Origin: an uncultured bacterium
Lineage (GTDB): Bacteria; Patescibacteriota; Minisyncoccia; Phycocordibacterales; CAIZLB01
Reading direction: 5' to 3'
DNA: 64,000 bases
Assembly (NCBI GenBank): GCA_903936565.1
Contig: CAIZVZ010000001.1
Coordinates: 95,905 to 159,904 of the forward strand
In this document: positions 1-64,000 of the stretch, one piece after another
How the letters are laid out: each line of letters starts with the position of its first letter
How positions within the stretch are numbered: the stretch's first letter is position 1
The notes under the pieces: generated by a model
Databases searched by the model: none
The model's input: only the letters and a program-made list of their open reading frames with translations
Told to the model about the DNA's origin: nothing
Made by a program: the position numbers and the translations under genes

Positions 1-16
1 AGTTAATCCATACATT

Positions 17-715
17 CTATGATTTAAGTCTCAGCTCAAAAACATACACATCGGCATAATACAAATCCCCCACTTTATATATACTTATTTCACCCTTATT
101 TGAATCTTCTTCGTACCATTCCCTATCTTCGTAAACATAATCTTTTACAGGACTAGTTTCAAAGGATATCAGTCGAGCTATAAAATTCTTTGAAATATAT
201 TTTAGACTTTCCCTGGCGTTGCTCATTGAATATACAACAATATACAACCTAGTATTCTCATGCATTATTTTTTGAGTAGATCCAAGTACGCTCATTAAAA
301 TCTCATTACCACCAGCACCTCCGTGCATACCCTTTATTATTTGAGTATCATATTTCTCTAGAAGTTTTGGTGACAGTATCTCTTGAGGCACATTTGCAAT
401 TATTACATCAAACTTTTTATCATTAAAAGGTTCTCCCAAGTTACCCTGCCTTACATCTATCTCAACCTCGTTCTTGATGGCATTTTTCTTGGTTAGTTCA
501 ACAGCTTCATGAAGAACATCAGTTGCAAATACTTTAGCTCCTTTTTTTGCAGATAAGATAGCTAATATACCAGAACCGCAACCTATATCTAAGACAGTCT
601 CATCTTTACTTATTTCTATTGCATCTCCAAGAAATTTAGCACCATGTGGGGAGGGTTTAAAAACTTGATTATCTAAATCCAGATCGATCTCAATATTTTG
701 AGTTATATATTTCAC
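17..715 (-). CDS. Class I SAM-dependent methyltransferase (MTS/PrmA-like small-domain type); substrate not assignable
   Basis: 232-aa ORF. It has the glycine-rich SAM motif I DIGCGSGILAI. The later VIIANVP motif resembles the NPPY/ANI motif of MTS-domain methyltransferases. Confidence 0.6.
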   Translation of the reverse strand: MKYITQNIEIDLDLDNQVFKPSPHGAKFLGDAIEISKDETVLDIGCGSGILAILSAKKGAKVFATDVLHEAVELTKKNAIKNEVEIDVRQGNLGEPFNDKKFDVIIANVPQEILSPKLLEKYDTQIIKGMHGGAGGNEILMSVLGSTQKIMHENTRLYIVVYSMSNARESLKYISKNFIARLISFETSPVKDYVYEDREWYEEDSNKGEISIYKVGDLYYADVYVFELRLKS

Positions 716-1018
716 ATAGCTATTATAACAAAATACAGAAGAAGTAAGAAAGACTATTTGGAGTGTTTATATAACACTTAAATAAACACATTCTTGTGAA
801 AGCTTTTTTAGGATTTTCTTTCTTACCACCATATTAATCCGTTGCCCCATTTCCAATGATTTAACATAAATATTTTAATGAACCGCTGTGACAAATATAT
901 ACTCCTTACCTTCAAAAAAATTACGAAAATTCAATTCCACCTCTATCATTAAATAACCTAATATAAGTAATTATACATCAACTATAGTTAAGGTCAGGCT
1001 TAGTTTTATTTTTATCGA

Positions 1019-1046
1019 TTACACACAAGGTTTAATCTGTTATAAT
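1019..1046 (+). promoter_or_regulatory. Putative sigma70-like promoter for the sulfotransferase gene (TTACAC-16nt-TATAAT); the -10 box lies 10 nt before the ATG, so the mRNA may be near-leaderless
   Basis: The hexamers TTACAC (1019-1024) and TATAAT (1041-1046) were read directly; the ATG is at 1056. Confidence 0.3.
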
Positions 1047-1057
1047 GGATATTGTAT
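1045..1057. repeat. 13-bp direct repeat ATGGATATTGTAT, copy 1 (copy 2 at 1854-1866); the pair brackets the sulfotransferase gene
   Basis: Exact 13-bp match read at both positions. Confidence 0.4.
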
Positions 1058-1832
1058 GATTTCGGACAAATATAAAATTATATTTATACAGATACCAAAG
1101 ACAGGTGGAACAACTATTGATAACGTTTTTTCTTCTTGCAAAATTCACATTGGACATGAGTATAATAATCTTGCGGGAGACAATATAGACCACGCCAAGC
1201 TCAGTGATTTAATCAAATGGAACTTAATAACTAGTGAGAAAGCTGAAAAATATTTTAAATTTACTTTTGTCAGAAACCCATGGGATAGAGTACTGTCTGA
1301 TTATTTTTATTTATCAAAAATAAATTATATACCAAAATTATCCTTCAAAGAATATTTGATTGAACTAGATAAAATTGTAAACAAACAAGAATCCATTATG
1401 TTTTCAACCAAAGACTACAGGGCTCATTTTAGAAAACAAACTGAATATCTTTTAGATTGTGACTTTGATTTTGTTGGTAAATTTGAAAATTTTCAAAGTG
1501 ATTTTAATAAAATTTGTAATATTATTGGAAAATCAAAAGAAAGATTAGCTAAGAAAAACAGGACACTACATAGACACTATAGTTATTATTATGACGATGA
1601 ATCTAGAACATTAGCCGATAGAATATTTAAAGAAGATATTCAGTACTTAGGATACAAATTTAAAAAACTTAATTCAATCGAAAGAAAGATAGACTTTTTA
1701 AAATACTATTTATTTTCAATTAGTTTTATTAACCATTGGACAATTATCTCCACCTTCTTTAAATTATCATCGAGACTAAAGAATAAATCCCCACTCTATG
1801 CCAAATTTGTTAAATATATAAAGTCCAATTAA
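1056..1832 (+). CDS. Sulfotransferase family protein (Sulfotransfer_2/3-like)
   Basis: 258-aa ORF. The N-terminal IPKTGGTT motif is PAPS 5'-phosphosulfate-binding-like. The FVRNPWDRVLSDY motif is typical of carbohydrate/glycolipid sulfotransferase families. The C-terminal tail is hydrophobic. Confidence 0.6.
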   Translation: MISDKYKIIFIQIPKTGGTTIDNVFSSCKIHIGHEYNNLAGDNIDHAKLSDLIKWNLITSEKAEKYFKFTFVRNPWDRVLSDYFYLSKINYIPKLSFKEYLIELDKIVNKQESIMFSTKDYRAHFRKQTEYLLDCDFDFVGKFENFQSDFNKICNIIGKSKERLAKKNRTLHRHYSYYYDDESRTLADRIFKEDIQYLGYKFKKLNSIERKIDFLKYYLFSISFINHWTIISTFFKLSSRLKNKSPLYAKFVKYIKSN

Positions 1833-1853
1833 TACATGGTCTTACTGTAATCT

Positions 1854-1866
1854 ATGGATATTGTAT
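1854..1866. repeat. 13-bp direct repeat ATGGATATTGTAT, copy 2
   Basis: Exact match to 1045-1057. Confidence 0.4.
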
Positions 1867-1881
1867 ACAATATAAGTATAT

Positions 1882-1912
1882 TTTGTGACACCAAGACGTG
1901 GCTTTCCGAACT
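1882..1912. repeat. 31-bp direct repeat TTTGTGACMCCAAGACGTGGCTTTCCGAACT, copy 1 (copy 2 at 2631-2662)
   Basis: 30 of 31 positions are identical between the copies. Together they bracket about 750 bp holding a 115-aa ORF and a GC-rich segment. Confidence 0.55.
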
Positions 1913-2055
1913 ATTGAACAAAAAAGGTGACATTAGATACTCTCTTCGAGAACTATTATTACTTAATAGATTATAGCAATTTAAAAACCCTACATAAATA
2001 CCATCAACATAACTGGAATAATCAAAAAAGTTTGGGCTTACATAGTGCTGATAAA

Positions 2056-2403
2056 TTAGTTATTTGAAGATTTATTTTTATAAATAATATCAACAATCTC
2101 TTCATCTTCAATCTTAAATTTAATACCCTTGCCAATTAAAATAGCTGTATTGTTTTTTTGCTTAGCATCAATGAGTAAACTTGAAAACAACTTATCAGAA
2201 GAATTAAAATCTTCTTTGTTGTAAAACATTGTAAGATGAGATTTTATACCAACCACAGGGTTAAAAATAACAACTCTTTTGTTTGTTATATAAACATTGT
2301 GACCTAATAGTTTTTCATATCGAAAAAAACCTGTAACAATTACAGAAACCTTCTCGAGTGTTTTAATTAAATTTTCGTTCGGCAATAATTCTAATGTTGT
2401 CAT
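2056..2403 (-). CDS. Hypothetical protein (115 aa), possibly with a bacterial PH-like fold
   Basis: Clean ORF with protein-like composition. I recognise no motif. It lies inside the segment bounded by the 31-bp direct repeats. Confidence 0.4.
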   Translation of the reverse strand: MTTLELLPNENLIKTLEKVSVIVTGFFRYEKLLGHNVYITNKRVVIFNPVVGIKSHLTMFYNKEDFNSSDKLFSSLLIDAKQKNNTAILIGKGIKFKIEDEEIVDIIYKNKSSNN

Positions 2404-2630
2404 AAATTACATTTTATCATACCTACAATAGACAGACTAACTCGAAATGTATTTCTAAAGAAGTTCGGAACGTGCTTTGGGGTGCCTAAAAATACATTGT
2501 AAAATAAGGACGAAAATTCTAGTTGCGCCGCCTGCACCAACGCCTTTTACTTCGCTTCGCTTGTAAAAGTCTGGGTGCATCGGCATCACATTTTTACAGT
2601 CGCCTCGCATGAGCCTCGGCTCCTTAAAAA

Positions 2631-2662
2631 TTTGTGACCCCAAGACGTGGCTTTCCGAACTT
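2631..2662. repeat. 31-bp direct repeat, copy 2
   Basis: Matches 1882-1912 with one mismatch (A/C). Confidence 0.55.
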
Positions 2663-2710
2663 ATGGGTCAAATTATTTAATTTATTATTATTTCTTGGAT
2701 TTAGATAGTT

Positions 2711-3940
2711 TTACTGCATTATTGTGAAATCTAGCTTGTTACTTGATACACCCGAAGGTTTGACATAAACCTTATATGAGCCTGGCTTCATATCCATATA
2801 TGAGGCACAAGGCAATCCAGATTCACCTGATGACTTAGTACATAATCGGCTTGGTAAGGTTACAATAAGAGCTGTATCTCCTGTGGGTAGATAATTACCA
2901 GTCTCAATAACACCAACCTGACCAGCTTCATTTTCAAACCAAACACCTGTTTCTCCTTCAAATCCATTAAGATAAATTCCCTTAATCGTTAAGACTACTC
3001 CCTGCTGGTCAGTTTGATTAGGACTAATGGAATATATTTTAGGCTTTTCAACTCTCTCCAAATTATATTTCGAGGCTCCGTTAGCAGAAATTAGTTTAAA
3101 TTTAATAGTTTTAACAACACTCCACTTTTCTTGAGTACAAATATCTGCCTCCTGATTAGGATTACCACAATCCAAACCATAACCAGTTAATGAAATTATG
3201 CCATTTTTTATAGAGACGTTTGTTACATCTGACTTGGCGGCGCTACTTGATTTAAAACCAGGATCAAAACTTACATCAAGAACGTCGGTATCAATATTTT
3301 TATTATTTAAAACAACCATCAGATTAGTAGAACATGATGCTCCGCAGGTAGAAACTTTAACAACAGCATCTTCATATACATCGCCGTTAATATCCCCCCT
3401 TGCAACAACTTTTCCTGTTGGATCGAGGGATGCTTTTATAAACACTTCATCAGGTAAACTATTGCTCGCTTCTGTTTTCAAGGATGATGTCGCAACTGAA
3501 TTTTCAGACTCAAAAGGTCCGAATAACTTCGGTCCACCGTCAGAATATTCATAGATAAAATAATATTCTCCACAATCAACAATAGAGACACTCCCCCATC
3601 CTCCCATACTATTTTTGTATTTATATGAAGAATATTTTATAAAATCAGCCTTCTTGTCTCCACAATAGAAATTAAATTGCGAATCAGATTCCTTAATCTC
3701 AATATTTTTACTTGGTATATTCCAGCTGGACGGATTATCACTCTTTACCATTTTGTCTTTCCATAAACTTTCATCAGAAAGGACTTTGTACGTATTTGGT
3801 AATACTTCATTTCTTTCAGAAATCATTTTTACAACACTACTTGGCATGTAGTAAAAATAGTAAATACCCAGTATAGCAACCACTATTATAATAACAGCTA
3901 AAAATGAATTAAAAATCCAGTTTATTATTGTTTTCTTCAT
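2711..3940 (-). CDS. Membrane-anchored extracytoplasmic protein with an IPT/TIG-like C-terminal beta domain (hypothetical)
   Basis: 409-aa ORF. The N-terminus is a Lys-rich segment followed by a 20-residue hydrophobic helix (signal anchor). It contains many Cys pairs. The C-terminal 90 aa look like an Ig-like IPT/TIG domain (IYSISPNQTDQQGVVLTIKG...). Confidence 0.5.
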   Translation of the reverse strand: MKKTIINWIFNSFLAVIIIVVAILGIYYFYYMPSSVVKMISERNEVLPNTYKVLSDESLWKDKMVKSDNPSSWNIPSKNIEIKESDSQFNFYCGDKKADFIKYSSYKYKNSMGGWGSVSIVDCGEYYFIYEYSDGGPKLFGPFESENSVATSSLKTEASNSLPDEVFIKASLDPTGKVVARGDINGDVYEDAVVKVSTCGASCSTNLMVVLNNKNIDTDVLDVSFDPGFKSSSAAKSDVTNVSIKNGIISLTGYGLDCGNPNQEADICTQEKWSVVKTIKFKLISANGASKYNLERVEKPKIYSISPNQTDQQGVVLTIKGIYLNGFEGETGVWFENEAGQVGVIETGNYLPTGDTALIVTLPSRLCTKSSGESGLPCASYMDMKPGSYKVYVKPSGVSSNKLDFTIMQ

Positions 3941-4040
3941 GTTTTAGATTGTACCACCCATTAGGTGATTTTACTAAATCACAGACGTGCACAACATTCA
4001 CCCAGTAGGCGATTCTACCGAATCGCCTACTCGCCCCTAG

Positions 4041-4112
4041 TGACCCTACAGAGAATCGAACTCTGATTACTGCCTTGAGAAGGCAATGTCCTAACCGTTA
4101 GACGATAGGGCC
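4041..4112 (-). tRNA. tRNA-Glu (anticodon CUC); 3' CCA not encoded
   Basis: I folded the reverse complement by hand into a cloverleaf. The acceptor stem is GGCCCTA/TAGGGTC with one G-U pair. The D-stem is GTCT/GGAC with a GG-containing D-loop. The anticodon stem is TTGCC/GGCAG and the loop TTCTCAA has U33 and anticodon CTC. The T-stem is CAGAG/CTCTG with T-loop TTCGATT. The discriminator is A. Confidence 0.8.
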
Positions 4113-4205
4113 ATGTATTTGCTATTTATTTAGCGGAACTCTAATAATATCGCATAAAATCTGAATTTTATCAATACTCAAAAGAGATTTACTGAGGAAA
4201 CAAAT

Positions 4206-4240
4206 CCCGACGCCAAAAGCGGCGTCGGGGGCATCTTTTT
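4206..4240. terminator. Rho-independent terminator hairpin (CCCGACGCC-aaaagc-GGCGTCGGG followed by TCTTTTT); likely bidirectional and ends the minus-strand 4248-4985 transcript
   Basis: Perfect 9-bp GC stem followed by a T-run. Confidence 0.6.
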
Positions 4241-4247
4241 CCAAGTG

Positions 4248-4985
4248 CTACTTCACAAGATCGAGCAACACTGGATATTTTGGAGCTGTGGGACGATTGG
4301 CCTGATCGATCAACATAACATTCCCTTTGAAGGTAAATTGCACACCGCAACCGTTCTCATAATTGCTGAACACAGGTTCAGTACAATTGAAAAATCTTCT
4401 ACCCGTTAGGCGTGAGAACGATATTTGTGTGTAAATTAGCTTCAGTAGGAGCGTGGTATCAACCTTCAGACTTTTCTTTTCCGCAGCATCTGGGTTGCGT
4501 GATACTATCACCCAATTCCACTCTGCACATTCAATATCGAGTAATCCACCCAGAAGTTGCTCAACCTTTGACGACATTCTAACACTCCCGGGGAAGGTAG
4601 AAATGAGCTTTCGAGCTGAAACACGAGGAGGTATATGTACCAAGTGGAGATGGTCAAAACTTCCCGCTGGATCTTTTAGTCTCTTGAAACAATCTTGCGG
4701 TATGGGTATACCAGCTCGATTGTCTGGTGGCCGATTCAATCCAGCCTCCTTCAATTCCTTAGGACAACTGTCGAAGGGAATCACTCGATGTGGTGCCCCA
4801 ACAAGCATTTTCGCTAACTTACTTGCGGTATAGCAGCGAACTGTTGTTGGAACGGTTAATGGTTTTCTGTGGAAGTTACCGGCGGACCTAGGAAGGCCGC
4901 CCCATAATTGTGGAACTAAGTTCATAGTAAAAAAAGGATCCTCTGACCCAGAGAAGATAGTGCCATTTATTCTTAATAAAGTCAA
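4248..4985 (-). CDS. Hypothetical protein (245 aa) in a markedly GC-rich island; could instead be non-coding
   Basis: Long ORF with reasonably protein-like composition and no recognisable motif. The local GC is far above background. A junk-like ORF overlaps on the opposite strand. The island sits next to the tRNA-Glu. Confidence 0.35.
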   Translation of the reverse strand: MTLLRINGTIFSGSEDPFFTMNLVPQLWGGLPRSAGNFHRKPLTVPTTVRCYTASKLAKMLVGAPHRVIPFDSCPKELKEAGLNRPPDNRAGIPIPQDCFKRLKDPAGSFDHLHLVHIPPRVSARKLISTFPGSVRMSSKVEQLLGGLLDIECAEWNWVIVSRNPDAAEKKSLKVDTTLLLKLIYTQISFSRLTGRRFFNCTEPVFSNYENGCGVQFTFKGNVMLIDQANRPTAPKYPVLLDLVK

Positions 4986-5024
4986 ATCTACCGCCCGTTA
5001 GTTTATCAAGCAAGAACATCACCT

Positions 5025-6863
5025 CTACGGCGTACAATTCTTCCCATTTGATGGCGTCTTATTAAGTGGAGCTACTCTTCCTGTCCCAACAGGGACTACA
5101 GCTCTCGAACTCGTCGCTCCACCAATTACCCCATCAAGACTCTGCCCTTCTGGAGCTCTGTCTGGCGCTACTTGATAATAGCTAATCAAAAACTTTGTTA
5201 AATCAATAAAAGGTAGCGCTAATGTATCTGATGAATAATTTACACCCCTTGGATTGATAGTGTAGATGAAAACCAAAAATTTTGGATTGTACGCTGGCAA
5301 GATTCCAATAAATGAGTGCAAGTGAATATTATCAGCATAACCAGTTCCACCTCTTACCATTTGCGCAGTACCCGTCTTAACTCCGATTGAATAGTTGGGG
5401 TTCTTGTAAACACCATTCTTCAGTGTTGTATCAAAATTGTTTACCATCATATTCACAACTTCAAGCGCAGAATCCTCTTTAATGACCCTTGCATCAAATT
5501 GTACTGGAATCTTTTTGGAAGTTCCAATTTTATAATTTATCTCCTTTACCAACCTCGGCTTAACCATAACTCCCCCATTTGCAATAGCTGAAAAGGCGTG
5601 CGCGACTTCAATTGGAGTAACAGAAATTCCTTGACCAAAAGATGCAGTTACATATTCAATATCAATATTTCTTGGAGGCTGGATATTTGAAATCAAACCA
5701 GAAGCCTCATTTGGCAAATCGATTCCAGTCTTATTACCTAAACCATATTTTGTAAAATAACTTCCAAAAGCCTCATTCCCAATTTTTTGCTCAACATAAG
5801 CAAAACCAGTGTTCAGTGATCTTGCCAGTGCGCACTGTAGTGTAATCACCCCTCTACCCTTCTTATCAAAATTTGAAATAGTTTTTTTACTGAAAGTTGC
5901 AGAACCCGTATCATTATATGTACTTTGGGAAGTAACAGCGCCCAAATCAATTCCCGCCGACATGGTTAACGGCTTCATAATTGAACCCATTTCATATACA
6001 CTCTCAATAAGGTCATTCCTAAAAAGTGCAGTGTCTTTAACATTTTTCAAATCATTCGGATCAAAGGACGGATTAAGTCCCATGGCATAAATATCCCCAG
6101 TCTGTGGATTCATGATAATTGCCCCAGTTCGCTCTGAAGAATATTGACTGCTAATTTTAGTAATCATCTCTTCAACATAAGCCTGAGTCTTTGGTTCAAT
6201 TGTTGTCACAATATCCCCCTCTGGACTCTCACCATCAATCACTGTCTTTTTAATATTAGAAAAAGTCTCTACAAAAAAGTTGGCATAAGCATTTGATTGC
6301 TTACGACTCAAAACATTGTCATAAGTTCTCTCAAGTCCATACCTACCAGCAAAATCATTGCCTTTATAACCCATAAAACCAAGCACATTGGACGCAAGAG
6401 GTCCCCCTGGATAGTATCGCCATTTATCTTGATAAAGCGTTATACCTGGGAGCTTAAGCTTATTTAATTTTTCACCAGTCTCCTGATCAACCTTCTTTCG
6501 GAGTTCCTCATATGGGTCATCAGTCTTATTAGCTTTAGCGATAAAATCATCACGATCCAAATCAGGTATTAAAGCCGAAATTTGCTTATAAATTTCCTCT
6601 GCCCCACCTGCTTTCACCAAATTTGGCTTCATCGCCAAAACAAACCCAGTCTTTAGTGACGCAGCTGAAATTTGCACGCCATCTTTTTGAGTAAAGAAAA
6701 TAGTCCCTCTATTGAAATCAGTTGAGGGCTTTTGATATTGTCTATCCGCCTTCTGTCGGTAGATATCCGAATTAACAATCTGTAATAGATACAGTTTAAT
6801 AAATAGCAACAATGCAAAACAGATTATTGCAATGGAGATTAATCTAATTCTAGATTTGAGCAT
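5025..6863 (-). CDS. ftsI: Peptidoglycan D,D-transpeptidase FtsI (class B PBP, divisome)
   Basis: 612-aa ORF with an N-terminal TM helix and a transpeptidase domain. The active-site serine motif is GSIMKP (SxxK) and the KTG motif is VGVKTGTAQ. Its position directly downstream of mraZ-rsmH-ftsL is the classic dcw order. Confidence 0.85.
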   Translation of the reverse strand: MLKSRIRLISIAIICFALLLFIKLYLLQIVNSDIYRQKADRQYQKPSTDFNRGTIFFTQKDGVQISAASLKTGFVLAMKPNLVKAGGAEEIYKQISALIPDLDRDDFIAKANKTDDPYEELRKKVDQETGEKLNKLKLPGITLYQDKWRYYPGGPLASNVLGFMGYKGNDFAGRYGLERTYDNVLSRKQSNAYANFFVETFSNIKKTVIDGESPEGDIVTTIEPKTQAYVEEMITKISSQYSSERTGAIIMNPQTGDIYAMGLNPSFDPNDLKNVKDTALFRNDLIESVYEMGSIMKPLTMSAGIDLGAVTSQSTYNDTGSATFSKKTISNFDKKGRGVITLQCALARSLNTGFAYVEQKIGNEAFGSYFTKYGLGNKTGIDLPNEASGLISNIQPPRNIDIEYVTASFGQGISVTPIEVAHAFSAIANGGVMVKPRLVKEINYKIGTSKKIPVQFDARVIKEDSALEVVNMMVNNFDTTLKNGVYKNPNYSIGVKTGTAQMVRGGTGYADNIHLHSFIGILPAYNPKFLVFIYTINPRGVNYSSDTLALPFIDLTKFLISYYQVAPDRAPEGQSLDGVIGGATSSRAVVPVGTGRVAPLNKTPSNGKNCTP

Positions 6864-6884
6864 TACTTCTATTTTACTTCATTC

Positions 6885-7208
6885 CTACTTCATTGCAACA
6901 TTCTTTGCGACAAACTCACGAGAAGCGAATTGAGTTTTACCAACTGCATTTTGAAAACCCATCTCATACGCCACATCTATTGAAACACCATTTGAAAGTG
7001 ACATATATTGAAATTCCAAATCACCCAGCTTTGAATTTAAAGCAACAATTTCTGCTTCAGCCTTATCCTTATTGAAAGCATTCCAAACTGTTGTATTAAC
7101 CATATATCCATAAGCACCCACAAGGACAACTAAAATCGAAAGCATTGACCAGAATAATGTTACTGATAGTCTATCGATTGTATTTATTGTCTTTGTTACG
7201 TTTGTCAT
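6885..7208 (-). CDS. ftsL: Cell division protein FtsL-like (small bitopic coiled-coil protein)
   Basis: 107-aa ORF with one TM helix followed by a coiled-coil segment. It sits between rsmH and ftsI, which is the canonical ftsL position. Confidence 0.55.
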   Translation of the reverse strand: MTNVTKTINTIDRLSVTLFWSMLSILVVLVGAYGYMVNTTVWNAFNKDKAEAEIVALNSKLGDLEFQYMSLSNGVSIDVAYEMGFQNAVGKTQFASREFVAKNVAMK

Positions 7209-7276
7209 GAATTTTATGATTTGTTAATTTATTATTAATTTGTTTCTTTTGCTAAGTTATGTATGTTCTCCGCGAT

Positions 7277-8350
7277 TTATTTCTTTTGAAAAACTCGCAT
7301 CTTTGCGCTTCGTGCCCTTGGATTAATATCCGTTTCATCCTCTGTTGGAACAATTGGTCTCTTTGTTAAAATCTTTCCCTCTTCATCTTCTTCAAATTTC
7401 TTGAAAAAATTCTTAACGATTCTATCCTCCAAGCTGTGATATGAGATAACCACCAACCTTCCTCCTGCATTTAATTTCTCTATCGCTTGTGGAAGAGTCT
7501 CATTTAATGCATTTAATTCATCGTTAATTGCGATTCTGAGAGCTTGAAAGGTCTTTGTTGCTGGATGAGTCTTACCGAATCTTGCAAAGCTAGGAACTGA
7601 TTGCTTGATTATTTCTGCAAGCTTTGAAGTAGATGTGATTCTCTCCAGTTCTCTTGCTTTAACAATCCCCTTTGCAATCTTCCATGCAAATTTATCTTCT
7701 CCGTAAGATTCAATGATTGTTCTGATGTTTTCTTCGTCCCAATCATTAATAATGTCCTCTGCAGTGAATTGAACACTATCAGTACCATCCTCTCCAGCAC
7801 CAACTACAGCGTCGGACATCTCACCTTCAGACTCATCACCCCTCTTGTTTGAAAAAGTCATGATTAGAGGTTCATCCTTTTTGAAGCTAAATCCTCTACC
7901 GCTCTCTTCAAGTTCATAAGAGCTAAGTCCAAGATCATAAAGTATTGCATCTGCCTTACTGACCCCAACCTCATCCAATGCTTTTGTTAGATTTCTGAAG
8001 TTGTCATTAATGAAAATGATATTTGGCTTCTTTTGCAAATCTTTGAAAGCCATTTCAAAGTTAGCCTTGGCTCTTGCAATTGCGTCTTGATCCAAATCAA
8101 ATCCTGCAATTGTAATATCGCCATCCATTAATTTTGCAAGCTCTTCACTGTGACCACCGTCACCCAAGTTGCAATCAACAAAAATCTGACCTTTCTTTAA
8201 GTCCAATTGTTCTAACACAGATTGTAAAAGAACTGGAATGTGTCTAGTGAATTCAACCTTAACGAATTCCTTCCTAGGCCCATTCTGTTTTTTCCAGCTA
8301 TTACTGCCTCGACCAGATCCCTTTCCCTTTGATGTTTTACGTTTTGTCAT
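7277..8350 (-). CDS. rsmH: 16S rRNA (cytosine1402-N4)-methyltransferase RsmH (MraW)
   Basis: It carries the HIPVLL and DCNLGDGGHS motifs. It sits directly downstream of mraZ. It has a 35-aa basic/Gly-rich N-terminal extension and an internal acidic insertion. Confidence 0.85.
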   Translation of the reverse strand: MTKRKTSKGKGSGRGSNSWKKQNGPRKEFVKVEFTRHIPVLLQSVLEQLDLKKGQIFVDCNLGDGGHSEELAKLMDGDITIAGFDLDQDAIARAKANFEMAFKDLQKKPNIIFINDNFRNLTKALDEVGVSKADAILYDLGLSSYELEESGRGFSFKKDEPLIMTFSNKRGDESEGEMSDAVVGAGEDGTDSVQFTAEDIINDWDEENIRTIIESYGEDKFAWKIAKGIVKARELERITSTSKLAEIIKQSVPSFARFGKTHPATKTFQALRIAINDELNALNETLPQAIEKLNAGGRLVVISYHSLEDRIVKNFFKKFEEDEEGKILTKRPIVPTEDETDINPRARSAKMRVFQKK

Positions 8351-8355
8351 ATCAA

Positions 8356-8799
8356 TTAAATTACTCCGAATTCTCCTAATTTCTCAGCAATATCATCGAC
8401 ATGCTTCAAATTTTCCATCTTGTAATTCTTCCAACGCAATTCATCCCAAATTTCAACCTTGTTGTATACGCCGGTAAAAACCACTTTTCCAACCTTATCA
8501 GAAAGTCCTGCAAACTCTCTTAGAAAATCTGGAATCAAGATTCTTCCAACGCTATCAACATCAACTTCTACTGCTCCTCCCAAAAACATTCTATTGAACC
8601 CTCTACTACTTGCCTGCCCCATGGAAAGTGAACCTAGCTTCTCAGAAATCTTTACCCATTCCTTGATTCCAAACATAAACAAACAGTTATCAAGTCCATG
8701 AGTAATCACAACCTTTTTGCCAATCTCTTTCTTGAATTTGGCAGGTAAAGAGATTCTTTTTTTGTCATCCTGGCTGTGTGTATATTCTCCGATTAACAT
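8356..8799 (-). CDS. mraZ: Transcriptional regulator MraZ
   Basis: 147-aa ORF with duplicated MraZ-type modules (DDKKRISLPAKF ... GRILIPDFLREFA). It is the first gene of the dcw cluster. Confidence 0.85.
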   Translation of the reverse strand: MLIGEYTHSQDDKKRISLPAKFKKEIGKKVVITHGLDNCLFMFGIKEWVKISEKLGSLSMGQASSRGFNRMFLGGAVEVDVDSVGRILIPDFLREFAGLSDKVGKVVFTGVYNKVEIWDELRWKNYKMENLKHVDDIAEKLGEFGVI

Positions 8800-8930
8800 A
8801 TTCTTTTTTCCATGGTTTTTGTGGCTTAAAATCTATCTCTTTTTCGTTTTCTGTTCCTTACCACTATTTCCCACTTATCTACCATTTTATACCACTTACT
8901 ACACACTTGCAAACACATTTTAGAAAAAAG

Positions 8931-8959
8931 TTGTGTATAACTTTTTATTATTGTAGTAT
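8931..8959 (+). promoter_or_regulatory. Putative promoter TTGTGT-17nt-TGnTAGTAT (extended -10) about 100 nt upstream of the 9058 ORF
   Basis: Hexamers and spacing read directly from the sequence. Confidence 0.35.
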
Positions 8960-9057
8960 TTCAGGCAGAAGCACATTCCAAAGTGATGCGGAGTGTTTTT
9001 TCTGACAGTTTTGATGTGTAAAACCAGCCAAACAATCAACCCCAGCTAACAACCGAT

Positions 9058-9525
9058 ATGACAACCGAACCTAACGAAGAAATCAGCCTAGCAGTACCCG
9101 CGCCGTTGGTACAACTAAGAAAGCCTGCGCCAAAGGATCTAGCTGAAGAGCAAAAGCCAATGGTCACAGAACGATATATTACTGGGCGCGACGCCCGTGG
9201 AATAAATGGAGGTGTTGAAAATGACGGCTCCACAGAAACGAGGCAATTGTTTCGTTTCGTAAACCTAATGGGCGCCACCACAATCAATATCAAAAATGGA
9301 CAAACTCCACTTCAGGCCATTGAGGAGGTTGCCAAAACTAGCCGTAAATTTCGTCAGACATGGCGTCTGGAGAAGACGACACAAAACAGACCAGTATGTG
9401 GAGGCTGGACCAGACTGTGGCAACGCAAGGCAACAGACTGGAAAGTGACCAAAGTCGAGAAACTTCAATGCCCGCCGAACGAAAACTTCCAAGATTACAT
9501 CAGGAAGGTTAGCTCAGCAGCCTGA
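9058..9525 (+). CDS. Hypothetical protein (155 aa), GC-rich, inserted on the opposite strand between mraZ and greA
   Basis: The ORF is followed 20 nt downstream by a strong intrinsic terminator. Its composition is protein-like (Cys, Trp and charged residues). Confidence 0.45.
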   Translation: MTTEPNEEISLAVPAPLVQLRKPAPKDLAEEQKPMVTERYITGRDARGINGGVENDGSTETRQLFRFVNLMGATTINIKNGQTPLQAIEEVAKTSRKFRQTWRLEKTTQNRPVCGGWTRLWQRKATDWKVTKVEKLQCPPNENFQDYIRKVSSAA

Positions 9526-9560
9526 CAATATCAAACTACCTACTAGTAGTGATAAAGCAA

Positions 9561-9598
9561 AAAGCGCATCCCTCTCCAGGATGCGCTTTTTTATTTTA
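9561..9598. terminator. Rho-independent terminator (AGCGCATCC-ctctccag-GATGCGCT followed by TTTTTTATTTT); also fits the greA 3' end on the other strand
   Basis: 9-bp stem followed by a T-run on the plus strand. An A-run precedes it, which would give a T-run for the minus-strand transcript. Confidence 0.65.
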
Positions 9599-9641
9599 GA
9601 CCCCAAGGCCTTGATTGAGACAAAACCTAGAGCATCAAAAA

Positions 9642-10106
9642 TTATTCGATAGAAATTATATGATAATCCGCCTCCCCAGCTGGAGTTGTGAATTTGAATT
9701 TGTCCCCCTTCTTTTTTCCAAGTAGAGCGTGACCAACAGGAGATTTGAATGAGATCTTTCCAGCTGACATGTCAGCCTCTTCTGATCCAACAAGAGTGTA
9801 AACTTTTTCTGTCTTACTCAAAGATGTTTTAACATGAACTACAGAACCAATCTCAACCTTGTCACTGTGATGAGATTCAATAATTTGAGCATGAGTAAGA
9901 ACATTCTCTATTTGAGAAATTCTATCCTCTAGTGCAGCCTGAGCTTCACGTGCCTCATTGTATTCTGCATTCTCCGATAAATCGCCAAGAGCTTTTGCAA
10001 ACTCAAGATTTTGCGCAATTTCTTGACGCTTAACAGTCTTGAGTGTTTCAAGCTCTCCCTTTAACTCATCGTATCGTGCTTTTGATAAATAATCTTTTGA
10101 TGACAT
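9642..10106 (-). CDS. greA: Transcription elongation factor GreA
   Basis: 154 aa with an N-terminal coiled-coil carrying the GDLSENAEY acidic-tip motif, and a C-terminal FKBP-like domain. Confidence 0.9.
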   Translation of the reverse strand: MSSKDYLSKARYDELKGELETLKTVKRQEIAQNLEFAKALGDLSENAEYNEAREAQAALEDRISQIENVLTHAQIIESHHSDKVEIGSVVHVKTSLSKTEKVYTLVGSEEADMSAGKISFKSPVGHALLGKKKGDKFKFTTPAGEADYHIISIE

Positions 10107-10233
10107 ATTTTTTAAATAAGACGCAAAGTATAAACTATTTTTCAGGTCTTGACAAGGTTAAAAATCGGAAAAATATAGTATTATATTATGGCTATAAATA
10201 AGGTTTTACTACCAAATTGACATCAATTTTAAC

Positions 10234-12132
10234 CTAATTCACCCTCTCTATTTCATTTAAGCTATTAATCGTACTTGTACTTATACTACTACTATCAATT
10301 TCAGTGTTATCAGAACTACTACTATTGTTTGAATCTGTAGGCGTTGGCGCAACCTCAGCCTTAGGAGGAACATAATCTAAGAAATATTGTCTTGCATAAA
10401 TATTCATCCAATCGATCAATAATCTCATCACGGAAGTCGCTCCGTAAACCGCATCACTTGGACCGCGCTCCATCATTATAACAAAAGCATATCTAGGTTT
10501 TTCTGCTGGCCAATAACCGACGGACCAAGAGTTGATATATTTTTTAAGTGTTCCAAGTTGAGCTGTTCCAGTTTTACCTGCAATTTTTACAAAAGGAACA
10601 TTCAAAGGCTTCATTGTTCCGTCAGTAACAGTCATTCTCATTCCCTCTCTTACAACATTGAAGTAACTCGCCTTATCTATTGCAATTTTGTTTTGAGTTA
10701 ATCTCTGATCCTGTAGACCAAAGGCGCTCAAAGTATTAGCATCTCTCTGAACTCCCTGCGCTGTATACTCCGATGTCGTTGAAGACATATTCAAAGTTGG
10801 AGTGACCATATATCCACCATTTGCGAGTGCAGAAACAGCTCTAACTGTTTGAATAGGAGTTACCTGAAATCCATATTGTCCAATTGCAGTGTGATATGTA
10901 TCTCCAATTCTCCAAATATCTCCGTTGAAATTTGCTTTTTTCCATTCTTGATTTGGAATCACTCCAACCTTTCCGCTAAAATAGTTATTCGCAACAGATG
11001 AACCAAAACCAAACATTCTAGAATATTTATTAATTCTATCAATTCCAAGACCCTTTTGTCCTGGAAATCCTCCACCAATTTCATAAAAATAAATGTCCGA
11101 AGAAACAGCAATTGCTCTTCTCATATCCGTCCACCCGTTTACCTTCCAGTCTTTAAAAATCGTAAACTCCCCAGGCAGGTACGGATTTGGAACCTTCAGC
11201 TGTCCTGTACTTTCGATCTGCTTATCAGGTGAAATAATTCCTTCATTAAGTGCCGCTAGGGCAAAGAATGGTTTGATGATGGATCCCGGAGTATAAAGAC
11301 CATCACTAACTCTATCCAAGAATAAGTTTGAACTATTCGATAAATATCCATTAATCTTTTCGGTATCACTACCATCGGTCATGATGTTACTATCATATTC
11401 AGGAAATGAAACACTACTTAATATTTCCCCTGTATTAACATCCATAATTACCCCCGCCCCACTCTTGAACCCAGAACGTCCTGCAATGTCCTTAATGGCC
11501 GAATAGAAGGCTTCTTGCAGTTTGGCATCAATTGTAAGTATCAGGTCCGAACCATTGACTGTGGGCTTAATAAGGCTTCCTGGGTATATCTTTCCGTGAA
11601 CATCTGTCTCGACAATCTTAATACCGTTTTGACCCAACAGGTTGTTATTAAAATATTTTTCAACACCATCAGCACCCTTCAGTTCTGTATTATAATAAAA
11701 TCCTGATTTATCCTTTTGTGGGTACTTAACATAACCAAGCAAATTATGAGTACCTGCATTTTCCCTGTAAGATCTCAAAGAAAATTCCGCTTGACTCTCG
11801 TCAATCTTATTCCACGCCAACAGCTTTCCATATCTATCCATAACAGCCCCTCTTTCTGCAAAAATTAAACTATGATCTAAGTGATTATTTTCAGCAATTT
11901 TTCTAAAATTATTTCCCTGTAGAATTTGAATATTGGCAATTTGATAGACATATAAAACGGCAACAACAGCAAAAATACACCCTGCGATAATTATATTCCT
12001 TAGGGGTATTGGCTTTTCAATCCTGCCTTCAAATTGGTCTGTATCAAAATGTGGCAAGTTAGAAGAATCCAAAAATATATCTTCTGGGTTTATCTCTGCA
12101 TTTTTAGATGATCTTCTTCTTCGCTTAAGCAT
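10234..12132 (-). CDS. mrdA: Peptidoglycan D,D-transpeptidase PBP2 (MrdA, elongasome)
   Basis: 632 aa with an N-terminal TM helix. The SxxK motif is TPGSIIKPF and the KTG motif is AGKTGTAQ. It lies immediately downstream of mreBCD. Confidence 0.85.
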   Translation of the reverse strand: MLKRRRRSSKNAEINPEDIFLDSSNLPHFDTDQFEGRIEKPIPLRNIIIAGCIFAVVAVLYVYQIANIQILQGNNFRKIAENNHLDHSLIFAERGAVMDRYGKLLAWNKIDESQAEFSLRSYRENAGTHNLLGYVKYPQKDKSGFYYNTELKGADGVEKYFNNNLLGQNGIKIVETDVHGKIYPGSLIKPTVNGSDLILTIDAKLQEAFYSAIKDIAGRSGFKSGAGVIMDVNTGEILSSVSFPEYDSNIMTDGSDTEKINGYLSNSSNLFLDRVSDGLYTPGSIIKPFFALAALNEGIISPDKQIESTGQLKVPNPYLPGEFTIFKDWKVNGWTDMRRAIAVSSDIYFYEIGGGFPGQKGLGIDRINKYSRMFGFGSSVANNYFSGKVGVIPNQEWKKANFNGDIWRIGDTYHTAIGQYGFQVTPIQTVRAVSALANGGYMVTPTLNMSSTTSEYTAQGVQRDANTLSAFGLQDQRLTQNKIAIDKASYFNVVREGMRMTVTDGTMKPLNVPFVKIAGKTGTAQLGTLKKYINSWSVGYWPAEKPRYAFVIMMERGPSDAVYGATSVMRLLIDWMNIYARQYFLDYVPPKAEVAPTPTDSNNSSSSDNTEIDSSSISTSTINSLNEIERVN

Positions 12133-12167
12133 TTTTATTATAAATATAACTTATTATAATTTAATTA

Positions 12168-12443
12168 TTACGAATAAAATCTAACTCGCTTTTTAATTAA
12201 TCTGAATAAAATTACAATCACCGTCATTAGTATGGTAAAAAATAAATGAATATGCCTGCCATAAAAGACGACAAACAAATCACTTCTGTATAATAAATCC
12301 AATAAAAATCCAAAAATTATTGCTTCATAGTAAAGATAGAACCAGGATGCAAATACCGACAACAACAACGGTACCCACCAGCTAAGGGTAAATATGGAAA
12401 CAAATATTATCAGTCCACTATAAAACCTTTTTGACTTGAACAT
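12168..12443 (-). CDS. mreD: Rod shape-determining protein MreD-like (small polytopic membrane protein)
   Basis: 91 aa and very hydrophobic. It occupies the mreD position between mreC and PBP2. Confidence 0.4.
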   Translation of the reverse strand: MFKSKRFYSGLIIFVSIFTLSWWVPLLLSVFASWFYLYYEAIIFGFLLDLLYRSDLFVVFYGRHIHLFFTILMTVIVILFRLIKKRVRFYS

Positions 12444-13227
12444 ATCTTAGTGAATTCATATTAATAGGACTTTTAAAGCGCAGCTGGGAATAGGCTTCTC
12501 CTTCACCAGACTCAACAACCTCAACCGCACCCAACAAAATTGTCTCTGCTGAAGGCCACACGACCGGATCGCCAACTTTAACTTTTATATTTTTAGGCAA
12601 TTTAATATAAAAGTTTCCAGCACCCTGTCCTTCTGCCACCACTGGATTCAATGCATCTTTAACTCTTGATTTTACCGTACTTGTTCCTACACCAGAATCA
12701 TCTTTGACTCCCTCAATCGGAGAATTAATTAGAGCGTCAATTTTTTGTCCTGCAGAAGAAAATAATGTAACGGTTGAAGTGTGGCCTGAGACGGAAGAAA
12801 TCATACCTATTGCATATACGCTATCAGAAAACACCATATCCCCTTCCAGGATATCTTGATCAGATCCTATATCGATCACAAGTGAGTCAAACGGGGTTCT
12901 TGGGGGTCGCTCTATTACTCCTGCCAAAATCATATTAGAGTCCTCTGGTGTCTTACCAAGCAAAGACCTGAGATATTCATTTTCAGTTTGAAGAGATTTA
13001 ACCAAAGCCTGCTCTGCCAAATTTCTTGGAATAAACCTTGGTTCATTTGAACCATTTACCACATATGCTCTCACATTTTGAACTACACTGATTAAAGACT
13101 TGCTGGCAAATACATATAGCAAGACACAAATGATAAACAAAACTAACAGTCCAATAAATTGTACTTTACTGAAAGATTTTTTTGAGTTTGAATTGTATTT
13201 ATTTCCTTGTAGGTAGCTCATCTTCAT
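12418..13227 (-). CDS. mreC: Rod shape-determining protein MreC
   Basis: 269 aa with a TM helix, a coiled coil (LQTENEYLRSLL) and a beta-rich C-terminal domain. It follows mreB. Confidence 0.75.
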   Translation of the reverse strand: MKMSYLQGNKYNSNSKKSFSKVQFIGLLVLFIICVLLYVFASKSLISVVQNVRAYVVNGSNEPRFIPRNLAEQALVKSLQTENEYLRSLLGKTPEDSNMILAGVIERPPRTPFDSLVIDIGSDQDILEGDMVFSDSVYAIGMISSVSGHTSTVTLFSSAGQKIDALINSPIEGVKDDSGVGTSTVKSRVKDALNPVVAEGQGAGNFYIKLPKNIKVKVGDPVVWPSAETILLGAVEVVESGEGEAYSQLRFKSPINMNSLRYVQVKKVL

Positions 13228-14263
13228 TTTGAATTAGCATTTCCTCAAACACATCCATATCCTCTAATATTATACCAGCACCACGGGCAACTGCGGTAAG
13301 CGGATCATCAGCAACATGAACGGGAATACCAACATACTTTGACAAGACTTCTGGAAGACCTCTGATGAGCGCCCCACCTCCAGCTAGATGAATTCCATTT
13401 CTCATAACATCTGCAAGTATTTCAGGTGGAGTGGTTTCAAGAACCTCTTTAACTGATTCCAAGAAGGTGTCCATGGACGCACCAATTGCTTCTCTGATAT
13501 CGGAATCAGTTACAATCACCTCTCTTGGAAGGCCTGTAACAAGATCTCTTCCTCTTATTGCAGCTTCAAGTGCCGGCTTATGCTCTATCACAGTAGCGAT
13601 GGCAATCTTCAAATCCTCTGCTGTCTTCTCTCCAATCAGAATTTTAAATTCATTTCTGATATAAGACATTATATCACTATTTAATTTATCACCTGCAACT
13701 TTTAGATTTTTTGCACGAACAATTCCACCTAATGAAATCACAGCGATATCCGTAGTACCTCCTCCGATGTCCACAATCATACTACCTGTTGCTTCTCTAA
13801 CTGGTAGCCTTATGCCAATTGCAGCTGCCATCGGCTCTTCAATGATATGAACTTCTCTTGCACCTGCATTTCTTGCAGCATCGCGAACAGCACGACGCTC
13901 CACGTTTGTAACTCCATAAGGAACTCCGACAACAACCTTTGGACCAAGCATTTTTTTAGATAACTCTTCTGCCTTTTTAATTAGATATGAAAGCATTTCT
14001 TCTGTTACTTCAAAATCCGAAATAACTCCATCAACAATTGGTCGAACTGCAACAATGTGACCTGGAGTTCTTCCAAGCATTGCCTTCGCTTGCGCACCAA
14101 CAGCAACTACTCTTCCTGTTTTTTGATTTACCGCAACAACAGACGGCTCGTTAATTATAACCCCCCTTCCAGAAACATAGACAAGAGTATTAGCTGTACC
14201 AAGATCGATACCGATCTCGTTTGAAGTCATCTTTAGAAATTTGTCTTTGATATTTTTGAACAT
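13199..14263 (-). CDS. mreB: Rod shape-determining protein MreB (actin homologue), copy 1
   Basis: It has the phosphate-1 motif IGIDLGTANTLVY and the motifs DIGGGTTD and GIHLAGGGA. It sits at the head of mreBCD-mrdA. Confidence 0.9.
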   Translation of the reverse strand: MFKNIKDKFLKMTSNEIGIDLGTANTLVYVSGRGVIINEPSVVAVNQKTGRVVAVGAQAKAMLGRTPGHIVAVRPIVDGVISDFEVTEEMLSYLIKKAEELSKKMLGPKVVVGVPYGVTNVERRAVRDAARNAGAREVHIIEEPMAAAIGIRLPVREATGSMIVDIGGGTTDIAVISLGGIVRAKNLKVAGDKLNSDIMSYIRNEFKILIGEKTAEDLKIAIATVIEHKPALEAAIRGRDLVTGLPREVIVTDSDIREAIGASMDTFLESVKEVLETTPPEILADVMRNGIHLAGGGALIRGLPEVLSKYVGIPVHVADDPLTAVARGAGIILEDMDVFEEMLIQNEDELPTRK

Positions 14264-14331
14264 GATTTATAAGGCCCATTCTATATAAAATATAGACTAT
14301 AATCAACTTGTCACAGCCTATAATAGAACGC

Positions 14332-15480
14332 CTATTTAAACAGGTAAAACACGTCCTTGAAGGTCACCACAAGCATAAGGCCAATAAGGAGTATAAAACC
14401 TATGCCATTTACCCATCCAATTACTTTTGCGTTAATTGGACGTCTGATTATGGCCTCTAAAATCACCACAACAACTCTACCTCCGTCAAGAGCTGGGAAT
14501 GGCACCATGTTAATAACAGCGAGGTTTGCGGAGATGACAGCAATAATCATCAAAAGCTCGGCAACACCTGTTTTTGCAGAATTTCCTACCACATTCGCAA
14601 TTCCGACTGGACCTGTTACCTCCTTAAGACTTCCCTTTCCAACAAAAACATTACCAATAAATCCAGCTAGGCCCACGGTAATATTCTCCATCAAACTATA
14701 TGTTTGAATTGCTCCATAGTAAAAAGATTTAAAGAATCCTATCTTCGCCTCCCCTATCATGTCCATAGAAATTCCTGCAGCCTTCTTTCCTTGGACAATT
14801 CCTGTTACTGGCGCAAATTTATAAGCAACTGCTTCCTCCTTAGTTCTCTCAACTGTTGATGTGCTTTGAGATCGGCCATCATCTACTGTAAGAAGTGATG
14901 ATCTTTTAACAGTCACGGAAACATTACTCTCGGCTGTTGAAATAGTTTTTTGAACATTCAAAACAGAGAGACTTGTACTTGCAAACAAATCCTTACCGTT
15001 TGAAATAGAAAGAATTTCATCTCCCGCCTTAATACCAATTAGATCTGCTGGAGAACCTGGGGCAACCATTGTAATAATCAACTTCGGATCACGAACTACT
15101 TCTCCGGGAAATGTATCAACTGAGACCTTTGTACCAAACATCAGTGTGGCAACCAAGAAGATGTATGCCAAAATAACGTTAAAGGTGACTCCAGCGATTA
15201 ATACAATAATTTGTTGCCACTTTGGTTTTGCCAAAATACTATCAGATGTAATACTATCCTCTGGATTTTCACCGTGAATTGTAACGTACCCTCCAAGTGG
15301 AACTAGGTTAAGTGAAAATCTAGTTTTGCCAATCATTTTACTAAACAATCTTGGTGGAAAACCAATTGCAAAGTTATCAACTCTTATTTTAAAGAGTCTT
15401 GCAGCAAGGAAGTGCCCCATTTCATGGACAGCGATAAGTAAAGTTAGAACCAGTAGAAAAATTATTGTGGTTGATATCAT
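14332..15480 (-). CDS. rseP: RIP site-2 zinc metalloprotease RseP (M50 family)
   Basis: It has an HEMGH motif inside TM helix 1, an internal PDZ domain and C-terminal TM helices. Confidence 0.85.
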   Translation of the reverse strand: MISTTIIFLLVLTLLIAVHEMGHFLAARLFKIRVDNFAIGFPPRLFSKMIGKTRFSLNLVPLGGYVTIHGENPEDSITSDSILAKPKWQQIIVLIAGVTFNVILAYIFLVATLMFGTKVSVDTFPGEVVRDPKLIITMVAPGSPADLIGIKAGDEILSISNGKDLFASTSLSVLNVQKTISTAESNVSVTVKRSSLLTVDDGRSQSTSTVERTKEEAVAYKFAPVTGIVQGKKAAGISMDMIGEAKIGFFKSFYYGAIQTYSLMENITVGLAGFIGNVFVGKGSLKEVTGPVGIANVVGNSAKTGVAELLMIIAVISANLAVINMVPFPALDGGRVVVVILEAIIRRPINAKVIGWVNGIGFILLIGLMLVVTFKDVFYLFK

Positions 15481-15497
15481 CTATTATTTATTATGTA

Positions 15498-16058
15498 TTA
15501 AATTAAAATCTCACTTTCCTTCTTTGCATAAGCCTCTTCTAGGCGCGCTTCGCATTCTTTTACGATTTTTTCCATTTCCATTTTCGATCTTGTCATTTCA
15601 TCCTCACTCATTTCTCCATCCTTTTTCTTTTTATTCAAATCATCAGAAATATCACCCCTTTCTCTTCTTAGGGCGATTTTTGATTCCTCAAGCTTTTGCT
15701 TAGCAATCTTTGCAAGTTGTTGTCTTCTCTCTCCAGTTAGCTCTGGAAAGATGACACGGAGCCCCTTATCGTCAACGCTCACTGCGACACCTAAGTCTGC
15801 CAAGTTAATAGACTTCTCTATCGCTTGAGTTTGACTTCTGTCCCATGGAGTAATTCTGATTGTTCTTGGATCTTCAGTATTTAGACTGGCAACACCAGAG
15901 AGGTGCATCATACTACCGTATGAATCTACCTTTACGCCATCAAGAAATGAAACAGTTGCTCTACCAGTTCGTACCCCAGCTAATTCTTTTACCAACCACT
16001 CTTCTGTACCCTTTGTTTTTTGTTTAAATGAAGAAAAATCGTATGTCATAATACTCAC
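15498..16058 (-). CDS. frr: Ribosome recycling factor
   Basis: 186 aa showing the typical RRF sequence (LAGVRTGRA..., a coiled three-helix bundle). Confidence 0.9.
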   Translation of the reverse strand: MSIMTYDFSSFKQKTKGTEEWLVKELAGVRTGRATVSFLDGVKVDSYGSMMHLSGVASLNTEDPRTIRITPWDRSQTQAIEKSINLADLGVAVSVDDKGLRVIFPELTGERRQQLAKIAKQKLEESKIALRRERGDISDDLNKKKKDGEMSEDEMTRSKMEMEKIVKECEARLEEAYAKKESEILI

Positions 16059-16125
16059 AATGATATCATAAGGGGCGGGTTTGGTAAAACATCACAATAG
16101 ATAGATAAGATAAGAATGAGCGACG

Positions 16126-16150
16126 CCCGGTCTTCACAAGGAAGGCCGGG
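16126..16150 (-). terminator. Candidate terminator hairpin CCCGGTCTTC-acaag-GAAGGCCGGG downstream of the 16200-16601 ORF
   Basis: 10-bp stem with one G-U pair. The downstream T tract is interrupted. Confidence 0.35.
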
Positions 16151-16199
16151 CGGGGTTGGAGATTAATGCTCAGTTGAAGCGACTGTAGACACAGCGAAG

Positions 16200-16601
16200 T
16201 CAGGTGTGTTCAAACAGGTATCTGAACGAATGAGGGTTACCGTAAGGAACTCGCTTAAGTAAGATTTGCAAAGTAAAGTCTTGCAAATCGAACACCAGCT
16301 CAAGTTCGTCCTTACCAAGTAATTCATCCGAGAGAATCCGCTGACCATTACATAGAAGTTCAAAGGGGCTGGAGGGATTCTTGTCACTCCACATATTCCC
16401 CCCTGACAAGGTCACTTCATCAAAACCGCTGGATTCTGATTTGCGCCACGTGTGTATTCGAAACTTGACTTGCTGAAACTGCTTTTCGCTAAACAGAGCA
16501 CTACTTACATCCGTGACGAGAGCTCTCCAGAACTCATCAAAACGGGTCATAGGCATCGTGTTCATCTGGATAGCTTTATACCACACGTACAAAATTTGCA
16601 C
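16200..16601 (-). CDS. Hypothetical protein (about 130 aa), GC-rich
   Basis: ORF in a GC-elevated patch with no recognisable motif. The start is uncertain. Confidence 0.3.
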   Translation of the reverse strand: MQILYVWYKAIQMNTMPMTRFDEFWRALVTDVSSALFSEKQFQQVKFRIHTWRKSESSGFDEVTLSGGNMWSDKNPSSPFELLCNGQRILSDELLGKDELELVFDLQDFTLQILLKRVPYGNPHSFRYLFEHT

Positions 16602-16652
16602 AACAAAGGGTTGGCAAGTTTATAAACCCCTATTTTATCTCAACAGAAAAAG

Positions 16653-18185
16653 CTATTTACCTAAAACCCCATCCTCGATCATCTTATGTATTCCATCAAA
16701 TGAACCGTTACTCATCACAACTATTACATCTCCTGATTTTAAGATAGGTATTATTGAATCAGATAGTTCCAAAGCCGTACTTGCGAGTATCACAGTTTTC
16801 CCCAATTTCTCAGTTTCTTCCTTTACAATTTGTGGATCAAGTAAGTCCTGACCAGAATCAACCTCCGCTTTAAATGGAGGAATTTTAATGCCGATTATAT
16901 CAGCCTCTGCAAGTGCGACTGGATAAGTATGCTCAAATATTTTACGACGACTTGTGCTTGATCTTGGTTCAAACACAGCAACGATTCTCCTATCTGGAAA
17001 TCTTTCTTTAATTCCCTTAACAGTTTCAGCAACCGCTGTTGGATGATGGGCAAAATCATCAATTATCACAAAGTCATTATTTTTAAAAACAATCTCCTGC
17101 CTCCTCTTCATTCCAGGAAAACTTGAAATAGCGCCTCGGACCTTCTCACTCTTTATATCAATATTTGCTAAGTGCATTACTCCCAACACAGAAACAGCGT
17201 TAAGCATATTATATTCACCGTACATTGGTATAGTATATTCACCATAAGACTCTCCTTTGATAAATAATTCGAAGTGCTGACCTTCCGTATCAATCATTTT
17301 CAAAACTGGATATAAGTCCGCAGTGTTTGTCATTCCATAAACTAAAACCTTGGCCTTATGTTGTGTATTTAAAATTAATTCATTTAGTAACGGATATTCA
17401 TCAGACACGACAAGCCCCTTTTCTGTTATTTGTATTAAATGTTCGAATGCTTTTGTGTATGTAGGAACATCTGGATAAATATCAACATGATCCCATTCTA
17501 CAGAGGTAATAATGGAATACGCCGGACGATAATGTAGAAACTTTGGTCTTGCATCAAAAAAAGAAGTATCGTATTCATCCCCTTCAAACACTGCATATTT
17601 CCCCTTCCCCACATGATGACTTGTGCCTTCAATGGTTTTTTCCTTATCAATTTTGGAAAAATAATTTTGCATCACTCCACCTATTAAATATGTTGGGTCT
17701 TCGCCGATTTCAGATAGAACATAAGCCAAAAGTCCGGTAGTTGTAGTTTTTCCATGAGTACCGCAAACAGCAAATGATTCTTTATCATCTCCAACATAAT
17801 ATTGCCCCATAATTTCTGGCATGGAAATTAATGGCTTATTTTTCCTAATCGCCTCAATTACTTCGATATGATCTGGTGCACAGGCGTTACCAACTACAAT
17901 CAAATCTACATCATCTTCAATGTGATTAGCGTCCCATCCTTCAAATATTTTTACACCCTTCAATTTCAGAAGCGGGCCCATTGGTGGCCAGAACGATACG
18001 TCCGATCCAGTTACATCAAAACCAGAATCCCGAAGCATCAGCGCACATGTCCCCATGGCTGTTCCACAAACTCCGATGATGTGAATTTTTTTACAATTCT
18101 TTATATCTATATTCTGTCGATTGATAACACGCAACTCTGGATGATTTTTCTTAAGCAATTTTGCTTCATAATATTCATTAAACAT
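16653..18185 (-). CDS. Mur ligase family protein, Mpl/MurC-like (UDP-N-acetylmuramate ligase family)
   Basis: 510 aa. The N-terminal Rossmann motif IIGVCGTAMG is followed by DVSFWPPM, which is more Mpl-like than MurC-like. A central ATP-binding GTHGKTTTT P-loop is present. Confidence 0.8.
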   Translation of the reverse strand: MFNEYYEAKLLKKNHPELRVINRQNIDIKNCKKIHIIGVCGTAMGTCALMLRDSGFDVTGSDVSFWPPMGPLLKLKGVKIFEGWDANHIEDDVDLIVVGNACAPDHIEVIEAIRKNKPLISMPEIMGQYYVGDDKESFAVCGTHGKTTTTGLLAYVLSEIGEDPTYLIGGVMQNYFSKIDKEKTIEGTSHHVGKGKYAVFEGDEYDTSFFDARPKFLHYRPAYSIITSVEWDHVDIYPDVPTYTKAFEHLIQITEKGLVVSDEYPLLNELILNTQHKAKVLVYGMTNTADLYPVLKMIDTEGQHFELFIKGESYGEYTIPMYGEYNMLNAVSVLGVMHLANIDIKSEKVRGAISSFPGMKRRQEIVFKNNDFVIIDDFAHHPTAVAETVKGIKERFPDRRIVAVFEPRSSTSRRKIFEHTYPVALAEADIIGIKIPPFKAEVDSGQDLLDPQIVKEETEKLGKTVILASTALELSDSIIPILKSGDVIVVMSNGSFDGIHKMIEDGVLGK

Positions 18186-18278
18186 TTACTAAGTGTATAA
18201 AAGTAGAAAAACATACGCAAGGGGTTTTTGTTATGTTTTCATTGTCGAATAAGAAATAAAATATGGAAATGAACTACG

Positions 18279-18315
18279 GCGCAGCCCCCTCTAGGGGCTG
18301 CGCCGTTTTGTTTTG
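18279..18315. terminator. Intrinsic terminator GGCGCAGCCCC-ctcta-GGGGCTGCGCC followed by GTTTTGTTTTG
   Basis: Perfect 11-bp GC stem with T-runs. It sits 30 nt downstream of the minus-strand 18348 gene end. Confidence 0.6.
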
Positions 18316-18347
18316 ATTCAAATGAAGGTCAGACCTCCTCATGGTTC

Positions 18348-19514
18348 TTATGGCAGACTACCCCAGAGCAGCTTAGCGCTACTTACAGGCACTCTACCAG
18401 TTAGAGCCGTCATTACAATGACGTACCTGAATAGATTCATCCAGAGTTGACTACCTTTTCGAACAGGATGGACATGGTTTGTGTTAATCACTACGCCGAT
18501 TTCTAATTTCGGAAAAGCAAAGACACTAGTCCCAGTAAACCCGTTCTTGAAGTAGGCACCAGCAAGTAAATCTGGATCCATACCACAGAGGTCATCCTTC
18601 ATGTTACCCAAGTTTCTAGAAAAAACTGGCCACTGTCCGAAGCCAAACCCGAAGCCGTTATCCCCTTGTTTAAATTGATTTTTCCCGATTCCTCGGATCA
18701 ATTCAGGATCAATAATCTGCTGTGTTCCAGTCCCGCCATCGTTGAGCAGAAAATGGAGCATTCGCAGTAAATCAATCGTATTTACAAAGAGTCCGGCTGA
18801 ACCTGGTAATGCAAGGGCTGCAGTCAATTCATCGTGAACCACGCCACAGCGCGGTTGTTGTGTTAGTGGGTCAATCTCCGTCTCAACCACCAGAAACTTA
18901 TCGTTCGGCGGATTAAAGGTTGCTGAGTTCATACCCAAGGGATTAAAGAGTATTTCCTGGGATAATTCTTGGATTGTTTTACCCGTCACCCGCTCAAGAA
19001 TTAACGCAAGCAGAATTGGAGGATAATTTCCATATGACAGTGTCGGCATAACCTCTACGCCGGCAGACAATATTTCATTCAACAACCAAGCGGAATCTCC
19101 ATACTCAGTATAAGGTGGTGTGATATGACCAAGCTCGAACTTGCATCCGTAAGTCAGCAAATGCCTGATTGTCAATCGCCGTCCGTGCTTAACTCGAAGA
19201 CTCGGGAAGTAGCGGCACACATCATCGTCCAACTTGATAAGACGCTGAGTAACCGCCCAAAGCACGAGAAGAGCAATCGGGATGGCTTTTGTAACAGATG
19301 CAACGTCGAAAAGTGATTTCGGCGTGGCTTCGACATTTGATCCTTCACCTACGGTAGAATGTGTACCAGCAGAGAATGCAATCATGGCACCTCTCCTAAT
19401 AACTCCACAAACGGCGCAGCTGAATTTGTTTTCCCTAACGCGTCCTTGACTGAGCAGTAGAGGTAAAAACGAATCAACCCCAGTCATACAACTAACATTT
19501 CGTAACGTATTCAT
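18348..19514 (-). CDS. Serine hydrolase of the beta-lactamase/transpeptidase fold (PF00144-like)
   Basis: 388 aa with the SxxK active-site motif ASVTKAIP and a YGN (Y-x-N) motif. The gene is GC-richer than its neighbours. Confidence 0.7.
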   Translation of the reverse strand: MNTLRNVSCMTGVDSFLPLLLSQGRVRENKFSCAVCGVIRRGAMIAFSAGTHSTVGEGSNVEATPKSLFDVASVTKAIPIALLVLWAVTQRLIKLDDDVCRYFPSLRVKHGRRLTIRHLLTYGCKFELGHITPPYTEYGDSAWLLNEILSAGVEVMPTLSYGNYPPILLALILERVTGKTIQELSQEILFNPLGMNSATFNPPNDKFLVVETEIDPLTQQPRCGVVHDELTAALALPGSAGLFVNTIDLLRMLHFLLNDGGTGTQQIIDPELIRGIGKNQFKQGDNGFGFGFGQWPVFSRNLGNMKDDLCGMDPDLLAGAYFKNGFTGTSVFAFPKLEIGVVINTNHVHPVRKGSQLWMNLFRYVIVMTALTGRVPVSSAKLLWGSLP

Positions 19515-19712
19515 GATTCATGGATTCTATTTTGTTTGGTTTTTTTGTTCTTTTTGTTTAAATCTATTTTGGGCACCTTGCCTTAACAGACACTACAAGC
19601 GTCTACATTTTTTATATCATATATGATATATTTTTTCAATAATAATATCCACATACATTCTATGATGCATGTGGATATTATTTAAATATTATTAATAAAT
19701 AATCGATGTGCC

Positions 19713-20474
19713 TTACACAATTAATCCATCACTCATCTTAATGACCCTATCCGTGAAGCTTCCATATTCTTCCTCGTGAGTGACCATTACAATTGTTTGT
19801 CCTTTCTTATGTAGCTTCTTGAAAATCTGCATCACCATTTCGGATGATTCATTATCTAGGTTAGCAGTCGGCTCATCAGCAAACAAAATTGTCGGTGAGT
19901 GAGCAATTGCACGTGCGATAGAAACTCTTTGTTGTTCTCCACCCGAGAGCTTGGCTGGTAAATTATTAAATTTAGTTTCAAGTCCAACTTCTGTCAATTG
20001 TTCTTGTGCAATTTTATATGCATCCTCTTTGTCATACCCTTGCATAATCAAAGGAACAGCAACATTCTCTCCGGCAGTTAAATCAGGTAGTAACGCATAG
20101 TCTTGAAAAACGTAACCTAATTTATGCAATCTAAACTTCACCCGATCCTCGCTTGATAAATCGTGGGCATCTAGTCCATCAATAATAATTTCTCCAGACG
20201 TCGGATGATCCAGTAAACTTATTTGATAAAGTAATGTACTTTTTCCTGCCCCAGAACGACCCATAATTGAGATAAATTCTCCGCTTTTTATATTCAGATC
20301 GACACCCTTAAGAACGGTTGTTTCCTTCAATCCGTCGACGAAGCTCTTTTTCAAACCTTTTGTACTAATTATATAATCCCCAGTTTTTGTAATTTTTTTC
20401 TTCCAAGAATCACCAATAAGAATACTAGTTTCAGCTCCATCACTATTCGAATTGTTATGTTTTTTCTTATTCAT
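19713..20474 (-). CDS. ABC transporter ATP-binding protein (MacB/LolD-type)
   Basis: It has Walker A GRSGAGKST, the signature LSGGEQQRVSIARA and Walker B ILFADEPT. Confidence 0.9.
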   Translation of the reverse strand: MNKKKHNNSNSDGAETSILIGDSWKKKITKTGDYIISTKGLKKSFVDGLKETTVLKGVDLNIKSGEFISIMGRSGAGKSTLLYQISLLDHPTSGEIIIDGLDAHDLSSEDRVKFRLHKLGYVFQDYALLPDLTAGENVAVPLIMQGYDKEDAYKIAQEQLTEVGLETKFNNLPAKLSGGEQQRVSIARAIAHSPTILFADEPTANLDNESSEMVMQIFKKLHKKGQTIVMVTHEEEYGSFTDRVIKMSDGLIV

Positions 20475-20478
20475 ATTT

Positions 20479-21753
20479 TTATCTTCCTAATATAGAATCT
20501 AATGTATTCTTTTTAACAATTATCCTTGCGGGAATATATCCAGCAATCACAGTTGTAACCATTAACACAATAGCCCTTACAAGAGTGCCTGAAAGCGGCG
20601 CATAAATTATACCGTCACTAAATGGGAAGTTAATCGGGTGAGCATCCACAAACGGAACCAGAAATCCATACAAAATTGCAAAACCAATTATAGATCCAGC
20701 TAAAGCATAGAAAATAGATTGAAGAACGTAGGAAATCTCAATTGACTTAGAATCAATTCCAATCCCTTTCAAGATTCCGATAAACTTTTTTCGAGTAATT
20801 GCGTTAACGAAAATCACAATGAAAATTGTAATCGAAGCCACGGCAATACCAATTGAGCCAATTAAGTTTCCAAGAAGCGCAAAAGTTGATATAAGATCAC
20901 CTAAAAATTTTGGCTGTGCCTCCAACCACGTTTGAATCTTTGCACCTTCATCGAAGTTATTATTAAACAAGACTCTTTGAACATTTGCAGCATCCACTAA
21001 AGTTGAACCAGACTTTAATTTTACAAATATTTCATCGGCATTTACATTGTTTTTTCCAATCAGCTTTTTAGCCTCACTCTCAATCATAAAAATTCTAAAG
21101 TCATTTGTATCAACCTTTGTTTTTATAACACCCCGCAATATTACTTCTTTAGAATTCTTTCCAACTGTAATTTTCAGTCTATCCCCAATTTTGATATCCT
21201 TAAGTGTCTGAAAACCAGCAGATTCCACCGGGGTATATTTATAAAGAAGAGTTGCACCAAGGATTATTCCATCAGCATCATTGTCTTGAAGATAACTTCC
21301 TTCAACAATATATTTTGAAAGACCATTTATTTTATCTTCATTAAGAGGATCAATACCAGCTATTGTTCCACCAACTCTGTTTGGGGCCTGATCTTGTCTT
21401 AATTTCTTCCTATAATCAGCATTTATTGAACCTGTCCCAGTATATCTAGTTGCTACATGCTCAACTTGAGATAATCCACTTAAAACATTTAAAATATCTT
21501 CCGTTCTTTCAATCTCAGTCTTTTGAGTAAGTTTAGTAATCGCAATATCTCCCGTTCCCCTGTCTCTGTGTGCCTCAACAGAACCTTGAATTAAACCAAC
21601 AAGAACTCCATTTACAACGACCAAGTTTAAGAATGTAAGTGCCATCACAGCTACAATTAAAATTGTAGTCCAAAGATTGGCGCGCTTAATCTGCCTATAT
21701 GCTAGGAAAAAACCAACTCGCCAGATATTAATATTTTTCTTTGTTGGAAGCAT
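20479..21753 (-). CDS. ABC transporter permease, FtsX/MacB-like (4 TM helices plus a large periplasmic domain)
   Basis: 424 aa. An N-terminal TM helix is followed by a large extracytoplasmic domain and then three C-terminal TM helices. It is adjacent to the ABC ATPase gene. Confidence 0.8.
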   Translation of the reverse strand: MLPTKKNINIWRVGFFLAYRQIKRANLWTTILIVAVMALTFLNLVVVNGVLVGLIQGSVEAHRDRGTGDIAITKLTQKTEIERTEDILNVLSGLSQVEHVATRYTGTGSINADYRKKLRQDQAPNRVGGTIAGIDPLNEDKINGLSKYIVEGSYLQDNDADGIILGATLLYKYTPVESAGFQTLKDIKIGDRLKITVGKNSKEVILRGVIKTKVDTNDFRIFMIESEAKKLIGKNNVNADEIFVKLKSGSTLVDAANVQRVLFNNNFDEGAKIQTWLEAQPKFLGDLISTFALLGNLIGSIGIAVASITIFIVIFVNAITRKKFIGILKGIGIDSKSIEISYVLQSIFYALAGSIIGFAILYGFLVPFVDAHPINFPFSDGIIYAPLSGTLVRAIVLMVTTVIAGYIPARIIVKKNTLDSILGR

Positions 21754-21769
21754 TCTATTTGATGTCTTT

Positions 21770-23317
21770 TTATTTATTCTTTACCACGATTTTCTCCCCC
21801 GACACCAACCCAGAAATAATTTCAATTTCCCCATTGGCATTTAGTCCACCAGTCTCAACTTTCTTATTGATTCTATTTCCACCTTGATCAACTGTTACCA
21901 TTTTTTCTCCAGCATTTAGAAACAGTGCCTCTTGTGGTATCACAAAAGTAGAAGGTTTATTTGAAGTCTCAATTGTAATATTTGAAGTCATTCCAGATTT
22001 AATTCGCTCATCCGATTGATTGAATGATAATTTAATCTTGTAAGTTGTAACACCATCTACTACCGTCTCTGCTGGATCAACTTCATATACGACAGCGGGG
22101 AAAATCACATCCTTACCATAAGTATCAAGAGTAATTCTTGCAGGCTGACCAACTTTTACCTTTGCAATATCAGATTCAGAAACATAACTTTCAACTTCAA
22201 AGTTTGCAGCACTTATCATGGATACATAAGTAGATCCAAGATTTACACTCTCACCCTCTTTAGCATCCATTTTTGTAACGATTCCATCAAATGGTGCGAC
22301 AATCAAAGTTTTAGCAAGAATTGCTTGAGCTGATTGAAGCTGAGCTTGAGCTGCCTTAATCTCATCTGAAGTAGATCCCGCTTTCTTTAGTGCCAATTGT
22401 TGCTTTGCACGCTCAAGTCCTGATTTACTTACGTTATATCCTTGCTCCGCAGTCGTTAATCCCAAGGAAACAGCGTTAACCGTGGTCCTTGCTGAAGAAA
22501 TACTATTTTTATACCCATCAATAGTCAATTGACTGACCCCCGTATTCACTTGCACCGATGAAGCAACCATCGACAAGTCATCTAGAAGTGATTTTACCAA
22601 ATTCAAAGTCTCTCTGGTTTGACTAACATAATCACTAGTCAAACTTGAAGCAGACAATGCCGAAATTTTAGAAGATAGTGTGCTTAAATTTTCACCAACC
22701 TTAACTCTCTTTGCACCTATAGAAATTTTTAAATTGAAATAATCATCACGACCATTATTAAAGACAATAACCTCAGGATTTACAGTTCTAGGATTTGTAA
22801 ATAATTGATCAGCTTTTGTTTTGATTGCATCATCAGTTACGGAATAAACTTCTTTTATTTTATCAATCAAAGCTTGGGTGTTTTGATCCAATGTAGATTG
22901 CGCAGATTGAACATCTGATTCGGCAATAGAAATATCTTCCTTACGAGCTCCATTTGCGATATCGCTCAAATTAGCTTGGCGTTGTAAAACTGTTCCATAA
23001 GCATCACCGTTTGCTAGAGAAACCAGAAGATCACCTTTTTTAACTTGCTGGCCCACCTTAGCATTCACATTAGAAACTCTACCGACCGCCTCAAAACCCA
23101 TATCAACATTATTAGCCGCCTGCACCTTACCAGTCACAGAGACCTCTTGGACAAAAGTAGATGGCGCAAGTGTAATTATGGTTTCCGTAGAAGAATTTGA
23201 AGAAAAGGACTTATATAGAACAATTATAAGAATAATTGCAATTAAAGGAATATACACTTTCTTTAATTTCAAGACAGACCAAAATCTGTTAAAAAACTTT
23301 TTCATATTTATTTTCAT
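21770..23317 (-). CDS. HlyD-family periplasmic adaptor (membrane fusion protein, MacA-like)
   Basis: 515 aa. It has an N-terminal TM helix, biotinyl/lipoyl-like half motifs, a long coiled-coil with Q/A-rich heptads and a beta-barrel C-terminus. It is upstream of the FtsX-like permease and the ABC ATPase. Confidence 0.7.
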   Translation of the reverse strand: MKINMKKFFNRFWSVLKLKKVYIPLIAIILIIVLYKSFSSNSSTETIITLAPSTFVQEVSVTGKVQAANNVDMGFEAVGRVSNVNAKVGQQVKKGDLLVSLANGDAYGTVLQRQANLSDIANGARKEDISIAESDVQSAQSTLDQNTQALIDKIKEVYSVTDDAIKTKADQLFTNPRTVNPEVIVFNNGRDDYFNLKISIGAKRVKVGENLSTLSSKISALSASSLTSDYVSQTRETLNLVKSLLDDLSMVASSVQVNTGVSQLTIDGYKNSISSARTTVNAVSLGLTTAEQGYNVSKSGLERAKQQLALKKAGSTSDEIKAAQAQLQSAQAILAKTLIVAPFDGIVTKMDAKEGESVNLGSTYVSMISAANFEVESYVSESDIAKVKVGQPARITLDTYGKDVIFPAVVYEVDPAETVVDGVTTYKIKLSFNQSDERIKSGMTSNITIETSNKPSTFVIPQEALFLNAGEKMVTVDQGGNRINKKVETGGLNANGEIEIISGLVSGEKIVVKNK

Positions 23318-23415
23318 ACTTGTATTTATTATAGCATATTTTTTGGAAAGTATTCAAAACAAAAATTGGCTATCAGTAATTCCTCAGGTTATGTAAATAA
23401 AATTAAAAATTGCAA

Positions 23416-23460
23416 AAAGAAAAAGCCCCCGCACGAGTGTGGGTCACAGCGCGTGCGGTG
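23416..23460 (-). terminator. Minus-strand intrinsic terminator (CCGCACG ... CGTGCGG followed by GGGCTTTTTCTTTTT in the minus sense)
   Basis: Hairpin followed by a U-tract 85 nt downstream of the 23545 ORF stop. Confidence 0.45.
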
Positions 23461-23544
23461 ACTTTTTCTCGGCGGGGACAACTTATTCCTTCTCAGCCCC
23501 TTGCATGTGTCATGTGTCTCGGTCCATTTCAGGTACTCGACATA

Positions 23545-23922
23545 TCAATCCTTCCTGCCGGAGCACGCGACGTAAATCGCGACAAAAACGACAAGGCCGA
23601 TGATAGCAAAGTTCCCGTACCCGCGAAATCGCTCCATGGTATAGTAGGAACTTCTGGTATTCACGAGGCCTTGGCAGGCCTCCAAATACAGTTTCTTTTG
23701 GGACAACGGGAGTTCTGTCTCATCTACAGTGTTTAGGAATTCCCACTGTTGATTCAAGAATCCCGGCCCGGCATCCAGTTCGGACCTAACCTGGCGAGAG
23801 GTCCAAATTAATGTGAGCAGGATCAGCACGAGGGCTGTCTTAGTGAACAGTCTTATCATTTTCATTCGTAGTAACGGTTGGTTGTTTCGATATGCAGCCC
23901 AGTTTATGACTACATCTTTCAA
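23545..23922 (-). CDS. Hypothetical small membrane protein (two TM helices), GC-rich
   Basis: 125 aa with two clear hydrophobic helices. Its composition is atypical for the window. Confidence 0.35.
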   Translation of the reverse strand: MKDVVINWAAYRNNQPLLRMKMIRLFTKTALVLILLTLIWTSRQVRSELDAGPGFLNQQWEFLNTVDETELPLSQKKLYLEACQGLVNTRSSYYTMERFRGYGNFAIIGLVVFVAIYVACSGRKD

Positions 23923-24094
23923 GATATATTAAGTACTCTATATCCTCAAAGATGCAGTCAAATAACGACATTTTGCAAGGTCCAATTACTGGCATGAATA
24001 TACCACCCTTATATTAATCCGTCAATCACATGTAATTATTTATCTAAATATGATTGCCTTAATATAAAATCCGTGGTTAAATGAACCCTCAATT

Positions 24095-25885
24095 ATGCAA
24101 ATACGAAACATCGCGATTATCGCCCACGTTGACCACGGTAAAACAACCATCGTTGACGCCATTATGAAATACACAGGAGCTGTCAAAGATGCAGTTTCTA
24201 TGGACTCTAACGCCATTGAACTTGAGCGTGGTATTACTATATATGCCAAAAACGCTTCATTTGAGTACAAAGGAACAAAGGTCAATGTTATCGACACCCC
24301 AGGTCACGCCGACTTTGGATCAGAGGTGGAGCGTGTTCTTCGTTCAATTGACTGTGTGCTTTTGATCGTAGATGCCCAAGAGGGTCCAATGCCCCAAACT
24401 CGTTTCGTTCTTAAAAAGTCTCTAGAGCTTGGACTTAAGCCAATTGTTGTTCTTAATAAGCTCGATAAGCCAGCGGCAAACCCAACTAGAGTACATGATG
24501 AAATACTAGAGCTTTTCATCGAACTTGGTGCTCAAGATCATCAATTAGACTTCCCTATGGTCTATTGTATCGGTCGTGAAGGAAAGGCAAAGCTAAGCTT
24601 GGACGAAGAATTCGTAAACCTAGATCCCCTACTAGACACCATCATTAAGGAAGTACCCCCAGCAAAGAGTGCACCAGAAGAAACTCTTGAGGCTCAACCT
24701 TTCAATCTTGCCTATGATAACTTCCTAGGAAGAATGGCCGTTACTCGTATTTGGACTGGAACTCTTAAGATGGGTCAAACTCTATTTATTAAAAAAGATA
24801 CAGGAGAAACAAGAACTGGTAGAATCACAAAGCTTTTCACTTTTGACGGTCTTTCAAGAAAAGAAGTTAAGGAGGCATATTCAGGAGATGTTGTGATGAT
24901 CGCAGGTCTTTCTGACATTTTTATCGGAGAAACAATAACCGACAAGGAAGATACAGAACCTCTACCTTCTATTAAAATTGACGAGCCAACAATCTCACTT
25001 GGTTTTCTTGTTAATGATTCACCATTTGCAGGACGTGAGGGTAAATATGTTACAGGACGTCAAATTAGAGACAGATTAGAAAAGGAACTTGAAGTTAACG
25101 TTGGTCTTCATGTTGATTTTGATCAAGCTGATGTTCTTAAGGTTTATGGACGTGGAGAACTTCACATCGCCGTTTTACTTGAACAAATGCGTCGCGAAGG
25201 ATACGAGCTACAAGTTTCTCAACCTGAAGTTATTATAAAAGAAGTTGACGGAGAAAAATGTGAACCTTTTGAGGAGGTTGTTATAGATACACCGAGTGAA
25301 TTCTCAGGTGCTGTAATTGACAAGCTTGGAAGAAGGAAAGGAATCATGACCTCAATGAAGGATCATGGAGGCATCACAAGAATGACTTTCGATATCCCCA
25401 CTCGCGGTCTTCTTGGGTACAGAAGTCAATTCGTTATCGATACAAGAGGTGAAGGAATCATGTCATCAAGATTTGAAGACTTCAGACCTCACGTTGGCAC
25501 AATTGAGAAAAGAGCTGTTGGTTCTATGATTTCAATGGAAAGTGGAAAAGTACTTCACTTTGCACTTGGTAACCTGCAAGACAGGGGAACACTTTATGTT
25601 GCACCAGGAACTGAAGTTTATGCTGGAATGGTTATTGGAAACACTTCAAAGGGAGAAGAAATGGAAGTTAACCCAACCAAAGGAAAGCAACTTACAAACA
25701 TGCGTGCTTCAGGAACTGATGAGACAATTTATCTTGCCCCAGCACTTGAGGTTACAATCGAGCGTGGACTTGAAATAATGTGTGAGGATGAATATCTAGA
25801 AATCACACCAACTTCAGCAAGACTACGTAAGAAGTATTTAACAAAGACAGGAAGAGAAAGGGCGGAGAAAGGGATTACGAAATAA
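24095..25885 (+). CDS. typA: Translational GTPase TypA/BipA
   Basis: It has the G1 motif AHVDHGKTT, DTPGHADF and NKLD. The domain architecture is EF-G-like and ends in a BipA-type C-terminus. Confidence 0.9.
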   Translation: MQIRNIAIIAHVDHGKTTIVDAIMKYTGAVKDAVSMDSNAIELERGITIYAKNASFEYKGTKVNVIDTPGHADFGSEVERVLRSIDCVLLIVDAQEGPMPQTRFVLKKSLELGLKPIVVLNKLDKPAANPTRVHDEILELFIELGAQDHQLDFPMVYCIGREGKAKLSLDEEFVNLDPLLDTIIKEVPPAKSAPEETLEAQPFNLAYDNFLGRMAVTRIWTGTLKMGQTLFIKKDTGETRTGRITKLFTFDGLSRKEVKEAYSGDVVMIAGLSDIFIGETITDKEDTEPLPSIKIDEPTISLGFLVNDSPFAGREGKYVTGRQIRDRLEKELEVNVGLHVDFDQADVLKVYGRGELHIAVLLEQMRREGYELQVSQPEVIIKEVDGEKCEPFEEVVIDTPSEFSGAVIDKLGRRKGIMTSMKDHGGITRMTFDIPTRGLLGYRSQFVIDTRGEGIMSSRFEDFRPHVGTIEKRAVGSMISMESGKVLHFALGNLQDRGTLYVAPGTEVYAGMVIGNTSKGEEMEVNPTKGKQLTNMRASGTDETIYLAPALEVTIERGLEIMCEDEYLEITPTSARLRKKYLTKTGRERAEKGITK

Positions 25886-25959
25886 TTTAATAGCAATTTG
25901 TAAAAAAAAACATTGAATTACAATTCGATGTTTTTTTATTTTAATTTTTCTATTATCTT

Positions 25960-26526
25960 TTGACAAAGCCACTCAATCATGTTATTATAGTTACAGATCA
26001 GATTTCAAATCAGAACTGGTCACAATTCACAATCAAACACGCACCAACTATACCAATGATTAAGTTAACACTGAGAGAAGTTTCCCCTTTTTACACCTTC
26101 CTCCGGTCAGCTCCGCGCAAATTAATTCGCAGAGACGAAACAGTAGCCTTAAGTGAAAGTGAAGTGTCAGGATATGTCACAAATGCAGGATTCCTTGCCA
26201 TAACACAACTGGAAGGTGTTCTAAAAAAACACCTTGGCGGGGAGGTTTTCTGGCAACTACACCATTCCCTGCACTTGTCTCTTCGCACCATAGACCAAAA
26301 TGATGATGGGGGCACCTATCACAATTGCTCCATAGACATAAAGGCTCCGGAAGATGGTTTTGCACAAACCTTTGACAGCCAACTTGATAGATTCTTAGCG
26401 GATGTAGATCTATACGTTATGCAGCCCTTGAAATTTATCGATGATTATAACGACAAGACACATCGTGCCAAGTTTATTTTATTCATAATTGTTGTCATCG
26501 CCTTTGGCTTGGCAATTTATTATTGA
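25960..26526 (+). CDS. Hypothetical tail-anchored membrane protein (188 aa)
   Basis: It has a single C-terminal TM helix (FILFIIVVIAFGLAIYY) and no recognisable domain. Confidence 0.45.
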   Translation: MTKPLNHVIIVTDQISNQNWSQFTIKHAPTIPMIKLTLREVSPFYTFLRSAPRKLIRRDETVALSESEVSGYVTNAGFLAITQLEGVLKKHLGGEVFWQLHHSLHLSLRTIDQNDDGGTYHNCSIDIKAPEDGFAQTFDSQLDRFLADVDLYVMQPLKFIDDYNDKTHRAKFILFIIVVIAFGLAIYY

Positions 26527-26635
26527 ATAACAACCTATCAAAAATTCCAACCTACCCCAGCCCCTAACCCCAGCAGAGAAACCCAAACTCTCTGCCGCGG
26601 GACGGGCGGGTTTTCTTTTACATAATTTTATCAAA

Positions 26636-26672
26636 CAAAAAACGCCACGTATTTCTACGGACGTTTTTTGTT
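26636..26672. terminator. Probable bidirectional terminator (an imperfect hairpin flanked by an A-run and a T-run) between two convergent genes
   Basis: AAAAAACGCC...GGACGTTTTTTG; the stem is imperfect. Confidence 0.4.
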
Positions 26673-26703
26673 ATTAGACGATTATTCTAAATCTAGCTAA
26701 AGA

Positions 26704-27051
26704 TTAGTAGTCTCTTCTAAAACCACGGTCTCCACCTCTGTCTCCACCGCGATCATTTCCTCTTCCACCAAAATCTCTTCTTGGTGCTCCCATAGGAGTA
26801 TCTGTCTTAGGACGAGCTCTGTTAACTACAAGATTTCTTCCTTCAAGATCTTGTTCGTTCCACATAGCGATAGCAGCGTCTGTTGCTTCATCGGTTGCCA
26901 TTGTGACAAATCCGAATCCACGTGAACGTCCACTCATCTTCTCTGTCATAACGATAGCGTCTACTACTTCTCCAGCCTTTGAAAACGCTGCTTTAAGACT
27001 TTCTGTTGTTGTTGTCCAAGCAAGGTTTCCGATATATAACTTTTTCTCCAT
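26704..27051 (-). CDS. RRM-type RNA-binding protein with a C-terminal Arg/Gly-rich tail
   Basis: It has the RNP-2 motif LYIGNL and the RNP-1 motif RGFGFVTM, plus RGGDRGGDRG repeats. The likely start is MEKK at 27051 (the longer ORF runs to 27111). Confidence 0.8.
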   Translation of the reverse strand: MEKKLYIGNLAWTTTTESLKAAFSKAGEVVDAIVMTEKMSGRSRGFGFVTMATDEATDAAIAMWNEQDLEGRNLVVNRARPKTDTPMGAPRRDFGGRGNDRGGDRGGDRGFRRDY

Positions 27052-27278
27052 TTTTGTGTGTGTTGCGTTACTTTTAATCGTCCATAGCCGACCTCCTTCC
27101 GCCAACCACACAGGAAACTCCGCTGGCCTATTGAGATACTACGAACTCTAACAGTATAACACATATACTAACAATAACAATGTAGCGAGCTTGATTTGAG
27201 CTGAAAGTTGTTGTTTATTAAAATTAGCCTGAAGGCCCTACTTTGAGGTACCCATTTCAGCTTGATTCGTATAGGTTT

Positions 27279-28019
27279 CTACAGATTCTTCAAAATCGGC
27301 AGCTTTAAAGCCAAATACTCCAAAAGCATCTTTTTGGAAGCTCCCCCATCGGCAAAATACTCTCTAACTGTAATTAGAGTCTTAAGCTCTTCTTTACTTA
27401 GATGTCTATTTAGCTTTGTTTTTTCAAGGCTTTTGAGAAGAATTTCTAGATCATGCAAAAACTGAAAGAGTTTCGACGAGTCATCCTCCCCTTCCTTTCC
27501 GGCATCTTCTGCCATCTTTTTTGCAATTTCCATTCGCTCGGCTAGTCCAGCGCCAAGGAAATGTTTTACAACCCCAACTGAGATTGTTGATTCGTCTATT
27601 GGACTACTTGCGAGATTAAACTTATCTAAAAACTCTGCCAAGCTATAAGTCTCGACTCTAGATTTAATTGTTGGCAACAACAACGAAACGGATGAAATCA
27701 TAATGAAAAAATATGTATTAGGAAATGGTTCCTCTAGTGTTTTTAGCAATGCATTCTGCGCTTGATGTCCCGCTCCGTTTATTTCAATTAAGGCAACTTT
27801 ATTCCCCCCGCCATTTTGTCCAAAAGATTTTTGCGAATTGAATGCAACTAATTTCCCTGCATCGTCCACACTTAATTGATTACTTTTTATATGTAAGAAG
27901 TTTGGTGATGAATGAGGATCTTTTTCAGTTTCCAAAACGTGAGAGATAAAATTCAAGATGACATTGAGGCCGTCATCAGAAACTTTTTCTATTATGTATG
28001 CGTGATGATTGAGTTTCAT
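27279..28019 (-). CDS. holB: DNA polymerase III delta-prime subunit-like (HolB, AAA+ clamp-loader subunit)
   Basis: It has a NALLKTLEEP sensor-1 region and an SRV motif in the SRC position. The P-loop is degenerate, as expected for delta-prime. Confidence 0.7.
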   Translation of the reverse strand: MKLNHHAYIIEKVSDDGLNVILNFISHVLETEKDPHSSPNFLHIKSNQLSVDDAGKLVAFNSQKSFGQNGGGNKVALIEINGAGHQAQNALLKTLEEPFPNTYFFIMISSVSLLLPTIKSRVETYSLAEFLDKFNLASSPIDESTISVGVVKHFLGAGLAERMEIAKKMAEDAGKEGEDDSSKLFQFLHDLEILLKSLEKTKLNRHLSKEELKTLITVREYFADGGASKKMLLEYLALKLPILKNL

Positions 28020-28020
28020 T

Positions 28021-28476
28021 TTATTTATTTTTTTCTATTACGGCAAACCGAATATGGGAATACCATCTACTATCAAAAAGGTGCATATGCAGATAATTTT
28101 TATCTCCATAGTTTCTTAAGATCAAAACATTCTTACCTCCCGTCTCTGGTCTAATCCACGGTTCATGGAGAAAAGCTATGGGAAATTTACATTGAACTTC
28201 AGGGTGTTTAATACCAAACCAAATAGCATCCTCCGCATCAGGTAATTTATAGCCAGCATTCTCAATTTCAGAGAGTATTTCGCTTGTTAATAAGTCTTTA
28301 TCAAAACCAACCAATCTAATATTAATAGTCTCTCCACTATTTGAAACTTTAAAGTCATCAGACACAACGAAAGCACTTGCATAACCTCCAAGCTCAATTT
28401 TGTCAGAATTCAAAAAAGCATTTAAATCCTCCGAATCACCTCTCGTTATTGTATATAAATCTGGTTCTATTATCAT
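28021..28476 (-). CDS. Hypothetical protein (151 aa)
   Basis: Clean ORF whose start abuts the holB stop; no recognisable motif. Confidence 0.45.
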   Translation of the reverse strand: MIIEPDLYTITRGDSEDLNAFLNSDKIELGGYASAFVVSDDFKVSNSGETINIRLVGFDKDLLTSEILSEIENAGYKLPDAEDAIWFGIKHPEVQCKFPIAFLHEPWIRPETGGKNVLILRNYGDKNYLHMHLFDSRWYSHIRFAVIEKNK

Positions 28477-28545
28477 ATTTTTATATTATCACACATCATT
28501 TGAATACGCGTTAATTCCTAGAGGCATGGTGTTTTAATTATATCA

Positions 28546-29115
28546 TTAAAGCGTAAATCCAAATAAGTCCTTCTCGAAGCTTTTAAAATCAGTAAATAAT
28601 ATTGATTTAATACCCAGAATACTTGCAGACTCAATATTTTCTAATGTGTCATCGACAAAAATAACCTCCATAGCATCAACCCCTAACAACTCTACTGTTT
28701 TATCAAATATAGCTGCGTCAGGCTTTCTTGTCCCAAGTTTGCTAGAAATAACCACCTCATCAAACAATACATCCAAATTAGATTCCTTCAAAAAGTCCTC
28801 TACAAAATCAGTCGGAGCATTACTACACAATGCAATCTTAATCTTTGGCTTTATGGTTTTAATGAAATCTACCAATTCATTATTTATAATCAAAAAACTC
28901 TTGAGTTCAACTTCAACTTGCAATACTGATTTATTAACCAAGCCCGCAAGATAACTATGTAGTTCAGAAGCAGAAATCTCTCCTGTATCAGTTTTTTTAA
29001 AATAGTTCTCTTTTAAATCTGGAATTAGATGACCCAGATTGTTCTTATTTATCCAATCAATATACATATCAGATACCACCACCCCAAAAAAATCAAAAAT
29101 TATTGCTTTATACAT
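28546..29115 (-). CDS. HAD-superfamily hydrolase (subfamily IA-like)
   Basis: HAD motif I is present as IIFDFFGVV, so the second Asp is replaced by Phe. Motif IV is FVDDTLENI. Size is 189 aa. Confidence 0.65.
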   Translation of the reverse strand: MYKAIIFDFFGVVVSDMYIDWINKNNLGHLIPDLKENYFKKTDTGEISASELHSYLAGLVNKSVLQVEVELKSFLIINNELVDFIKTIKPKIKIALCSNAPTDFVEDFLKESNLDVLFDEVVISSKLGTRKPDAAIFDKTVELLGVDAMEVIFVDDTLENIESASILGIKSILFTDFKSFEKDLFGFTL

Positions 29116-29147
29116 CTTTAAATTATTAAGATTTTACACGCCCTAAA

Positions 29148-30179
29148 TTACCTCTTCGCAATTATACTCTTCTTGTAAGTATTCAAGTGCTCAAGTGCAA
29201 TTCCTGTTCCCTTTGCAACACAGTATAGAGGATCATCTGCAAGCTTCGCCTTAACTCCTGTTCTTCTATAAACAAGCTCTGGCAAATTACGCAATTGTGA
29301 GGATCCTCCTGTCATTATAATTCCGTTATCAATAATGTCAGATGCAAGCTCTGGTGGCGTCTCTTGCAAAACATCCTTAATTGCTTTAATCATCTCACGT
29401 AATTCTTTTGCAACAGCTTTCACAACTTCATTTGTTTTAATCTCAACTGAACGAGGAAGACCTGTTAGAAAATCACGTCCCTTGATTGTCATAGAAAGTT
29501 CATCATCCATTGTTACAGCAGATCCAACATTTATCTTCATCTCCTCCGCTGTCTTATCACCAATCGCAAGGTTATAAGTTTTCTTGATGTAATCCGCAAT
29601 CGCTTGATCAATTCTATTTCCCGCACACTTTACAGAGTTACAAGTTACAATTCCTCCCAAGGAAATAACAGCTACGTCAGTTGTTCCTCCACCAATATCA
29701 ACAATCATGTGACCATTCGGCTCTTGAATAGAAATTCCTGCACCAATTGCTGCAAGAATCGGCTCCTTCACGACATAGGCGTTTTTTGCTCCAGCTTTGA
29801 TTGCAGCTTCAACCACAGCACGGCGCTCTGTGGAGGTAACACCAGCGGGGACAGAGACCATCACATCAGGCTTCCAAATATTCCATCGTCCCAAGGCCTT
29901 ATTGATAAAATATCGAAGCATCGCCTCGGTCACTCTATAATCAGCAATAACGCCATCACGCATTGGTCTATATGCGATAATATTATCAGGCGTCTTTCCA
30001 ATCATGTCTTTTGCGTCAATTCCAACGGCCAATATTTGATTATCCTGCTCAGAAACAGCAACAACGGAAGGCTCGTTCAGTACAATTCCACGCCCAGGAA
30101 GAAAAACCAAGGTATTAGAAGTTCCAAGGTCAATCCCGAGCTTTTTAGAAAATAATGCCATGGCTATATAATAAGGCAC
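29148..30179 (-). CDS. mreB: MreB-like actin homologue, copy 2
   Basis: It has LGIDLGTSNTLVF, DIGGGTTD and GIIMTGGSS motifs. It is about 40-45% identical by eye to copy 1 at 13199-14263. Confidence 0.85.
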   Translation of the reverse strand: MPYYIAMALFSKKLGIDLGTSNTLVFLPGRGIVLNEPSVVAVSEQDNQILAVGIDAKDMIGKTPDNIIAYRPMRDGVIADYRVTEAMLRYFINKALGRWNIWKPDVMVSVPAGVTSTERRAVVEAAIKAGAKNAYVVKEPILAAIGAGISIQEPNGHMIVDIGGGTTDVAVISLGGIVTCNSVKCAGNRIDQAIADYIKKTYNLAIGDKTAEEMKINVGSAVTMDDELSMTIKGRDFLTGLPRSVEIKTNEVVKAVAKELREMIKAIKDVLQETPPELASDIIDNGIIMTGGSSQLRNLPELVYRRTGVKAKLADDPLYCVAKGTGIALEHLNTYKKSIIAKR

Positions 30180-30230
30180 GTTGTCCTTTTTTACAACTTG
30201 ACGAATGGTTTGATTGACATCGACGTGTCT

Positions 30231-30350
30231 TGGCCGAAATCAGCTGATTTCAGCACGTTTTTCACGTCTAATAAACTATGGCCAAAATCTGCTAATTTTG
30301 GCACAATTTTTACGCCTAAAAATCTGTCGAAATCTGGTGATTTCGACACG
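30231..30350. promoter_or_regulatory. Three tandem repeats with a period of about 46 bp, each with a palindromic core (GAAATCAGCTGATTTC, CAAAATCTGCTAATTTTG, CGAAATCTGGTGATTTCG), in the divergent mreB2/priA intergenic region; a candidate operator array
   Basis: Repeats and palindromes read directly. The repeat is also visible as a periodic peptide in the six-frame track. Confidence 0.5.
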
Positions 30351-30352
30351 AT

Positions 30353-32452
30353 TTGCACGCTTGCAAATCGCCTATTGAAAAAAACCCAATTTTCTGCGAT
30401 GATTTAGGTGTGTATATTCTAACCGTTCACCCAATTCAGAGATCTAGTTTCAAAGAAACCCTAACCTATTGGGCTCCTCATAATTTCTCGGCTGGTTCAA
30501 TAATCTACGTTCCATTTAGAAATAAAAATATATTAGCGCTTGTTGAAAGTTGCATGAATGCAACGGAATCAAAAGCCGATATAAAAAATGCAGATTTCAT
30601 AGCAAGAAAAATCGAATCAAAAAAAACAATCACTGCTGTCTCCCCTTCTCTTATCAAAGCATGCCAAGCTGTTTCAAAAGAATTTGCATATCCGATTGGT
30701 TCGATCATAAAGACTATTATTCCAGAATGTGCATTAACTTATGCTGAGGAGGCTATTAGCAAAAAAACAAAAAGCTCTGTTGAAAAGGAATCTGAAACAA
30801 AGAATACTACCAAAGACAATGAGAGCGACGGAGGCACTAGTTCTAGTATAAGAATCGGAGGAATAGCTATGGATGAGGATGACGACGACGGCTTCACTGG
30901 ACAGCCATCTTCTCGCGACATCTTCGTCTTTCAAACAAACACAACCGACAGATACGGTACATACAAAAGTATCATTCGCGAAGAATTCGCAAAGAGAAAA
31001 TCCGTCATCATTATCGCCCCAACAGTAAATTCAGCGGAAGAAATTTACGAGGAACTTTCTCGTGGAATCAGTGACTACGCTTACCTACTTCACGGCGGGA
31101 TAAATAAAAAGAAGCAAGTAGAGATTTGGGGAAAGGCACTAAACGAACCACACACTATCGCCCTAATCACAACACCATCTTTTGTTGGTCTTCCAAGAGA
31201 AGATATTGCAACGATTGTTGTTGAGAGAGAATCATCAAGAAGCTACATCACAATGTTTAAGCCACTTTTTGACTATAGATACCTATTCCAAAAGTGGTCA
31301 AAAGAATTGAAAGCTCGCCTAATTTATGGGGACATACTTTTGCGAGTAGAAACCTTATACAGAAGAGAGCGAGGAGAAGTCTTTGATTTCTTCCCCATTT
31401 CAATGCGAATAGAAAAGCGTCCCAACACCATTGTCGTAGACATGTCCGAGCCAATTCGAAAAGAAAAGGCGAAGAAGGAAAAAGATAAAATACATTCAAA
31501 GAATAACTTAATTTATTCTGAAGAATTAGAATCTCAAGTTGAATACGCCGGCAAGAAAAAAGAAAAAATCATAATCTTTACCGCACGTCGAGGGCTTGCT
31601 CCGCAAACTGTTTGTGGAGATTGTGGAACAACAGTTACCTGCTCCGTTTGTGAGGCGCCCGTTGTTTTGCATAATTCAAAAGTGGAAAGCAAAAGATACT
31701 TCCTGTGTCATCATTGTGGACGAGAGAGAACTGCACTTGAAGGTTGTAAAAATTGCACAAGCTGGAAATTAATAACTCTCGGCATCGGATCTGACACAAT
31801 ATATGAAGAAACAAAAAAACGTTTTCCCAACAGACCAATCTATAGACTAGACCGAGATACAGCAAGCACAGATAAGCAAGCAAGAGATATCGCCAAAAAA
31901 TTCCACGAGAGTTCTGATGGAATTTTAGTCGGAACAGAATTTTCTTTAAATTATTTAAAGCCTATAAAGCATGTGGCCATCGCATCGATGGATAGTCTAT
32001 TCTCTCTCCCCGACTTCCGAATCAATGAAAGAATTTGCCACATACTTCTTCAAGCCCAAACTCTGGCGGAAGAATATTTATTAATTCAATCAAGAAACGC
32101 CACTCACCCGCTTTTGGGATATATTCAAAGTGGAAATTTGAACGATTTCTACAAGTCAGAAATTGCAGACAGAAAGGCTCTCTCCTACCCACCATTTGCA
32201 ACTTTCATTAAAATCACAATCGAAGCCGATAAAGGAACCGCAGCGAAGGAGATGGGTAAGCTACAAGTATGGCTTGAGAAGTGGAATCCGGTAATCTTCC
32301 CCGCCTTTATTCCTTCAGTAGGAGGCCGCTCCATTTTACATATGTTAATTTCAATGTCGCCAAAGCTCTGGCCTGACGAGGAATTACGAGATATTTTAAC
32401 GAACCTTCCTCCTGAATTTACGGTTAGTGTACATCCGGAGAGTTTGTTATAA
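30353..32452 (+). CDS. priA: Primosomal protein N' (PriA) homologue with degenerate Walker A and Walker B motifs
   Basis: It has an N-terminal 3'-DNA-binding-like region and the PriA Cys4/Cys4 zinc region (CGDCG..CSVCEAP...CHHCG..CKNC). In the helicase core, QTNTTDRYGTYKS replaces GxGKT and VVERESS replaces DExH. A low-complexity acidic insertion is present. The true start may lie downstream of 30353. Confidence 0.75.
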   Translation: MHACKSPIEKNPIFCDDLGVYILTVHPIQRSSFKETLTYWAPHNFSAGSIIYVPFRNKNILALVESCMNATESKADIKNADFIARKIESKKTITAVSPSLIKACQAVSKEFAYPIGSIIKTIIPECALTYAEEAISKKTKSSVEKESETKNTTKDNESDGGTSSSIRIGGIAMDEDDDDGFTGQPSSRDIFVFQTNTTDRYGTYKSIIREEFAKRKSVIIIAPTVNSAEEIYEELSRGISDYAYLLHGGINKKKQVEIWGKALNEPHTIALITTPSFVGLPREDIATIVVERESSRSYITMFKPLFDYRYLFQKWSKELKARLIYGDILLRVETLYRRERGEVFDFFPISMRIEKRPNTIVVDMSEPIRKEKAKKEKDKIHSKNNLIYSEELESQVEYAGKKKEKIIIFTARRGLAPQTVCGDCGTTVTCSVCEAPVVLHNSKVESKRYFLCHHCGRERTALEGCKNCTSWKLITLGIGSDTIYEETKKRFPNRPIYRLDRDTASTDKQARDIAKKFHESSDGILVGTEFSLNYLKPIKHVAIASMDSLFSLPDFRINERICHILLQAQTLAEEYLLIQSRNATHPLLGYIQSGNLNDFYKSEIADRKALSYPPFATFIKITIEADKGTAAKEMGKLQVWLEKWNPVIFPAFIPSVGGRSILHMLISMSPKLWPDEELRDILTNLPPEFTVSVHPESLL

Positions 32453-32490
32453 TATAGATAAATTATAAATTAAGTACGGCTTACAAAAAC

Positions 32491-33624
32491 ATGAGCAGAA
32501 ATTTAAAAATAGCTATAGGTGCAATTATTATAATAGCTTTGATAATCATAATATCCACCAATCAAAAACCAAAAGTTACAGGGCCAATTTTAGTTGGAGT
32601 CATAGCCCCGATGTCTGGTCCTGGCGCTTCACTTGGTGAATTCGCAAAAAATACTGTCGATATGACAGTTGAAAAGATCAATAAAGAAGGTGGTGTTAAT
32701 GGACAACCAATACAATTAGTTTATGAGGATGACCAATGTGATCCTGCAAAATCAGTTAGTGCAATGCAAAAACTTATAAACGTAGATCGGGTAAAAATTG
32801 TACTCGAAACAACATGTAGCAGTGGAGTAATTTCGTCAGTTCCGATTGCTACACAAAATGGTGTTTTTGTCTTTTCGTCTTTTGCTACAAGTGGTAATTT
32901 GAAAAATGTAAGCCCACTATTCGCAAGAACAATTCCAAGTGAAGTTGGGTTAAGTGAAGCTCTTGCTAATTACACTATTTCAAAAGGTTGGAAGAATATT
33001 GCAATAATTCAGGAAAGCTCAGAATACTCAGAAGCCATGTCCTTGATATTCGAGTCCATTCTAGCAAAAAATAACGTTCAAATCACAAAAGAAAAATTCG
33101 ATACCAAAAGCACAGACCTTCGAACTCCCTTAACAAAACTAAAAGCAACAAACCCTGATGCTATATTTTTAATACCAGCAACACCTGCAGCAGGAGAGAT
33201 TATATTAAGTAATCTAAGAGCGATGAATTGGAAGGTCCAAATGATTGGTAATCCGCTATTCACAGTTGGCACAGAAGTGTTCGCAAAAAACAAAGATCTT
33301 CTTGAGGGCGTTGTTATCGCTGAGCAAAAGGCAGGACCAGATACACCAGAATATCTTGCATTTAAAAATGAGTACAAGACTAAGTTCGGTAAATCATTTC
33401 CATATGAATCATATGCTCAAGCCACAAGAGATATGCTTTACATCTTAAAAGACGGACTTAAGAAGTATGGAAATGACCCACAAAAGATTTCGGCATGGGT
33501 TCGAACAACAAAGGATTATCCAGGTTTCTCTGGATCCCTAACAATTGGCTCGGACGGAGACAGGGAGGGTGGACATGTTATAAAGATAGTTAAGGATGGC
33601 AAGGCAGAGATTCAGAATAATTAA
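32491..33624 (+). CDS. ABC-transporter substrate-binding protein, LivK-like type-I periplasmic binding fold (signal-anchored), SBP-1
   Basis: 377 aa. An N-terminal TM helix is followed by ILVGVIAPMSGPGASLGE ... GGVNGQPIQLVYEDDQCDPAK ... VDRVKIVLE, which matches the Leu/Ile/Val-binding protein family. Confidence 0.8.
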   Translation: MSRNLKIAIGAIIIIALIIIISTNQKPKVTGPILVGVIAPMSGPGASLGEFAKNTVDMTVEKINKEGGVNGQPIQLVYEDDQCDPAKSVSAMQKLINVDRVKIVLETTCSSGVISSVPIATQNGVFVFSSFATSGNLKNVSPLFARTIPSEVGLSEALANYTISKGWKNIAIIQESSEYSEAMSLIFESILAKNNVQITKEKFDTKSTDLRTPLTKLKATNPDAIFLIPATPAAGEIILSNLRAMNWKVQMIGNPLFTVGTEVFAKNKDLLEGVVIAEQKAGPDTPEYLAFKNEYKTKFGKSFPYESYAQATRDMLYILKDGLKKYGNDPQKISAWVRTTKDYPGFSGSLTIGSDGDREGGHVIKIVKDGKAEIQNN

Positions 33625-33734
33625 AATCTCGATCAATATTAATATCCGAAACAAGACATCCCAATCGATGTCTTGTTTTTTTGGATGGAAAGCGCCCTAA
33701 TTTCAAAAATTCTTGAATATGCTACAATACCCAT

Positions 33735-34337
33735 ATGCAAAAGTTTACCCACTTTAAGCCTGAAAATAAGATTGTAACAGAGGATCATCCGGCACTCCGA
33801 ATGGCCTCAATTGAAATTCCTAAAGATGAAATCAAGGGTGAATATGTTCAAAACTTGATTTCTCATATGAGTAAAATGCTAGCACAACAGATTGATGGAG
33901 TTGGTCTGGCGGCACCTCAGGTGGGTGTTCCCCTTCAACTCTTCATGGTATCAGGAAAAGTATTTTTGAATGACGATGACCGAGATGCACTGATGGAAGC
34001 CGAGAAAAATAAGAAGAAGCACAAAATAATTATTCCCCCGGATCTAGTCTGTATTAATCCACAAATAATAAAAACCTCAAAAGATAAAAAATGGATGAAC
34101 GGCGAAGGATGTCTATCGGTTCGGTGGTTCTATGGAAAAGTGCAACGTTCACTTAGAGTTACAATAAAAGCATTAGATAGAGAAGGAAATTCTTTCACAC
34201 GTGGAGCAAGCGGATTACTTTCTCACATCTTCCAACATGAAGTAGACCACCTAAATGGAATTCTTTTTATCGATAAAGCAAAAGACGTCAGAGAATATGA
34301 GCCCGAGGAAGTCTTTAGCCAAGAGGACGAAAAATAA
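33735..34337 (+). CDS. def: Peptide deformylase
   Basis: It has the motifs GVGLAAPQVG, EGCLS and HEVDHLNG. Confidence 0.85.
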   Translation: MQKFTHFKPENKIVTEDHPALRMASIEIPKDEIKGEYVQNLISHMSKMLAQQIDGVGLAAPQVGVPLQLFMVSGKVFLNDDDRDALMEAEKNKKKHKIIIPPDLVCINPQIIKTSKDKKWMNGEGCLSVRWFYGKVQRSLRVTIKALDREGNSFTRGASGLLSHIFQHEVDHLNGILFIDKAKDVREYEPEEVFSQEDEK

Positions 34338-34356
34338 AAGCTAAACCTAATAAACC

Positions 34357-35295
34357 ATGACAAACCAAGAACAAAAACCATCACACTATCCATTATATTT
34401 TTTCGGATCATCCCTGATGTCAGTTAAGGTATTGAACGCGCTTCGTAATTACGGAATCACACCTAACGTAATAATTACCGTTCCAGATAAACCACAAGGA
34501 AGAAAATTAGAATTAACTCCAAACCCAACAAAAATTTGGGCGCAAGATCATCATATCCCCTGTCTTGAATTTGCAAAGTTGAACGATGATGCATATCAGG
34601 AAATTAAAACACAGTCAAAAGAGCAACCAAAGATTTTTATCGTTGCCTCTTACGGAAAAATAATTCCTGAAAGATTCCTAGAAATCCCAGAGTTTGGAGC
34701 ACTAAATATTCACCCTTCCAAACTTCCAGAACTGCGCGGTGCTGCCCCACTTCAATTCACAATACTTAATGATCAAAACAAAACTGCAGTTACAATTATT
34801 AAAATGGATAAGGATATGGACCACGGACCAATCTTTGCACAGGACAATGTTGATATTGCGGAAATTGCAAAGTGGCCAACAGGATACTCTGAACTAGAAT
34901 TAATTACAGCCAATATCGGGGCCCGTTTAATTGCAGAAAATATTGACGACTATATTGCAGGTGATTTAAAACTTAAGGAGCAAAAGCACGAATCGGCTAC
35001 ATTCACAAAAAAAATCACAAAAGAAGACGGCCTAATTAATCCGTGGCTTTCAAAACCAGAGGAACAAAGAAAGAACATTCTAAAAATCAGAGCTTTTGAG
35101 GAATGGCCTGGAACATACTTCTTTGCTGATAAAATGATTAAGGGAGAAAATAAAAAGATTAGAGTGGTAATAAAGGAGGCGTTTTGGCATGAAAACAATG
35201 AAGCTGGACATCAATTACAAATTACTCGCGTAATTCCCGAAGGGGGAGGTATGATGATGTGGGACTCATTCTTGCAGAGTATTGGGAGGAAATAA
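34357..35295 (+). CDS. fmt: Methionyl-tRNA formyltransferase
   Basis: It has the formyltransferase core (NIHPSKLPELRGAAPLQFTILND) and an Fmt C-terminal domain. It lies directly downstream of def. Confidence 0.85.
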   Translation: MTNQEQKPSHYPLYFFGSSLMSVKVLNALRNYGITPNVIITVPDKPQGRKLELTPNPTKIWAQDHHIPCLEFAKLNDDAYQEIKTQSKEQPKIFIVASYGKIIPERFLEIPEFGALNIHPSKLPELRGAAPLQFTILNDQNKTAVTIIKMDKDMDHGPIFAQDNVDIAEIAKWPTGYSELELITANIGARLIAENIDDYIAGDLKLKEQKHESATFTKKITKEDGLINPWLSKPEEQRKNILKIRAFEEWPGTYFFADKMIKGENKKIRVVIKEAFWHENNEAGHQLQITRVIPEGGGMMMWDSFLQSIGRK

Positions 35296-36075
35296 TTATT
35301 TCTCGATAAAAAACATTCTCACCAATTGTTCAAAAGTAAATATTCCATCAACTAAATATTGATCAACAGCCTCCTCGTTAAGTCTTATATACTCCTCTTT
35401 TTGTTTATCGTCCAATAAATTAAACGTGGAATGCGATTGAACATAACCAAGTATCTCTTCCTTTGTATACGTGTCTTCAAAAGCAAATTCCTCTTTTTTA
35501 ACATTACTGAACCCCACCCTTGTAAATATTTCCTCTGTGATTGGCTCTCTGCTTGCTTTTGGAATAATTGAAATTAATTTTATAAGATTATCATAGGCAA
35601 ATTGTGGTAAATAATTTCTAGACTTGCTTATATCCATTCTCCAAAATACGCACATCTTGCCGCTTGGTTTTAGTACTCGAAAAATCTCCTTTCCAGCTAA
35701 ATCAAAATCAAACCAATGATATGCTGTGGCTACTGTAACCAAATCAAATGATTCATTTTCAAAAGGAAGCTCTTCAGCTTTAGCGGAAATAAATTTTAAA
35801 TTTTTATTGTCATCTTTAGCAAAGTCTGTCATGGCAATCTCCCTGTCTGTACCTGTAATATTCTTGTAATATGACGATAAGTGTTTAGTAACAATACCAG
35901 TACCACAACCAATATCCAAGACTATCGCTTCCACGCTTGGGCAAAAATTATAAATTAATTTATAAGACTTTTCTGGATAATCTCGTCTATATTTTGCATA
36001 GGAATCAACTAATTTTGCAAAATTGTTTCTGATATTTTTATTTAAATTATCATTCATGATTACATCATACCACAT
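35296..36075 (-). CDS. Class I SAM-dependent methyltransferase (Methyltransf_11-like)
   Basis: It has motif I VLDIGCGTGIVT and an acidic motif II FDLVTVATAYHW. Confidence 0.7.
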   Translation of the reverse strand: MWYDVIMNDNLNKNIRNNFAKLVDSYAKYRRDYPEKSYKLIYNFCPSVEAIVLDIGCGTGIVTKHLSSYYKNITGTDREIAMTDFAKDDNKNLKFISAKAEELPFENESFDLVTVATAYHWFDFDLAGKEIFRVLKPSGKMCVFWRMDISKSRNYLPQFAYDNLIKLISIIPKASREPITEEIFTRVGFSNVKKEEFAFEDTYTKEEILGYVQSHSTFNLLDDKQKEEYIRLNEEAVDQYLVDGIFTFEQLVRMFFIEK

Positions 36076-36146
36076 ATTTCAACCTGAAAGCACCGCAAAA
36101 ATAATCTCGTATTTGACGAAAAATATTTATCTTTCTGGAAATTTTA

Positions 36147-36497
36147 TTACCCCCTCTTGAAAATATTCTTAATTTTCTGTGCACCTTTTCTAAATAAAGT
36201 AATTCTTTTATCTTTTTTATTGGATAAAATATTAAATAATTCTTCTTGTATTAAATCGATAGATGAATACATATTAGCCGATGTCCTCTCCACTCTATTC
36301 ATTTTTCCATGAATTAAAATATTAACCTCTGCTCTAAATATATCACCTGTCTTATGATGATTAGTAGTTTTCTCCAGCTCAACTTCAACTTTTGTATCAT
36401 CATTGATAAATTTCTCGACAGAAGATAGCTTTTTGTAAAGATAATCTTCGACTGATTCGGTTATATTGATATTTATACCTTTTGTGATGATTTTCAT
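36147..36497 (-). CDS. hpf: Ribosome hibernation promoting factor (HPF/RaiA short form)
   Basis: 116 aa matching the sigma-54 modulation/ribosomal S30EA fold pattern (MKIITKGININITESVEDYLYKKL ... VEVELE). Confidence 0.8.
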   Translation of the reverse strand: MKIITKGININITESVEDYLYKKLSSVEKFINDDTKVEVELEKTTNHHKTGDIFRAEVNILIHGKMNRVERTSANMYSSIDLIQEELFNILSNKKDKRITLFRKGAQKIKNIFKRG

Positions 36498-36618
36498 ATT
36501 TTTGTCGATTAGCTGATAACCCCTCTATTATACCACCCAGTAGGTGATTCTCCAAAATCATCGTTTGGATGATTCTCCAAAATCAACCACACCCAATTAG
36601 TGCGCAAATTTAAGCAAT

Positions 36619-36680
36619 AAAAAAAGCCCCGCAGTCCTCAGCTCATCTCGATCCCGTAGAGGGTTGAGATGAGCTGAGAC
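36619..36680 (-). terminator. Strong minus-strand intrinsic terminator: a 13-bp perfect stem (CTCAGCTCATCTC/GAGATGAGCTGAG) with helper pairing, then U7 in the minus sense
   Basis: Read directly. It lies 15 nt downstream of the stop of the 36695-37237 gene. Confidence 0.7.
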
Positions 36681-36694
36681 GCAAGGGTACGATT

Positions 36695-37237
36695 TCAGAT
36701 TACTGACAGTGGGGCTGGTGGGGACTCAAAGGTGCGAATTCGGCAATTAGGACATCCGACCCTAAAAATCTGAAGTCTTGAACCAACGTGTTTCAAGTCA
36801 TCGATTTCACAGATTTGCCACTTTTCACCATCAAGAAGGAAACACCCACTGTCTGTGTACTTCAAGATAGAACTCCGGATTGCGGGAGTAACTCGAGGAA
36901 GGTCCGATGATGGAGTTGTCTTTCCAGACCCCCTTCTCTTAGCTGCATCGTCAAAATCTGCCATTTTGATGAGTGAGATTATCGCAGCAGACAGACATCT
37001 GGAGATCTCTTTTTCCTTTTGATATCGCCCTAGACGATCTTCAAGACGGGATCTCTGCAAACTTATTTTCAACTGAGCTAGCATGGATTCATGGTGGTTA
37101 GAATTAAGAACAAGGAACAAAAACAGCCCGCGTGGGCCAACTGACCAACCGTGGTCATATGTTTTTATAACATATACGATAATACACGTCAATACACAAC
37201 TCAGACACAAAAACAAGCTTACAATTCTCTTACCCAC
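36695..37237 (-). CDS. Hypothetical protein (180 aa), GC-rich, with a hydrophobic N-terminus
   Basis: ORF followed by the strong terminator. It contains Cys-containing motifs (CPNCRIRT). The start is uncertain. Confidence 0.35.
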   Translation of the reverse strand: MGKRIVSLFLCLSCVLTCIIVYVIKTYDHGWSVGPRGLFLFLVLNSNHHESMLAQLKISLQRSRLEDRLGRYQKEKEISRCLSAAIISLIKMADFDDAAKRRGSGKTTPSSDLPRVTPAIRSSILKYTDSGCFLLDGEKWQICEIDDLKHVGSRLQIFRVGCPNCRIRTFESPPAPLSVI

Positions 37238-37548
37238 CCACTACCCCGCCCTATAAATTCTGACTAATCTTGAATCCAATATAAATTCCCAAGAATCCAC
37301 CCATTGCTGTTAATATCACAGAAGTAAAGGAGAAAAACGTATCACCCCAAAGTAACGGAACATACCCACCAAGAGTTGCTCCAATAATCATGAATATGTA
37401 AATTAAAGTTTTTCTACTCATGCGAATATTCTACCACACTTTAATGCGCTTTTTTACAATTTTTCCTTTGCCTTTGCGTACTTCGCATATATAATATCTA
37501 AACATTATTAATTAATAAATTTTAGGCAAGCAATTGCTACAATAAAAT

Positions 37549-38193
37549 ATGACACAGATATTAGACGCAATGAATTGGAGATATGCCACAAAAGCATTTG
37601 ACACAGAAAAGAAACTTAGCGACGAACAGGTCAGCGACCTTATTGATGCGACAAGTCTTTCAGCATCATCTTACGGGCTACAACCTTGGAAAATTATTGT
37701 GGTAAAAGACGAAGGTCTAAGATTACAAATCAAGGATGCTTCATGGGGTCAAACCCAGACAACAGATGCCTCACATTTATTAATTCTTGCAATAAAAAAG
37801 GAAGTTGACGAGACTTACGTTGATAAGTTCATTAACATAGTTTCCACAACTCGCGGAGTTGATGTTATAAATCTTGAGGGGTATAGTCAAATGATGAAGG
37901 GCGCCATCAAGACAAAAACAGAGAAAGGTGGAGTTGAGGCGGTAAAGGACTGGTCAGCAAAGCAAGCGTACATTGCGCTTGGAACACTCCTTACAGCATG
38001 TGCAATAGAAAAGATAGATGCATGTCCAATGGAAGGTTTTGATAGCAAGAAGGTGGATGAAATTCTAAGCTTAGCTACGCTTGGACTTGAATCCGTATTA
38101 ATGTGTCCAATTGGATACAGATCTTCAGCTGATGAATCTGCAAACTACAAAAAAGTTAGATTTGCAAAGGAAGAAATTGTTATTGAAAAATAA
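37549..38193 (+). CDS. Nitroreductase-family NAD(P)H flavin oxidoreductase
   Basis: 214 aa. The N-terminus MTQILDAMNWRYATKAF... is typical of oxygen-insensitive nitroreductases and the protein has the conserved dimeric nitroreductase layout. Confidence 0.8.
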   Translation: MTQILDAMNWRYATKAFDTEKKLSDEQVSDLIDATSLSASSYGLQPWKIIVVKDEGLRLQIKDASWGQTQTTDASHLLILAIKKEVDETYVDKFINIVSTTRGVDVINLEGYSQMMKGAIKTKTEKGGVEAVKDWSAKQAYIALGTLLTACAIEKIDACPMEGFDSKKVDEILSLATLGLESVLMCPIGYRSSADESANYKKVRFAKEEIVIEK

Positions 38194-38218
38194 TAAAGCC
38201 ATAATATATAAATAAAGT

Positions 38219-38248
38219 GAGCCCCGGGGATTGCATCCCACGGGGCTC
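38219..38248. terminator. Bidirectional terminator hairpin GAGCCCCG-(GGGATtgcATCCC)ac-CGGGGCTC between convergent genes
   Basis: 8-bp GC stem with a nested mini-hairpin in the loop. Confidence 0.5.
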
Positions 38249-38266
38249 AATTGCTGTACCGTCATT

Positions 38267-38716
38267 TCAGACAATGTTGGCTGGTGACCTGACCCTGTTT
38301 TTGTATCTTTCATACATGTCTGTAGCGCAGAATGTAATAAGGATAGTGACGGCGAGTAGGGCCGGAACAAGGAGTATTGCTGCATAACGGAACTCAAAGA
38401 CGCGGTAACCCACTTTAGCAAAACCCATCGACCACAGAAGGAGCGAAGCTCCGTTCATGATGATGGGAAGGCAGAAGTAAGTCACAAAAACCCAGAAGAA
38501 CCAACCCCCGAGCATTCGCGTCCAACGAGACTTTCGTTGTAACTGCCCCCGCTCGATCATATGCACGACTACCAGGAACAATGCCGCAACTGGAGCGATT
38601 ACTTGAGTTAGTATGTAGTTTTCAAAGCCTCCATTTGCAAGGTACGTGTAAGGTGCCGAAATGATGCCGCCAACAATGAAGTAAGCAAGCGTCAAGATAA
38701 ACTTAATGGTGATATT
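38267..38716 (-). CDS. Hypothetical polytopic membrane protein (about 4 TM helices), GC-rich
   Basis: The ORF extends to 38761 using a TTG start; the internal ATG (MNITIKF) is more plausible. It is strongly hydrophobic. At 150-165 aa with about 4 helices it is not LivM. Confidence 0.45.
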   Translation of the reverse strand, partial: NITIKFILTLAYFIVGGIISAPYTYLANGGFENYILTQVIAPVAALFLVVVHMIERGQLQRKSRWTRMLGGWFFWVFVTYFCLPIIMNGASLLLWSMGFAKVGYRVFEFRYAAILLVPALLAVTILITFCATDMYERYKNRVRSPANIV

Positions 38717-38848
38717 CATGTGTGTCTCCTTCGATTTGTGTATGGTTGAGTGTTTGTACAATTGAACCGCTTAAGTTCAACACAAATACCATACCATACA
38801 CAGCACGTTTGTAAAGGTCTACTGAATTTATTTATCACCGCCACTTAA

Positions 38849-39724
38849 CTACCCCTTCTTCCCCATTATTCCTCCCGGCTTAAATATTAGAAACAGGATT
38901 AAGACACCAAACGCAATGGCGTCCTTCCATTCTCCAGAAATTTTCCAGATACCAAAGTTCTCAACAAACCCTAAAAAGAATGCTCCTAAGACTCCACCGT
39001 AAACATTTCCAACACCTCCAATAATTGAAGCAATAACTCCTTTCAGCAACAGATTCATTCCCATGGTTGGTTCAATTCCAGTATCAAATCCAATTGCAAT
39101 TCCCGCGACACCCGCAATCATTGATCCAATGAAAAAGACCTTGGCTATGATTTTATTCGCATTAATTCCGACAATCTTCGCAACCTCCACATCATCACTA
39201 ATCGCCTTCACAGCCTTTCCAAACTTAGTATATTTCATCGAAAGACCGAGTACCAACGTTATCAAAATTGCCGCAGCTAGAATAATGAGTTGAGTCTCAG
39301 TTATAATTCCACCAAAAATATTATAGACCTTTGACTCCCCAAAGTTTGTTGAGATTGTTTGGAATTGACTTGTAAAGATAATTGCAATGATCGCTTGAAG
39401 CGCAGTAAATAAGCCAAGCGACGCAACAAGCATCACCATTCCAGACGCTCGCTTTTCTCTCATTTTCAAAAAGACAAATTTCTCAGATAGATATCCAACA
39501 AATCCAGTAAATATTACCGCAATAATTATCGCCAACCAAATATCCATTCCATGATTCTTGGAAAGTGAAAAGACCGTGTAACCTGCAATTGTCGCAATAA
39601 CTCCATGATTGATATTGAAAAACTTGGTTGTGCCGAAAATTAAGTTGAATCCCAGCGCGACCAGTGAGTATATTGAACCTGCGATTATACTGTTGACGAT
39701 GAGTTGTGGAATTATTGAGTTCAT
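38849..39724 (-). CDS. livH: Branched-chain amino acid ABC transporter permease LivH-like
   Basis: 291 aa. It has the LivH-family motifs FNINHG, TKFGKAVKAISDDVEVAKIVGIN, GGVGNVYGG and a C-terminal FKPGGIMG. Confidence 0.85.
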   Translation of the reverse strand: MNSIIPQLIVNSIIAGSIYSLVALGFNLIFGTTKFFNINHGVIATIAGYTVFSLSKNHGMDIWLAIIIAVIFTGFVGYLSEKFVFLKMREKRASGMVMLVASLGLFTALQAIIAIIFTSQFQTISTNFGESKVYNIFGGIITETQLIILAAAILITLVLGLSMKYTKFGKAVKAISDDVEVAKIVGINANKIIAKVFFIGSMIAGVAGIAIGFDTGIEPTMGMNLLLKGVIASIIGGVGNVYGGVLGAFFLGFVENFGIWKISGEWKDAIAFGVLILFLIFKPGGIMGKKG

Positions 39725-39765
39725 TTTGTTTTATTTTAATTTGTGTGTTCGCGTTTTTATCTGTT

Positions 39766-40491
39766 TTATTTATGTGCCAAAAATACCTTTTCTAATAATC
39801 CTGAAGAAATTATATGCTGTGGCGTGTTATTTTCCACAACTTGGCCCTTATCCAAAAGGTACGCTCTATCTACAATTTCCAATACTGATTGCAAATTGTG
39901 CTCAACGATCATAATGGATGTTCCGTGCTTTTGATTAATTTCCTTTATCTTGGCAAAAACCTCCTTCACCACCTTTGGTGACAAACCAAGTGATGGCTCA
40001 TCAAGAAGTAGGACCTTTGGAGTTGTGACCAAACCTCTTGCGATTGCTACCATTTGTTGCTGCCCACCTGAGAGGTTTTTTGCTGGAACCTTTAGCTTTT
40101 TCCTGAGGTCTGGGAAAAGATCAAGAACCGCTTCAATGTTTGATTTCAAGACCGCTCTACTGTTTATTGAAAATCCTCCCATTTCTAGATTCTCAAGAAC
40201 GGTGAGAGATTTAAAGATTTGTCTTCCCTGTGGTACAAAGGAAATCCCACGCTCCACTATCTCATGCGGTACGGGGTAAATTCTTTCACCATAATAATAT
40301 ATCTCTCCACGCGTTACCGGTGCTATACCGAATAGGGCTTTTAGAATTGTAGACTTACCAGCGCCGTTTGGACCCATCAGGGCCAAGATTTCTCCGTCGT
40401 TTAAATATACGGTCGCACCGTCCAATGCCTTAACTCCACCGTAGTGGACGTGTATATCTTCTAGTCTTAAGAGATTTTCGTTTTCTTTCAT
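39766..40491 (-). CDS. livF: Branched-chain amino acid ABC transporter ATP-binding protein LivF-like
   Basis: It has Walker A GPNGAGKST, the signature LSGGQQQMVAIARGL and Walker B LLLDEPS. Confidence 0.85.
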   Translation of the reverse strand: MKENENLLRLEDIHVHYGGVKALDGATVYLNDGEILALMGPNGAGKSTILKALFGIAPVTRGEIYYYGERIYPVPHEIVERGISFVPQGRQIFKSLTVLENLEMGGFSINSRAVLKSNIEAVLDLFPDLRKKLKVPAKNLSGGQQQMVAIARGLVTTPKVLLLDEPSLGLSPKVVKEVFAKIKEINQKHGTSIMIVEHNLQSVLEIVDRAYLLDKGQVVENNTPQHIISSGLLEKVFLAHK

Positions 40492-40596
40492 GTGATGTTT
40501 TATTACCTATATTTTAACTTAAATTTGGGATAAATACAAAAGGCACCCATCTACATAGTTTATGTAAATCAGGTGCCGTTCTGCAGTAGTGTGACT

Positions 40597-41670
40597 TTAC
40601 TTAGGCAACATCCCATTCTCAATAACTCCAATCTTAAACTCCGGCTTTCTAACACCAACTGAATCAAATTCAATCTTTCCACTAACTCCACTTGAATTTG
40701 ATTTCAAGATGTTAGCCATCCATTTTGAATTATCAGAGCTGTAATTATTAGATAGTAGATTTACAGCATCATATCCAACGTTTCCAGTTAGTATATTTGA
40801 GTTGCCAAATCTTTTTGTATATGAGGCAACAAAGGCAGGTTCGTTGAAATTTCCAACAACCACAACCTTACTTCCGTTAAACATCTCTGGGCTCGCAATC
40901 TTCGTTGCTGACTCCCAACCATTTTGAAGATCACAATCGAAATAGTACGATACGTTCTTCATTCCTAATTCATTGAAAGTTTTAAGGAATCTTGCCATTA
41001 AGTCAGGTGTAATAACAAGGGCAACAGCATCAGGATTCAGAGCTTTAATCTTTAAAGCAAAAGTTCTAATATCTTGCTCTCCAAAATTCACAACAAACTC
41101 ATCTACATTTCCTTGATAACCCTCCTTAACACCCTTAGAAAATCTTGCAAAGACAGCGTGATTTCCTGTCACCATTACAACTTTTTGCTTTCCATCCTTT
41201 TTAATTTCTTGCCCCATTGCAACTTCACTTGCATAGTTCCCAGGATAAATTTGCAAAACATTGTCATCCTTTGGATCAAGTGATTGCTCACCGCCGTTGA
41301 TGACAGGCATTCCGTCCGCCACTACATCATTATAGATGGAATCGATAGTAATTGTATCAACTGCAATTAATACATTTATGTGATCTATACTTTTTAACTT
41401 CTTATAAGCCGACAATGACTTACCAGGGTCAAATGCTCCGTCTTCAACAATCAACTCAATTTTCTTGTCCGGATTTTTTGCTTTTATTTCCTCCACAGCA
41501 AGTAACGCACCGTTTCTAAAAGTTTCACCAACAGATGCATAGTTACCAGAGAAAGGACCAATAAGACCAATTCTCAAAACCTGATCATCCTTTTGTCCTC
41601 CACCAAATGCAAAAACCGCCACTACAACTATCACTATCGCGACCACCCAAGCAATAACTTTTTTATTCAT
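40597..41670 (-). CDS. LivK-like type-I substrate-binding protein, signal-anchored, SBP-2
   Basis: It has LRIGLIGPFSGNYASVGE ... KKIELIVEDGAFDPGKS. The ORF runs to 41748, but a start at MNKKVIAW (41670) matches the M-(K/N)-K-hydrophobic start of every other SBP in the array. Confidence 0.8.
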   Translation of the reverse strand: MNKKVIAWVVAIVIVVVAVFAFGGGQKDDQVLRIGLIGPFSGNYASVGETFRNGALLAVEEIKAKNPDKKIELIVEDGAFDPGKSLSAYKKLKSIDHINVLIAVDTITIDSIYNDVVADGMPVINGGEQSLDPKDDNVLQIYPGNYASEVAMGQEIKKDGKQKVVMVTGNHAVFARFSKGVKEGYQGNVDEFVVNFGEQDIRTFALKIKALNPDAVALVITPDLMARFLKTFNELGMKNVSYYFDCDLQNGWESATKIASPEMFNGSKVVVVGNFNEPAFVASYTKRFGNSNILTGNVGYDAVNLLSNNYSSDNSKWMANILKSNSSGVSGKIEFDSVGVRKPEFKIGVIENGMLPK

Positions 41671-41791
41671 AATTTTATCTTTTAAATAATTAATGTAATC
41701 ATTATAAACCCTCTCACAATTAAAGACATTTAATTTGTATTTTGGCAATTATGCACACAATTAGGCTATGTTTAAAGGCTTATATTATTAA

Positions 41792-41813
41792 TCAATATGT
41801 CAGGAATATTGAC
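41792..41813. promoter_or_regulatory. Inverted repeat TCAATATGTCAGGAATATTGAC (8-bp arms) in the SBP-2/TrmB divergent intergenic region; core GTCAGRAATATTGAC recurs at 43902-43916
   Basis: Palindrome read directly; it is shared with the next cassette. Confidence 0.35.
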
Positions 41814-41845
41814 ATTTTATTGATAAAGACATACAATTAATCACA

Positions 41846-42637
41846 ATGTCAAGAAAAGTAACCAAAAATCCATATCTATTTTCTGCCAATGAGAGACTAT
41901 TGTTGGCTAATATACAAAAGCACAATACCCCACTTGAATTATCTGCTGTGACCAAAATCCCCCGCCCCACCGTTTACATTACACTAGAGAAATTAGAGAT
42001 TAGAAATTTAGTACACAGCACTAAGATTTTAAAGAAAAGAAAATGGTTCTTAAATGCAAATATTGAATTGAATGATTTGATAGGTAAGGACGGAGGTACC
42101 ACAATTCATCCAGTAAGTAACCCCACCTCCCCTACTCCAGGAGTCCAGATATATACAGACAAAAAGGATATCTTTAAAGTACTCGATAGAATAAGCGCGC
42201 CATCCAAAACTCGTCTTCAGATCTTGAGTGGAGATAATATTTTGAACGACTACGACACCGCAGTTGGAAAGAATAAAATAATTGAATTCAATGAAAAGAT
42301 TAAAGCTTCAAATATTATTGTTGAGGCAATTTGCACCAGATTTGTCTTTGACACTCAAATGGTCCACTTTGGTGAGGACTGGACCGAGTCTTATATGGGA
42401 AGATCCACTGAAGTGCACACGATTAATAAAAAGTATCTAAACCACAATAGGCAGATTTTCATCTATAACAATCGTGTCTACTTTTTTATGCTAGATAGAC
42501 CTGCCATTTTAGAAGTCTCTGATTCAAACCTAGTTAAAGCATTTATGTCTATTTTTGAATTCATCAAAGACTACTCACCAAACTTTGATATGAATAGTTA
42601 CATGAAGGAAAAAATGGATAAAAACAAGAGCAAGTAA
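41846..42637 (+). CDS. TrmB-family winged-helix transcriptional regulator, R-1
   Basis: The N-terminal HTH LSAVTKIPRPTVYITLEKLEIRNLV matches the TrmB HTH pattern (xxIAxxxxIPRxxVYxxLxxLxxKGxV). It is 263 aa and divergent from SBP-2. Confidence 0.7.
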   Translation: MSRKVTKNPYLFSANERLLLANIQKHNTPLELSAVTKIPRPTVYITLEKLEIRNLVHSTKILKKRKWFLNANIELNDLIGKDGGTTIHPVSNPTSPTPGVQIYTDKKDIFKVLDRISAPSKTRLQILSGDNILNDYDTAVGKNKIIEFNEKIKASNIIVEAICTRFVFDTQMVHFGEDWTESYMGRSTEVHTINKKYLNHNRQIFIYNNRVYFFMLDRPAILEVSDSNLVKAFMSIFEFIKDYSPNFDMNSYMKEKMDKNKSK

Positions 42638-42686
42638 AAAACAGCAGGAGTTCCTACTGTTTTCCACTCTACCCTCCAGCTAAATA

Positions 42687-43778
42687 TTATTTCACTGTTA
42701 ATTCTCCATTTATAATCTCCCCTATCTTAAATTGTGGCGGCCTCATACCCACGTCATTAAATCTTATTTCTCCGGTAACGCCCATTGCTTTATATTTCTC
42801 GATATTGCTCTTCCACTTAGACTGGTCTTTATCGTATAAATTAATAGCGGTCATATAAGCGTCATATCCAAAGCCTGATAACATAGATACGTTCTGATTA
42901 AATCTAACCTTATATTTCTCTTGAAACTCCTTAGTCATCTCTGCTGCAGAGTATAGACTCTTTGAACCGTTAAGAGTACTCAGACCTCCAAGTGCATCTT
43001 TGTAATCATTAATTCCAAATTGTAGATTGATGTCAAAGTACATGTGTTTAGGCACAGCATTGAAATCTTTCAACTTACGAACAAGCTTTGCTCCATCTTT
43101 TGCCTCCATAAATATAAGTAATCCATCCGGGTTTGATTCTTTTATTTTCAGTGCAATACTACTCATATCCTTTTCTGATGTACTTATTCTCTGAATTTCA
43201 ACCTCTCCCTTATATGTTTTAGTAAAGTCAGAAACAAATTTCTCATAAGCCTTAAATTGTTGCATGGCAATTACCACCTTCTTTACCTCATCCTTGTTTG
43301 CAACATCACCCATTACCCCAATTGAAGTTTGATCAGGATATATTTGATATATGTTATCTGCGATTGGATCACTCTCCGCTCCAAGTTGAAATGTAAGCAT
43401 TCCGCTATCGTGAACATCCTTAGAGATAACATCTATTGTTGGAGATGACAGATTAATTAGCGTGTCAATTTTATTAATAGAAACTAATTTCTGATACGCT
43501 GACGCACCTTTTTTTGAGTCAAAGTTATCATCTTCAATAAATACATTTATTTTCTTTTCGGGATGTGCTTTTGCATATTCCTCCTTGGCTAAAGTGATTC
43601 CGTTAGCAAAACCCTGACCCAAGTTGTCACCTCCAGATATTAAACCTGTAAGTGAGGTTATAACACCTATATTAATTGAGTCTGCCTGCTTACCATTTGA
43701 ACCATTAAGCGATATGACGATGATGACAATTACTGCTATTGCTACCAAACCTGTTACTAATTTATTATTTTTCTTCAT
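42687..43778 (-). CDS. LivK-like type-I substrate-binding protein, signal-anchored, SBP-3
   Basis: An MKKNNKL plus TM helix start is followed by INIGVITSLTGLISGGDNLG ... KKINVFIEDDNFDSKKG. Confidence 0.8.
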   Translation of the reverse strand: MKKNNKLVTGLVAIAVIVIIVISLNGSNGKQADSINIGVITSLTGLISGGDNLGQGFANGITLAKEEYAKAHPEKKINVFIEDDNFDSKKGASAYQKLVSINKIDTLINLSSPTIDVISKDVHDSGMLTFQLGAESDPIADNIYQIYPDQTSIGVMGDVANKDEVKKVVIAMQQFKAYEKFVSDFTKTYKGEVEIQRISTSEKDMSSIALKIKESNPDGLLIFMEAKDGAKLVRKLKDFNAVPKHMYFDINLQFGINDYKDALGGLSTLNGSKSLYSAAEMTKEFQEKYKVRFNQNVSMLSGFGYDAYMTAINLYDKDQSKWKSNIEKYKAMGVTGEIRFNDVGMRPPQFKIGEIINGELTVK

Positions 43779-43901
43779 ATTTTTTAATTTATTTTTATGA
43801 CATCATTTTATGGCAATGTACAGATAGAGTCAAAGTTTATAAATATGACTAACCGATATTAGGCCTATTTATAGAGCTAATATGGTCATACATAATTGGT
43901 A

Positions 43902-43916
43902 GTCAGAAATATTGAC
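43902..43916. promoter_or_regulatory. GTCAGAAATATTGAC motif (within palindrome TAGTCA-n7-TGACTA) upstream of the R-2 start
   Basis: Same 15-mer class as 41799-41813. Confidence 0.35.
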
Positions 43917-43946
43917 TATTTTGCAAATATTGATAAAATGTTGTAT

Positions 43947-44684
43947 ATGAATGAAATACTAAAAGCACTAACGAACGCTGGCCTAAATCAAAAGGAGGCA
44001 GAAATATATCTAATTCTTTTAAAACTAAAGACTGCCACAGCCTATAAAATTGCAAAGGACTCTTCCATCAAAAAACCGACCGTGTATGTAATTCTTGAAA
44101 CACTAAGGCAAAAAGGCTTTATTCTTAAGACCCCTTCAAAGCGAGGTACGGTCTATACTGCAAAGTCCCCCGATGAATTCATCAATATTATTGAACAGAA
44201 GTTTACTAGCGTCCTCAACACCCTACCTTTACTTAAAAGTATATTTAAGGAAAGTTCAAATAATATTAATGTCTTTTATTTTGAGGGAATGAAAGGTCTA
44301 GAAGATTTATGCTATTACAGATTCGATGAGATAAATGATACCGAGATGGTTGGATTCTTTGCTAAGCCATCAACTAATTTTAAGGAATACGAAGCGTTAT
44401 TTACGAAATGGTCAAAAGATCTATTAAAAAGAAAAGTAAAAATAAGTGGAATAACCCCGGACCATCAATATATGAAAGGTCAAGTTGAAAATAACAGAGA
44501 TGCTTATCGTAATTTGAAATTAGTAGACCCGGAAAAATATTCATCAACCGTTTCCATAGATGTCTCGCTTAATTTTGTAAGAATCATGGATCTCAAGAAT
44601 CTTAATGGAGTTATAATTGAGAATACTGATTTAGCAAACGCGATTCACCAGGTGTTTGATATGGTCTGGGAGGGTCTCAAATAA
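43947..44684 (+). CDS. TrmB-family winged-helix transcriptional regulator, R-2
   Basis: It has the HTH KEAEIYLILLKLKTATAYKIAKDSSIKKPTVYVILETLRQKGFI. The ORF opens at 43896, but the likely start is MNEIL at 43947. Confidence 0.7.
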   Translation: MNEILKALTNAGLNQKEAEIYLILLKLKTATAYKIAKDSSIKKPTVYVILETLRQKGFILKTPSKRGTVYTAKSPDEFINIIEQKFTSVLNTLPLLKSIFKESSNNINVFYFEGMKGLEDLCYYRFDEINDTEMVGFFAKPSTNFKEYEALFTKWSKDLLKRKVKISGITPDHQYMKGQVENNRDAYRNLKLVDPEKYSSTVSIDVSLNFVRIMDLKNLNGVIIENTDLANAIHQVFDMVWEGLK

Positions 44685-44691
44685 TATTATA

Positions 44692-45765
44692 CTATTTAAT
44701 ATCCACAAACTTACCATCTGCAACAGTAGAGACTTGATATTGATCCTGTAAGTCACCATTGGTGTCAAAATTGATTGAGTAAGTTAGACCCGGATAATCT
44801 TTTATACCAGCTACATAATCTTTTATACACAGATTCTTGTCCCCTGTTGTACATTTATCTAGGGAAGAAATTAGTATTTTCATGGAGTCATAATTTCTAG
44901 TAGTCACATAGTTTGGAGCTTCCTTATACTTCTCCAGATATGACGTCCCAAAATCTTTATTTACCAACAGTACTGAAGGCGAAATTATAATCACACCCTC
45001 TGCGTATTGTCCCGCCATATTAATCAACTCTGGACTATAGCATGCCGATCCGCAATATATCTTCGTATTAACACCAAGCTCCCTTGCTTGTTTTACAAAA
45101 ATTCCCGCTTCCTTTCCCCATGAGGCAATAAATATCACATCCGGATTTGCGTTTTTTATTTTTATTATTTGAGATCTTAAATCAGTATCTGTTGGCAAAA
45201 AACCTTCTGATGCCACTATATTATCTTTATCAAAATTTTTAGTAAATGCATCTGCAATCCCCTTTCCATAATCATTATTAAGATAAATAACCGCTACTCT
45301 TTTTTTGCCGTCCTTTAATATCGTGCTTTTAATTGTAGACATTTCAACATCAGTTGTACCGTTTATTCTAAAAGTATAATCGTTAGGAGTTGAATACGGT
45401 GGGGCCGCTACTATACTAAATGTTGGTATTTTACTTTCATTGACTACAGGTGCAATCGCCATAGCAACTGGACTTCCAAGTGAAAATACAGCTCTAATAC
45501 TTTTATCATTTTTATATTGATTAATGATAGATATAGCCTTCTTAGCGTCTAGCTGACTATCTTCAAAAATAATCTCAAGATTCTTACCCTCTGACGCTAG
45601 CTGCAAACCTCTTTTTGCCCATTCTCCATGTTGAGAATTAGAACCACTCAAAGGAAGTATCGCAAGCACCCTATCTTTACCAGAATTATTATTCCAACCA
45701 CTGAATACGACAATAAAGACGATTATTACGATAGCGGCAATCCAGTATAATTTGTTTTTATTCAT
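44692..45765 (-). CDS. LivK-like type-I substrate-binding protein, signal-anchored, SBP-4
   Basis: An MNKNKLYW plus TM helix start is followed by LAILPLSGSNSQHGEWAKRG ... EIIFEDSQLDAKKA. Confidence 0.75.
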   Translation of the reverse strand: MNKNKLYWIAAIVIIVFIVVFSGWNNNSGKDRVLAILPLSGSNSQHGEWAKRGLQLASEGKNLEIIFEDSQLDAKKAISIINQYKNDKSIRAVFSLGSPVAMAIAPVVNESKIPTFSIVAAPPYSTPNDYTFRINGTTDVEMSTIKSTILKDGKKRVAVIYLNNDYGKGIADAFTKNFDKDNIVASEGFLPTDTDLRSQIIKIKNANPDVIFIASWGKEAGIFVKQARELGVNTKIYCGSACYSPELINMAGQYAEGVIIISPSVLLVNKDFGTSYLEKYKEAPNYVTTRNYDSMKILISSLDKCTTGDKNLCIKDYVAGIKDYPGLTYSINFDTNGDLQDQYQVSTVADGKFVDIK

Positions 45766-45865
45766 TATGTTGAAATTATACTACCTCCACATACTGAGTC
45801 AAATTACATAAATTATTTAGAATTTCTTTATAGAGGCATTATACCCTTTATTTATAATTGTCGGC

Positions 45866-46693
45866 ATGACAAAAATAAACATAAAGAATCAAGAAATTAC
45901 AATCAATTTATCAAAGATGGGAGATGATTATATATCGCTGACAGACATAGCTAGATACAAGAATCCACATGAACCGAAGGATGTGGTAAAAAACTGGATG
46001 AGAAATAAAAATACTATTGAATTTTTAGGGTTGTGGGAAAGAATAAACAACCCTCATTTTAAGGGGGTCGAATTCGACCCCCTTAAAAAAGAAGCTGGTT
46101 TAAACAGTTTTACCCTATCCCCAGAAAGATGGACCAAGCTGACTGGTGCTATTGGCGTTAAAACACTAGCTAGGCGTCACAATGGCGGGACATTTGCCCA
46201 CAAAGATATCGCTTTCGAATTTGCAAGTTGGGTATCTTCTGAATTTAAGCTGTATTTGATTAAGGAGTTCCAAAGGTTAAAAAATGAGGAGAACGATAGA
46301 CTGAATCTCGGATGGAATGTTAGGAGATTGTTAACTAAAATAAATTACAAGATACACACAGATTCCATAAAAGAAAACATAGTCATGCCTCAAAAGTTAT
46401 CTGGAAAGGATTCAATGGCGGTTTATGCCAATGAAGCCGATGTTTTAAATAAAGCCTTATTTGGTATCACAGCTAAAGAATGGAGAGATGCGAACACAAA
46501 GCTTAGAGGTAACATCAGAGACTATGCAAATATCATACAATTAGTCTGTTTAGTTAATTTAGAAAACTTGAATTCAGAATACATCAAGGAAGGACTTAGC
46601 CAAGGAGAAAGATTAATTAAGTTAAATGAAATTGCAATTCATCAGATGGGTTTACTTATAGATAATTCGGGTATCAGAAAGCTGGGCAAATAA
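45866..46693 (+). CDS. KilA-N domain-containing protein (phage/APSES-type DNA-binding domain)
   Basis: The N-terminal 150 aa match the KilA-N pattern (ISLTDIARYKNPHEP...NWMRNKNTIEFLGLWERINNPHFKG..EFD.LKKEAGLNSFTLSPERW...GGTFAHKDIAFEFASWVSSEFKLYLIKEFQRLK). It occupies the slot where the other cassettes carry a TrmB gene. Confidence 0.75.
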   Translation: MTKINIKNQEITINLSKMGDDYISLTDIARYKNPHEPKDVVKNWMRNKNTIEFLGLWERINNPHFKGVEFDPLKKEAGLNSFTLSPERWTKLTGAIGVKTLARRHNGGTFAHKDIAFEFASWVSSEFKLYLIKEFQRLKNEENDRLNLGWNVRRLLTKINYKIHTDSIKENIVMPQKLSGKDSMAVYANEADVLNKALFGITAKEWRDANTKLRGNIRDYANIIQLVCLVNLENLNSEYIKEGLSQGERLIKLNEIAIHQMGLLIDNSGIRKLGK

Positions 46694-46761
46694 GTGTCAA
46701 ATTTTAAGTAGGTTAAATTAGGTCAGTTTAAAGGGTTCTATTTAAGCCTCTTTAAAACCAC

Positions 46762-46794
46762 AAAAAACAGCGGATGAAATCCGCTGTTTTTTTA
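46762..46794. terminator. Bidirectional intrinsic terminator ACAGCGGAT-gaa-ATCCGCTGT followed by TTTTTTT
   Basis: Perfect 9-bp stem flanked by an A-run and a T-run, between convergent genes. Confidence 0.7.
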
Positions 46795-46814
46795 TATCAA
46801 TAATCTCAAACTCT

Positions 46815-47882
46815 CTACTCCTCCAGCTTCACAAACTTCCCATCCTTGAATATGTGTAGCTCGTACGCAGCTGGTCTTGTTCCTTGGTTATCAAAGGAAA
46901 CTCTTCCTGACACACCATCAAAATTTGTTTTAGCCACCACTGATTTCCAATCTTTCTTAGGAACACCTCCTAGCTTCTTAATGATTTCTGCAGAGTCATA
47001 AGCATAATCACTTATGAACAATGGATCGTAACCGTACTTGGCCTTAAATGCATCTTTGAAGCTCTGTGTAGTGTCTGATGGAAGATTAGCTGATATACAT
47101 CCCTGTAGCATCTTATCGCTTCCTAACGCCTTAATATAATCTCCAACAACAAACTCTATATTAGCATCACATATCACTGAAACATTCTTTGAACCCTTTT
47201 GTTCTCCAAGAGTCTTAAGTAATTTAATGCCAGTATCCTTATCAACAATCACCGTCATAGCATCTGGATTGAACGCAAGTATCTTCGCAACTTCTGTTCT
47301 CAGGTCTCCATTTGGAGCAATATTAAAATCCTCTGTAATTACATTTTGACCCAAAGCCTTTTTGAAGTATTCAGCGTCAGTCTTAAATATATCTAAGCTC
47401 CCACTGTATACCACAGCAATTCTACTGTATCTTTTTGAAGCCTCTTTTCCAACAGCACTAAAGATTGGATAACTGAATGGTATTGTTTGGAAAACCGTAT
47501 CATCTTTCTTTGTATTAGATTCAGTTAAGTGAAAAGTTAAAATTTGATCTTTTTCAATTAGAGCCTGATTAGCATCCAATGACGGACTATCAACATTTAT
47601 TATCACATCCACCTTATCGATTGAAGTTAACTTTTGATAAGCAGAAACTGCTTTCTTTGGATCAAATGCATCATCCTCAAACACAACCTGTATATTTGAA
47701 TCCTTTTCGAAACTCATTAAAATTGAATTTCGAATACTTTCACCAAGAGCTCCGTATTGTCCGGACATTGGCGCTATGACACCAACTTTAATTTTTCCAC
47801 TTGGCTTTTCTTTTGACGAATATGCAACCGCTGTCAAGATTATCGCTATTACAACTATTCCTATAATTATTTTTTTCCTCAT
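46815..47882 (-). CDS. LivK-like type-I substrate-binding protein, signal-anchored, SBP-5
   Basis: It has IKVGVIAPMSGQYGALGE ... VVFEDDAFDPKKA, and the C-terminus ends ELHIFKDGKFVKLEE. Confidence 0.8.
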   Translation of the reverse strand: MRKKIIIGIVVIAIILTAVAYSSKEKPSGKIKVGVIAPMSGQYGALGESIRNSILMSFEKDSNIQVVFEDDAFDPKKAVSAYQKLTSIDKVDVIINVDSPSLDANQALIEKDQILTFHLTESNTKKDDTVFQTIPFSYPIFSAVGKEASKRYSRIAVVYSGSLDIFKTDAEYFKKALGQNVITEDFNIAPNGDLRTEVAKILAFNPDAMTVIVDKDTGIKLLKTLGEQKGSKNVSVICDANIEFVVGDYIKALGSDKMLQGCISANLPSDTTQSFKDAFKAKYGYDPLFISDYAYDSAEIIKKLGGVPKKDWKSVVAKTNFDGVSGRVSFDNQGTRPAAYELHIFKDGKFVKLEE

Positions 47883-48065
47883 AAATTTAATTTGATTATT
47901 ATCTATTAAATTAACTGTTAATTTCTGATGTCAAAATTATAAAACAGATGCTGTGAGTTGTAAAAAGTAAGGTCATTTTCATAAGCACTTCCAAATAGTC
48001 CTTTATATACAAAGTATTTTATAATATATATTGACTAAAAGTTCGACATAATATACTATTTAAAC

Positions 48066-48911
48066 ATGAAAATAAGCAAGGAGAATGCGGAAATACTTGG
48101 TTTATCAAAGGCGGAGCTTTCTATTATCGATAGCCTAGAAGCAAAGGACTCCAAACACAAAGACCTCTCCATCATCAATATATCAAAAGAAACTGGCATC
48201 CCCCGCACTTCCCTGTACTATATGCTACCTAAATTAGAAAAACGTGGTTTTATTGAAATTAAAAGAAATAACAAGAAAATATTCTGGCGAAAAAGCAGGG
48301 ATGAAGATTTTCAAAAGAAATTCTTGAGAACAATTGAAGACATTACCGAGAATAAAATTACTCACCACTCCCCCACCTCGAACAACAACCACATAAAAGT
48401 GCTTTATGGTACAGATCAGCTTTCAACAGTCTTTGATGAGATCACCGCCCTGCCTAGCAGAACTAGAGTTTTTGCTATTCAACCGGACCTATCAATTCTA
48501 GATGTGATCAAGAAACTACCTATTAAAAAATCAATAGCGGTCTGTGACGGTATTAAAAGTAAACATCTCATAATGGATGGAATAGTACATGAAAAATCTA
48601 TTGATTCCATAAAAGGCTCACTTAGTGACAAAAGAGTTACGAAGGAATTACTCAGCAGCTTCGGAGGAAGATCTGCTGATATGGCTAAAATGCCAGATAA
48701 CTTTCTGCCTACCACCCACGCTGAAACATATCTTTATGAAGATAAGGTTACGCTATTGAATTGGGATAAAGAAATAGCGGTCATTATAAAAGATAAGGAC
48801 ATATTCCAACTTATCAAGGAAATGTTTAATTCCACAAAATATCTAATGGAGAGATACGATCAGAATGAGAAGATTGCGAGAAGATTGGTAGATTTAGAAA
48901 AACTACATTAG
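48066..48911 (+). CDS. TrmB-family winged-helix transcriptional regulator, R-3
   Basis: It has the HTH ELSIIDSLEAKDSKHKDLSIINISKETGIPRTSLYYMLPKLEKRGFI. Its C-terminus is nearly identical to that of R-7 (60069-60920). Confidence 0.7.
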   Translation: MKISKENAEILGLSKAELSIIDSLEAKDSKHKDLSIINISKETGIPRTSLYYMLPKLEKRGFIEIKRNNKKIFWRKSRDEDFQKKFLRTIEDITENKITHHSPTSNNNHIKVLYGTDQLSTVFDEITALPSRTRVFAIQPDLSILDVIKKLPIKKSIAVCDGIKSKHLIMDGIVHEKSIDSIKGSLSDKRVTKELLSSFGGRSADMAKMPDNFLPTTHAETYLYEDKVTLLNWDKEIAVIIKDKDIFQLIKEMFNSTKYLMERYDQNEKIARRLVDLEKLH

Positions 48912-48944
48912 AATCAAGATATATAAACGAGGGTGGTTTTTATA

Positions 48945-50012
48945 TTAGAACTCCGTTACCTCTAAATAATCCTTTCTTGAAACAACATCCCCATTTGACT
49001 GGAATTTATATGATGTCATTGCCCCGTCGATTCCAGCTAGAGCTTTATTCTTTAAAAGCTTGACCCTGTCACTGTCCACAACCTCAACACCATCAAGTGA
49101 CTTATCAATAAAGTTCAAGACATCAAATGTAACAGCATTATAGAAAGGATACGTTGGCTCATGTCTATATTTCATTTTAAAATCAGAAATATACTTATTA
49201 TATCCATCACTCTTTAGTACTGTTTTTAGACATTGTCCATGAATATCAAATTTGGAAATCATAGATAATTTATCACAGACATTAACATCTCCAAGAATTT
49301 TATTACTTATTCCAAGCTCCCCCATTTCCCCTAGGATAATTTTAGTAGCACCATCAGCGACTGGTATAAAAATTATTTCATCGTATTTCAAATCCTTTAG
49401 TTTCGAAAGTTCACTCCTATAACTTACCGCATCTGACGCATAAGTAATCCTTGAAACTATTTGACTACCAACCTGACTTATCAAGAAATCACCTGCAGAT
49501 TGTGAATAATCTTGCTTTTCATGCATTAAGACATATTTTTGGTCTGGATTTTGCTTCACAATATTTACAAGATTTTCAGAAATAGAAAGTCCATCTGGAA
49601 TAAATCGAATAACCTCGTCCCCCGTTTTTCTAATTTCAATTGAACCACCAAAACCTGTCATAATTACATTTCCATCTTCTTTAACAACAGGAGCAAGAGC
49701 AAGGATACTTCCACTACACGCAACGACATACACCTTAATACCCTGAGATTTTAAAATATTATAAGCAGACAATGCGCCCTTTCCAGTACATTGATCATCT
49801 TGTGCCACAAACTGTATATTTTTTGCGCGCTCACCATACATCTTTACTGATTTCTGTAAATCGTCAGTAATAGATGCGGCTGGACCAGTTAAAGGCATAA
49901 TTAATCCTACCTTTATCTTTTCTCCATCATTTTTATTAGCAAAGGCAAAGACAATGCCTAGCACAATTACAATTAGTAGTACCAATATCCACTTAAAATT
50001 ATTGTTTTTCAT
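48945..50012 (-). CDS. LivK-like type-I substrate-binding protein, signal-anchored, SBP-6
   Basis: The likely start is MKNNNFKWILVLL at 50012. It has IKVGLIMPLTGPAASI ... FVAQDDQCTGKGA. Confidence 0.75.
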   Translation of the reverse strand: MKNNNFKWILVLLIVIVLGIVFAFANKNDGEKIKVGLIMPLTGPAASITDDLQKSVKMYGERAKNIQFVAQDDQCTGKGALSAYNILKSQGIKVYVVACSGSILALAPVVKEDGNVIMTGFGGSIEIRKTGDEVIRFIPDGLSISENLVNIVKQNPDQKYVLMHEKQDYSQSAGDFLISQVGSQIVSRITYASDAVSYRSELSKLKDLKYDEIIFIPVADGATKIILGEMGELGISNKILGDVNVCDKLSMISKFDIHGQCLKTVLKSDGYNKYISDFKMKYRHEPTYPFYNAVTFDVLNFIDKSLDGVEVVDSDRVKLLKNKALAGIDGAMTSYKFQSNGDVVSRKDYLEVTEF

Positions 50013-50120
50013 AATGTCTAATATTATACAACAGCACAGGATTGTGTACAAAATAATAGACTATTACTTCACGGGACTTGATTTTATCCTTATATTACTA
50101 TATATTATCGATTATAAATT

Positions 50121-50897
50121 ATGTCTATAATGGTAAACAAATTAAAGGAGAGAGATTTAAAGAAGCGTCTCATGGATGACGCTGGTTTTTCTGATAAGAA
50201 GGCGGCAATTTATATGTCTATATTAAAACTAGGTGAAGCAACCTCAAATGAAATCGCCAAGAGTGCTAATATAAAAAGGACCACTGTGTACAATATCCTA
50301 CCAGAACTTTTAAAAGAGGGTGTCGTTCGTAAAACCAAGAGACTGAAGAAAACTTTATTCTACATTGAAGACACAAGCGATTTAGTATCGAGACTTGATG
50401 AAAAGAGATTTGGTATTGAAGAAATTCTCCCTGACCTCAACAGCCTGCAAATGTCTAATAGGTCCAAACCTAAAGTCGTTCAATACGAAGGGCAAAATGG
50501 TATCATACAACTTTATAAAGATTTACTTAATTCAATTCCTGTTGGAGGAGAGCTACTTTCCGTAATTGGCGCCAACTACGCAAAGGACTTAATGCCGTAT
50601 CATATACTTGAATACTATTCAGATTTTAGATTAAAGAAGAAAATAAGACACAGACTAATTGGCACAAATAATGATTTCATAAAGGAATTTAAAGCAAAGG
50701 ATAAAGACCAATATCGAGAAACGAGGATTCTAGAGGAAGGAAACGAATTGATTGGTTCAGATATTAGAATTTTTGGTAACAAAGTTGCAATGCTCTCTTT
50801 TAAAGAAGGCTTCATTGGTGTAATTATAGAAAGTGAGGATTTACATAAGCTAAACAAGGTAATGTTTGAGAGAGTCTGGAATACTTTGAAGGCGTAA
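50121..50897 (+). CDS. TrmB-family winged-helix transcriptional regulator, R-4
   Basis: It has the HTH KKAAIYMSILKLGEATSNEIAKSANIKRTTVYNILPELLKEGVV. Confidence 0.7.
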   Translation: MSIMVNKLKERDLKKRLMDDAGFSDKKAAIYMSILKLGEATSNEIAKSANIKRTTVYNILPELLKEGVVRKTKRLKKTLFYIEDTSDLVSRLDEKRFGIEEILPDLNSLQMSNRSKPKVVQYEGQNGIIQLYKDLLNSIPVGGELLSVIGANYAKDLMPYHILEYYSDFRLKKKIRHRLIGTNNDFIKEFKAKDKDQYRETRILEEGNELIGSDIRIFGNKVAMLSFKEGFIGVIIESEDLHKLNKVMFERVWNTLKA

Positions 50898-50922
50898 AAC
50901 ACCCCATCTACCTAGCCAGCAA

Positions 50923-51657
50923 CTACTCCCCCAAATATGCCTCCACTACATCTCTCTGCTTCAAGACAGTCTCTGGTTTACCATGTGCCAACAACTCTCC
51001 AGCATCAAGTACAACAACCGTATCACACAAGTCTCTAATAATTTCCATATTGTGCTCGACTAGAATTACAGTCTTCCCAGCCTCTCGTAATTCTTTAATA
51101 ATTTCTGAAACTTTCTTTATCATTTCTTTAAACAATCCAGCATAAGGCTCATCAAAAAGAATAATGTCAGCATCCATCGCTATTGCTCTACCAATCTCCA
51201 ACAATTTTCTTTGCCCGTATGAAAGATTCACGGCAAGCTCATGTTTCTTTTCAGATATATCTAGTTTTTCTAAAATTTCAATCGCTCTATCTTCATACAG
51301 CTTTTTCTTTTTCTCAAATAGTGCACCCAGTGCATTTCTGTGAGTCAATACAACCATCAAGTTATCAAGAACGCTCATTTGTTCAAACACTCTAACGTTT
51401 TGAAATGTACGAGTTATTTTATAATCATACATATCCTGTGCCATTATCTTATCAGTCTTAAATCCATCGGCAATGAATATTGTACCGGAGTCTTTTGGGA
51501 TGATACCGGTAATCAAATTAATCAGCGTTGACTTACCAGATCCATTGGGACCAACTAGACCCGTTATCTTGCCAGCCTCGAATTCTAGGCTAAGACCATT
51601 AACAGCCTTAACGCCATAGAAGTGTTTATTGAAGTTGTGAAGTTTTAATGTGGACAT
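50923..51657 (-). CDS. livG: Branched-chain amino acid ABC transporter ATP-binding protein LivG-like
   Basis: It has Walker A GPNGSGKST, the signature LSYGQRKLLEIGRAIA and Walker B ILFDEPYAG. The likely start is MSTLKLHNF; the ORF extends to 51711. Confidence 0.85.
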   Translation of the reverse strand: MSTLKLHNFNKHFYGVKAVNGLSLEFEAGKITGLVGPNGSGKSTLINLITGIIPKDSGTIFIADGFKTDKIMAQDMYDYKITRTFQNVRVFEQMSVLDNLMVVLTHRNALGALFEKKKKLYEDRAIEILEKLDISEKKHELAVNLSYGQRKLLEIGRAIAMDADIILFDEPYAGLFKEMIKKVSEIIKELREAGKTVILVEHNMEIIRDLCDTVVVLDAGELLAHGKPETVLKQRDVVEAYLGE

Positions 51658-51806
51658 TAGATATATTATAATACAAAATTGAAAAATTAAGAATGCCTCA
51701 CAAAGGGTCAAACTAGAACTTAAAAGTCAGTATTCCATAGACTTAACCACATAAACAGCGCTGTTTCCTAGACTTAAGTCTTATAAATAAGTTATTATTA
51801 CTGTAT

Positions 51807-52760
51807 ATGAAAACTCCCACAGGTGAATACAAACCCAACGCGGCTGAAAACCTTGAACAAGAGGACAATCGAGAATGGCAAGAAGGAAGAGAAAGATATA
51901 GGTCTGTCGAAAAGGCCTTAAAGAGATGCTGTACTGTAAATGAGATAAAATTTAGACTCAGAAAGGCGATTGGGGCTGTTAGTAATTTTTACAACATTGA
52001 ATCAGGCAAGAGATTTTCTCAATCACTTCCACAGGGCAGCCACGACACCCTTCCTTTTGAAATGCTATACATTGGAGAGAGACCTGCTGTCTTGACCAGT
52101 CTAGCTCTAACTGATGAGATTATGGAACAAATGAAAGCCGACGGTCTTGAGTTTTTTGATACGGACCCTGAGAGATTGGTAGAAAACTTCATATTTAATA
52201 GACAAAAATTAGAAACTATATATTCAGAAGATGAAGTATTGCAAGAATACGGAGACAGTGTTGATGATGTATTAAGTAAAATAAAAGCAGAGCGCGCTGA
52301 ACGAATACAAAGAGCGGGAGCTTGGGTTGATTATTCTTATCAATACCACTATGCACTTGGATCCTTTTTAGGATACCCCAAAGATGATGTTGCTGAATTT
52401 TCATTTATCCATTCAAAAGTACAATGGTTCATTAATACTTTTGTTGATTCCGTTGTAAATGATTACGCAAGTAGAGGCGAGGAATTAGGTGATATTGAAG
52501 GTAGATTATTTGGAGCGGAGAGTGATGATGTTATTGATTTCCTAATTGCCAACCTAGAGCGTTTTGATTTCCCAGAAGAATCACAAAAAGAAATTTATGC
52601 AAAACTATTAGACAAGATTAAGAGACAAAAATTAGTACACATTGGAGATCTGGTGTTTTCTTCAAGTGAAGAGGGTCATAATCTAGATGAAATAAAAAAT
52701 AGAAGAATTAAGGCTTTCAAATTTATGGGGCACAATGTAGACAAGATGAGTATAAATTAA
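51807..52760 (+). CDS. Hypothetical cytoplasmic protein (317 aa), no recognisable domain
   Basis: Long clean ORF with acidic, helix-rich composition, embedded inside the SBP/TrmB array. Confidence 0.5.
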   Translation: MKTPTGEYKPNAAENLEQEDNREWQEGRERYRSVEKALKRCCTVNEIKFRLRKAIGAVSNFYNIESGKRFSQSLPQGSHDTLPFEMLYIGERPAVLTSLALTDEIMEQMKADGLEFFDTDPERLVENFIFNRQKLETIYSEDEVLQEYGDSVDDVLSKIKAERAERIQRAGAWVDYSYQYHYALGSFLGYPKDDVAEFSFIHSKVQWFINTFVDSVVNDYASRGEELGDIEGRLFGAESDDVIDFLIANLERFDFPEESQKEIYAKLLDKIKRQKLVHIGDLVFSSSEEGHNLDEIKNRRIKAFKFMGHNVDKMSIN

Positions 52761-52761
52761 T

Positions 52762-53595
52762 CTAAACCCTCTCCATCACCCCACGTATTGCCTTATTGTG
52801 GTCAATCTTCTTGCCGCCCGCTTTTACAAACTCAAACATATCAGAGAGAAACAACGCCATACTCTTGTTTGTAATTTCAATTGCCACCTCCTCATGCCAA
52901 TTAATCAAAAGGGCTGTGCTTTTAAATAACCAGATTTCGCAATTATGATTGAAGAAATTATTTGGAAAAACAGTATAGTCTGCCATTCTTCCACTCAAAC
53001 TCTCCACTGTTTCTTTATTTTTTCTTGGGTCTTTCTTTATTTCTTGTAAATATGAGTCGTATGCAGATTCATTAAGCATCCCATCCAATATCAAATGATT
53101 CTTAACAATAGACCTATTGAAATCAACCAGTTGATCTTTGCTAACCTTATCCTGCAGTTCCATCCATGACTTATGGTGCTGAATAGCTTTGATACGTTCA
53201 TTCTTATTTACTGATGAAATTCGCTGATATGCTGGGACAATTTCCTTGGCACCGACGTGGATGATAAACTCATTTTCTTTAGATGTTTTAACTCTAGCGC
53301 CACGAAGTTCTCCAGCGCTTTTTGATTCTATATTTATTTCGTCAAATACATCCTTAAACCTTGACGATAATTCTTTTTTGCAAATCGCAATATATACTGA
53401 CCTTTTACCAACTTTCACACATTCAACAAGCCCCTTGTCCATCAACTTCTCCAGCACGTACAAAATACCCGTACGAGATAATCCCGTGAGTCTTTTGATG
53501 TCCTGTGGGCTTTTTGCAAAGCCTAAGGCCTTAAGTACCTCAATTTCAGTCTCGGTTAATCCAAGTATTTTGAATGTTTTACTATACCAATTCAT
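52762..53595 (-). CDS. TrmB-family winged-helix transcriptional regulator, R-5 (cassette in reversed orientation)
   Basis: It has the HTH TEIEVLKALGFAKSPQDIKRLTGLSRTGILYVLEKLMDKGLV. Confidence 0.65.
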   Translation of the reverse strand: MNWYSKTFKILGLTETEIEVLKALGFAKSPQDIKRLTGLSRTGILYVLEKLMDKGLVECVKVGKRSVYIAICKKELSSRFKDVFDEINIESKSAGELRGARVKTSKENEFIIHVGAKEIVPAYQRISSVNKNERIKAIQHHKSWMELQDKVSKDQLVDFNRSIVKNHLILDGMLNESAYDSYLQEIKKDPRKNKETVESLSGRMADYTVFPNNFFNHNCEIWLFKSTALLINWHEEVAIEITNKSMALFLSDMFEFVKAGGKKIDHNKAIRGVMERV

Positions 53596-53800
53596 GTATT
53601 AAATATAGCAAATAACTAATTTTTAGTCAATTAGATATATGAAAATATGGCCTTGTAAAGCAGTTTAAACGCTAAACAATTTTAATGACACAGTTTTATA
53701 GACCATGTCAAATCAATCAACTATAATGGACCTATTATAAATTTTAGAAATTAACCATCCGCGATGTTATAATAATATCGTAATAAATAAATTATAAATT

Positions 53801-54907
53801 ATGAATAAAAAAATTATAGGAATACTATTAATCATCGTCATTGCAATTATCGCAGTAGTAGGTTTTAACAACTCAAATACTGCGCATAATCCAAAGACTC
53901 TAAAAATTGGGGTTATCGCTCCCCTATCTGGGGACTTCGGTGCTGTTGGTGAAAACTTCGTCAATGGAATCAAAACTGCCAAAGTCGCATACGAGAAGAA
54001 AACTGGAAATACAGTTGAACTTGTAATTGAAAATGATGGCGGAGAAGCAACAAAGGGACTTAGTGCATTCAAAAAGCTAAGTGAGGTGGATAAAGTAGAT
54101 GGAATGATAAATACATTCACTAGTACAATGGATGCAATTTACACTCCTAGCCAGACTCTTCCCTACCCAATCATGATGGGATTCTTTCAGGCAAATAATG
54201 TCGCCGACGATAACACCTTTCAGATTACACTTGGTAACGATGGTGTTTGGAATAAATACGCAAACTATCTTCAGGGTGTGAACTTTGATAAAAGCAATAT
54301 CGTAGTTGTTCACTCAAAGGACGCAGCGCAAGAATCTTTTTCAAAAGAGTTCAGAGCAAACTTCAAGGGTGAGACAACTGAGTTTGTAGCTTCATCAGAA
54401 AAAGGCTCACTTAAAACTGACGCGACAAAGATTGCGGGATTGAAACCAACAGCAATTGTATTCTTCATGACACCCGAGAATGGTGCAATACTTACAAAGG
54501 AGCTATTACAACTAGTTCCAAAAAATACTCAATTGATTTATGACATTCAAATCAACACAGGTATTCAGTATTACAAAGATCAACTTGGAGATTTGAATAA
54601 GATAAACGGAGCAATAACAATTGTTCCTGAAGCTGAAGCAAATCAAAAATTCATCGATGAGTATAAGGCAGTAATTGGAAAAGACCCTGGATTCACATCA
54701 GACTTCGGATACGATGCCTTCATGGTATACATGGAGAATTACAACAAAGATAAAAGTGCTTGGATTTCAAGTCTTAAAAAGACAGATGAAATAGGTGCTA
54801 GTGGACATCTTAAGTTTGATGGTAAAGGAGTGGTGATCCCCAACCTAACAATCAAGAAGATTGAAGGAGGCGAGATGAAGGTTGTCGAGAGATTGCCTTT
54901 TAACTAA
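53801..54907 (+). CDS. LivK-like type-I substrate-binding protein, signal-anchored, SBP-7
   Basis: An MNKKIIGILLII start is followed by LKIGVIAPLSGDFGAVGE ... VELVIENDGGEATKG. Confidence 0.8.
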   Translation: MNKKIIGILLIIVIAIIAVVGFNNSNTAHNPKTLKIGVIAPLSGDFGAVGENFVNGIKTAKVAYEKKTGNTVELVIENDGGEATKGLSAFKKLSEVDKVDGMINTFTSTMDAIYTPSQTLPYPIMMGFFQANNVADDNTFQITLGNDGVWNKYANYLQGVNFDKSNIVVVHSKDAAQESFSKEFRANFKGETTEFVASSEKGSLKTDATKIAGLKPTAIVFFMTPENGAILTKELLQLVPKNTQLIYDIQINTGIQYYKDQLGDLNKINGAITIVPEAEANQKFIDEYKAVIGKDPGFTSDFGYDAFMVYMENYNKDKSAWISSLKKTDEIGASGHLKFDGKGVVIPNLTIKKIEGGEMKVVERLPFN

Positions 54908-55074
54908 AGCTGCCATCTAACCCACCACTACCTAGTTTCAAATCAAATAGCACACAAAACCCCAAGATATTAAACTTGGGGTTTTGTAATTTACAATCCA
55001 TAGCTTTGTGTTATATTCCTAATGGCTAAACATTAAGTCTTTCAACTACAACCAACCCGAACAATACCCCGTAT

Positions 55075-55410
55075 ATGAAAAACACAAATGCATTAAAAGA
55101 GATCCTTAAGGGGGGCTCCCCCCTCAGTACTGACGAACAAGCAATACAAATCATTGCCCTAGCTGTCCCAAGGAAGGGCGCCATGAAATTTGACGAGGCA
55201 GACGAACCAGGAGATAAGCTTGTTGCACTTCGGGAACTGACCGCCGAAATTGCGAAGCTCGATGAAAATGAGGTGACAATTAGACCAGCCTTGTTCGCCC
55301 TTATGATGTCCGAAATGGAAAACAGATCATCGGCTTTCACGTCAGTTTCAACAAGACTGGTCGTTGAAGGCTCACATCGAGGTCAAATTGATGGTCATGG
55401 TCAGGCCTGA
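55075..55410 (+). CDS. Hypothetical small protein (111 aa), GC-rich
   Basis: ORF followed 27 nt downstream by a strong terminator. Its GC is clearly above the local background. Confidence 0.4.
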   Translation: MKNTNALKEILKGGSPLSTDEQAIQIIALAVPRKGAMKFDEADEPGDKLVALRELTAEIAKLDENEVTIRPALFALMMSEMENRSSAFTSVSTRLVVEGSHRGQIDGHGQA

Positions 55411-55436
55411 GTCCAGGAACACAACCCCACACCAAC

Positions 55437-55471
55437 CAAAATCGGCAGCTAAACCAAGGCTGCCGATTTTT
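55437..55471. terminator. Bidirectional intrinsic terminator AAAATCGGCAGC-taaaccaag-GCTGCCGATTTT
   Basis: 12-bp stem flanked by A and T tracts, between the 55075 ORF (+) and SBP-8 (-). Confidence 0.65.
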
Positions 55472-55507
55472 GAACTATTGTTTTATTCACTCAATAATAT
55501 TGACCGT

Positions 55508-56608
55508 TTATTTTATCTCCACCTTCTCCTTATTCACCACCCTACCAAAAACCAAATCTGATACCAAGACACGGTTCACGAACTTAGCATTTTCATATCC
55601 AACTACTGGCAAATCATTTTTATTTGCAAGCTTATTGGCAACACATTCGACATCCTTGTTTTTTTCACAATCTGCCAATCCAATTCCTAGCGCCATTATT
55701 GATTGATATGAATTCGCAGCAGCTTGAATATCATCGACATTCATATTTGGATATAGTTTTTTAATTTTATCAGCAAATACTTGATTTACTGGAGCCTCAA
55801 AATAATATACATTATTTGTTGCTTCCGCAGGTAAGTTGGCGATATTTTTCTCAGTTACCAAATCTTGCTTATCTGAAAAGAACCCCGCCTTAATACCCAT
55901 GTCATTTGCTTGCTTCAGAATGGAATATGATCCATCTTCATACATAATTGGCACAATATAATCTGGTGCAAATGATTTATTCTGAAGAAGTATTGTTCTG
56001 AAGTCTGTATCTTTTGGACTTAGACCTTGCACCACTTTTATATTTTCCATTGGGACTGAACTCTCCCCAAGACCACTTTGACAATACGACGCAACATCAC
56101 CAACAGCACTTACAATTAGATATTTCTTATTTGAGCCATCAATCTTTTTTACAAACTCCCTACATGCAACTTCAAAGCTTAGAAAAGTTTTTATAGAATT
56201 AGGATTTTCTTCTACAATTTTTTGATTATATGCACTGTACATCATTATTTTGTTTGCACTCTTTGCAACTGGACCAACAGCATACGCAACAGATGAGAAC
56301 TCAACATATAGTGCGTCGACTTTGTCAGCCGATAAAAGTTTTTGAGCAGCTGAGACACCTCTTGGTGCTGAGGATTGACTATCCTCTATTGTAACCTCCA
56401 CCTTTCCCTTTCCATACATATTCTCAAGGTCTTTCTCAGCCATTTGCACCCCCTTAGCGACGGGTCCTCCCCAGTATGCACCGAAACCTGTTTGAGGAGC
56501 GATTACTCCAATTTTTATCTTTGCACCATTTTCATAATTACGAGCAGCTAATAAAATCAATACTAACACGACCACTATTACGGAAACTATTTTTATTATT
56601 TTTTTCAT
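55508..56608 (-). CDS. LivK-like type-I substrate-binding protein, signal-anchored, SBP-8
   Basis: It has IKIGVIAPQTGFGAYWGGPVAKG ... VEVTIEDSQSSAPRG. Confidence 0.8.
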   Translation of the reverse strand: MKKIIKIVSVIVVVLVLILLAARNYENGAKIKIGVIAPQTGFGAYWGGPVAKGVQMAEKDLENMYGKGKVEVTIEDSQSSAPRGVSAAQKLLSADKVDALYVEFSSVAYAVGPVAKSANKIMMYSAYNQKIVEENPNSIKTFLSFEVACREFVKKIDGSNKKYLIVSAVGDVASYCQSGLGESSVPMENIKVVQGLSPKDTDFRTILLQNKSFAPDYIVPIMYEDGSYSILKQANDMGIKAGFFSDKQDLVTEKNIANLPAEATNNVYYFEAPVNQVFADKIKKLYPNMNVDDIQAAANSYQSIMALGIGLADCEKNKDVECVANKLANKNDLPVVGYENAKFVNRVLVSDLVFGRVVNKEKVEIK

Positions 56609-56761
56609 ATGCATATTTAATATTTAGTGGAATAAAGCATAACACCCATAGCTATTGATGTCATGAAATTTAATTGCATAATTATTTTTCCTATGCGATG
56701 GCTTCACATAAGGACAATTCACATGTTTACTGTTGTCCTGTTTTGTGACAGAATATTAATC

Positions 56762-57502
56762 ATGAGTAATTTAATGCAAAACCTAGAGACATTCGGCTTT
56801 GAGCCAAGAGAGGTAAAGATATATACTTTCCTATTATCAAATAGAGATTTACCGGTTTATAAGATAGCTACAGAGGTTGATATACCAAGGACAACAACCT
56901 ATAAGATTCTTGAGTCATTAAAGAAGCAAGGATTCGTATCTAGTTGGATTAAAAATGGTGTTAAATATTTTTCTGCAGAAAGCCCAGATCGTCTAAAGGA
57001 CCTTGCACAAAAGAAGCAAGACGCCCTGCAAAATGCCATGCCAGAACTAATGGGACTATTTGATACTAAATCAATTTATCCAAAGGCAAAATTGTATTTA
57101 GGAAAAGAAGGTGTGAAGCATACATTTGAATTAATACTTGAAAGTGCGAAGATAAATAAAACCCAAATAATATACGCCTATACTGATAATTTACTAACCA
57201 AACAGCTTCCAGTATTTTTTAAGGAATGGAGAGATAGAAAGAATAAGGAAACAGGATCTTATACACAGCTTATAGTCCCCCACGGTACTCCAATGAGCGC
57301 TGATTATGGAAGTGATGAGTATAGAGAAACAAGAATGATGCCTGAAGAGTTTTCATTTGCGGGATCAATTGATATTTGTGACAAGATGGTTTGTTTCTTT
57401 TCATTCCATGAAAAGGAAGTCTACTCTATTGTTGTAGAATCACCCATCGTAACAGAAATGCTTAAGAAGATATTTCAGTATGTTTGGAAGACATTGGAAT
57501 AA
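56762..57502 (+). CDS. TrmB-family winged-helix transcriptional regulator, R-6
   Basis: It has the HTH REVKIYTFLLSNRDLPVYKIATEVDIPRTTTYKILESLKKQGFV. The ORF opens at 56663, but the likely start is MSNLMQ at 56762. Confidence 0.7.
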   Translation: MSNLMQNLETFGFEPREVKIYTFLLSNRDLPVYKIATEVDIPRTTTYKILESLKKQGFVSSWIKNGVKYFSAESPDRLKDLAQKKQDALQNAMPELMGLFDTKSIYPKAKLYLGKEGVKHTFELILESAKINKTQIIYAYTDNLLTKQLPVFFKEWRDRKNKETGSYTQLIVPHGTPMSADYGSDEYRETRMMPEEFSFAGSIDICDKMVCFFSFHEKEVYSIVVESPIVTEMLKKIFQYVWKTLE

Positions 57503-57561
57503 ACAAAAACAACCCCTTTTGAGAATTGTTTAAGTTATATAAATTTTATTCTTGAAAGTAA

Positions 57562-58668
57562 TTATTTTACCTCCTCGTAATTTCCCTTTCCGAGAATCTT
57601 GAATAATCCCGCTTGAGACTTATTTGGATTAATATTAGTTCCCGATGTAAAATCTATATTTCCATCGACGCTTTCATATTTAACCTTCTTTAGTCCAGCC
57701 AGTAAATCATTGGGGCTATTTTCATATGCCTTGGCAATAGATCTAATTAGCTCGTAACTATTTTGAGCTTCCAGCACAGGATATTTACCATACTTATTCT
57801 TATATTTTGATGCAAATTCTTGATTAGGTCTCCAATCTATAACAAAGACATTTTTTAGTTGCTCCAAACTAACTGAATCTGAGTTTTCAAAACCATCAAC
57901 TAAATTACTATCCACTAAAATAGGGATATTGACTCCAAGATTTTTTAAGGTCTTCACAGCTCTATCTCCCCAACCAACCACCAGTATTACGTCTGGATTA
58001 GCTGCCTTCATTTTCACTGCCTCAATTCTATAGTCAACCATAAAGTCACCACTGCATGTTTCGGCAACAATCTTTATTCCTCTCTCCTTAGCTACATCCT
58101 CATAAGCTTTTGTAAATGCCACACCCCATGTGTTAGCATTCCAACAAATTATACCCACTGTTTTTGCTGATGGATTAACATCGAAGAACTTTTCAATAGC
58201 ACCCTTAATACTTGATGTAGTGTGACCCATTGTGAAGAAATATGTGCTTGTTCCCTCTACTGAATTATCCATAACTGTTGGAGAAATTGTTACTATCTTA
58301 TTTGATTCAGAAAGAGGAACCAATGGATTAGACAAAAATGCCCAAACATCAGATATCATCACATCAACCTTATCTACATTGACCAACTTGTGAAAGGATG
58401 ACACATCCTTTGAGGGATTACTTTGACTATCTTCATATATAACTTGAATTGGGCGGCCATTAACCCCTCCTTTTGAATTGATCTCTTCAACAGCCATTTC
58501 AGCTCCATTTTTAGCAGATTCTGACCAGAAGGCAGCTGCTCCAGTCAAGGAAAGTGTTGCTCCAACTTTAATAGGACCGCCCTTAGCTTTTCCATAATTC
58601 TGAGACAGACCAACCCCGACCAGAATGATGATTATTAATGCAATAATTACCCATATTTTTGTTTTCAT
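57562..58668 (-). CDS. LivK-like type-I substrate-binding protein, signal-anchored, SBP-9
   Basis: It has IKVGATLSLTGAAAFWSE ... GGVNGRPIQVIYEDSQSNPSKD. The likely start is MKTKIWVII. Confidence 0.8.
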   Translation of the reverse strand: MKTKIWVIIALIIIILVGVGLSQNYGKAKGGPIKVGATLSLTGAAAFWSESAKNGAEMAVEEINSKGGVNGRPIQVIYEDSQSNPSKDVSSFHKLVNVDKVDVMISDVWAFLSNPLVPLSESNKIVTISPTVMDNSVEGTSTYFFTMGHTTSSIKGAIEKFFDVNPSAKTVGIICWNANTWGVAFTKAYEDVAKERGIKIVAETCSGDFMVDYRIEAVKMKAANPDVILVVGWGDRAVKTLKNLGVNIPILVDSNLVDGFENSDSVSLEQLKNVFVIDWRPNQEFASKYKNKYGKYPVLEAQNSYELIRSIAKAYENSPNDLLAGLKKVKYESVDGNIDFTSGTNINPNKSQAGLFKILGKGNYEEVK

Positions 58669-58775
58669 AACTATATTAAAGCATATGCAGATATTCATCT
58701 CAAGCAAAAAACCAACCGCCTTCCGGCTGTTGGTTTTTCACATAATCACACTTTAAAATAAGTCCGTCTTTCAAA

Positions 58776-59867
58776 CTACTTATCAAACTTCACAAACTTT
58801 CCATCTTTAAAGATATGTAGTTCACTTACCAAGGTTCTCGAACCAGTCTTGTCGAAGGTTATCTTTCCAGACATTCCTTCTATTGATAGTCCGTCCCTTT
58901 CGAGTGCCGACTTCCAATCCTTCTTATTTGTACTAGCAAGAACCTTTCCTATAACTTGTACCGCATCATATCCATAAACTCCAAGGAAGTTTGGTTCTGA
59001 ATTGTAGGCCGCCTTATATCTTTGTAGATAATCTTTGCTTGTGTTGTCAGCAATCATTGTTGATAGACATCCTTCAAACGAACTATTGGTCAAGCCTTTT
59101 TTAAGATAGTCACCAATTGAAAGTTCAATGTTTCCATCACAAATTATTTGAGGCTTAGCACCTTTTGATTGCTTATTAACTTCGTTGATAAACTTAACAC
59201 CTTGATCAACTCCCAAGAAAACTGTGTATGAGTCAACTCCTTGATCAAGCATCTTTGAAACCTCCGTTCTAACGTCAGAGTTTGATGATACAGGAACCTC
59301 AATGTAGTCTTGATTATTCATTCCTTGAATCATCATATTCTTGTTTGTCATGAAGAGTTGCGAGTCTGATGCGTAAACAATTGCAACCTTCTTATACTTT
59401 CCAGAAACTTCCTTTCCTAAAGTTTTGAACAACTCTGTTGCCCAAGGTATTACTTCAAAGACATTGTCTTTCTCAACCGCAGATTCGTTACCAACAGTTA
59501 ACATCAACTCATCTGTTTGATTAATCTTTGGTTTAAGAACCTCAAGTGTTGGGCTTACAAGACCAACAACGATATCTACATTATCAACTGATTGTAATTT
59601 GTTGTATGCAGAAAGTGCTTTTGCTGAATCGTATTGATCGTCTTCAAATACAAGCTCAATATTATTATTTTTCAAATCTTTCAAGCTCATTTCCATTGAA
59701 TTTTTTACGCTTTCACCAAATGATGCGTATTGACCTGAAAGAGGTAGAACAACTCCAACCTTTATTTTGTTATTTGCCACTGGCTTGCTGCCGTTACTGT
59801 AAGATACAGTTCCCACAACAATCAGTATCAGAACCAATACCCCAATAATTATTTTTTTGTTTTTCAT
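58776..59867 (-). CDS. LivK-like type-I substrate-binding protein, signal-anchored, SBP-10 (tandem with SBP-9)
   Basis: It has IKVGVVLPLSGQYASFGE ... ELVFEDDQYDSAKA. The C-terminus ELHIFKDGKFVKFDK is nearly identical to that of SBP-5. Confidence 0.8.
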   Translation of the reverse strand: MKNKKIIIGVLVLILIVVGTVSYSNGSKPVANNKIKVGVVLPLSGQYASFGESVKNSMEMSLKDLKNNNIELVFEDDQYDSAKALSAYNKLQSVDNVDIVVGLVSPTLEVLKPKINQTDELMLTVGNESAVEKDNVFEVIPWATELFKTLGKEVSGKYKKVAIVYASDSQLFMTNKNMMIQGMNNQDYIEVPVSSNSDVRTEVSKMLDQGVDSYTVFLGVDQGVKFINEVNKQSKGAKPQIICDGNIELSIGDYLKKGLTNSSFEGCLSTMIADNTSKDYLQRYKAAYNSEPNFLGVYGYDAVQVIGKVLASTNKKDWKSALERDGLSIEGMSGKITFDKTGSRTLVSELHIFKDGKFVKFDK

Positions 59868-60068
59868 GTGATTTTGCGAAATCATGTCGCGCCTCCGTCC
59901 ATATGGCGCGACTCTGATTGATTAATTTTTAATAACTAAATTATGTAACAATTATGGAGTATTGTAAAATATGGTATTTTATGCACATGACACATATTCT
60001 ATCACTATATACAGCCCTATATTCCATATCGCTTGACGGAATTTCCGACAAAGTGGTATAGTTAACAC

Positions 60069-60920
60069 ATGAAATTAACCAAAGACTTGATAAAAATACT
60101 TGGTTTAACTGATTATGAAGTTACAATCCTCAAAGCCTTGAAGGAGAAAGAATTTATAATTCAAGATCTCGCTACACACACGGAGATACCAAGAACCTCA
60201 CTATACTATGCCCTACCCCACTTGGTGGAGCGTGGCTTTATCGAATCTTTTAGAAGAAGCAGGAAGACGTATTGGAGAAGTATATACAATGAGACCATTG
60301 ATGGATTCTTTGAAAAGCATAGATCCAACAAAGTTGAGATTGAAGAAGGCATAGTTGAGACATCTAACACGGGGGATAATTTCATCAAGAGAATTTCTCC
60401 AAGATCTAAGGTCTATTTTTACAATGGAAAGAATAAGGCTGTTAATGTTTTTAGAGATATGGAAAAGCTACCACCACACAGTAGATTCTACGGAATTCAA
60501 CCTGAAGCTTCAATTGTTGGTGGTATAAATCGAAACAGACTGGAAGATATCATTGATTTCAACAAGAGGGTCAAATCATCAAAATTTATCGTTGAAGGAA
60601 TCATCCACGAAAGCGGAACCGAGAGTATGGTCCAATCACTTTCCCCTACTGATAAAAAGAGACTACTTGATAGTTTCTCCGGAAGAAGCGCCGACACCGC
60701 AAAATTACCTGAAGGCTTTCTTAACGACACAAAGGCTGAGATTTATTTGTACGATAATAAGAAAGTTGCAATTGTTAACTGGTATGAAGACTTTGCTGTA
60801 ATAATTGAGAACAAAGATGTTTTTGATTTGTTAATTGAAATGTTTAAGTCCACAAAGTACATGTTGAAGAAATACGATCAGAACGAAAAGATTGCAAGAA
60901 AGTTAGTGGAGTTGGGATAA
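60069..60920 (+). CDS. TrmB-family winged-helix transcriptional regulator, R-7
   Basis: It has the HTH YEVTILKALKEKEFIIQDLATHTEIPRTSLYYALPHLVERGFI. The C-terminus ...SFSGRSADTAKLPEGFL...KYDQNEKIARKLVELG is paralogous to R-3. Confidence 0.7.
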   Translation: MKLTKDLIKILGLTDYEVTILKALKEKEFIIQDLATHTEIPRTSLYYALPHLVERGFIESFRRSRKTYWRSIYNETIDGFFEKHRSNKVEIEEGIVETSNTGDNFIKRISPRSKVYFYNGKNKAVNVFRDMEKLPPHSRFYGIQPEASIVGGINRNRLEDIIDFNKRVKSSKFIVEGIIHESGTESMVQSLSPTDKKRLLDSFSGRSADTAKLPEGFLNDTKAEIYLYDNKKVAIVNWYEDFAVIIENKDVFDLLIEMFKSTKYMLKKYDQNEKIARKLVELG

Positions 60921-61042
60921 AATTAGCAAAAGTAAAAGCCCTACTCTCTTCTCGAGGTTCGGGCTCTATCTTGATGTTTATGGGATATAACCAATGGCAT
61001 ACATTACCAGATGGGGATACCATCATTAGACGGCGGCGACCA

Positions 61043-61534
61043 TCAAGGAGTGACGGTAACATCAACCCCTTTATTTGCCTTAGACCTAGCTGGACGCAGA
61101 GCTACTGCATATACAGCAAGGCACTCCTCACAAGTTTCGCCATTCTTGAGTGTGCGGACTACAACCTTCCGAATAACCCTGACTGGGTCGCCTACTCGTA
61201 CATTGCCACGGAGGATAATATTGATCGGTTTGCAGTAGCCACCATCTACTTGATTTTCCAATAAGTAGTCTTTGGTCTCGTAATGAGACAAAATACCGCC
61301 GATGGGCATCTCGACGGTTGCTTTCCCAGTAGGATCAACACCGAGCAGCATCCCCCTTGTGGTGTATGTCACTTCATACACCACAGCCTTCTGTTTTTTA
61401 TCGTCGCAAGACATGAGGAAGCACGTCAAATTTCCGACGAAGATGAAAATGCAGATTAAGCTGCACGCTTGCGTGAAGGTCACGCGACCGTTTTTATCGC
61501 TGTTGTTAGCCATAGTCAAAGACTCAAAATGCAA
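61043..61534 (-). CDS. Hypothetical lipoprotein-like protein (163 aa), GC-rich
   Basis: It has a hydrophobic N-terminal segment ending in the lipobox-like FLMSC. Its composition is atypical. It is embedded in the array. Confidence 0.4.
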   Translation of the reverse strand: MHFESLTMANNSDKNGRVTFTQACSLICIFIFVGNLTCFLMSCDDKKQKAVVYEVTYTTRGMLLGVDPTGKATVEMPIGGILSHYETKDYLLENQVDGGYCKPINIILRGNVRVGDPVRVIRKVVVRTLKNGETCEECLAVYAVALRPARSKANKGVDVTVTP

Positions 61535-61755
61535 TCCGTACGATTGACACCCTTTATTTAATAGAATTTAAATCTTTAATTATAGCTAACAAGCACAATT
61601 CTTTTAAAGATCTTTATTTGCATTATCATATCCTCAAATACAGTTATGTCAAGTAATAAGTTGACATATTAGATATTGTATTACAACATTTTATTCGGGT
61701 TTTCTAGCCAAATGGGCAATGTTTATCAATAATGTGTACCTACAGATAAGATGCT

Positions 61756-62916
61756 TTAGATTTTAGCATCCACCATCTCCCCACCCACAACCCCCTTCAC
61801 AACAAACGCACCATCCTCGGTAATCACAAACCCCTTCTCATCAAAGACAATTTCTGGCATTGAAGATCCTTTAGTGAATTTTATTTTTGTAAGTTCATTC
61901 ATTATTCCTTCTCTACTCAATTCTCCGTCACTCGCCATCGCCTTCCTCATCGCCTCTGTAGCAACAAGCATTGCATCGTATGAAGTAACAGCACTTGGTG
62001 AAAGTGGTTTAGAACCAAACCTTACTGCGTACGCCCTTTCAAATTCCGCATATTTTGAATCTTGCCCTGGAGTACTGTAATAAAGGGAACCTTCGAGAGT
62101 CGGAGCGCAATTTGCCAACGCCTTAGGTGTTCCAGCTGATCCTGTTGAAAGAAGTGGTACATTTAAACCTTGATTCTTTGCTTGTTGAATAAACAGACAT
62201 TCTAAATCTGCGTATGACCCAAAGACAGCATCGGGATTTGACTGCTTCGCTTTTGCAATCAAGGTCTTGTAATCAGTATTAGCTAAATCATTTCCATATT
62301 CCTCACTAACAATTTCCACACCATAATCCCCTGCATATTTCTTCATCAAGTCCGATGTATATTTCCAAAATCCAAAGTTGGCAGGTTCTACAATTGCAAT
62401 TCTCTTATACCCATTCTCCTTTGCAAACTTTAGTATAGTCTTAATTCCAACTTCATCGGAATAGAATGTTCCAAAGAAATATGGTGAAGAAACTTTCTCT
62501 TCAACTTGAGGAGAAGAGTTTGGGCTGATTATTGGAATTTTCAAATCCAAAGATAATGGGACTGCAATTGAAGCAGAGTCATCCCACTGTGGGCCAACTA
62601 TCGCCAAGACCTTATCAACAGTCACAAGCTTTTGCACTGCCGATGAAGTAACCTTTAGCTTATCAATAGATACATCTTCACTTATCATCTCCAACCTCCT
62701 TCCACCCACTCCGCCGTTTTTATTCACATATTCAACAGCAAGCAGGGCTCCATTGCGCTCTTCTTGGCCGACATCAGATCCAAAGCCACTCAAGGCCGAT
62801 ATTTGCCCCACCTTGATGACTCCACTCTCTTTTAGGCCTTTATCATCAGAGAGATACAAATATCCTCCTAAAACCCCTATTAATACAATTACGGCCGTAA
62901 TATTTATTTTTTTCAT
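61756..62916 (-). CDS. LivK-like type-I substrate-binding protein, signal-anchored, SBP-11
   Basis: It has IKVGQISALSGFGSDVGQ ... GGVGGRRLEMISEDVSIDKLK. Confidence 0.8.
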   Translation of the reverse strand: MKKINITAVIVLIGVLGGYLYLSDDKGLKESGVIKVGQISALSGFGSDVGQEERNGALLAVEYVNKNGGVGGRRLEMISEDVSIDKLKVTSSAVQKLVTVDKVLAIVGPQWDDSASIAVPLSLDLKIPIISPNSSPQVEEKVSSPYFFGTFYSDEVGIKTILKFAKENGYKRIAIVEPANFGFWKYTSDLMKKYAGDYGVEIVSEEYGNDLANTDYKTLIAKAKQSNPDAVFGSYADLECLFIQQAKNQGLNVPLLSTGSAGTPKALANCAPTLEGSLYYSTPGQDSKYAEFERAYAVRFGSKPLSPSAVTSYDAMLVATEAMRKAMASDGELSREGIMNELTKIKFTKGSSMPEIVFDEKGFVITEDGAFVVKGVVGGEMVDAKI

Positions 62917-62954
62917 GATTACTATTGTTTAATTATTAATGTTGTTGTATTATA

Positions 62955-63734
62955 TTGGGTATGGAAAATAAAACAAACTCTCCACTTCTGGAGAAGAACA
63001 TAGGCTCAATCTTGAAGAGGCAGGGATTTACAAATAACGAAGTTTTGATTTATGAGTATCTACTAAAGAACGGCAGATCAAAATCCGGACCAATTATTAA
63101 ACATACCAAGGTAGCCAGCTCTGCTTTTTATGAAGCGGTCTCTTCCCTAACAAATAAAGGCTTCATTTCTTATGAGGTAATAAATAATATTAAATTCTAC
63201 AACCCAGAAACACCTGAGAGGCAAATCAATCAATTGCAAAATGATATTGGAGATTTGAAAGCAATTTCTGAAATGCTCGGGGAAATCACTTCCGCACAGC
63301 GCGATAGAAATATGATAAATGTATATGAAGGTAATTACGGATTCAAAAGAGCCTTCGAGGAATTTACAAAGAAAGTAAACAACAAAGATCAAGTTAAAAT
63401 AATTTCTTACAATACGGAATATGAAAAGCAATATGATTTTAGAAAGTTCTTCGTTAATCTTGATAAAGGTATACAAGAGCGAGGTGGTGTTGCAAAAGTC
63501 TTAATGCAAAAGGAGCTTCAGGGATTATTTAAGAAAGAAAGAGCTGGAATAAATATTTATGATATCAAGACTCTCCCCTCCAAATACTTTGGACCATGGG
63601 CAATAGACACAACCCCGCACGAGGTTCTAATCTCCATCATTTCAGATAACCCAGTTGCGATTAGTATTAAGCACCCAATCATCGTAGAGTCATTTAATAA
63701 GAACTTTGATTATTTGTGGGGATCGGCGAAGTAG
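62955..63734 (+). CDS. TrmB-family winged-helix transcriptional regulator, R-8
   Basis: It has the HTH-like segment NEVLIYEYLLKNGRSKSGPIIKHTKVASSAFYEAVSSLTNKGFI. It is more diverged than the other regulators. Confidence 0.6.
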   Translation: MGMENKTNSPLLEKNIGSILKRQGFTNNEVLIYEYLLKNGRSKSGPIIKHTKVASSAFYEAVSSLTNKGFISYEVINNIKFYNPETPERQINQLQNDIGDLKAISEMLGEITSAQRDRNMINVYEGNYGFKRAFEEFTKKVNNKDQVKIISYNTEYEKQYDFRKFFVNLDKGIQERGGVAKVLMQKELQGLFKKERAGINIYDIKTLPSKYFGPWAIDTTPHEVLISIISDNPVAISIKHPIIVESFNKNFDYLWGSAK

Positions 63735-63756
63735 TGCAACAAAATGGCTAGGCATT

Positions 63757-63788
63757 TAAAAAACAGACATTCGCATGTCTGTTTTTTA
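63757..63788. terminator. Bidirectional intrinsic terminator ACAGACAT-tcgc-ATGTCTGT followed by TTTTTTAAT
   Basis: Perfect 8-bp stem with flanking A and T runs, between convergent genes. Confidence 0.6.
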
Positions 63789-63809
63789 ATTAGCTGTTTA
63801 TTGCTGCTA

Positions 63810-64000
63810 TTATTTTATATCCACCAATTTTTTATTAACAAGCTCCATGATTGGTAGATTCAATCCATTAACCTGATGATTAACAAAATTGAATTTTCCA
63901 GTTAACCCCTTATAGTCTTTGATACCTTCAAGATATTTAACAATCTTGTCTGAGTTCTTACCATTCTCACTGAAGGCATTTATAAATAGATCTAATGAAT
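63810..64000 (-). CDS. C-terminal part of a further LivK-like SBP (SBP-12), truncated by the window end
   Basis: I translated the minus-strand frame by hand. It gives ...SLDLFINAFSENGKNSDKIVKYLEGIKDYKGLTGKFNFVNHQVNGLNLPIMELVNKKLVDIK*, which matches the C-termini of the other SBPs. Confidence 0.55.
   Translation of the reverse strand, partial: SLDLFINAFSENGKNSDKIVKYLEGIKDYKGLTGKFNFVNHQVNGLNLPIMELVNKKLVDIK

Follow-up and report, generated by a model that had tools for sequence, protein, structure and literature searches.

A PriA orthologue of Patescibacteria that has probably become a pseudohelicase

A gene in the 64-kb window analysed here (the whole stretch of 64,000 nucleotides) was originally predicted to encode a PriA homologue with both ATPase motifs degenerate, which would act only as a loader or scaffold. 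The locus raises the question of whether the product is a true PriA (primosomal protein N′), whether its motor motifs are really lost or only misaligned, and what a PriA of this kind would do at a replication fork.

Identity and setting of the gene

The open reading frame at 30353–32452 (plus strand) is present and encodes 699 aa counted from a TTG. The GTG at 30410 is probably the true start, which gives a product of 680 aa. Gene callers place the priA start at this codon, its flanking sequence is kept among close relatives, and the 680-aa product is identical (100%) to the database protein P0001. Bases 30353–30409 overlap an upstream non-coding repeat (copy 3, from 30330) and contain a promoter-like TTGAAA-17-GATGAT site at 30375–30403. 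The mreB/priA repeat occurs in one to four copies among relatives of at least 88% identity. A role of its palindrome as an operator used throughout the window, for instance by its many TrmB-like regulators, was also considered and was rejected because the palindrome shows no enrichment away from the mreB/priA spacer.

The homology to PriA is far beyond chance. Two NCBIfam PriA models match the protein with E-values of 5e-65 and 2e-62, phmmer matches a PDB PriA at 2e-34, and profile-profile alignment with five canonical PriAs (hhalign; probability 100, E-value 4.7e-60) covers residues 17–676 and reaches the C-terminus of canonical PriA. The PF17764 model (PriA_3primeBD) scores 27.7 bits, above its cutoff of 22.7. 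The TIGR00595 score of 211.6 bits is below the curated equivalog cutoff of 230.35, the PRK05580 sub-models score far under their cutoffs, and many family members carry only a hypothetical-protein annotation. The AF2 model (pLDDT 86.5, pTM 0.85) is confident in both lobes. Its top nine Foldseek matches are all PriA (E-values down to 1.5e-36, TM 0.67–0.76), and the winged-helix-deletion PriA 6dcr is among the top matches (TM 0.70/0.74). [quoted passage not shown]

In related loci, mreB lies upstream of priA in 67 of 80 cases, and def (61/80) and fmt (60/80) lie directly downstream. This conserved order of a divergent mreB followed by priA-def-fmt supports the orthology; priA followed by def-fmt is also the order in Bacillus. 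A second PriA-like sequence was found by tblastn neither in the window, with canonical and query PriA as queries, nor within 10 kb on either side of the 80 related loci. Judged by sequence, the product is the orthologous PriA of a Patescibacterium from fresh water, of the Parcubacteria/Paceibacteria type. The features of the locus are listed in Table 1.

Table 1. Features of the priA locus in window coordinates
Feature	Position	Strand	Basis or remark
priA orthologue, pseudohelicase form, 680 aa + stop	30410..32452	+	P0001 identity; TIGR00595; Foldseek
5′ extension of the longest ORF	30353..30409	+	probably untranslated; overlaps repeat and promoter-like site
3′-DNA-binding domain, residues 1–105	30410..30724	+	Pfam PF17764
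Linker in place of the winged-helix domain, residues 106–170	30725..30919	+	
Disordered acidic Ser/Thr/Asp-rich stretch, residues 133–167	30806..30910	+	pLDDT below 50 in AF2 model
Walker A (motif I) equivalent, QTNTTDRY	30932..30955	+	aligned to E. coli G224–T231 (GVTGSGKT)
Motif Ia equivalent, APTV	31016..31027	+	DNA-contacting, retained
Motif II (DExH) equivalent, ERES	31223..31234	+	
Motif III equivalent, GDIL	31328..31339	+	canonical GSAT
Motif IV, ARRG	31583..31594	+	retained
Cysteine-rich region, eight Cys	31607..31765	+	two predicted zinc sites
Motif V, VGTE	31928..31939	+	retained
Motif VI position	32045..32074	+	QxxGRAGR arginine-finger loop deleted (5-residue gap)
PriA C-terminal domain	32105..32449	+	hhalign; AF2 pLDDT about 90
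Three 45–48-nt direct repeats, small palindrome in each	30237..30369		mreB/priA divergent promoter region
mreB	29148..30179	-	divergent neighbour; Pfam MreB_Mbl, E 6.7e-136
def	33735..34337	+	Pfam Pep_deformylase; downstream of priA
fmt	34357..35295	+	Pfam Formyl_trans_N; downstream of priA

Replaced and retained parts of the protein

Comparison by phmmer against PDB PriA, by MAFFT with E. coli PriA and by hhalign gave the same register, in which GSGKT is replaced by TTDRY and DEEH by ERES. The degenerate Walker A and DExH motifs of the original prediction are thus located on the GxGKT and DEEH positions by three methods, and the manual alignment behind them was correct. Pattern searches found no intact GxGKT or DExH elsewhere in the protein, and at the site itself neither GxxxxGK[ST] nor DExH, either in the query or in 264 relatives. 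A GK[ST] tripeptide occurs only in the CTD, except in P0187, a homologue with one in the helix that follows the P-loop. A canonical panel of seven PriAs from four phyla, drawn from tblastn matches of E. coli PriA in PLSDB, has G[VI]T[GS]SGKT and DEEH throughout.

The changes extend beyond these two motifs. All three P-loop glycines are replaced (by Q, T/D and D/E), and the position of the Mg-ligand Thr is hydrophobic. In the motif II columns, D320 is E/D, E321 is K/R, E322 is kept and H323 is S/N. The SAT of motif III is changed to DIL, motif VI has lost its Arg pair together with five residues, and the motif-0 helix is absent. On this alignment, nucleotide motifs 0, I, II, III and VI are all gone.

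The same replacements are found across 258 full-length homologues and 80 GTDB species representatives, so that the degenerate motifs are common to the relatives. The K230 column is Arg in every one of them (258/258 and 80/80). All 80 representatives also have D/E at G229, Glu at E322 and Asp at S356, which are found in 245, 251 and 241 of the 258 homologues, respectively. The W333 equivalent is Pro in 254 of the 258, and the aromatic-rich loop is remodelled. The clade-wide signature can be written as Q-x-x-x-x-[DE]-R-hydrophobic, [ED]-[KR]-E-[SN]-S-R-x-Y and G-D-x-L-L-R. Pairwise identity is 46–53% in the replaced motif segments, about 40% in whole domains and 17% in the linker. At 50% identity the family falls into at least 150 protein clusters; it spans at least 262 GTDB species, and the named relatives are all Patescibacteria of the Parcubacteria/Paceibacteria type. 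Because the replacement residues are nearly invariant and the replaced motifs vary less than the remaining sequence, the motif replacement is not decay, and the dead motifs are under strong purifying selection.

Motifs Ia, Ib, IV and V, which contact DNA, are all kept. P204 of motif Ia is invariant and T205 is conserved in at least 90%, R393 and G395 of motif IV are invariant (alignment A1), and G508 and T509 of motif V are conserved. In the 3′BD pocket, the equivalents of Y18 and K61 are Tyr and K/R, respectively, each in 255 of 258 homologues. The CRR is the most conserved domain (52% pairwise identity), and its eight columns corresponding to the E. coli cysteines are Cys in 251–258 of the 258. 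The parts for fork recognition and partner docking (3′-end pocket, CRR and CTD) are the best conserved.

The winged-helix DNA-binding domain between the 3′BD and the helicase core is absent; residues ~110–215 of E. coli PriA have no counterpart in MAFFT or hhalign. The family has a linker of 24–114 aa (median 32) at this place. A Ser/Thr/Asp-rich insertion had been proposed, and the stretch (KDNESDGG...DEDDDDG, nt 30812–30892) is indeed present, but it does not interrupt a normal PriA; it belongs to the linker where the winged helix is missing. The acidic stretch is disordered in the structure model, and the linker is hypervariable across the family.

Interpretation of the motif replacement

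An ATPase-inactive scaffold or loader, as originally suggested, is the best-supported reading, with the nucleotide motifs lost and conservation maintained in the DNA-contacting motifs, the 3′-end pocket and the zinc region. In E. coli PriA, the K230R mutation abolishes the ATPase but leaves primosome assembly intact (PMC5778457, PMC4504706), and the mutant (priA300) supports restart via the PriA-PriB route (PMC5778457). Because K230R alone is sufficient for this effect, the ATPase-inactive reading is favoured, and we infer that ATPase activity has been lost here. The PriA of Deinococcus radiodurans, with its Walker A lysine changed to arginine, has neither ATPase nor helicase activity (PMC4504706), and it binds ssDNA, forks and DnaB (PMC4504706; Lopper, Boone & Morrow 2015). 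By analogy with what was shown experimentally for the Deinococcus protein, the present protein is probably a DNA-fork-recognising scaffold and not a motor.

We consider it likely, with good confidence, that this PriA orthologue has turned into a pseudohelicase, which kept the fork-recognition parts, lost the ATP machinery and the winged helix, and would recruit the helicase in a motor-free manner. The replacement signature would most likely form a charge network that fills the old nucleotide site and fixes both lobes. The protein would bind forks that already expose a single-stranded lagging-strand template. Following the results with D. radiodurans PriA and E. coli PriA K230R, DnaB would then be recruited without unwinding, directly or through an adaptor. 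Against this reading, no DnaB, DciA or SSB partner was identified within the 64-kb window. A duplex lagging arm must be unwound by PriA before the CRR can move (PMC13594977), so that a PriA with a dead motor should act only at forks with single-stranded gaps. The acidic low-complexity stretch may be a flexible tether particular to the genus-level lineage. The motor-less form of PriA would explain the frequent hypothetical-protein labels from annotation pipelines. The strong purifying selection on the dead motifs offers a natural experiment on the long-standing question of the purpose of the PriA helicase, since K230R is tolerated in E. coli. The finding also suggests that these bacteria with tiny genomes restart only forks with exposed single-stranded template or use another helicase.

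A more elaborate joint reading is possible, though we regard it as doubtful as a whole. Motor loss in Patescibacteria of the Parcubacteria/Paceibacteria type would be ancient, clade-wide and independent of that in Deinococcus-Thermus, and the protein would be the sole PriA of these genomes. Asp/Glu at G229, Arg at K230, Lys/Arg at E321, Glu at E322 and Asp at S356 would form a nucleotide-mimicking network that locks the lobes. Within the genus-level lineage of this genome, the acidic linker with its aromatic end (DEDDDDGF; DDDDW in relatives) would regulate the protein as a mimic of the SSB C-terminal tail. If this joint reading is true, a large bacterial radiation restarts replication without any PriA helicase activity.

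Among the alternatives, the gene may have been repurposed from restart, for example as a general DnaB-loading or initiation factor or as a DNA-structure sensor, in genomes without other loaders, so that the name PriA would describe ancestry only. We consider this unlikely. The loss of the winged helix and of all motor function, the TIGR00595 score under the equivalog cutoff and the many hypothetical annotations would fit such a change, as would the neighbourhood, since no PriB/DnaT-type partners were seen within the 64-kb window. However, the 3′-end pocket residues, the CRR and the CTD are the best conserved parts, the ancestral priA-def-fmt context is kept, and Deinococcus PriA, with the same loss, still binds forks (PMC4504706).

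The protein may instead be a switch and not a dead scaffold, with non-canonical nucleotide binding and perhaps slow hydrolysis through the invariant Arg and the motif II Glu; this is quite improbable. Some nucleotide-binding pseudoenzymes show conserved residues at old catalytic positions, and here the K230 and E322 columns hold Arg and Glu almost without exception. A review (PMC5778457) also mentions reports that E. coli PriA has a second site, of lower strength, for nucleotides. Such a switch would have to operate with three replaced P-loop glycines, a hydrophobic residue in place of the Mg-ligand Thr, no motif-0 helix and a deleted motif VI arginine loop. K230R by itself kills the ATPase of E. 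coli PriA (PMC4504706, PMC5778457).

Relaxed selection in a reduced genome, with a decaying helicase core and motif changes as neutral erosion, is effectively refuted and has only a very slight chance of being correct. Patescibacteria genomes are small and reduced, and the linker is hypervariable, but an intact ORF is found in at least 258 homologues and in at least 262 GTDB species. The substituted positions show almost no variation or none at all and are conserved above the protein average, and AF2 models both lobes with confidence. A shifted alignment that conceals intact GxGKT and DExH motifs is ruled out by the three concordant independent methods and by the negative pattern searches in the query and 264 relatives.

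Comparison with known forms of PriA

The degenerate state had been called unusual for a replication-restart factor. It is unusual but not unprecedented, because the PriA of Deinococcus-Thermus has been demonstrated to be a pseudohelicase and carries the same lysine-to-arginine change (PMC4504706). We found no description of a PriA pseudohelicase in Patescibacteria, Parcubacteria or the Candidate Phyla Radiation in the literature. PriA pseudohelicases are already known, and the present family, whose named members are all Patescibacteria, appears from its sequences to be a second and much larger group.

Deinococcus-Thermus PriA is also a PriA orthologue that carries the lysine-to-arginine change and matches helicase motifs I and II poorly. 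Like the Deinococcus system, the present one has no evident PriB or DnaT, here as judged from the 64-kb window. The two differ in phylum, in the additional loss of motifs 0, III and VI and the winged helix here, and in the replacements of the Patescibacteria, which are a clade-wide conserved signature. D. radiodurans PriA appears to be much larger, at about 900 aa. Its high extinction coefficient (PMC4504706) points the same way. Five exact matches to a published D. radiodurans priA cloning primer in metagenome contigs were rejected, all being located in an unrelated 38-codon ORF, and no Deinococcus or Thermus replicon was present among the matches listed for E. coli PriA in PLSDB (tblastn).

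Canonical PriA (E. coli and K. pneumoniae; PDB 4nl4, 6dgd and 8fak; TIGR00595) shares with this protein the 3′BD, the two RecA-like lobes, the eight-Cys zinc CRR in lobe 2, the CTD and motifs Ia, Ib, IV and V. In contrast, the present protein has no winged helix and no ATP-binding or hydrolysis motifs, and its aromatic-rich loop is remodelled. Two engineered variants each mimic one of its natural features: E. coli priA300 (K230R), which is ATPase-dead and assembly-competent (PMC5778457), and the winged-helix-deletion PriA (PDB 6dcr), which reproduces the loss of that domain. Whereas these are single laboratory changes, those in the Patescibacteria protein are combined, extensive and evolutionarily fixed.

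Identity of the PriA homologue and its gene neighborhood

The protein matches the NCBIfam PriA models (E = 5e-65 and 2e-62; the TIGR00595 score of 211.6 bits is under the 230.35 cutoff), carries the PriA 3′-DNA-binding domain above the Pfam threshold, and matches the K. pneumoniae and E. coli PriA structures in phmmer (E ~2e-34). The AlphaFold2 model, based on 86 homologues, is confident (pLDDT 86.5, pTM 0.85), and each of its nine best PDB matches in Foldseek is a PriA, the winged-helix (WH) deletion PriA 6dcr among them (E as low as 1.5e-36, TM 0.63–0.76). These searches uphold the original prediction of a PriA homologue. The gene order is conserved: priA-def-fmt diverges from a holB-like gene and mreB, which lie on the opposite strand (of 80 related loci, 67 have mreB, 61 def, and 60 fmt). 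Because priA-def-fmt adjacency is found in Bacillus too, the gene looks like the orthologous priA rather than a stray paralogue. Neither the 64-kb window nor the ±10 kb flanks of the 80 related loci yielded a second PriA-like sequence.

Coordinates of features in the window
Feature	Position (nt)	Strand	Length	Remark
priA, longest ORF	30353-32452	+	699 aa	from TTG
Promoter-like site	30375-30403			TTGAAA-17-(TG)GATGAT
Direct repeats, mreB/priA intergenic	30233-30369			three, at 45-48 nt spacing
Spurious ORF	30198-30407		69 aa	
Predicted disordered segment of PriA	30806-30910		residues 133-167	pLDDT <50 (AlphaFold2)
mreB paralogues	13199-14263; 29148-30179	-; -		both Pfam MreB_Mbl, E ~1e-135
DNA polymerase III delta′-like gene	27279-28019	-	246 aa	Pfam DNA_pol3_delta2
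LivJ-type genes (~10, plus one further copy)	38849-63734; 32491-33624		~355-386 aa	Pfam Peripla_BP_6

The true start of priA is most likely the GTG at 30410, because the resulting 680-aa product is identical to a database protein (P0001), the sequence immediately 5′ of this codon (...TTTTCTGCGATGATTTAGGTGTGTAT) is kept in close relatives, and 30353–30409 falls within a non-coding repeat and a promoter-like site. Residues are numbered here on the 680-aa protein; the numbers of the original prediction are higher by 19. The promoter-like site is conserved and ends 7 nt before the GTG, which suggests an mRNA that is leaderless or has a very short leader; no clear Shine-Dalgarno sequence is present at normal spacing before the GTG. 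The intergenic repeats, which give rise to the spurious ORF, each contain a palindrome (GAAATCAGCTGATTTC, AAAATCTGCTAATTTT, GAAATCTGGTGATTTC) followed by GCACxxTTTTxACG. Close relatives (≥88% identity) have one to four copies at the same place, and the palindrome is not enriched in the rest of the window. The repeats may serve as operators or represent a small mobile repeat.

The short delta′-like gene lies beside mreB, upstream of priA, in 53 of the 80 related loci, and thus mreB is flanked by two replication genes in this clade. Both mreB paralogues are full-length, and the window also holds mreC, two PBP2-type transpeptidases, mraW, and one Mur ligase. At the mreB/priA divergence point (~30000), the AT skew rises abruptly from about −0.02 to +0.15 and the GC skew from −0.26 to about 0, just where the genes change from mostly minus-strand to plus-strand. 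Since the cumulative GC skew has no minimum there, the jump probably reflects the coding strand rather than an origin. The LivJ-type solute-binding protein genes are paralogous and mostly form divergent pairs with a TrmB-type HTH protein (~258–283 aa), or in one case a KilA-N protein. The window also has a liv-type permease and an ABC ATPase, and one further LivJ-type copy sits between priA and def, at a site that is unoccupied in the 80 related loci. Such an expansion is striking for a small-genome bacterium.

Loss of the ATP motifs and conservation of their replacements

Three independent methods, phmmer pairwise alignment, MAFFT with E. coli PriA, and profile-profile hhalign (86 family members against five canonical PriAs; probability 100, E = 4.7e-60), gave the same alignment, in which every ATP motif is lost.

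Motifs of E. coli PriA and their counterparts in the query
Motif	E. coli	Query
I (Walker A)	G224-V-T-G-S-G-K-T231	Q175-T-N-T-T-D-R-Y182
II (DExH)	D320-E-E-H323	E272-R-E-S275
III	S-A-T	D-I-L
VI	QxxGRAGR loop	deleted, 5-residue gap
WH domain and LNxEQ (motif 0) helix	residues ~110-215	without counterpart

The Walker A and DExH positions are therefore degenerate in the register first read by eye. The concern that this reading was off register did not hold up, as neither intact motif exists elsewhere in the query or in 264 relatives and the three alignments are concordant. G[VI]T[GS]SGKT and DEEH are present in 7/7 canonical PriAs from Pseudomonadota, Bacillota, Cyanobacteriota, and Bacteroidota.

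An indexed protein search found 304 relatives, the best 120 of which were examined, and an exhaustive phmmer search of 1.84 billion cluster representatives gave 2041 matches at E ≤ 1e-30, the best 150 all above 390 bits. Columns (E. coli numbering) were counted in 258 full-length relatives and 80 GTDB species representatives. The degenerate motifs are common to the relatives: K230 is replaced by Arg in 258/258 and 80/80, respectively, and G229 by Asp or Glu in 245/258 and 80/80. The E322 column holds Glu (251/258 and 80/80), that of E321 Lys or Arg (184/258 and 67/80), and that of S356 Asp (241/258 and 80/80). Mean pairwise identity is 46–53% around the replaced motifs I, II, and III, compared with 35–43% in most domains, 52% in the zinc region, and 17% in the linker. 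The alignments thus show strong constraint on the replacement residues, which by this measure are fixed and under selection. Decay of the helicase core is contradicted by these near-invariant residues and by the identity of the replaced segments.

In SF2 helicases, motifs Q, I, II, and VI handle NTP, whereas Ia, Ib, IV, and V bind nucleic acid. The query family retains P-T of motif Ia, R-R-G of IV, G-T of V, and the Thr of Ib (256/258). The 3′-end pocket is also kept (Tyr at the Y18 equivalent and Lys or Arg at that of K61, each 255/258), as are all eight cysteines of the predicted zinc-binding region (CRR). From these motif roles, losses, and retentions, the ATP machinery is judged to be gone and the DNA-handling and partner-docking parts to remain.

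Putative mode of action and the acidic linker

Together with the loss of the ATP motifs, the retention of the DNA-binding and zinc elements makes the ATPase-inactive scaffold or loader originally proposed the probable reading; the protein would recognize forks independently of ATP. [quoted passage not shown] In recent E. coli structures, the CRR swings to encircle the single-stranded lagging-strand template, exposing partner sites, and this swing requires prior unwinding of a duplex lagging arm (PMC13594977, PMC13377028). A motor-less PriA would hence be limited to forks already having a single-stranded gap, or would depend on another helicase. The pattern of new charges at the former nucleotide site (acid at G229, Arg at K230, base at E321, Glu at E322, and acid at S356) leads us to speculate that a salt-bridge network might replace Mg-ATP.

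The acidic low-complexity stretch is real, but it is not an insertion: it is a predicted disordered part of the linker (residues 106–170) that occupies the expected position of the WH domain. This linker is 24–114 aa long across the family (median 32) and hypervariable even among relatives at least 85% identical. In the closest relatives it ends in an acidic run and then an aromatic residue (DEDDDDGF, EDEDQGF, DDDDW, NDW), and in some relatives of ~50% identity the linker is strongly acidic, its net charge reaching as low as −31. Its end resembles the acidic-aromatic C-terminal tail of SSB, a likeness that we regard as only a lead.

Distribution and comparison with Deinococcus-Thermus

The named relatives are all Parcubacteria-type Patescibacteria (Paceibacterota, Pacebacteria, Taylorbacteria, Minisyncoccia, "Patescibacteria group"). 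When one genome per GTDB species was scanned with two peptide patterns specific to the family, the pseudo-type PriA was confirmed in at least 262 species, the closest match being a Swedish-lake MAG (L006, 97% identity). Separately, a PLSDB match (H40; CP144833.1, 110572–110970) in the reduced genome of the insect symbiont Candidatus Stammera capleta covers 18% of E. coli PriA, residues 232–364 only, and may be another eroded or truncated priA.

Full-text literature searches found no description of a PriA pseudohelicase in Patescibacteria, CPR, or Parcubacteria. The ATPase-dead state originally called unusual probably applies to the query, but as a kind it is already known from Deinococcus-Thermus (PMC4504706), and a 2017 review names Deinococcus as the sole exception to the conservation of helicase activity in PriA (PMC5778457). 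D. radiodurans PriA, which shares the K→R change with the query family, has no ATPase or helicase activity, binds forks normally, and interacts directly with DnaB (PMC4504706). Set against the published description of this protein, the query family may stand apart in its more extensive motif losses, its lack of the WH domain, and its conserved replacement signature.

What the first reader, a model, noticed from the sequence alone, without database searches (positions are those of the whole stretch)
38849..51711. Unbalanced Liv-type transporter: one LivH, one LivF and a distant LivG serve 12 SBPs, with no LivM in the window
A canonical LIV-I system has livK (or livJ) with livH, livM, livG and livF. 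Here livF (39766-40491) and livH (38849-39724) are adjacent. The only livG (50923-51657) is 10 kb away inside the SBP array. No LivM-like permease of about 300-420 aa with 8-10 TM helices is present. The membrane protein at 38267-38716 is too small. Either all 12 SBPs dock onto one shared translocator whose second permease is encoded elsewhere, or LivH works as a homodimer. Alternatively some SBPs are not transport components and act only as sensors.
Basis: partly seen in the sequence, partly recalled or inferred. Interest (0 to 1): 0.55.

Follow-up and report, generated by a model that had tools for sequence, protein, structure and literature searches.

The report
Scattered but complete Liv-type importer
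The "missing" second membrane subunit of this amino-acid-type importer lies just 6.8 kb beyond the window; the transporter is complete, but in this tiny-genome CPR (Patescibacteria) bacterium its four core genes have been pushed apart by about 13 binding-protein genes, most paired with their own regulator gene.

Summary
livH (38849-39724) and livF (39766-40491) are adjacent, livG (50923-51657) lies 10 kb away, and no LivM-like gene or remnant is present. This is a window-edge effect. A contig 100% identical to the window's last 3.2 kb continues the sequence and carries an intact 288-aa LivM-type permease at window-equivalent 70820-71686, on the same strand, at the far end of the same array. 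The system is one complete HAAT/LIV-type ABC importer (H, M, G, F) in three apparent transcription units: livM, livG and livF-livH. These units flank or sit inside an array of 13 exported binding proteins, most divergently paired with a TrmBL2-like regulator gene; a 14th binding-protein gene lies at 32491-33624. The organism is a CPR/Patescibacteria bacterium. In 80 related genome loci the basic order is SBP-H-M-G-F, and binding-protein genes often sit between the core genes. Core proteins are strongly conserved (96-99% amino-acid identity at about 89% DNA identity to the nearest relative). The LivH-homodimer idea is unnecessary. One translocator shared by many binding proteins is the best reading, and it has precedent (LivJ/LivK; BraC3 with BraDEFG). 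The missing-LivM puzzle is therefore ordinary; the dispersed, cassette-filled operon is a modestly interesting variant.

The parts
38849..39724 (-). livH-type permease (291 aa), first half of the heterodimeric membrane channel
   Evidence: PF02653 full length, E 1.9e-42. Best NCBIfam matches are UrtB and LivH, below equivalog cut-offs. 98.6% aa identity at 89.7% nt identity to the L019 ortholog.
39766..40491 (-). livF-type ABC ATPase (241 aa), apparently co-transcribed with livH (41-bp gap)
   Evidence: PF00005. Best NCBIfam matches are UrtE (212 bits) and LivF (185 bits). 98.8% aa at 89.2% nt identity to L019.
40530..40585 (-). Terminator-like hairpin plus U-run that separates the upstream SBP gene from livF-livH
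   Evidence: RNA fold -25.7 kcal/mol, z = -4.1 against shuffles, followed by UUUUGUAUUU.
50923..51657 (-). livG-type ABC ATPase (244 aa), a solitary gene inside the array
   Evidence: PF00005 plus the BCA_ABC_TP_C tail. Best NCBIfam matches are UrtD (193 bits) and LivG (169 bits). A perfect TATAAT box lies about 10 nt upstream of the ATG, and the upstream neighbour is divergent. In L019 this gene directly abuts livF-livH.
40597..50897 (.). Five SBP genes (40597-41748, 42687-43778, 44692-45765, 46815-47882, 48945-50051, all minus strand), each with a divergent partner gene: TrmB-like at 41846-42637, 43896-44684, 48066-48911 and 50121-50897, and KilA-N at 45866-46693. This block separates livG from livF-livH.
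   Evidence: Pfam Peripla_BP_6, TrmB and KilA-N. The block is absent between livG and livF in the close relative L019.
52762..64000 (.). Right-hand part of the array inside the window. SBPs: 53801-54907(+), 55508-56614(-), 57562-58707(-), 58776-59885(-), 61756-62916(-), and 63810-64000 (3' end of a sixth SBP gene, 63810-64904, cut by the window end). TrmB-like genes: 52762-53595(-), 56663-57502(+), 60069-60920(+), 62955-63734(+).
   Evidence: Pfam and local HMM scan of the window plus its extension. The array continues outside the window with the rest of that sixth SBP gene, two further SBP/TrmB pairs, and then livM at window-equivalent 70820-71686(-).
32491..33624 (+). Outlying 14th SBP gene (377 aa) with no partner regulator, between priA-like and def genes
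   Evidence: Peripla_BP_6 E 3.5e-47. Context.
38267..38719 (-). 150-aa hydrophobic ORF next to livH; not part of the transporter
   Evidence: No Pfam or NCBIfam match, about four hydrophobic segments, no similarity to LivM. The segment is absent in L019, where 60 bp replace 648 bp.

Best explanation
This is one complete LIV-I/HAAT-type ABC importer of a CPR (Patescibacteria/Parcubacteria-type) bacterium. It has a LivH-LivM heterodimeric channel, LivG and LivF ATPases, and many extracellular substrate-binding proteins. Its core genes are no longer contiguous. On the minus strand the order is livM (6.8 kb beyond the window), about 19 kb of SBP/regulator cassettes, livG, about 10 kb with five more cassettes, then livF-livH. 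Each core unit appears to have its own promoter and to be insulated by terminators. Most of the 13 array SBP genes are separate units, divergently paired with a TrmBL2-like winged-helix regulator gene. Most likely mechanism: the conserved translocator is made from three units, while the SBP genes are switched individually by their neighbouring regulators. All the diverged SBPs (21-39% identical to each other, each tethered by an N-terminal helix) deliver different small nutrients, probably amino acids or related compounds, to the single LivHM-GF core. Shown here: gene presence, positions, completeness, conservation, SBP export signals, the regulator fold, and the spread of this arrangement among relatives. 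Inferred: that all SBPs share this one core, that the TrmB-like proteins control the adjacent SBP genes, and the nature of the substrates.
For: No LivM is in the window. A 116,819-bp contig carries the exact window LivH and the exact window SBP from 61756-62916, with gene coordinates that map base for base onto the window; it has a 288-aa PF02653 gene at window-equivalent 70820-71686. L017 carries that gene (P0241), and its positions 17687-20867 are 100% identical to window 64000-60820. P0241 is seen on 20 contigs with a longest contig of 224,964 bp, the same figures as the window's LivH and LivG; LivF is on 19 contigs. P0241 is PF02653 full length, its best NCBIfam match is LivM (160 bits) followed by UrtC, and it is a 22%-identical full-length paralog of LivH. 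The two ATPases sort into G-type and F-type. Across 80 Patescibacteria genome loci the base order is SBP-H-M-G-F: HMGF is contiguous in 14, and all four genes are present but interrupted by SBP or TrmB/SBP genes in 26. H-M is interrupted in 9 loci, M-G in 31 and G-F in 15. A compact TrmB-H-M-G-F operon with a divergent SBP exists in L012. The core is under strong purifying selection: LivH 98.6%, LivF 98.8% and LivG 96.3% aa identity at about 89% nt identity to L019. All 14 SBPs have a basic N-terminus plus one hydrophobic helix and match solved HAAT amino-acid SBPs. Insulating hairpins and promoter-like boxes lie at livF, livG and livM. The TrmB-like model (pLDDT 89.6) matches TrmBL2 over its full length, E 9e-13. 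Precedent for an orphan SBP using a Bra/Liv core: PMC2978685.
Against: I could not read the whole genome, so a second HAAT translocator elsewhere is not excluded. No expression or binding data exist. The promoter/terminator consensus scan was not enriched over shuffles (67 vs 56.4 +/- 7.2 promoters; 9 vs 9.1 terminators), so the transcription-unit structure rests on a few individually strong signals. Every NCBIfam equivalog score is far below its cut-off, so the substrate class is unknown. TrmBL2, the closest fold, is a chromatin-like repressor that lacks a sugar-sensing subdomain, so ligand-responsive control by the TrmB-like proteins is conjecture.
Confidence: 0.8

Rival explanations
1. LivH works alone as a homodimeric channel, so this lineage has dispensed with LivM.
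For: No LivM lies within 10 kb of livH in the window or in its closest relatives L001, L019, L020 and L021.
Against: An intact, conserved LivM sits at the other end of the same array in the same genome. It is seen on 20 contigs with the same longest contig as LivH. Close relatives also keep a solitary LivM (L006, L008). LivM orthologs are 64-100% identical to the L003 LivM query across the group.
Confidence: 0.03
2. Some or many of the SBPs are not transport components. They might act as surface sensors, adhesins or ligand scavengers that never dock on LivHM.
For: The ratio of SBPs to translocators is extreme (14 to 1). The paralogs are highly diverged (21-39% identity), so conservation of a docking surface is untested. 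HAAT-type SBP folds are used as sensors elsewhere (for example AmiC, seen among the weak PDB hits).
Against: In relatives without TrmB genes the extra SBP genes are co-directional with and interleaved between H, M, G and F, for example sHMsssGssF, which is typical of co-expressed transport components. No signalling partner (kinase or chemoreceptor) is encoded in the array. All the SBPs have ordinary export/anchor helices.
Confidence: 0.15
3. Additional HAAT translocators elsewhere in the genome serve part of the SBP array, so the real ratio is less extreme.
For: The whole genome could not be searched. The genome survey used two peptide patterns specific to this LivH orthogroup, so divergent paralogs would have been missed.
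Against: CPR genomes are small, and no second permease pair lies in the 81.7 kb examined. In every surveyed locus the SBP arrays accompany this single orthogroup.
Confidence: 0.15
4. The system is a decaying remnant: the operon was broken up by rearrangements and is no longer functional.
For: Core genes are dispersed. A KilA-N gene and strain-specific ORFs lie within the array, and accessory or defence-like genes sit at the same junctions in relatives.
Against: All four core genes are intact and full length and as constrained as MreB and PriA. SBP and TrmB orthologs are also conserved, at about 96% aa identity with about 90% nt identity. Interrupted arrangements persist across many Patescibacteria lineages.
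Confidence: 0.02

Closest known systems
E. coli LIV-I system (livJ / livKHMGF), HAAT family of ABC importers (TC 3.A.1.4; from established knowledge)
   Same: The component set is the same: two paralogous PF02653 permeases (H-type and M-type), two ATPases (G-type with the BCA_ABC_TP_C tail, and F-type), and Peripla_BP_6 binding proteins. More than one SBP (LivJ and LivK) uses one translocator.
   Different: The core genes are spread over about 33 kb in three units rather than one operon. LivM is 288 aa, without the N-terminal extension of the 418-position LivM model. There are 14 SBPs instead of 2. The SBPs are helix-tethered rather than free periplasmic proteins. All NCBIfam equivalog scores are far below their cut-offs, so substrate specificity cannot be transferred.
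Rhizobium BraDEFG with BraC and the orphan SBP BraC3 (PMC2978685)
   Same: An SBP encoded away from the core genes docks onto a single HAAT membrane complex and changes its specificity. This is the functional model proposed here.
   Different: That system has one or two orphan SBPs and an intact core operon. Here there are 13-14 SBPs, the core itself is split, and most SBPs have a dedicated neighbouring regulator gene.
Urea ABC transporter UrtABCDE
   Same: The Urt models are the top NCBIfam hits for LivH (UrtB, 132 bits), LivF (UrtE, 212 bits) and LivG (UrtD, 193 bits).
   Different: All scores are below the equivalog cut-offs of 250-304 bits. The one SBP tested (40597-41748) scores 25.8 bits against the UrtA cut-off of 492.75. 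LivM matches the LivM model better than UrtC. This is not a urea transporter by these tests.
TrmB-family regulators, in particular TrmBL2 of Thermococcales (PDB 5bqt, 5bpd)
   Same: Winged-helix PF01978 domain, a long dimerisation helix and a PLD-like C-terminal domain; full-length Foldseek match at E 9e-13.
   Different: These are bacterial (CPR) proteins present in many diverged copies (19-41% identity), each divergent from an SBP gene. TrmBL2 is a single global chromatin-like repressor. There is no sugar-binding subdomain as in TrmB or TrmBL1, and only 16% sequence identity.

Membership tests
HAAT / LIV-I-type ABC importer | Two paralogous PF02653 (BPD_transp_2) permeases, one LivH-type and one LivM-type | tested here: met
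   LivH is in the window. LivM (P0241) is at window-equivalent 70820-71686 in the same genome. They are 22% identical over their full length. The best NCBIfam matches are LivH/UrtB for one and LivM/UrtC for the other.
HAAT / LIV-I-type ABC importer | Two distinct ABC ATPases, LivG-type (with the BCA_ABC_TP_C tail) and LivF-type | tested here: met
   50923-51657 matches UrtD/LivG and has PF12399. 39766-40491 matches UrtE/LivF.
HAAT / LIV-I-type ABC importer | Exported Peripla_BP_6 (LivJ/LivK-like) substrate-binding protein | tested here: met
   14 SBPs match a local HMM built from eight of them; the 12 run against Pfam all match PF13458. All 14 have N-terminal anchor helices. The nearest solved structures are HAAT amino-acid SBPs.
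HAAT / LIV-I-type ABC importer | Core genes in one contiguous operon (typical of the family, not strictly defining) | tested here: not met
   The order is livM ... livG ... livF-livH spread over about 33 kb. Contiguous HMGF is seen in only 14 of 80 related loci.
E. coli LivHMGF equivalogs (branched-chain amino acid specificity) | NCBIfam equivalog score above the curated cut-off | tested here: not met
   LivH 115 bits vs cut-off 379, LivM 160 vs 366, LivF 185 vs 441, LivG 169 vs 362. The substrate cannot be assigned.
Urea transporter UrtABCDE | Equivalog scores above cut-off, and a UrtA-type SBP | tested here: not met
   UrtB 132 vs 250, UrtE 212 vs 286, UrtD 193 vs 304. The one SBP tested (40597-41748) scores 25.8 against the UrtA cut-off of 492.75.
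Multi-SBP / orphan-SBP sharing of one translocator (LivJ/K; BraC3-BraDEFG) | Several SBPs of the cognate family but only one translocator in the genome | not testable with these tools
   There is one translocator in the 81.7 kb examined.
Multi-SBP / orphan-SBP sharing of one translocator (LivJ/K; BraC3-BraDEFG) | Transport of each SBP's ligand depends on the shared core | not testable with these tools
   This needs genetics or reconstitution.
TrmB family transcription regulators | N-terminal PF01978 winged helix plus a coiled coil and a PLD-like domain | tested here: met
   PF01978 hits on the nine in-window TrmB-like genes, one of them (41846-42637) below Pfam's gathering score. AF2 model pLDDT 89.6, with a full-length match to TrmBL2 at E 9e-13.
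TrmB family transcription regulators | C-terminal sugar-binding subdomain (TrmB/TrmBL1 type effector sensing) | tested here: not met
   The proteins are 245-283 aa. The model ends after the PLD-like domain. The best match is TrmBL2 (chains of 253-263 residues); from established knowledge, TrmBL2 lacks the sugar-binding subdomain of TrmB and TrmBL1.

The most novel reading that the evidence does not exclude
In Paceibacteria-type CPR bacteria, one highly conserved Liv-type translocator may serve as a universal docking port for a strain-variable set of plug-in cassettes. Each cassette is a diverged, membrane-tethered binding protein plus its own TrmBL2-like switch. The cassettes insert into and between the core genes, and they differ even between genomes at about 89% DNA identity. 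If so, this array would be the main, individually regulated nutrient-scavenging organ of these auxotrophic cells. It would also show an operon being taken apart by expansion of its own accessory genes.
Probability: 0.45. Interest if true: 0.55.

Novelty: new variant of a known kind. Interest (0 to 1): 0.35.

Why it matters
The specific puzzle, a Liv transporter without LivM, disappears: the gene lies just outside the window, so no unusual homodimeric permease needs to be proposed. What remains has some value for CPR biology. These bacteria have small genomes and few biosynthetic pathways, yet this one devotes about 33 kb to a single importer with 13-14 binding proteins, most with a private regulator gene. 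That suggests uptake of a wide, separately controlled range of small molecules through one channel. The survey shows that insertion of binding-protein genes between the core genes is common in this group. Annotation pipelines and readers that expect a contiguous livHMGF operon will therefore often call these systems incomplete. I found no paper that describes this arrangement.

Tried and rejected
1. I searched the window for a diverged or decayed LivM, using phmmer with LivH, phmmer and tblastn with five LivM-type proteins, and a hydropathy scan of all ORFs. Only livH was found.

2. The 150-aa membrane ORF next to livH is not a mini-LivM. It has no family match and no similarity to LivM, and it is absent in L019.

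3. The third ABC ATPase at 19713-20474 is not a Liv component. It belongs to a MacB-type set with an FtsX permease and an HlyD adaptor.

4. P0142 and P0134 were tried as the window genome's LivM. P0142 comes from a different organism with a compact operon. P0134 comes from a near relative. P0241 is the correct one.

5. The KilA-N protein at 45866-46693 was tested as a TrmB-like regulator with a swapped DNA-binding domain. It shows no similarity to the TrmB-like C-terminal domain.

6. The consensus promoter/terminator scan was not enriched over shuffles and was not used as statistical evidence.

7. A search for shared operator palindromes in the divergent intergenic regions gave only short AT-rich repeats and recurring TGACA/TGTCA words that overlap -35-like boxes. 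This was inconclusive.

8. The PDB sequence search for LivH and LivM found nothing.

9. My first, gap-based count of H-M adjacency was wrong, because stop-to-stop ORF coordinates begin upstream of the true start codon. I replaced it with a count from the gene-order strings.
Full report
**1. The observation**

- 38849-39724(-) encodes a 291-aa protein that matches the Liv permease family PF02653 end to end (E 1.9e-42).
- 39766-40491(-) and 50923-51657(-) are ABC ATPases. The first scores best against the UrtE/LivF models. The second scores best against UrtD/LivG and carries the LivG-specific C-terminal tail PF12399.
- Peripla_BP_6 binding-protein (SBP) genes alternate with divergently oriented genes of about 260 aa that have a TrmB-type winged helix.
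- The window holds 11 complete SBP genes and the 3' end of a 12th, cut by the window end.
- No second PF02653 permease is in the window. phmmer with LivH, and phmmer plus tblastn with five LivM-type proteins from relatives, hit only livH itself at about 22% identity. No other ORF has a permease-like hydropathy profile.
- The 150-aa hydrophobic ORF beside livH has no family match and is missing from a close relative.
- A third ABC ATPase at 19713-20474 belongs to an unrelated MacB-type efflux set, with an FtsX permease and an HlyD adaptor.

**2. Where LivM is**

LivH homologues are numerous, 65-94% identical among the hits listed, and those with names come from Parcubacteria and other CPR/Patescibacteria MAGs. 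Their neighbourhoods differ:
- A 69%-identical relative (L003) has livH followed directly by a second 288-aa PF02653 gene, with livG 5 kb away among SBP/TrmB pairs.
- An 84%-identical relative (L001) has livF-livH with no second permease nearby, like the window.
- Close relatives carry a solitary 288-aa LivM-type gene at the edge of an SBP/TrmB array (L006, L008).

I then looked outward from the last SBP gene of the window (61756-62916).
- A 116,819-bp contig carries both that exact protein and the exact window LivH. Its gene coordinates map base for base onto the window (window coordinate = 72917 - locus coordinate).
- On that contig a 288-aa PF02653 gene lies at window-equivalent 70820-71686 on the minus strand.
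- A cluster look-up identified the protein as P0241. It is seen on 20 contigs with a longest contig of 224,964 bp, the same figures as the window's LivH and LivG; LivF is on 19 contigs.
- Locus L017 carries P0241, and its positions 17687-20867 are 100% identical to window 64000-60820 (3,181 bp, no mismatch).
- P0241 covers PF02653 end to end (E 4.9e-45). Its best NCBIfam match is LivM, followed by UrtC. It is a full-length, 22%-identical paralog of LivH.

The core is therefore complete. livM lies 6.8 kb beyond the window and 31 kb from livH.

**3. Anatomy of the whole locus (window plus 17.7 kb)**

On the minus strand the order is:
- livM (70820-71686);
- eight SBP genes, six TrmB-like genes and a few small ORFs;
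- livG (50923-51657);
- five SBP genes, each with a divergent partner (four TrmB-like, one KilA-N);
- livF-livH (40491-38849).

That gives 13 SBP genes in the array plus an outlier at 32491-33624, and 10 TrmB-like genes.

The core units look separately transcribed.
- A strong hairpin (-25.7 kcal/mol, z = -4.1) followed by a U-run separates the last SBP gene from livF.
- livG has a divergent upstream neighbour and a perfect TATAAT box about 10 nt upstream of its ATG.
- livM follows a GC-rich hairpin with a T-run.

These are individual signals only; the generic consensus scan was not enriched over shuffles.

All 14 SBPs begin with a short basic stretch and one hydrophobic helix, with no lipobox cysteine. 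They are therefore exported and probably helix-tethered. They are only 21-39% identical to one another. Their nearest solved relatives are HAAT-family amino-acid-binding proteins.

**4. The partner regulators**

A structure model of the TrmB-like protein at 43947-44684 was confident (mean pLDDT 89.6). It shows a winged helix, a long helix and an alpha/beta domain. Its best match in the PDB is the full length of TrmBL2 (E 9e-13). The C-terminal part also resembles PLD-fold proteins. These are therefore real TrmB-family DNA-binding proteins with the TrmBL2 architecture. They lack the separate sugar-binding subdomain of TrmB and TrmBL1, so whether they sense a ligand is open. The KilA-N protein that occupies one regulator slot is unrelated to them outside the DNA-binding role.

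**5. How general the arrangement is**

I scanned reference genomes with a LivH alignment and obtained 80 Patescibacteria loci. I annotated them with local HMMs.
- The base pattern is SBP-H-M-G-F.
- HMGF is contiguous in 14 loci. All four genes are present but interrupted by SBP or TrmB/SBP genes in 26.
- H-M is adjacent in 60 loci and interrupted in 9. M-G is adjacent in 23 and interrupted in 31. G-F is adjacent in 27 and interrupted in 15.
- Examples: sHMsssGssF (L060), HtsMGtstsF (L044), HtssMtsG (L093).
- The window's closest relatives (L019-L021) share the rearranged G-F-H or F-H order, with M elsewhere.
- A compact TrmB-H-M-G-F operon with one divergent SBP exists in another member (L012).

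The array turns over quickly.
- L019 is about 89% identical to the window at the DNA level, with LivH 98.6% identical in amino acids. There, livG abuts livF-livH and the window's five-cassette block (40.6-50.9 kb) is absent.
- Relatives carry unrelated accessory genes at the same junctions: a PycTM protein in L020, and a PRiA4_ORF3 protein plus an AAA_14/DUF4143 ATPase in L019.

**6. Function and rival readings**

The core genes are as constrained as housekeeping genes. Against L019, LivH is 98.6%, LivF 98.8% and LivG 96.3% identical in amino acids at about 89% DNA identity, compared with MreB at 100% and 91.4%. Orthologous SBP and TrmB genes are also conserved, at about 96%. The system is therefore in use and not decaying.

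The best reading is one LivHM-GF translocator shared by many individually expressed SBPs.
- This is a known principle (LivJ/LivK in E. coli, from established knowledge; the orphan BraC3 with BraDEFG, PMC2978685), here taken to a ratio of about 14 to 1.
- A LivH homodimer is unnecessary.
- Non-transport roles for some SBPs, or further translocators elsewhere in the genome, cannot be excluded without the full genome or experiments.
- All NCBIfam equivalog scores are far below their cut-offs, for both the Liv and the Urt models. The substrates are unknown, and 'branched-chain amino acid' should be read only as a family label.

**7. Novelty**

Four literature searches found no description of SBP/TrmB cassette arrays or dispersed liv genes in CPR bacteria. 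One freshwater CPR study mentions only that some classes encode branched-chain amino acid importers (PMC9166423). No solved structure of a LivH or LivM relative was found by sequence.

The gene organisation behind it is a new variant of a known kind of system and is of moderate interest for understanding nutrient uptake in CPR bacteria.

Noticed in passing
window 45866-46693 (+): A 275-aa KilA-N-domain protein (E 1.8e-20) sits exactly where a TrmB-like regulator would be, divergent from the SBP gene at 44692-45765. It shows no similarity to the TrmB-like C-terminal domain, so it is probably a mobile-element or phage-derived gene that replaced or displaced a regulator.
   Followed up: partly
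window 40597-50897, compared with L019 6907-8687: A block of five SBP/regulator cassettes (about 10.3 kb) lies between livG and livF in the window but is absent in a genome that is about 89% identical at the DNA level. In L021 two of these cassettes lie on the other side of livG. The array is rearranged between close relatives.
   Followed up: partly
L020 7374-7916; L019 4382-6917; contig (167-aa gene): Variable accessory genes sit at array junctions in relatives: a PycTM (Pycsar-effector-like) membrane protein, a PRiA4_ORF3/DUF6930 protein, and an AAA_14/DUF4143 ATPase. The SBP array appears to be a hotspot for insertion of accessory genes, some of them defence-like.
   Followed up: partly
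window 38267-38719 (-): A 150-aa ORF with about four hydrophobic segments and no family match lies immediately downstream of livH, followed by a GC-rich hairpin and a T-run. The segment is absent in L019. Its function is unknown.
   Followed up: partly
window 41749-41845, 43779-43946, 47883-48065, 53596-53800, 56615-56722, 59886-60068: The divergent SBP/TrmB intergenic regions repeatedly contain ATGACA/TGTCAT-like words and short AT-rich inverted repeats, for example AATATGTCA-7 nt-TGACATTTT at 41794. These could be operator half-sites or simply -35-like boxes.
   Followed up: partly
window 19713-23317 (-): A MacB-type tripartite efflux set: an HlyD-like adaptor (515 aa), an FtsX-type permease (424 aa) and an ABC ATPase (253 aa). 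It is unrelated to the Liv system.
   Followed up: yes
window 51640-51660 and L017 9990-10003: livG and livM both have a -10-like box (TATAAT; TATTAT) only about 5-10 nt upstream of the ATG, with no obvious Shine-Dalgarno sequence. This suggests very short or leaderless 5' ends.
   Followed up: no
window 51807-52760 (+): A 317-aa protein with only a weak, sub-threshold DUF3793 match lies between livG and an inverted TrmB/SBP cassette. It is conserved in same-strain contigs. Its function is unknown.
   Followed up: no

Follow-up and report, generated by a model that had tools for sequence, protein, structure and literature searches.

The stretch analysed here (the window, 64,000 nucleotides) carries, between 32.5 and 64 kb, 11 intact genes for LivK-like (Peripla_BP_6) binding proteins (SBPs) and the 3' end of a twelfth, together with eight genes for TrmB-family regulators, each divergent from one SBP gene (Table 1). 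Scattered among the SBP–regulator pairs is one set of liv-type core genes (livH, livF and livG), and the units are modular, with back-to-back promoters in each and also terminators in several. All of the open reading frames listed in an earlier note on this DNA exist and are intact. Its count of about nine repeats of the two-gene unit came down to eight divergent pairs, and its expectation of a partner for every SBP failed for S3, which faces a KilA-N gene, and for S8 and S0, which have none. The gap between partners, put at 60–200 bp, spans 38–205 bp by the ORF calls. Since every taxon-labelled homologue belongs to the CPR/Patescibacteria, the organism, as judged from these matches, is a reduced-genome bacterium of that group (Parcubacteria-type) with the locus on its chromosome, in agreement with the reduced-genome organism proposed before.

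Table 1. Positions of genes and putative regulatory boxes at the locus (window coordinates).
Feature	Position	Strand	Remarks
S0 SBP, unpaired	32491..33624	+	PF13458 E 3.5e-47; between priA and def-fmt
livH-like permease	38849..39724	-	PF02653 E 1.9e-42; sole BPD_transp_2 gene in window
livF-like ABC ATPase	39766..40491	-	PF00005 E 5e-32; downstream of S1, same strand
S1 SBP	40597..41748	-	PF13458 E 5.1e-35
R1 box TGTCA-N7-TGACA	41798..41814	+	overlaps -35 of R1 promoter
R1 regulator, subfamily A	41846..42637	+	PF01978 below cutoff; homologous to R6, R4
S2 SBP	42687..43778	-	PF13458 E 6.1e-27; promoter TTGACT-17-TAAAAT 43833-43805
R2 regulator, subfamily B	43896..44684	+	PF01978 E 1.1e-15; likely start near 43947
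R2 box AGTCA-N7-TGACT	43901..43917	+	overlaps -35 of R2 promoter
S3 SBP, without regulator partner	44692..45765	-	PF13458 E 2.3e-41
KilA-N protein	45866..46693	+	PF04383 E 1.8e-20; PADLOC PDC-S22 E 7.2e-121
S4 SBP	46815..47882	-	PF13458; promoter TTTACA-17-TATAAT 47964-47936
R4 box TTGACTAAAAGTTCGACA	48031..48048	+	spans -35 and spacer of R4 promoter
R4 regulator, subfamily A	48066..48911	+	PF01978 E 4.1e-07; 41% identical to R9
S5 SBP	48945..50051	-	PF13458 E 8.6e-15; likely start 50009; promoter 50050-50023
R5 regulator, subfamily B	50121..50897	+	PF01978 E 2.2e-12
livG-like ABC ATPase	50923..51711	-	PF00005 E 5.3e-29 and BCA_ABC_TP_C
R6 regulator, subfamily A	52762..53595	-	PF01978 E 2e-07
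R6 box TTGACTAAAAATTAGT	53615..53630	-	at R6 promoter
S6 SBP	53801..54907	+	PF13458 E 2.2e-20
S7 SBP	55508..56614	-	PF13458
R7 regulator, subfamily B	56663..57502	+	PF01978 E 6.3e-14; likely start 56762
S8 SBP, unpaired	57562..58707	-	PF13458 E 1.9e-44
S9 SBP	58776..59885	-	PF13458 E 2.9e-30; promoter TTTACA-17-CATAAT 59968-59940
R9 box TTGACGGAATTTCCGACA	60033..60050	+	spans -35 and spacer of R9 promoter
R9 regulator, subfamily A	60069..60920	+	PF01978 E 1.1e-08; AF2-modelled protein
S10 SBP	61756..62916	-	PF13458 E 1.6e-49
R10 regulator, subfamily B	62955..63734	+	PF01978 E 2.5e-09
Twelfth SBP, 3' end, cut by window end	63810..64000	-	translation ends ...KGLTGKFNFVNHQVNGLNLPIMELVNKKLVDIK (stop)

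The 11 complete SBP genes all scored above the Pfam cutoff for PF13458 (E 8.6e-15 to 1.6e-49), and the AF2 model of S9 (pLDDT 86.8) gave LivK TM1135 as its top Foldseek match (E 6.6e-21), which bears out their earlier description as LivK-type proteins of the type-I periplasmic binding fold. By sequence, a urea-binding SBP (8tg1) is among the nearest solved relatives of S10, as are HAAT SBPs that bind amino acids. An N-terminal hydrophobic anchor is present, and a lipobox cysteine absent, in all SBPs; in S1, with a likely true start at 41670, the anchor is formed by residues 31–51 of the called ORF. The SBP paralogues are 21–40% identical in pairwise comparison (S9 is the closest to S4, at 39%) and the regulators 20–41%, so both sets are judged to be old, as anticipated, and not recent repeats. 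S3 has a strong predicted promoter of its own (TTGACT-16-TATAAT, 45802-45775), and the KilA-N gene that it faces is a candidate defence gene (PDC-S22) inserted in the array, not a TrmB-type regulator. S0 is missing from the corresponding position in one syntenic relative (L003) and S8 from another (L004).

No terminator was predicted between S1 and livF, and S1, livF and livH probably form an operon with S1 as its first gene; in the window, livF and livH would be co-controlled with the S1 unit. Within the window, tblastn found no second copy of the BPD_transp_2 permease; in relative L005 the order continues as R10, SBP, regulator, permease, and a second permease is probably encoded shortly past the end of the window. 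The ABC ATPase gene at 19.7 kb, the third in the window, is part of an FtsX/HlyD efflux cluster distinct from this locus. In 31.5 kb the locus sets 12 SBP genes against a lone permease gene and two ATPase genes of the liv type, a low ratio that recurs in relatives; there, other SBPs have livG and livH downstream of them. It appears from this gene content to encode one LIV/HAAT-type ABC importer core, and the independent sense-and-import systems once envisaged gave way to an array with one liv transporter at its core. A commonplace cluster of several amino-acid ABC transporters, independent of one another and with local regulators of the usual kind, would suit families so common that annotation pipelines already name them, but we consider it very unlikely given this ratio, and a literature search found no description of an SBP–TrmB-family regulator array around liv genes. 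The array is a variant of known gene families in an arrangement for which the literature yielded no description; the earlier claim of novelty held to that extent, and synteny comparison showed that the array recurs in related genomes.

We consider it reasonably probable that the locus specifies a single importer shared by many SBPs, which are interchangeable, switched separately and governed by TrmBL2-like regulators acting at the regulators' own promoters. All SBPs would dock on the one translocator, and those being produced would decide which substrates it imports. In E. coli LIV-I, LivJ and LivK share LivHMGF, so that more than one SBP serves a translocator. That system belongs to the same transporter family (HAAT; Peripla_BP_6, BPD_transp_2 and LivG-LivF type ATPases), and its LivJ/LivK structures were matched by the S9 model and the S10 sequence. 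It has two SBPs, whereas there are at least 12 here; its SBPs are periplasmic and not membrane-anchored; its core genes are not scattered among SBP units as they are here; and it answers to the global regulator Lrp in place of the proposed unit-specific TrmB-family regulators. In a low-confidence alignment, the LivJ amino-acid-backbone residues Y202 and E226 were not recognisably conserved here. The paralogous, separately transcribed SBPs OppA1-5 of Borrelia and AmiA/AliA/AliB of pneumococcus are likewise thought to serve one translocator, as proposed here, but they are part of another family of transporters (for peptides, with cluster C SBPs), comprise fewer paralogues and have no dedicated regulator gene per SBP.

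The TrmB winged helix (PF01978) was found in the eight regulator genes, in seven of them above the Pfam cutoff; R1 scored 21.8 bits against a cutoff of 25.6, but its homology to the other regulators is clear along the entire protein (tblastn against R6, E 3e-13), which is also aligned over its whole length in A1. The proteins are 246–283 aa long (homologues of R7, 246–259 aa) and, as had been expected, differ in their C-termini, forming two subfamilies of four members each (A: R1, R4, R6 and R9; B: R2, R5, R7 and R10) that are homologous end to end (hhalign probability 99.1%). The AF2 model of R9 (pLDDT 88.3) had TrmBL2 as its best full-length Foldseek match (5bpd, E 3.1e-10) and matched the TrmB fold too, and the subfamily B profile gave a full-length hit to TrmBL2 (E 3.2e-05) and a hit to the N-terminus of TrmB (E 6.4e-11). 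None of the regulators matched the TrmB C-terminal domain (PF11495) at E<=0.01, so the assignment to the TrmB family stood for the winged helix but not for this domain. By model and profile, then, the regulators are built like TrmBL2, with a winged helix, a linker helix and a PLD-like domain, and without a sugar-binding barrel. The DNA-recognition tyrosine, Y50 in TrmB (PMC4158304), is kept (Y46/Y47 in A1, Y47 in A2). In TrmB the C-terminal barrel is the site of six of seven sugar contacts, and the lack of this subdomain ruled out a classical sugar-sensing TrmB. TrmBL2 is a chromatin-like repressor with no reported effector. Because the barrel is absent and the closest architecture has no reported effector, effector sensing lacks domain-level support, and the ligand-responsive switch formerly ascribed to each SBP is an assumption not derived from the domains; TrmB-family partners and modular units are what stands of it.

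The archaeal TrmBL2, matched best over the full length by both structure and profile, shares the three-part build and a similar length (264 aa), but sequence identity is only 14–17%, and the regulators score 16–20 bits on the NCBIfam TrmBL2 model, against a cutoff of 530. TrmBL2 also binds DNA genome-wide with little specificity, whereas here the regulators stand one-to-one beside an SBP gene with subfamily-specific boxes. With TrmB, TrmBL1 and MalR of the sugar ABC operons of Thermococcales and Sulfolobus, the bacterial regulators described here have in common the winged helix, the recognition tyrosine and a gene adjoining an ABC SBP gene; the archaeal proteins act on the promoter region. These, however, are 338–349 aa long, possess the sugar-binding barrel and are partnered by MalE-like rather than type-I LivK-like SBPs, and the pair is here repeated many times around one transporter. 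Annotation pipelines carry names for the families; one JGI label is 'sugar-specific transcriptional regulator TrmB'.

The best promoter-like sites of the region lie within the divergent spacers. The R1 box, at a predicted promoter (TTGACA-17-TACAAT, 41809-41837), is kept as ATGTCA-N7-TGACAT in three genomes despite only 31% regulator identity, and the R2 box in three genomes at 39–52%. The R6 box has a single match within the window; its core, TTGACTAAAAA, is identical in four genomes, down to 59% regulator identity, and one position outside the core differs in L010. These three boxes differ from each other and are conserved inside otherwise unalignable AT-rich spacers. In the 64-kb window TTGACnnAnnnTnCGACA occurs only before R4 and R9; across 15 loci (~245 kb; three of the loci are near-duplicates) the pattern is matched exactly 14 times, in 13 of the loci, and every match lies at the called start of an R9-family regulator or a short way upstream of it. 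Such conserved, subfamily-specific boxes over the regulators' own promoters suggest autoregulated, mutually insulated local switches. In the intergenic region that the two genes share, each regulator would bind its box, which overlaps the -35 and spacer of the regulator promoter; this binding, presumably repressive, would set how strongly both the regulator gene and the SBP gene opposite are transcribed. Near the SBP promoters in the window, none of the boxes was found a second time, and control of the SBP genes, unlike autoregulation, is conjectured from gene position. Boxes confined to the regulators' own promoters, like the TrmBL2-like build without a barrel, also fit a possible but less probable reading, in which the architecture is the same and the regulators, rather than sensing substrates, are repressors that need no effector and are under negative autoregulation, or make up a network of cross-regulation. 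Such regulators might fix or rank SBP levels, or answer a general signal and not each SBP's ligand.

The SBP–regulator pair is also found in other Patescibacteria genomes, usually as arrays adjoining liv genes, and the array is thus a lineage-wide locus type not unique to this genome. The loci come from MAGs labelled Candidatus Taylorbacteria, Paceibacterota, Parcubacteria, Magasanikiibacteriota and Saccharibacteria, and hold two to six pairs interleaved with livF, livG and livH. Non-redundant loci and the window together (leaving out two near-duplicate loci) hold 41 regulator homologues, of which 37 have an SBP facing them no more than 400 bp away, and two of the four exceptions are at contig ends; more distant members of the regulator family do not adjoin SBPs. 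For 19 of 36 pairs, the SBP that accompanies the nearest regulator orthologue is itself the nearest SBP, against an expectation of about 1 in 32, and clusters at 40% identity (14 regulator, 15 SBP) map mostly one-to-one. The suggested co-phylogeny of partners was recovered over all pairs (Mantel r 0.76, p <= 0.0005) but was not significant for the window pairs alone (r 0.33, p 0.075). Judged from these comparisons, regulator and SBP types are mostly co-inherited, with at least one clean swap of an SBP gene: in the close relative L004, the R7 orthologue retains its promoter region, but the SBP opposite shares only 23% identity with S7. This swap is evidence against strict regulator–substrate matching, and the strict one-to-one coupling proposed earlier did not survive it. 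An SBP replaced under an unchanged promoter and regulator is what repressors indifferent to substrate would allow, as is the near-invariance of R10, whose protein is ~100% identical to its orthologues (DNA 90–93%) while its SBP is 84–88% identical. Against them, polar positions in the PLD-like domain (H180, E181, R206, D209 and others) keep their residue within an orthologous group and change from one paralogue to another, as between R1 and R6, which is the pattern expected of divergent small-molecule pockets, and one-to-one pairing co-inherited across phyla most simply indicates matched specificity. In the reading that we prefer, separately switched SBPs on a shared importer, the regulators may respond to effectors.

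The same swaps, gene gain and loss between close relatives, the extreme divergence of the SBPs (21–40% identity) and the single visible permease gene would agree with paralogues acting mainly as surface receptors or adhesion/recognition proteins for a host or partner cell, diversified by host or phage selection. Defence and mobile genes also gather at the locus (KilA-N/PDC-S22 here; AbiEii, RhuM and PemK/MazE in relatives). We nevertheless hold this reading to be improbable, as the SBPs always lie among livF, livG and livH/M genes, several immediately precede a core gene in the same orientation (S1-livF-livH here, SBP-livH-livG in L012), and their fold and nearest solved relatives are those of transport SBPs.

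ORF listing and Pfam scans of the window bore out the map of the array drawn in the earlier note. Eleven intact Peripla_BP_6 genes (355-386 aa) encode LivK-like substrate-binding proteins (SBPs), with S0 lying at 32.5 kb and S1-S10 within 40.6-62.9 kb, and a twelfth is represented by its C-terminus, encoded on the minus strand in the final 191 bases of the window. The TrmB winged helix PF01978 was found by the Pfam scan in eight genes, whose products, the regulators R1, R2, R4-R7, R9 and R10, are 246-283 aa long. Together these genes form eight divergent pairs (S1|R1, S2|R2, S4|R4, S5|R5, R6|S6, S7|R7, S9|R9 and S10|R10); S3 faces a KilA-N gene, and S8 and S0 have no regulator partner. The earlier note had raised the possibility that most copies are pseudogenes, and no gene of the array looks like one. 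The copies are diverged paralogues, as it had stated, with identities of 21-40% among SBPs and 20-41% among regulators. On these sequence comparisons the paralogues of both families are old, S4/S9 (39%) with R4/R9 (41%) being the sole pair set that looks co-duplicated. Since the left half of the window is filled by ordinary chromosomal genes (penicillin-binding proteins, MraW, Mur ligase, RseP, BipA, PriA, def, fmt), the array is chromosomal. An Rfam scan of the whole window gave a single match, tRNA-Glu at 4041-4112, with no riboswitch or leader RNA in the array. At the position of S0, the syntenic relative locus L003 carries two small ORFs instead of an SBP gene.

Coordinates of features in and around the array (window positions)
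Feature	Position	Strand	Remark
S0, unpaired SBP	32491-33624	+	starts 38 nt past priA, precedes def-fmt on the same strand
livH-like permease	38849-39724		inside array
livF-like ATPase	39766-40491		inside array
KilA-N protein	45866-46693	+	PADLOC candidate defence family PDC-S22, E 7.2e-121; match to a PHROGs 'transcriptional regulator' family
livG-like ATPase	50923-51711		inside array
ORF, 317 aa	51807-52760	+	weak DUF3793 match, E 8e-4
ORF, 111 aa	55075-55410	+	within the 54908-55507 stretch
ORF, 163 aa	61043-61534	-	inside array
Putative box, R1	41798-41814		
Putative box, R2	43901-43917		
Putative box, R4	48031-48048		
Putative box, R6	53615-53630		
Putative box, R9	60033-60050		
-10 to start stretches of six regulator genes	41832-41846, 43934-43947, 48054-48066, 53595-53607, 56751-56762, 60057-60069		

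All eleven complete SBPs exceeded the cutoff of PF13458, a profile named in the earlier note (55.7-169.9 bits against 31.7). The type-I periplasmic binding fold claimed there was recovered in S9, the one SBP modelled: the AlphaFold2 model (pLDDT 86.8) is two-lobed and matched LivK TM1135 in a Foldseek search (E 6.6e-21, TM 0.70), together with many SBPs of the HAAT family. The SBPs of the array belong to this family. An N-terminal hydrophobic run of at least 14 residues was detected with a simple pattern in 10 of the 11, the run in S10 being shorter; a lipobox cysteine is absent from all 11, and the S9 model begins with a helix (residues 4-30) followed by a disordered linker.

Nearest solved relatives differ among the SBP paralogues. 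By sequence, those of S10 include 8tg1, an SBP for urea, and HAAT SBPs that bind amino acids (4gnr and 4nqr, for example), and those of S4 are the aromatic-acid binders 4ey3 and 3tx6 of Rhodopseudomonas palustris, all with modest E-values. The S9 model matched leucine-, aromatic-acid-, urea- and GABA-binding members about equally, and the fold search does not discriminate ligand. The SBPs were also aligned with LivJ, using a reference sequence whose numbering is self-consistent and whose length, 344 residues, is that of PDB 1z15. In this MAFFT alignment, which is unreliable at about 20% identity, the SBPs do not conserve Y202 and E226 of LivJ; most have S or T at the position of S79, and S0 alone keeps T102. 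Assignment of a ligand class from the LivJ pocket residues was dropped, the alignment being too weak. Of all the paralogues, S0 comes closest to LivJ at S79, T102 and Y150 in this unreliable alignment.

Seven of the eight regulators exceeded the PF01978 cutoff, R1 scoring 21.8 against 25.6 bits yet being homologous to the rest, and the TrmB winged helix is thus present as the earlier note had expected. PF11495, the second profile that it named for the regulators, had no match in any of the eight at E<=0.01. None of them reached the cutoff of the NCBIfam equivalogs for TrmB, TrmBL1 or TrmBL2, all scores lying far under it; for TrmBL2 (NF041141) they were 15.9-20.2 bits against 530. The regulators fall into two subfamilies, A (R1, R4, R6 and R9) and B (R2, R5, R7 and R10), which are homologous across 229 columns (hhalign probability 99.1%, E 5.6e-19). 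A recognition-helix tyrosine is nearly invariant in alignment A1 of the regulators (Y46/Y47) and invariant in A2 (Y47); its counterpart in Pyrococcus furiosus TrmB is Y50, whose role is described in PMC4158304. When searched against PDB sequences, the subfamily B profile matched the N-terminus of TrmB (E 6.4e-11) and TrmBL2 over its full length (E 3.2e-05), residues 11-242 of the A2 profile aligning with 14-259 of 5bpd at this latter E-value.

The AlphaFold2 model of R9, built with 40 homologues (mean pLDDT 88.3), shows a winged helix, a linker helix and an alpha/beta domain; its loop at residues 85-101 is of low confidence. Its top Foldseek matches are the eight TrmBL2 chains, matched at full length (best E 3.1e-10, to 5bpd). 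Judged by fold, the PLD-like first subdomain of the effector-binding domain is present. The C-terminal beta-barrel is absent: with 246-283 aa, against 338, the regulators have nothing beyond the PLD-like domain, and the R9 model has no barrel. In TrmB, six of the seven sugar contacts lie in this barrel subdomain, and TrmBL2 lacks about the last 70 residues of TrmB (TrmB family review, PMC4158304). The C-terminal end of the regulators coincides with that of TrmBL2, whose build they therefore share within the TrmB family, and their domains say nothing of sugar or ligand sensing. TrmBL2, at about 264 aa, likewise combines a winged helix with a PLD-like domain and has no barrel. Of the view that these genes encode TrmB-type ligand switches, membership of the TrmB family in the broad sense therefore stood; the barrel with the sugar contacts, or any domain-level sign of sensing, was not found. 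We conclude that the regulators lie outside the sugar-sensing TrmB/TrmBL1 group and, by sequence, are not TrmBL2. The one-to-one pairing with SBP genes and the putative subfamily-specific boxes described below argue against genome-wide, low-specificity, chromatin-like binding in the manner of TrmBL2.

Within the PLD-like domain, the polar residues H180, E181, R206, D209, E224, N237 and W238 (R9 numbering) are nearly invariant within an orthologous group, and some of them are changed in the paralogues R1 and R6. This pattern fits diverged pockets and is no proof of them. An exhaustive profile search with subfamily B returned 19,756 cluster representatives at E<=1e-3, of which 1,769 reached E<=1e-30, with no taxonomy attached. 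Many of the top matches are long proteins, their length close to 245 + n x 135 aa and 2-7 of their stretches matched (for example P0146, 1061 aa; P0144, 787 aa; P0154, 513 aa). These long relatives have one winged helix followed by tandem PLD-like repeats, and the C-terminus of most reads LWNQ(D/E) or nearly so.

The sigma-70-like sites that rank best in the region lie in the divergent spacers, for example TTGACA-17-TACAAT for R1, TTTACA-17-TATAAT for S4, TTGACT-16-TATAAT for S3, TTTACA-17-CATAAT for S9 and TTGACG-18-TATAGT for R9. In this AT-rich DNA the totals of promoters and terminators were not above shuffle expectation, and the best sites are informative by their position only. When orthologous spacers were aligned, short constant blocks stood out in an otherwise unalignable remainder. 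The R4/R9-family box, TTGACnnAnnnTnCGACA, covers the -35 and spacer of the regulator promoter (8 sequences); the R6-family box is TTGACTAAAAATTAGTTATTTG, and the R1- and R2-family boxes are ATGTCA-N7-TGACAT and AGTCA-N7-TGACT. In the window each pattern matched solely at its own regulator or regulators. Across about 245 kb of loci, the R4/R9 pattern gave 14 exact matches, all on the regulator strand; with a reliable start call, the box ends 18 nt ahead of the start. The R1/R2-type dyad occurred only just upstream of, or overlapping, called regulator starts. One palindrome common to all regulators was rejected, as the boxes differ by subfamily. We infer that the boxes are putative subfamily-specific operators that would mediate negative autoregulation. 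Because a pattern search of the window found no box copy at the SBP promoters, the case for control of the SBP gene is one of position only.

For six of the eight regulators, the best -10 box stops just 4-8 nt short of the likely start codon and no Shine-Dalgarno sequence is present, so that the regulator mRNAs are probably leaderless. Among the SBP genes, at least S9 is preceded by a leader, about 50 nt long and containing GGAGG.

At the locus in the window, SBP, permease and liv-type ATPase genes stand at 12 : 1 : 2, and the ratios are similar in relatives. The only other ABC ATPase of the window, at 19.7 kb, is part of an FtsX/HlyD efflux cluster. S1, livF and livH are arranged head-to-tail on the minus strand with no terminator predicted between S1 and livF, and therefore probably form one operon. 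A second permease (livM) was not found in the window by tblastn, and a 164-aa membrane ORF at 38267-38761 had no family match. The loci of relatives likewise have livH, livF and livG inside the array, with two permease genes, and in the close relative L005 the genes beyond R10 are SBP, regulator and permease; a livM-type permease is probably located a little beyond the window end. The gene counts in the locus point to an array built around one transporter core, on whose translocator all SBPs would dock. In its probable mode of action the array most resembles a LIV-I type importer, where several SBPs share LivHMGF, in an extreme form.

All taxon-labelled homologues of R9 and R7 come from Patescibacteria, with the labels Candidatus Taylorbacteria, Paceibacterota, Parcubacteria, Magasanikiibacteriota and, for some MAGs, Saccharibacteria. 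The word-indexed profile search returned no protein labelled as non-CPR, only CPR-labelled or unlabelled metagenome proteins. Fifteen loci were fetched and annotated with profiles from the window's own proteins. When two near-duplicates were set aside and the window was added, 37 of 41 regulator homologues faced an SBP gene within 400 bp, and two of the four exceptions lay at contig ends; regulator relatives that are more distant, at 38% and 28% identity, do not adjoin SBPs. Commonly, relatives have 2-6 pairs per array with livF, livG and livH/M interleaved, as in L013 (livF, two pairs, livG, two pairs, two permeases, two SBPs). From priA on, L003 shares the window's gene order, with fewer pairs. 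L004 shares 72-88% DNA identity with window positions 52.7-63.7 kb, lacks S8, and past R10 carries two more SBPs and a regulator. This locus type is common to the Patescibacteria group, and the array in the window is the largest among the loci examined. The array is a variant on known families, common to a large uncultured group; we found no description of the SBP-regulator arrangement in the literature searched, which excluded subscription journals.

The earlier note had proposed a co-phylogeny of partners. In the window alone, regulator and SBP distances were not significantly correlated (Mantel r 0.33, p 0.075). Across loci the 36 pairs showed a strong correlation (Mantel r 0.76, p <= 0.0005), and in 19 of the 36, when the nearest regulator was taken from another locus, the SBP paired with it was also the nearest SBP; chance would give about 1 in 32. 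Clustering at 40% identity gave 14 regulator and 15 SBP clusters that map mostly one-to-one.

One pair has clearly been broken. Between window 54908-56613 and L004 2333-4005, 1.7 kb comprising the S7 coding region and its 3' flank is non-homologous, with flanks 72-86% identical. One breakpoint coincides with the S6 stop codon; the other falls within the S7|R7 spacer, a short way upstream of where the SBP gene starts. Since similarity stops and resumes at these points, the SBP coding region has been exchanged and the promoter region and regulator have been left unchanged. The swapped SBPs are 23% identical, with the first ~15 anchor residues alike, and the GC content of the segment is 0.39 in the window against 0.32 in L004. 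R10 (62955-63734, plus strand) is about 99-100% identical in protein to its counterparts at L004 10183-10962 and L005 2977-3756 at a DNA identity of 90-93%, so that nearly all changes are synonymous; its neighbour S10 is 84-88% identical to its orthologues in protein.

The earlier note had read the array as a modular sense-and-import repertoire; the observation itself is confirmed, and the interpretation is partly supported. In a joint reading, which we consider possible though rather doubtful as a whole, the array would be a bank of mutually insulated one-component switches, whose SBP-regulator units could be exchanged like plug-in cassettes. The PLD-like domain of each TrmBL2-like regulator would recognise a small molecule of its own, and that regulator would turn on one SBP for the single shared importer. 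To retune the bank, strains would replace the mature SBP domain and keep the promoter, anchor and regulator conserved. The bank would be a main regulated system of Parcubacteria-type CPR and would set which host or partner metabolites each strain can scavenge. We know of no case in the TrmB family of effector binding via the PLD-like domain.

CPR bacteria have very small genomes, lack most biosynthetic pathways and are thought to live off partner cells; to our knowledge, almost nothing is known of how they choose and regulate uptake. Here ~31 kb, roughly 3% of a 1-Mb genome, is devoted to one importer with at least 12 SBPs and 8 dedicated regulators, which points to nutrient scavenging as a major regulated function. 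The array also offers clonable parts: ligands could be screened on the SBPs, and binding assayed with the regulators and their predicted operator boxes, so that substrate range and gene regulation become testable in unculturable organisms. In their position, the local regulators resemble archaeal TrmB/MalR, which lie beside sugar transporter operons. The TrmB family would extend, via the short TrmBL2-like build, to local control of bacterial amino-acid-type transporters.

Genes for AbiEii, RhuM, PemK/MazE and bAvd were found inside the liv/SBP locus of relatives and, with the KilA-N/PDC-S22 gene of the window, they suggest that the locus collects defence and mobile genes. PADLOC and PHROGs returned nothing for the 317-, 163- and 111-aa ORFs. 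The 600 bp between the convergent S6 and S7 genes (54908-55507) have a GC content of 0.44 against about 0.35 around them and are flanked by two strong hairpins. A longer homologue of the 163-aa protein, called at 284 aa, lies next to livG in the L003 array (14127-14987, minus strand), and a strong promoter-like site, TTGACA-16-TATGAT, lies at 61652-61625.
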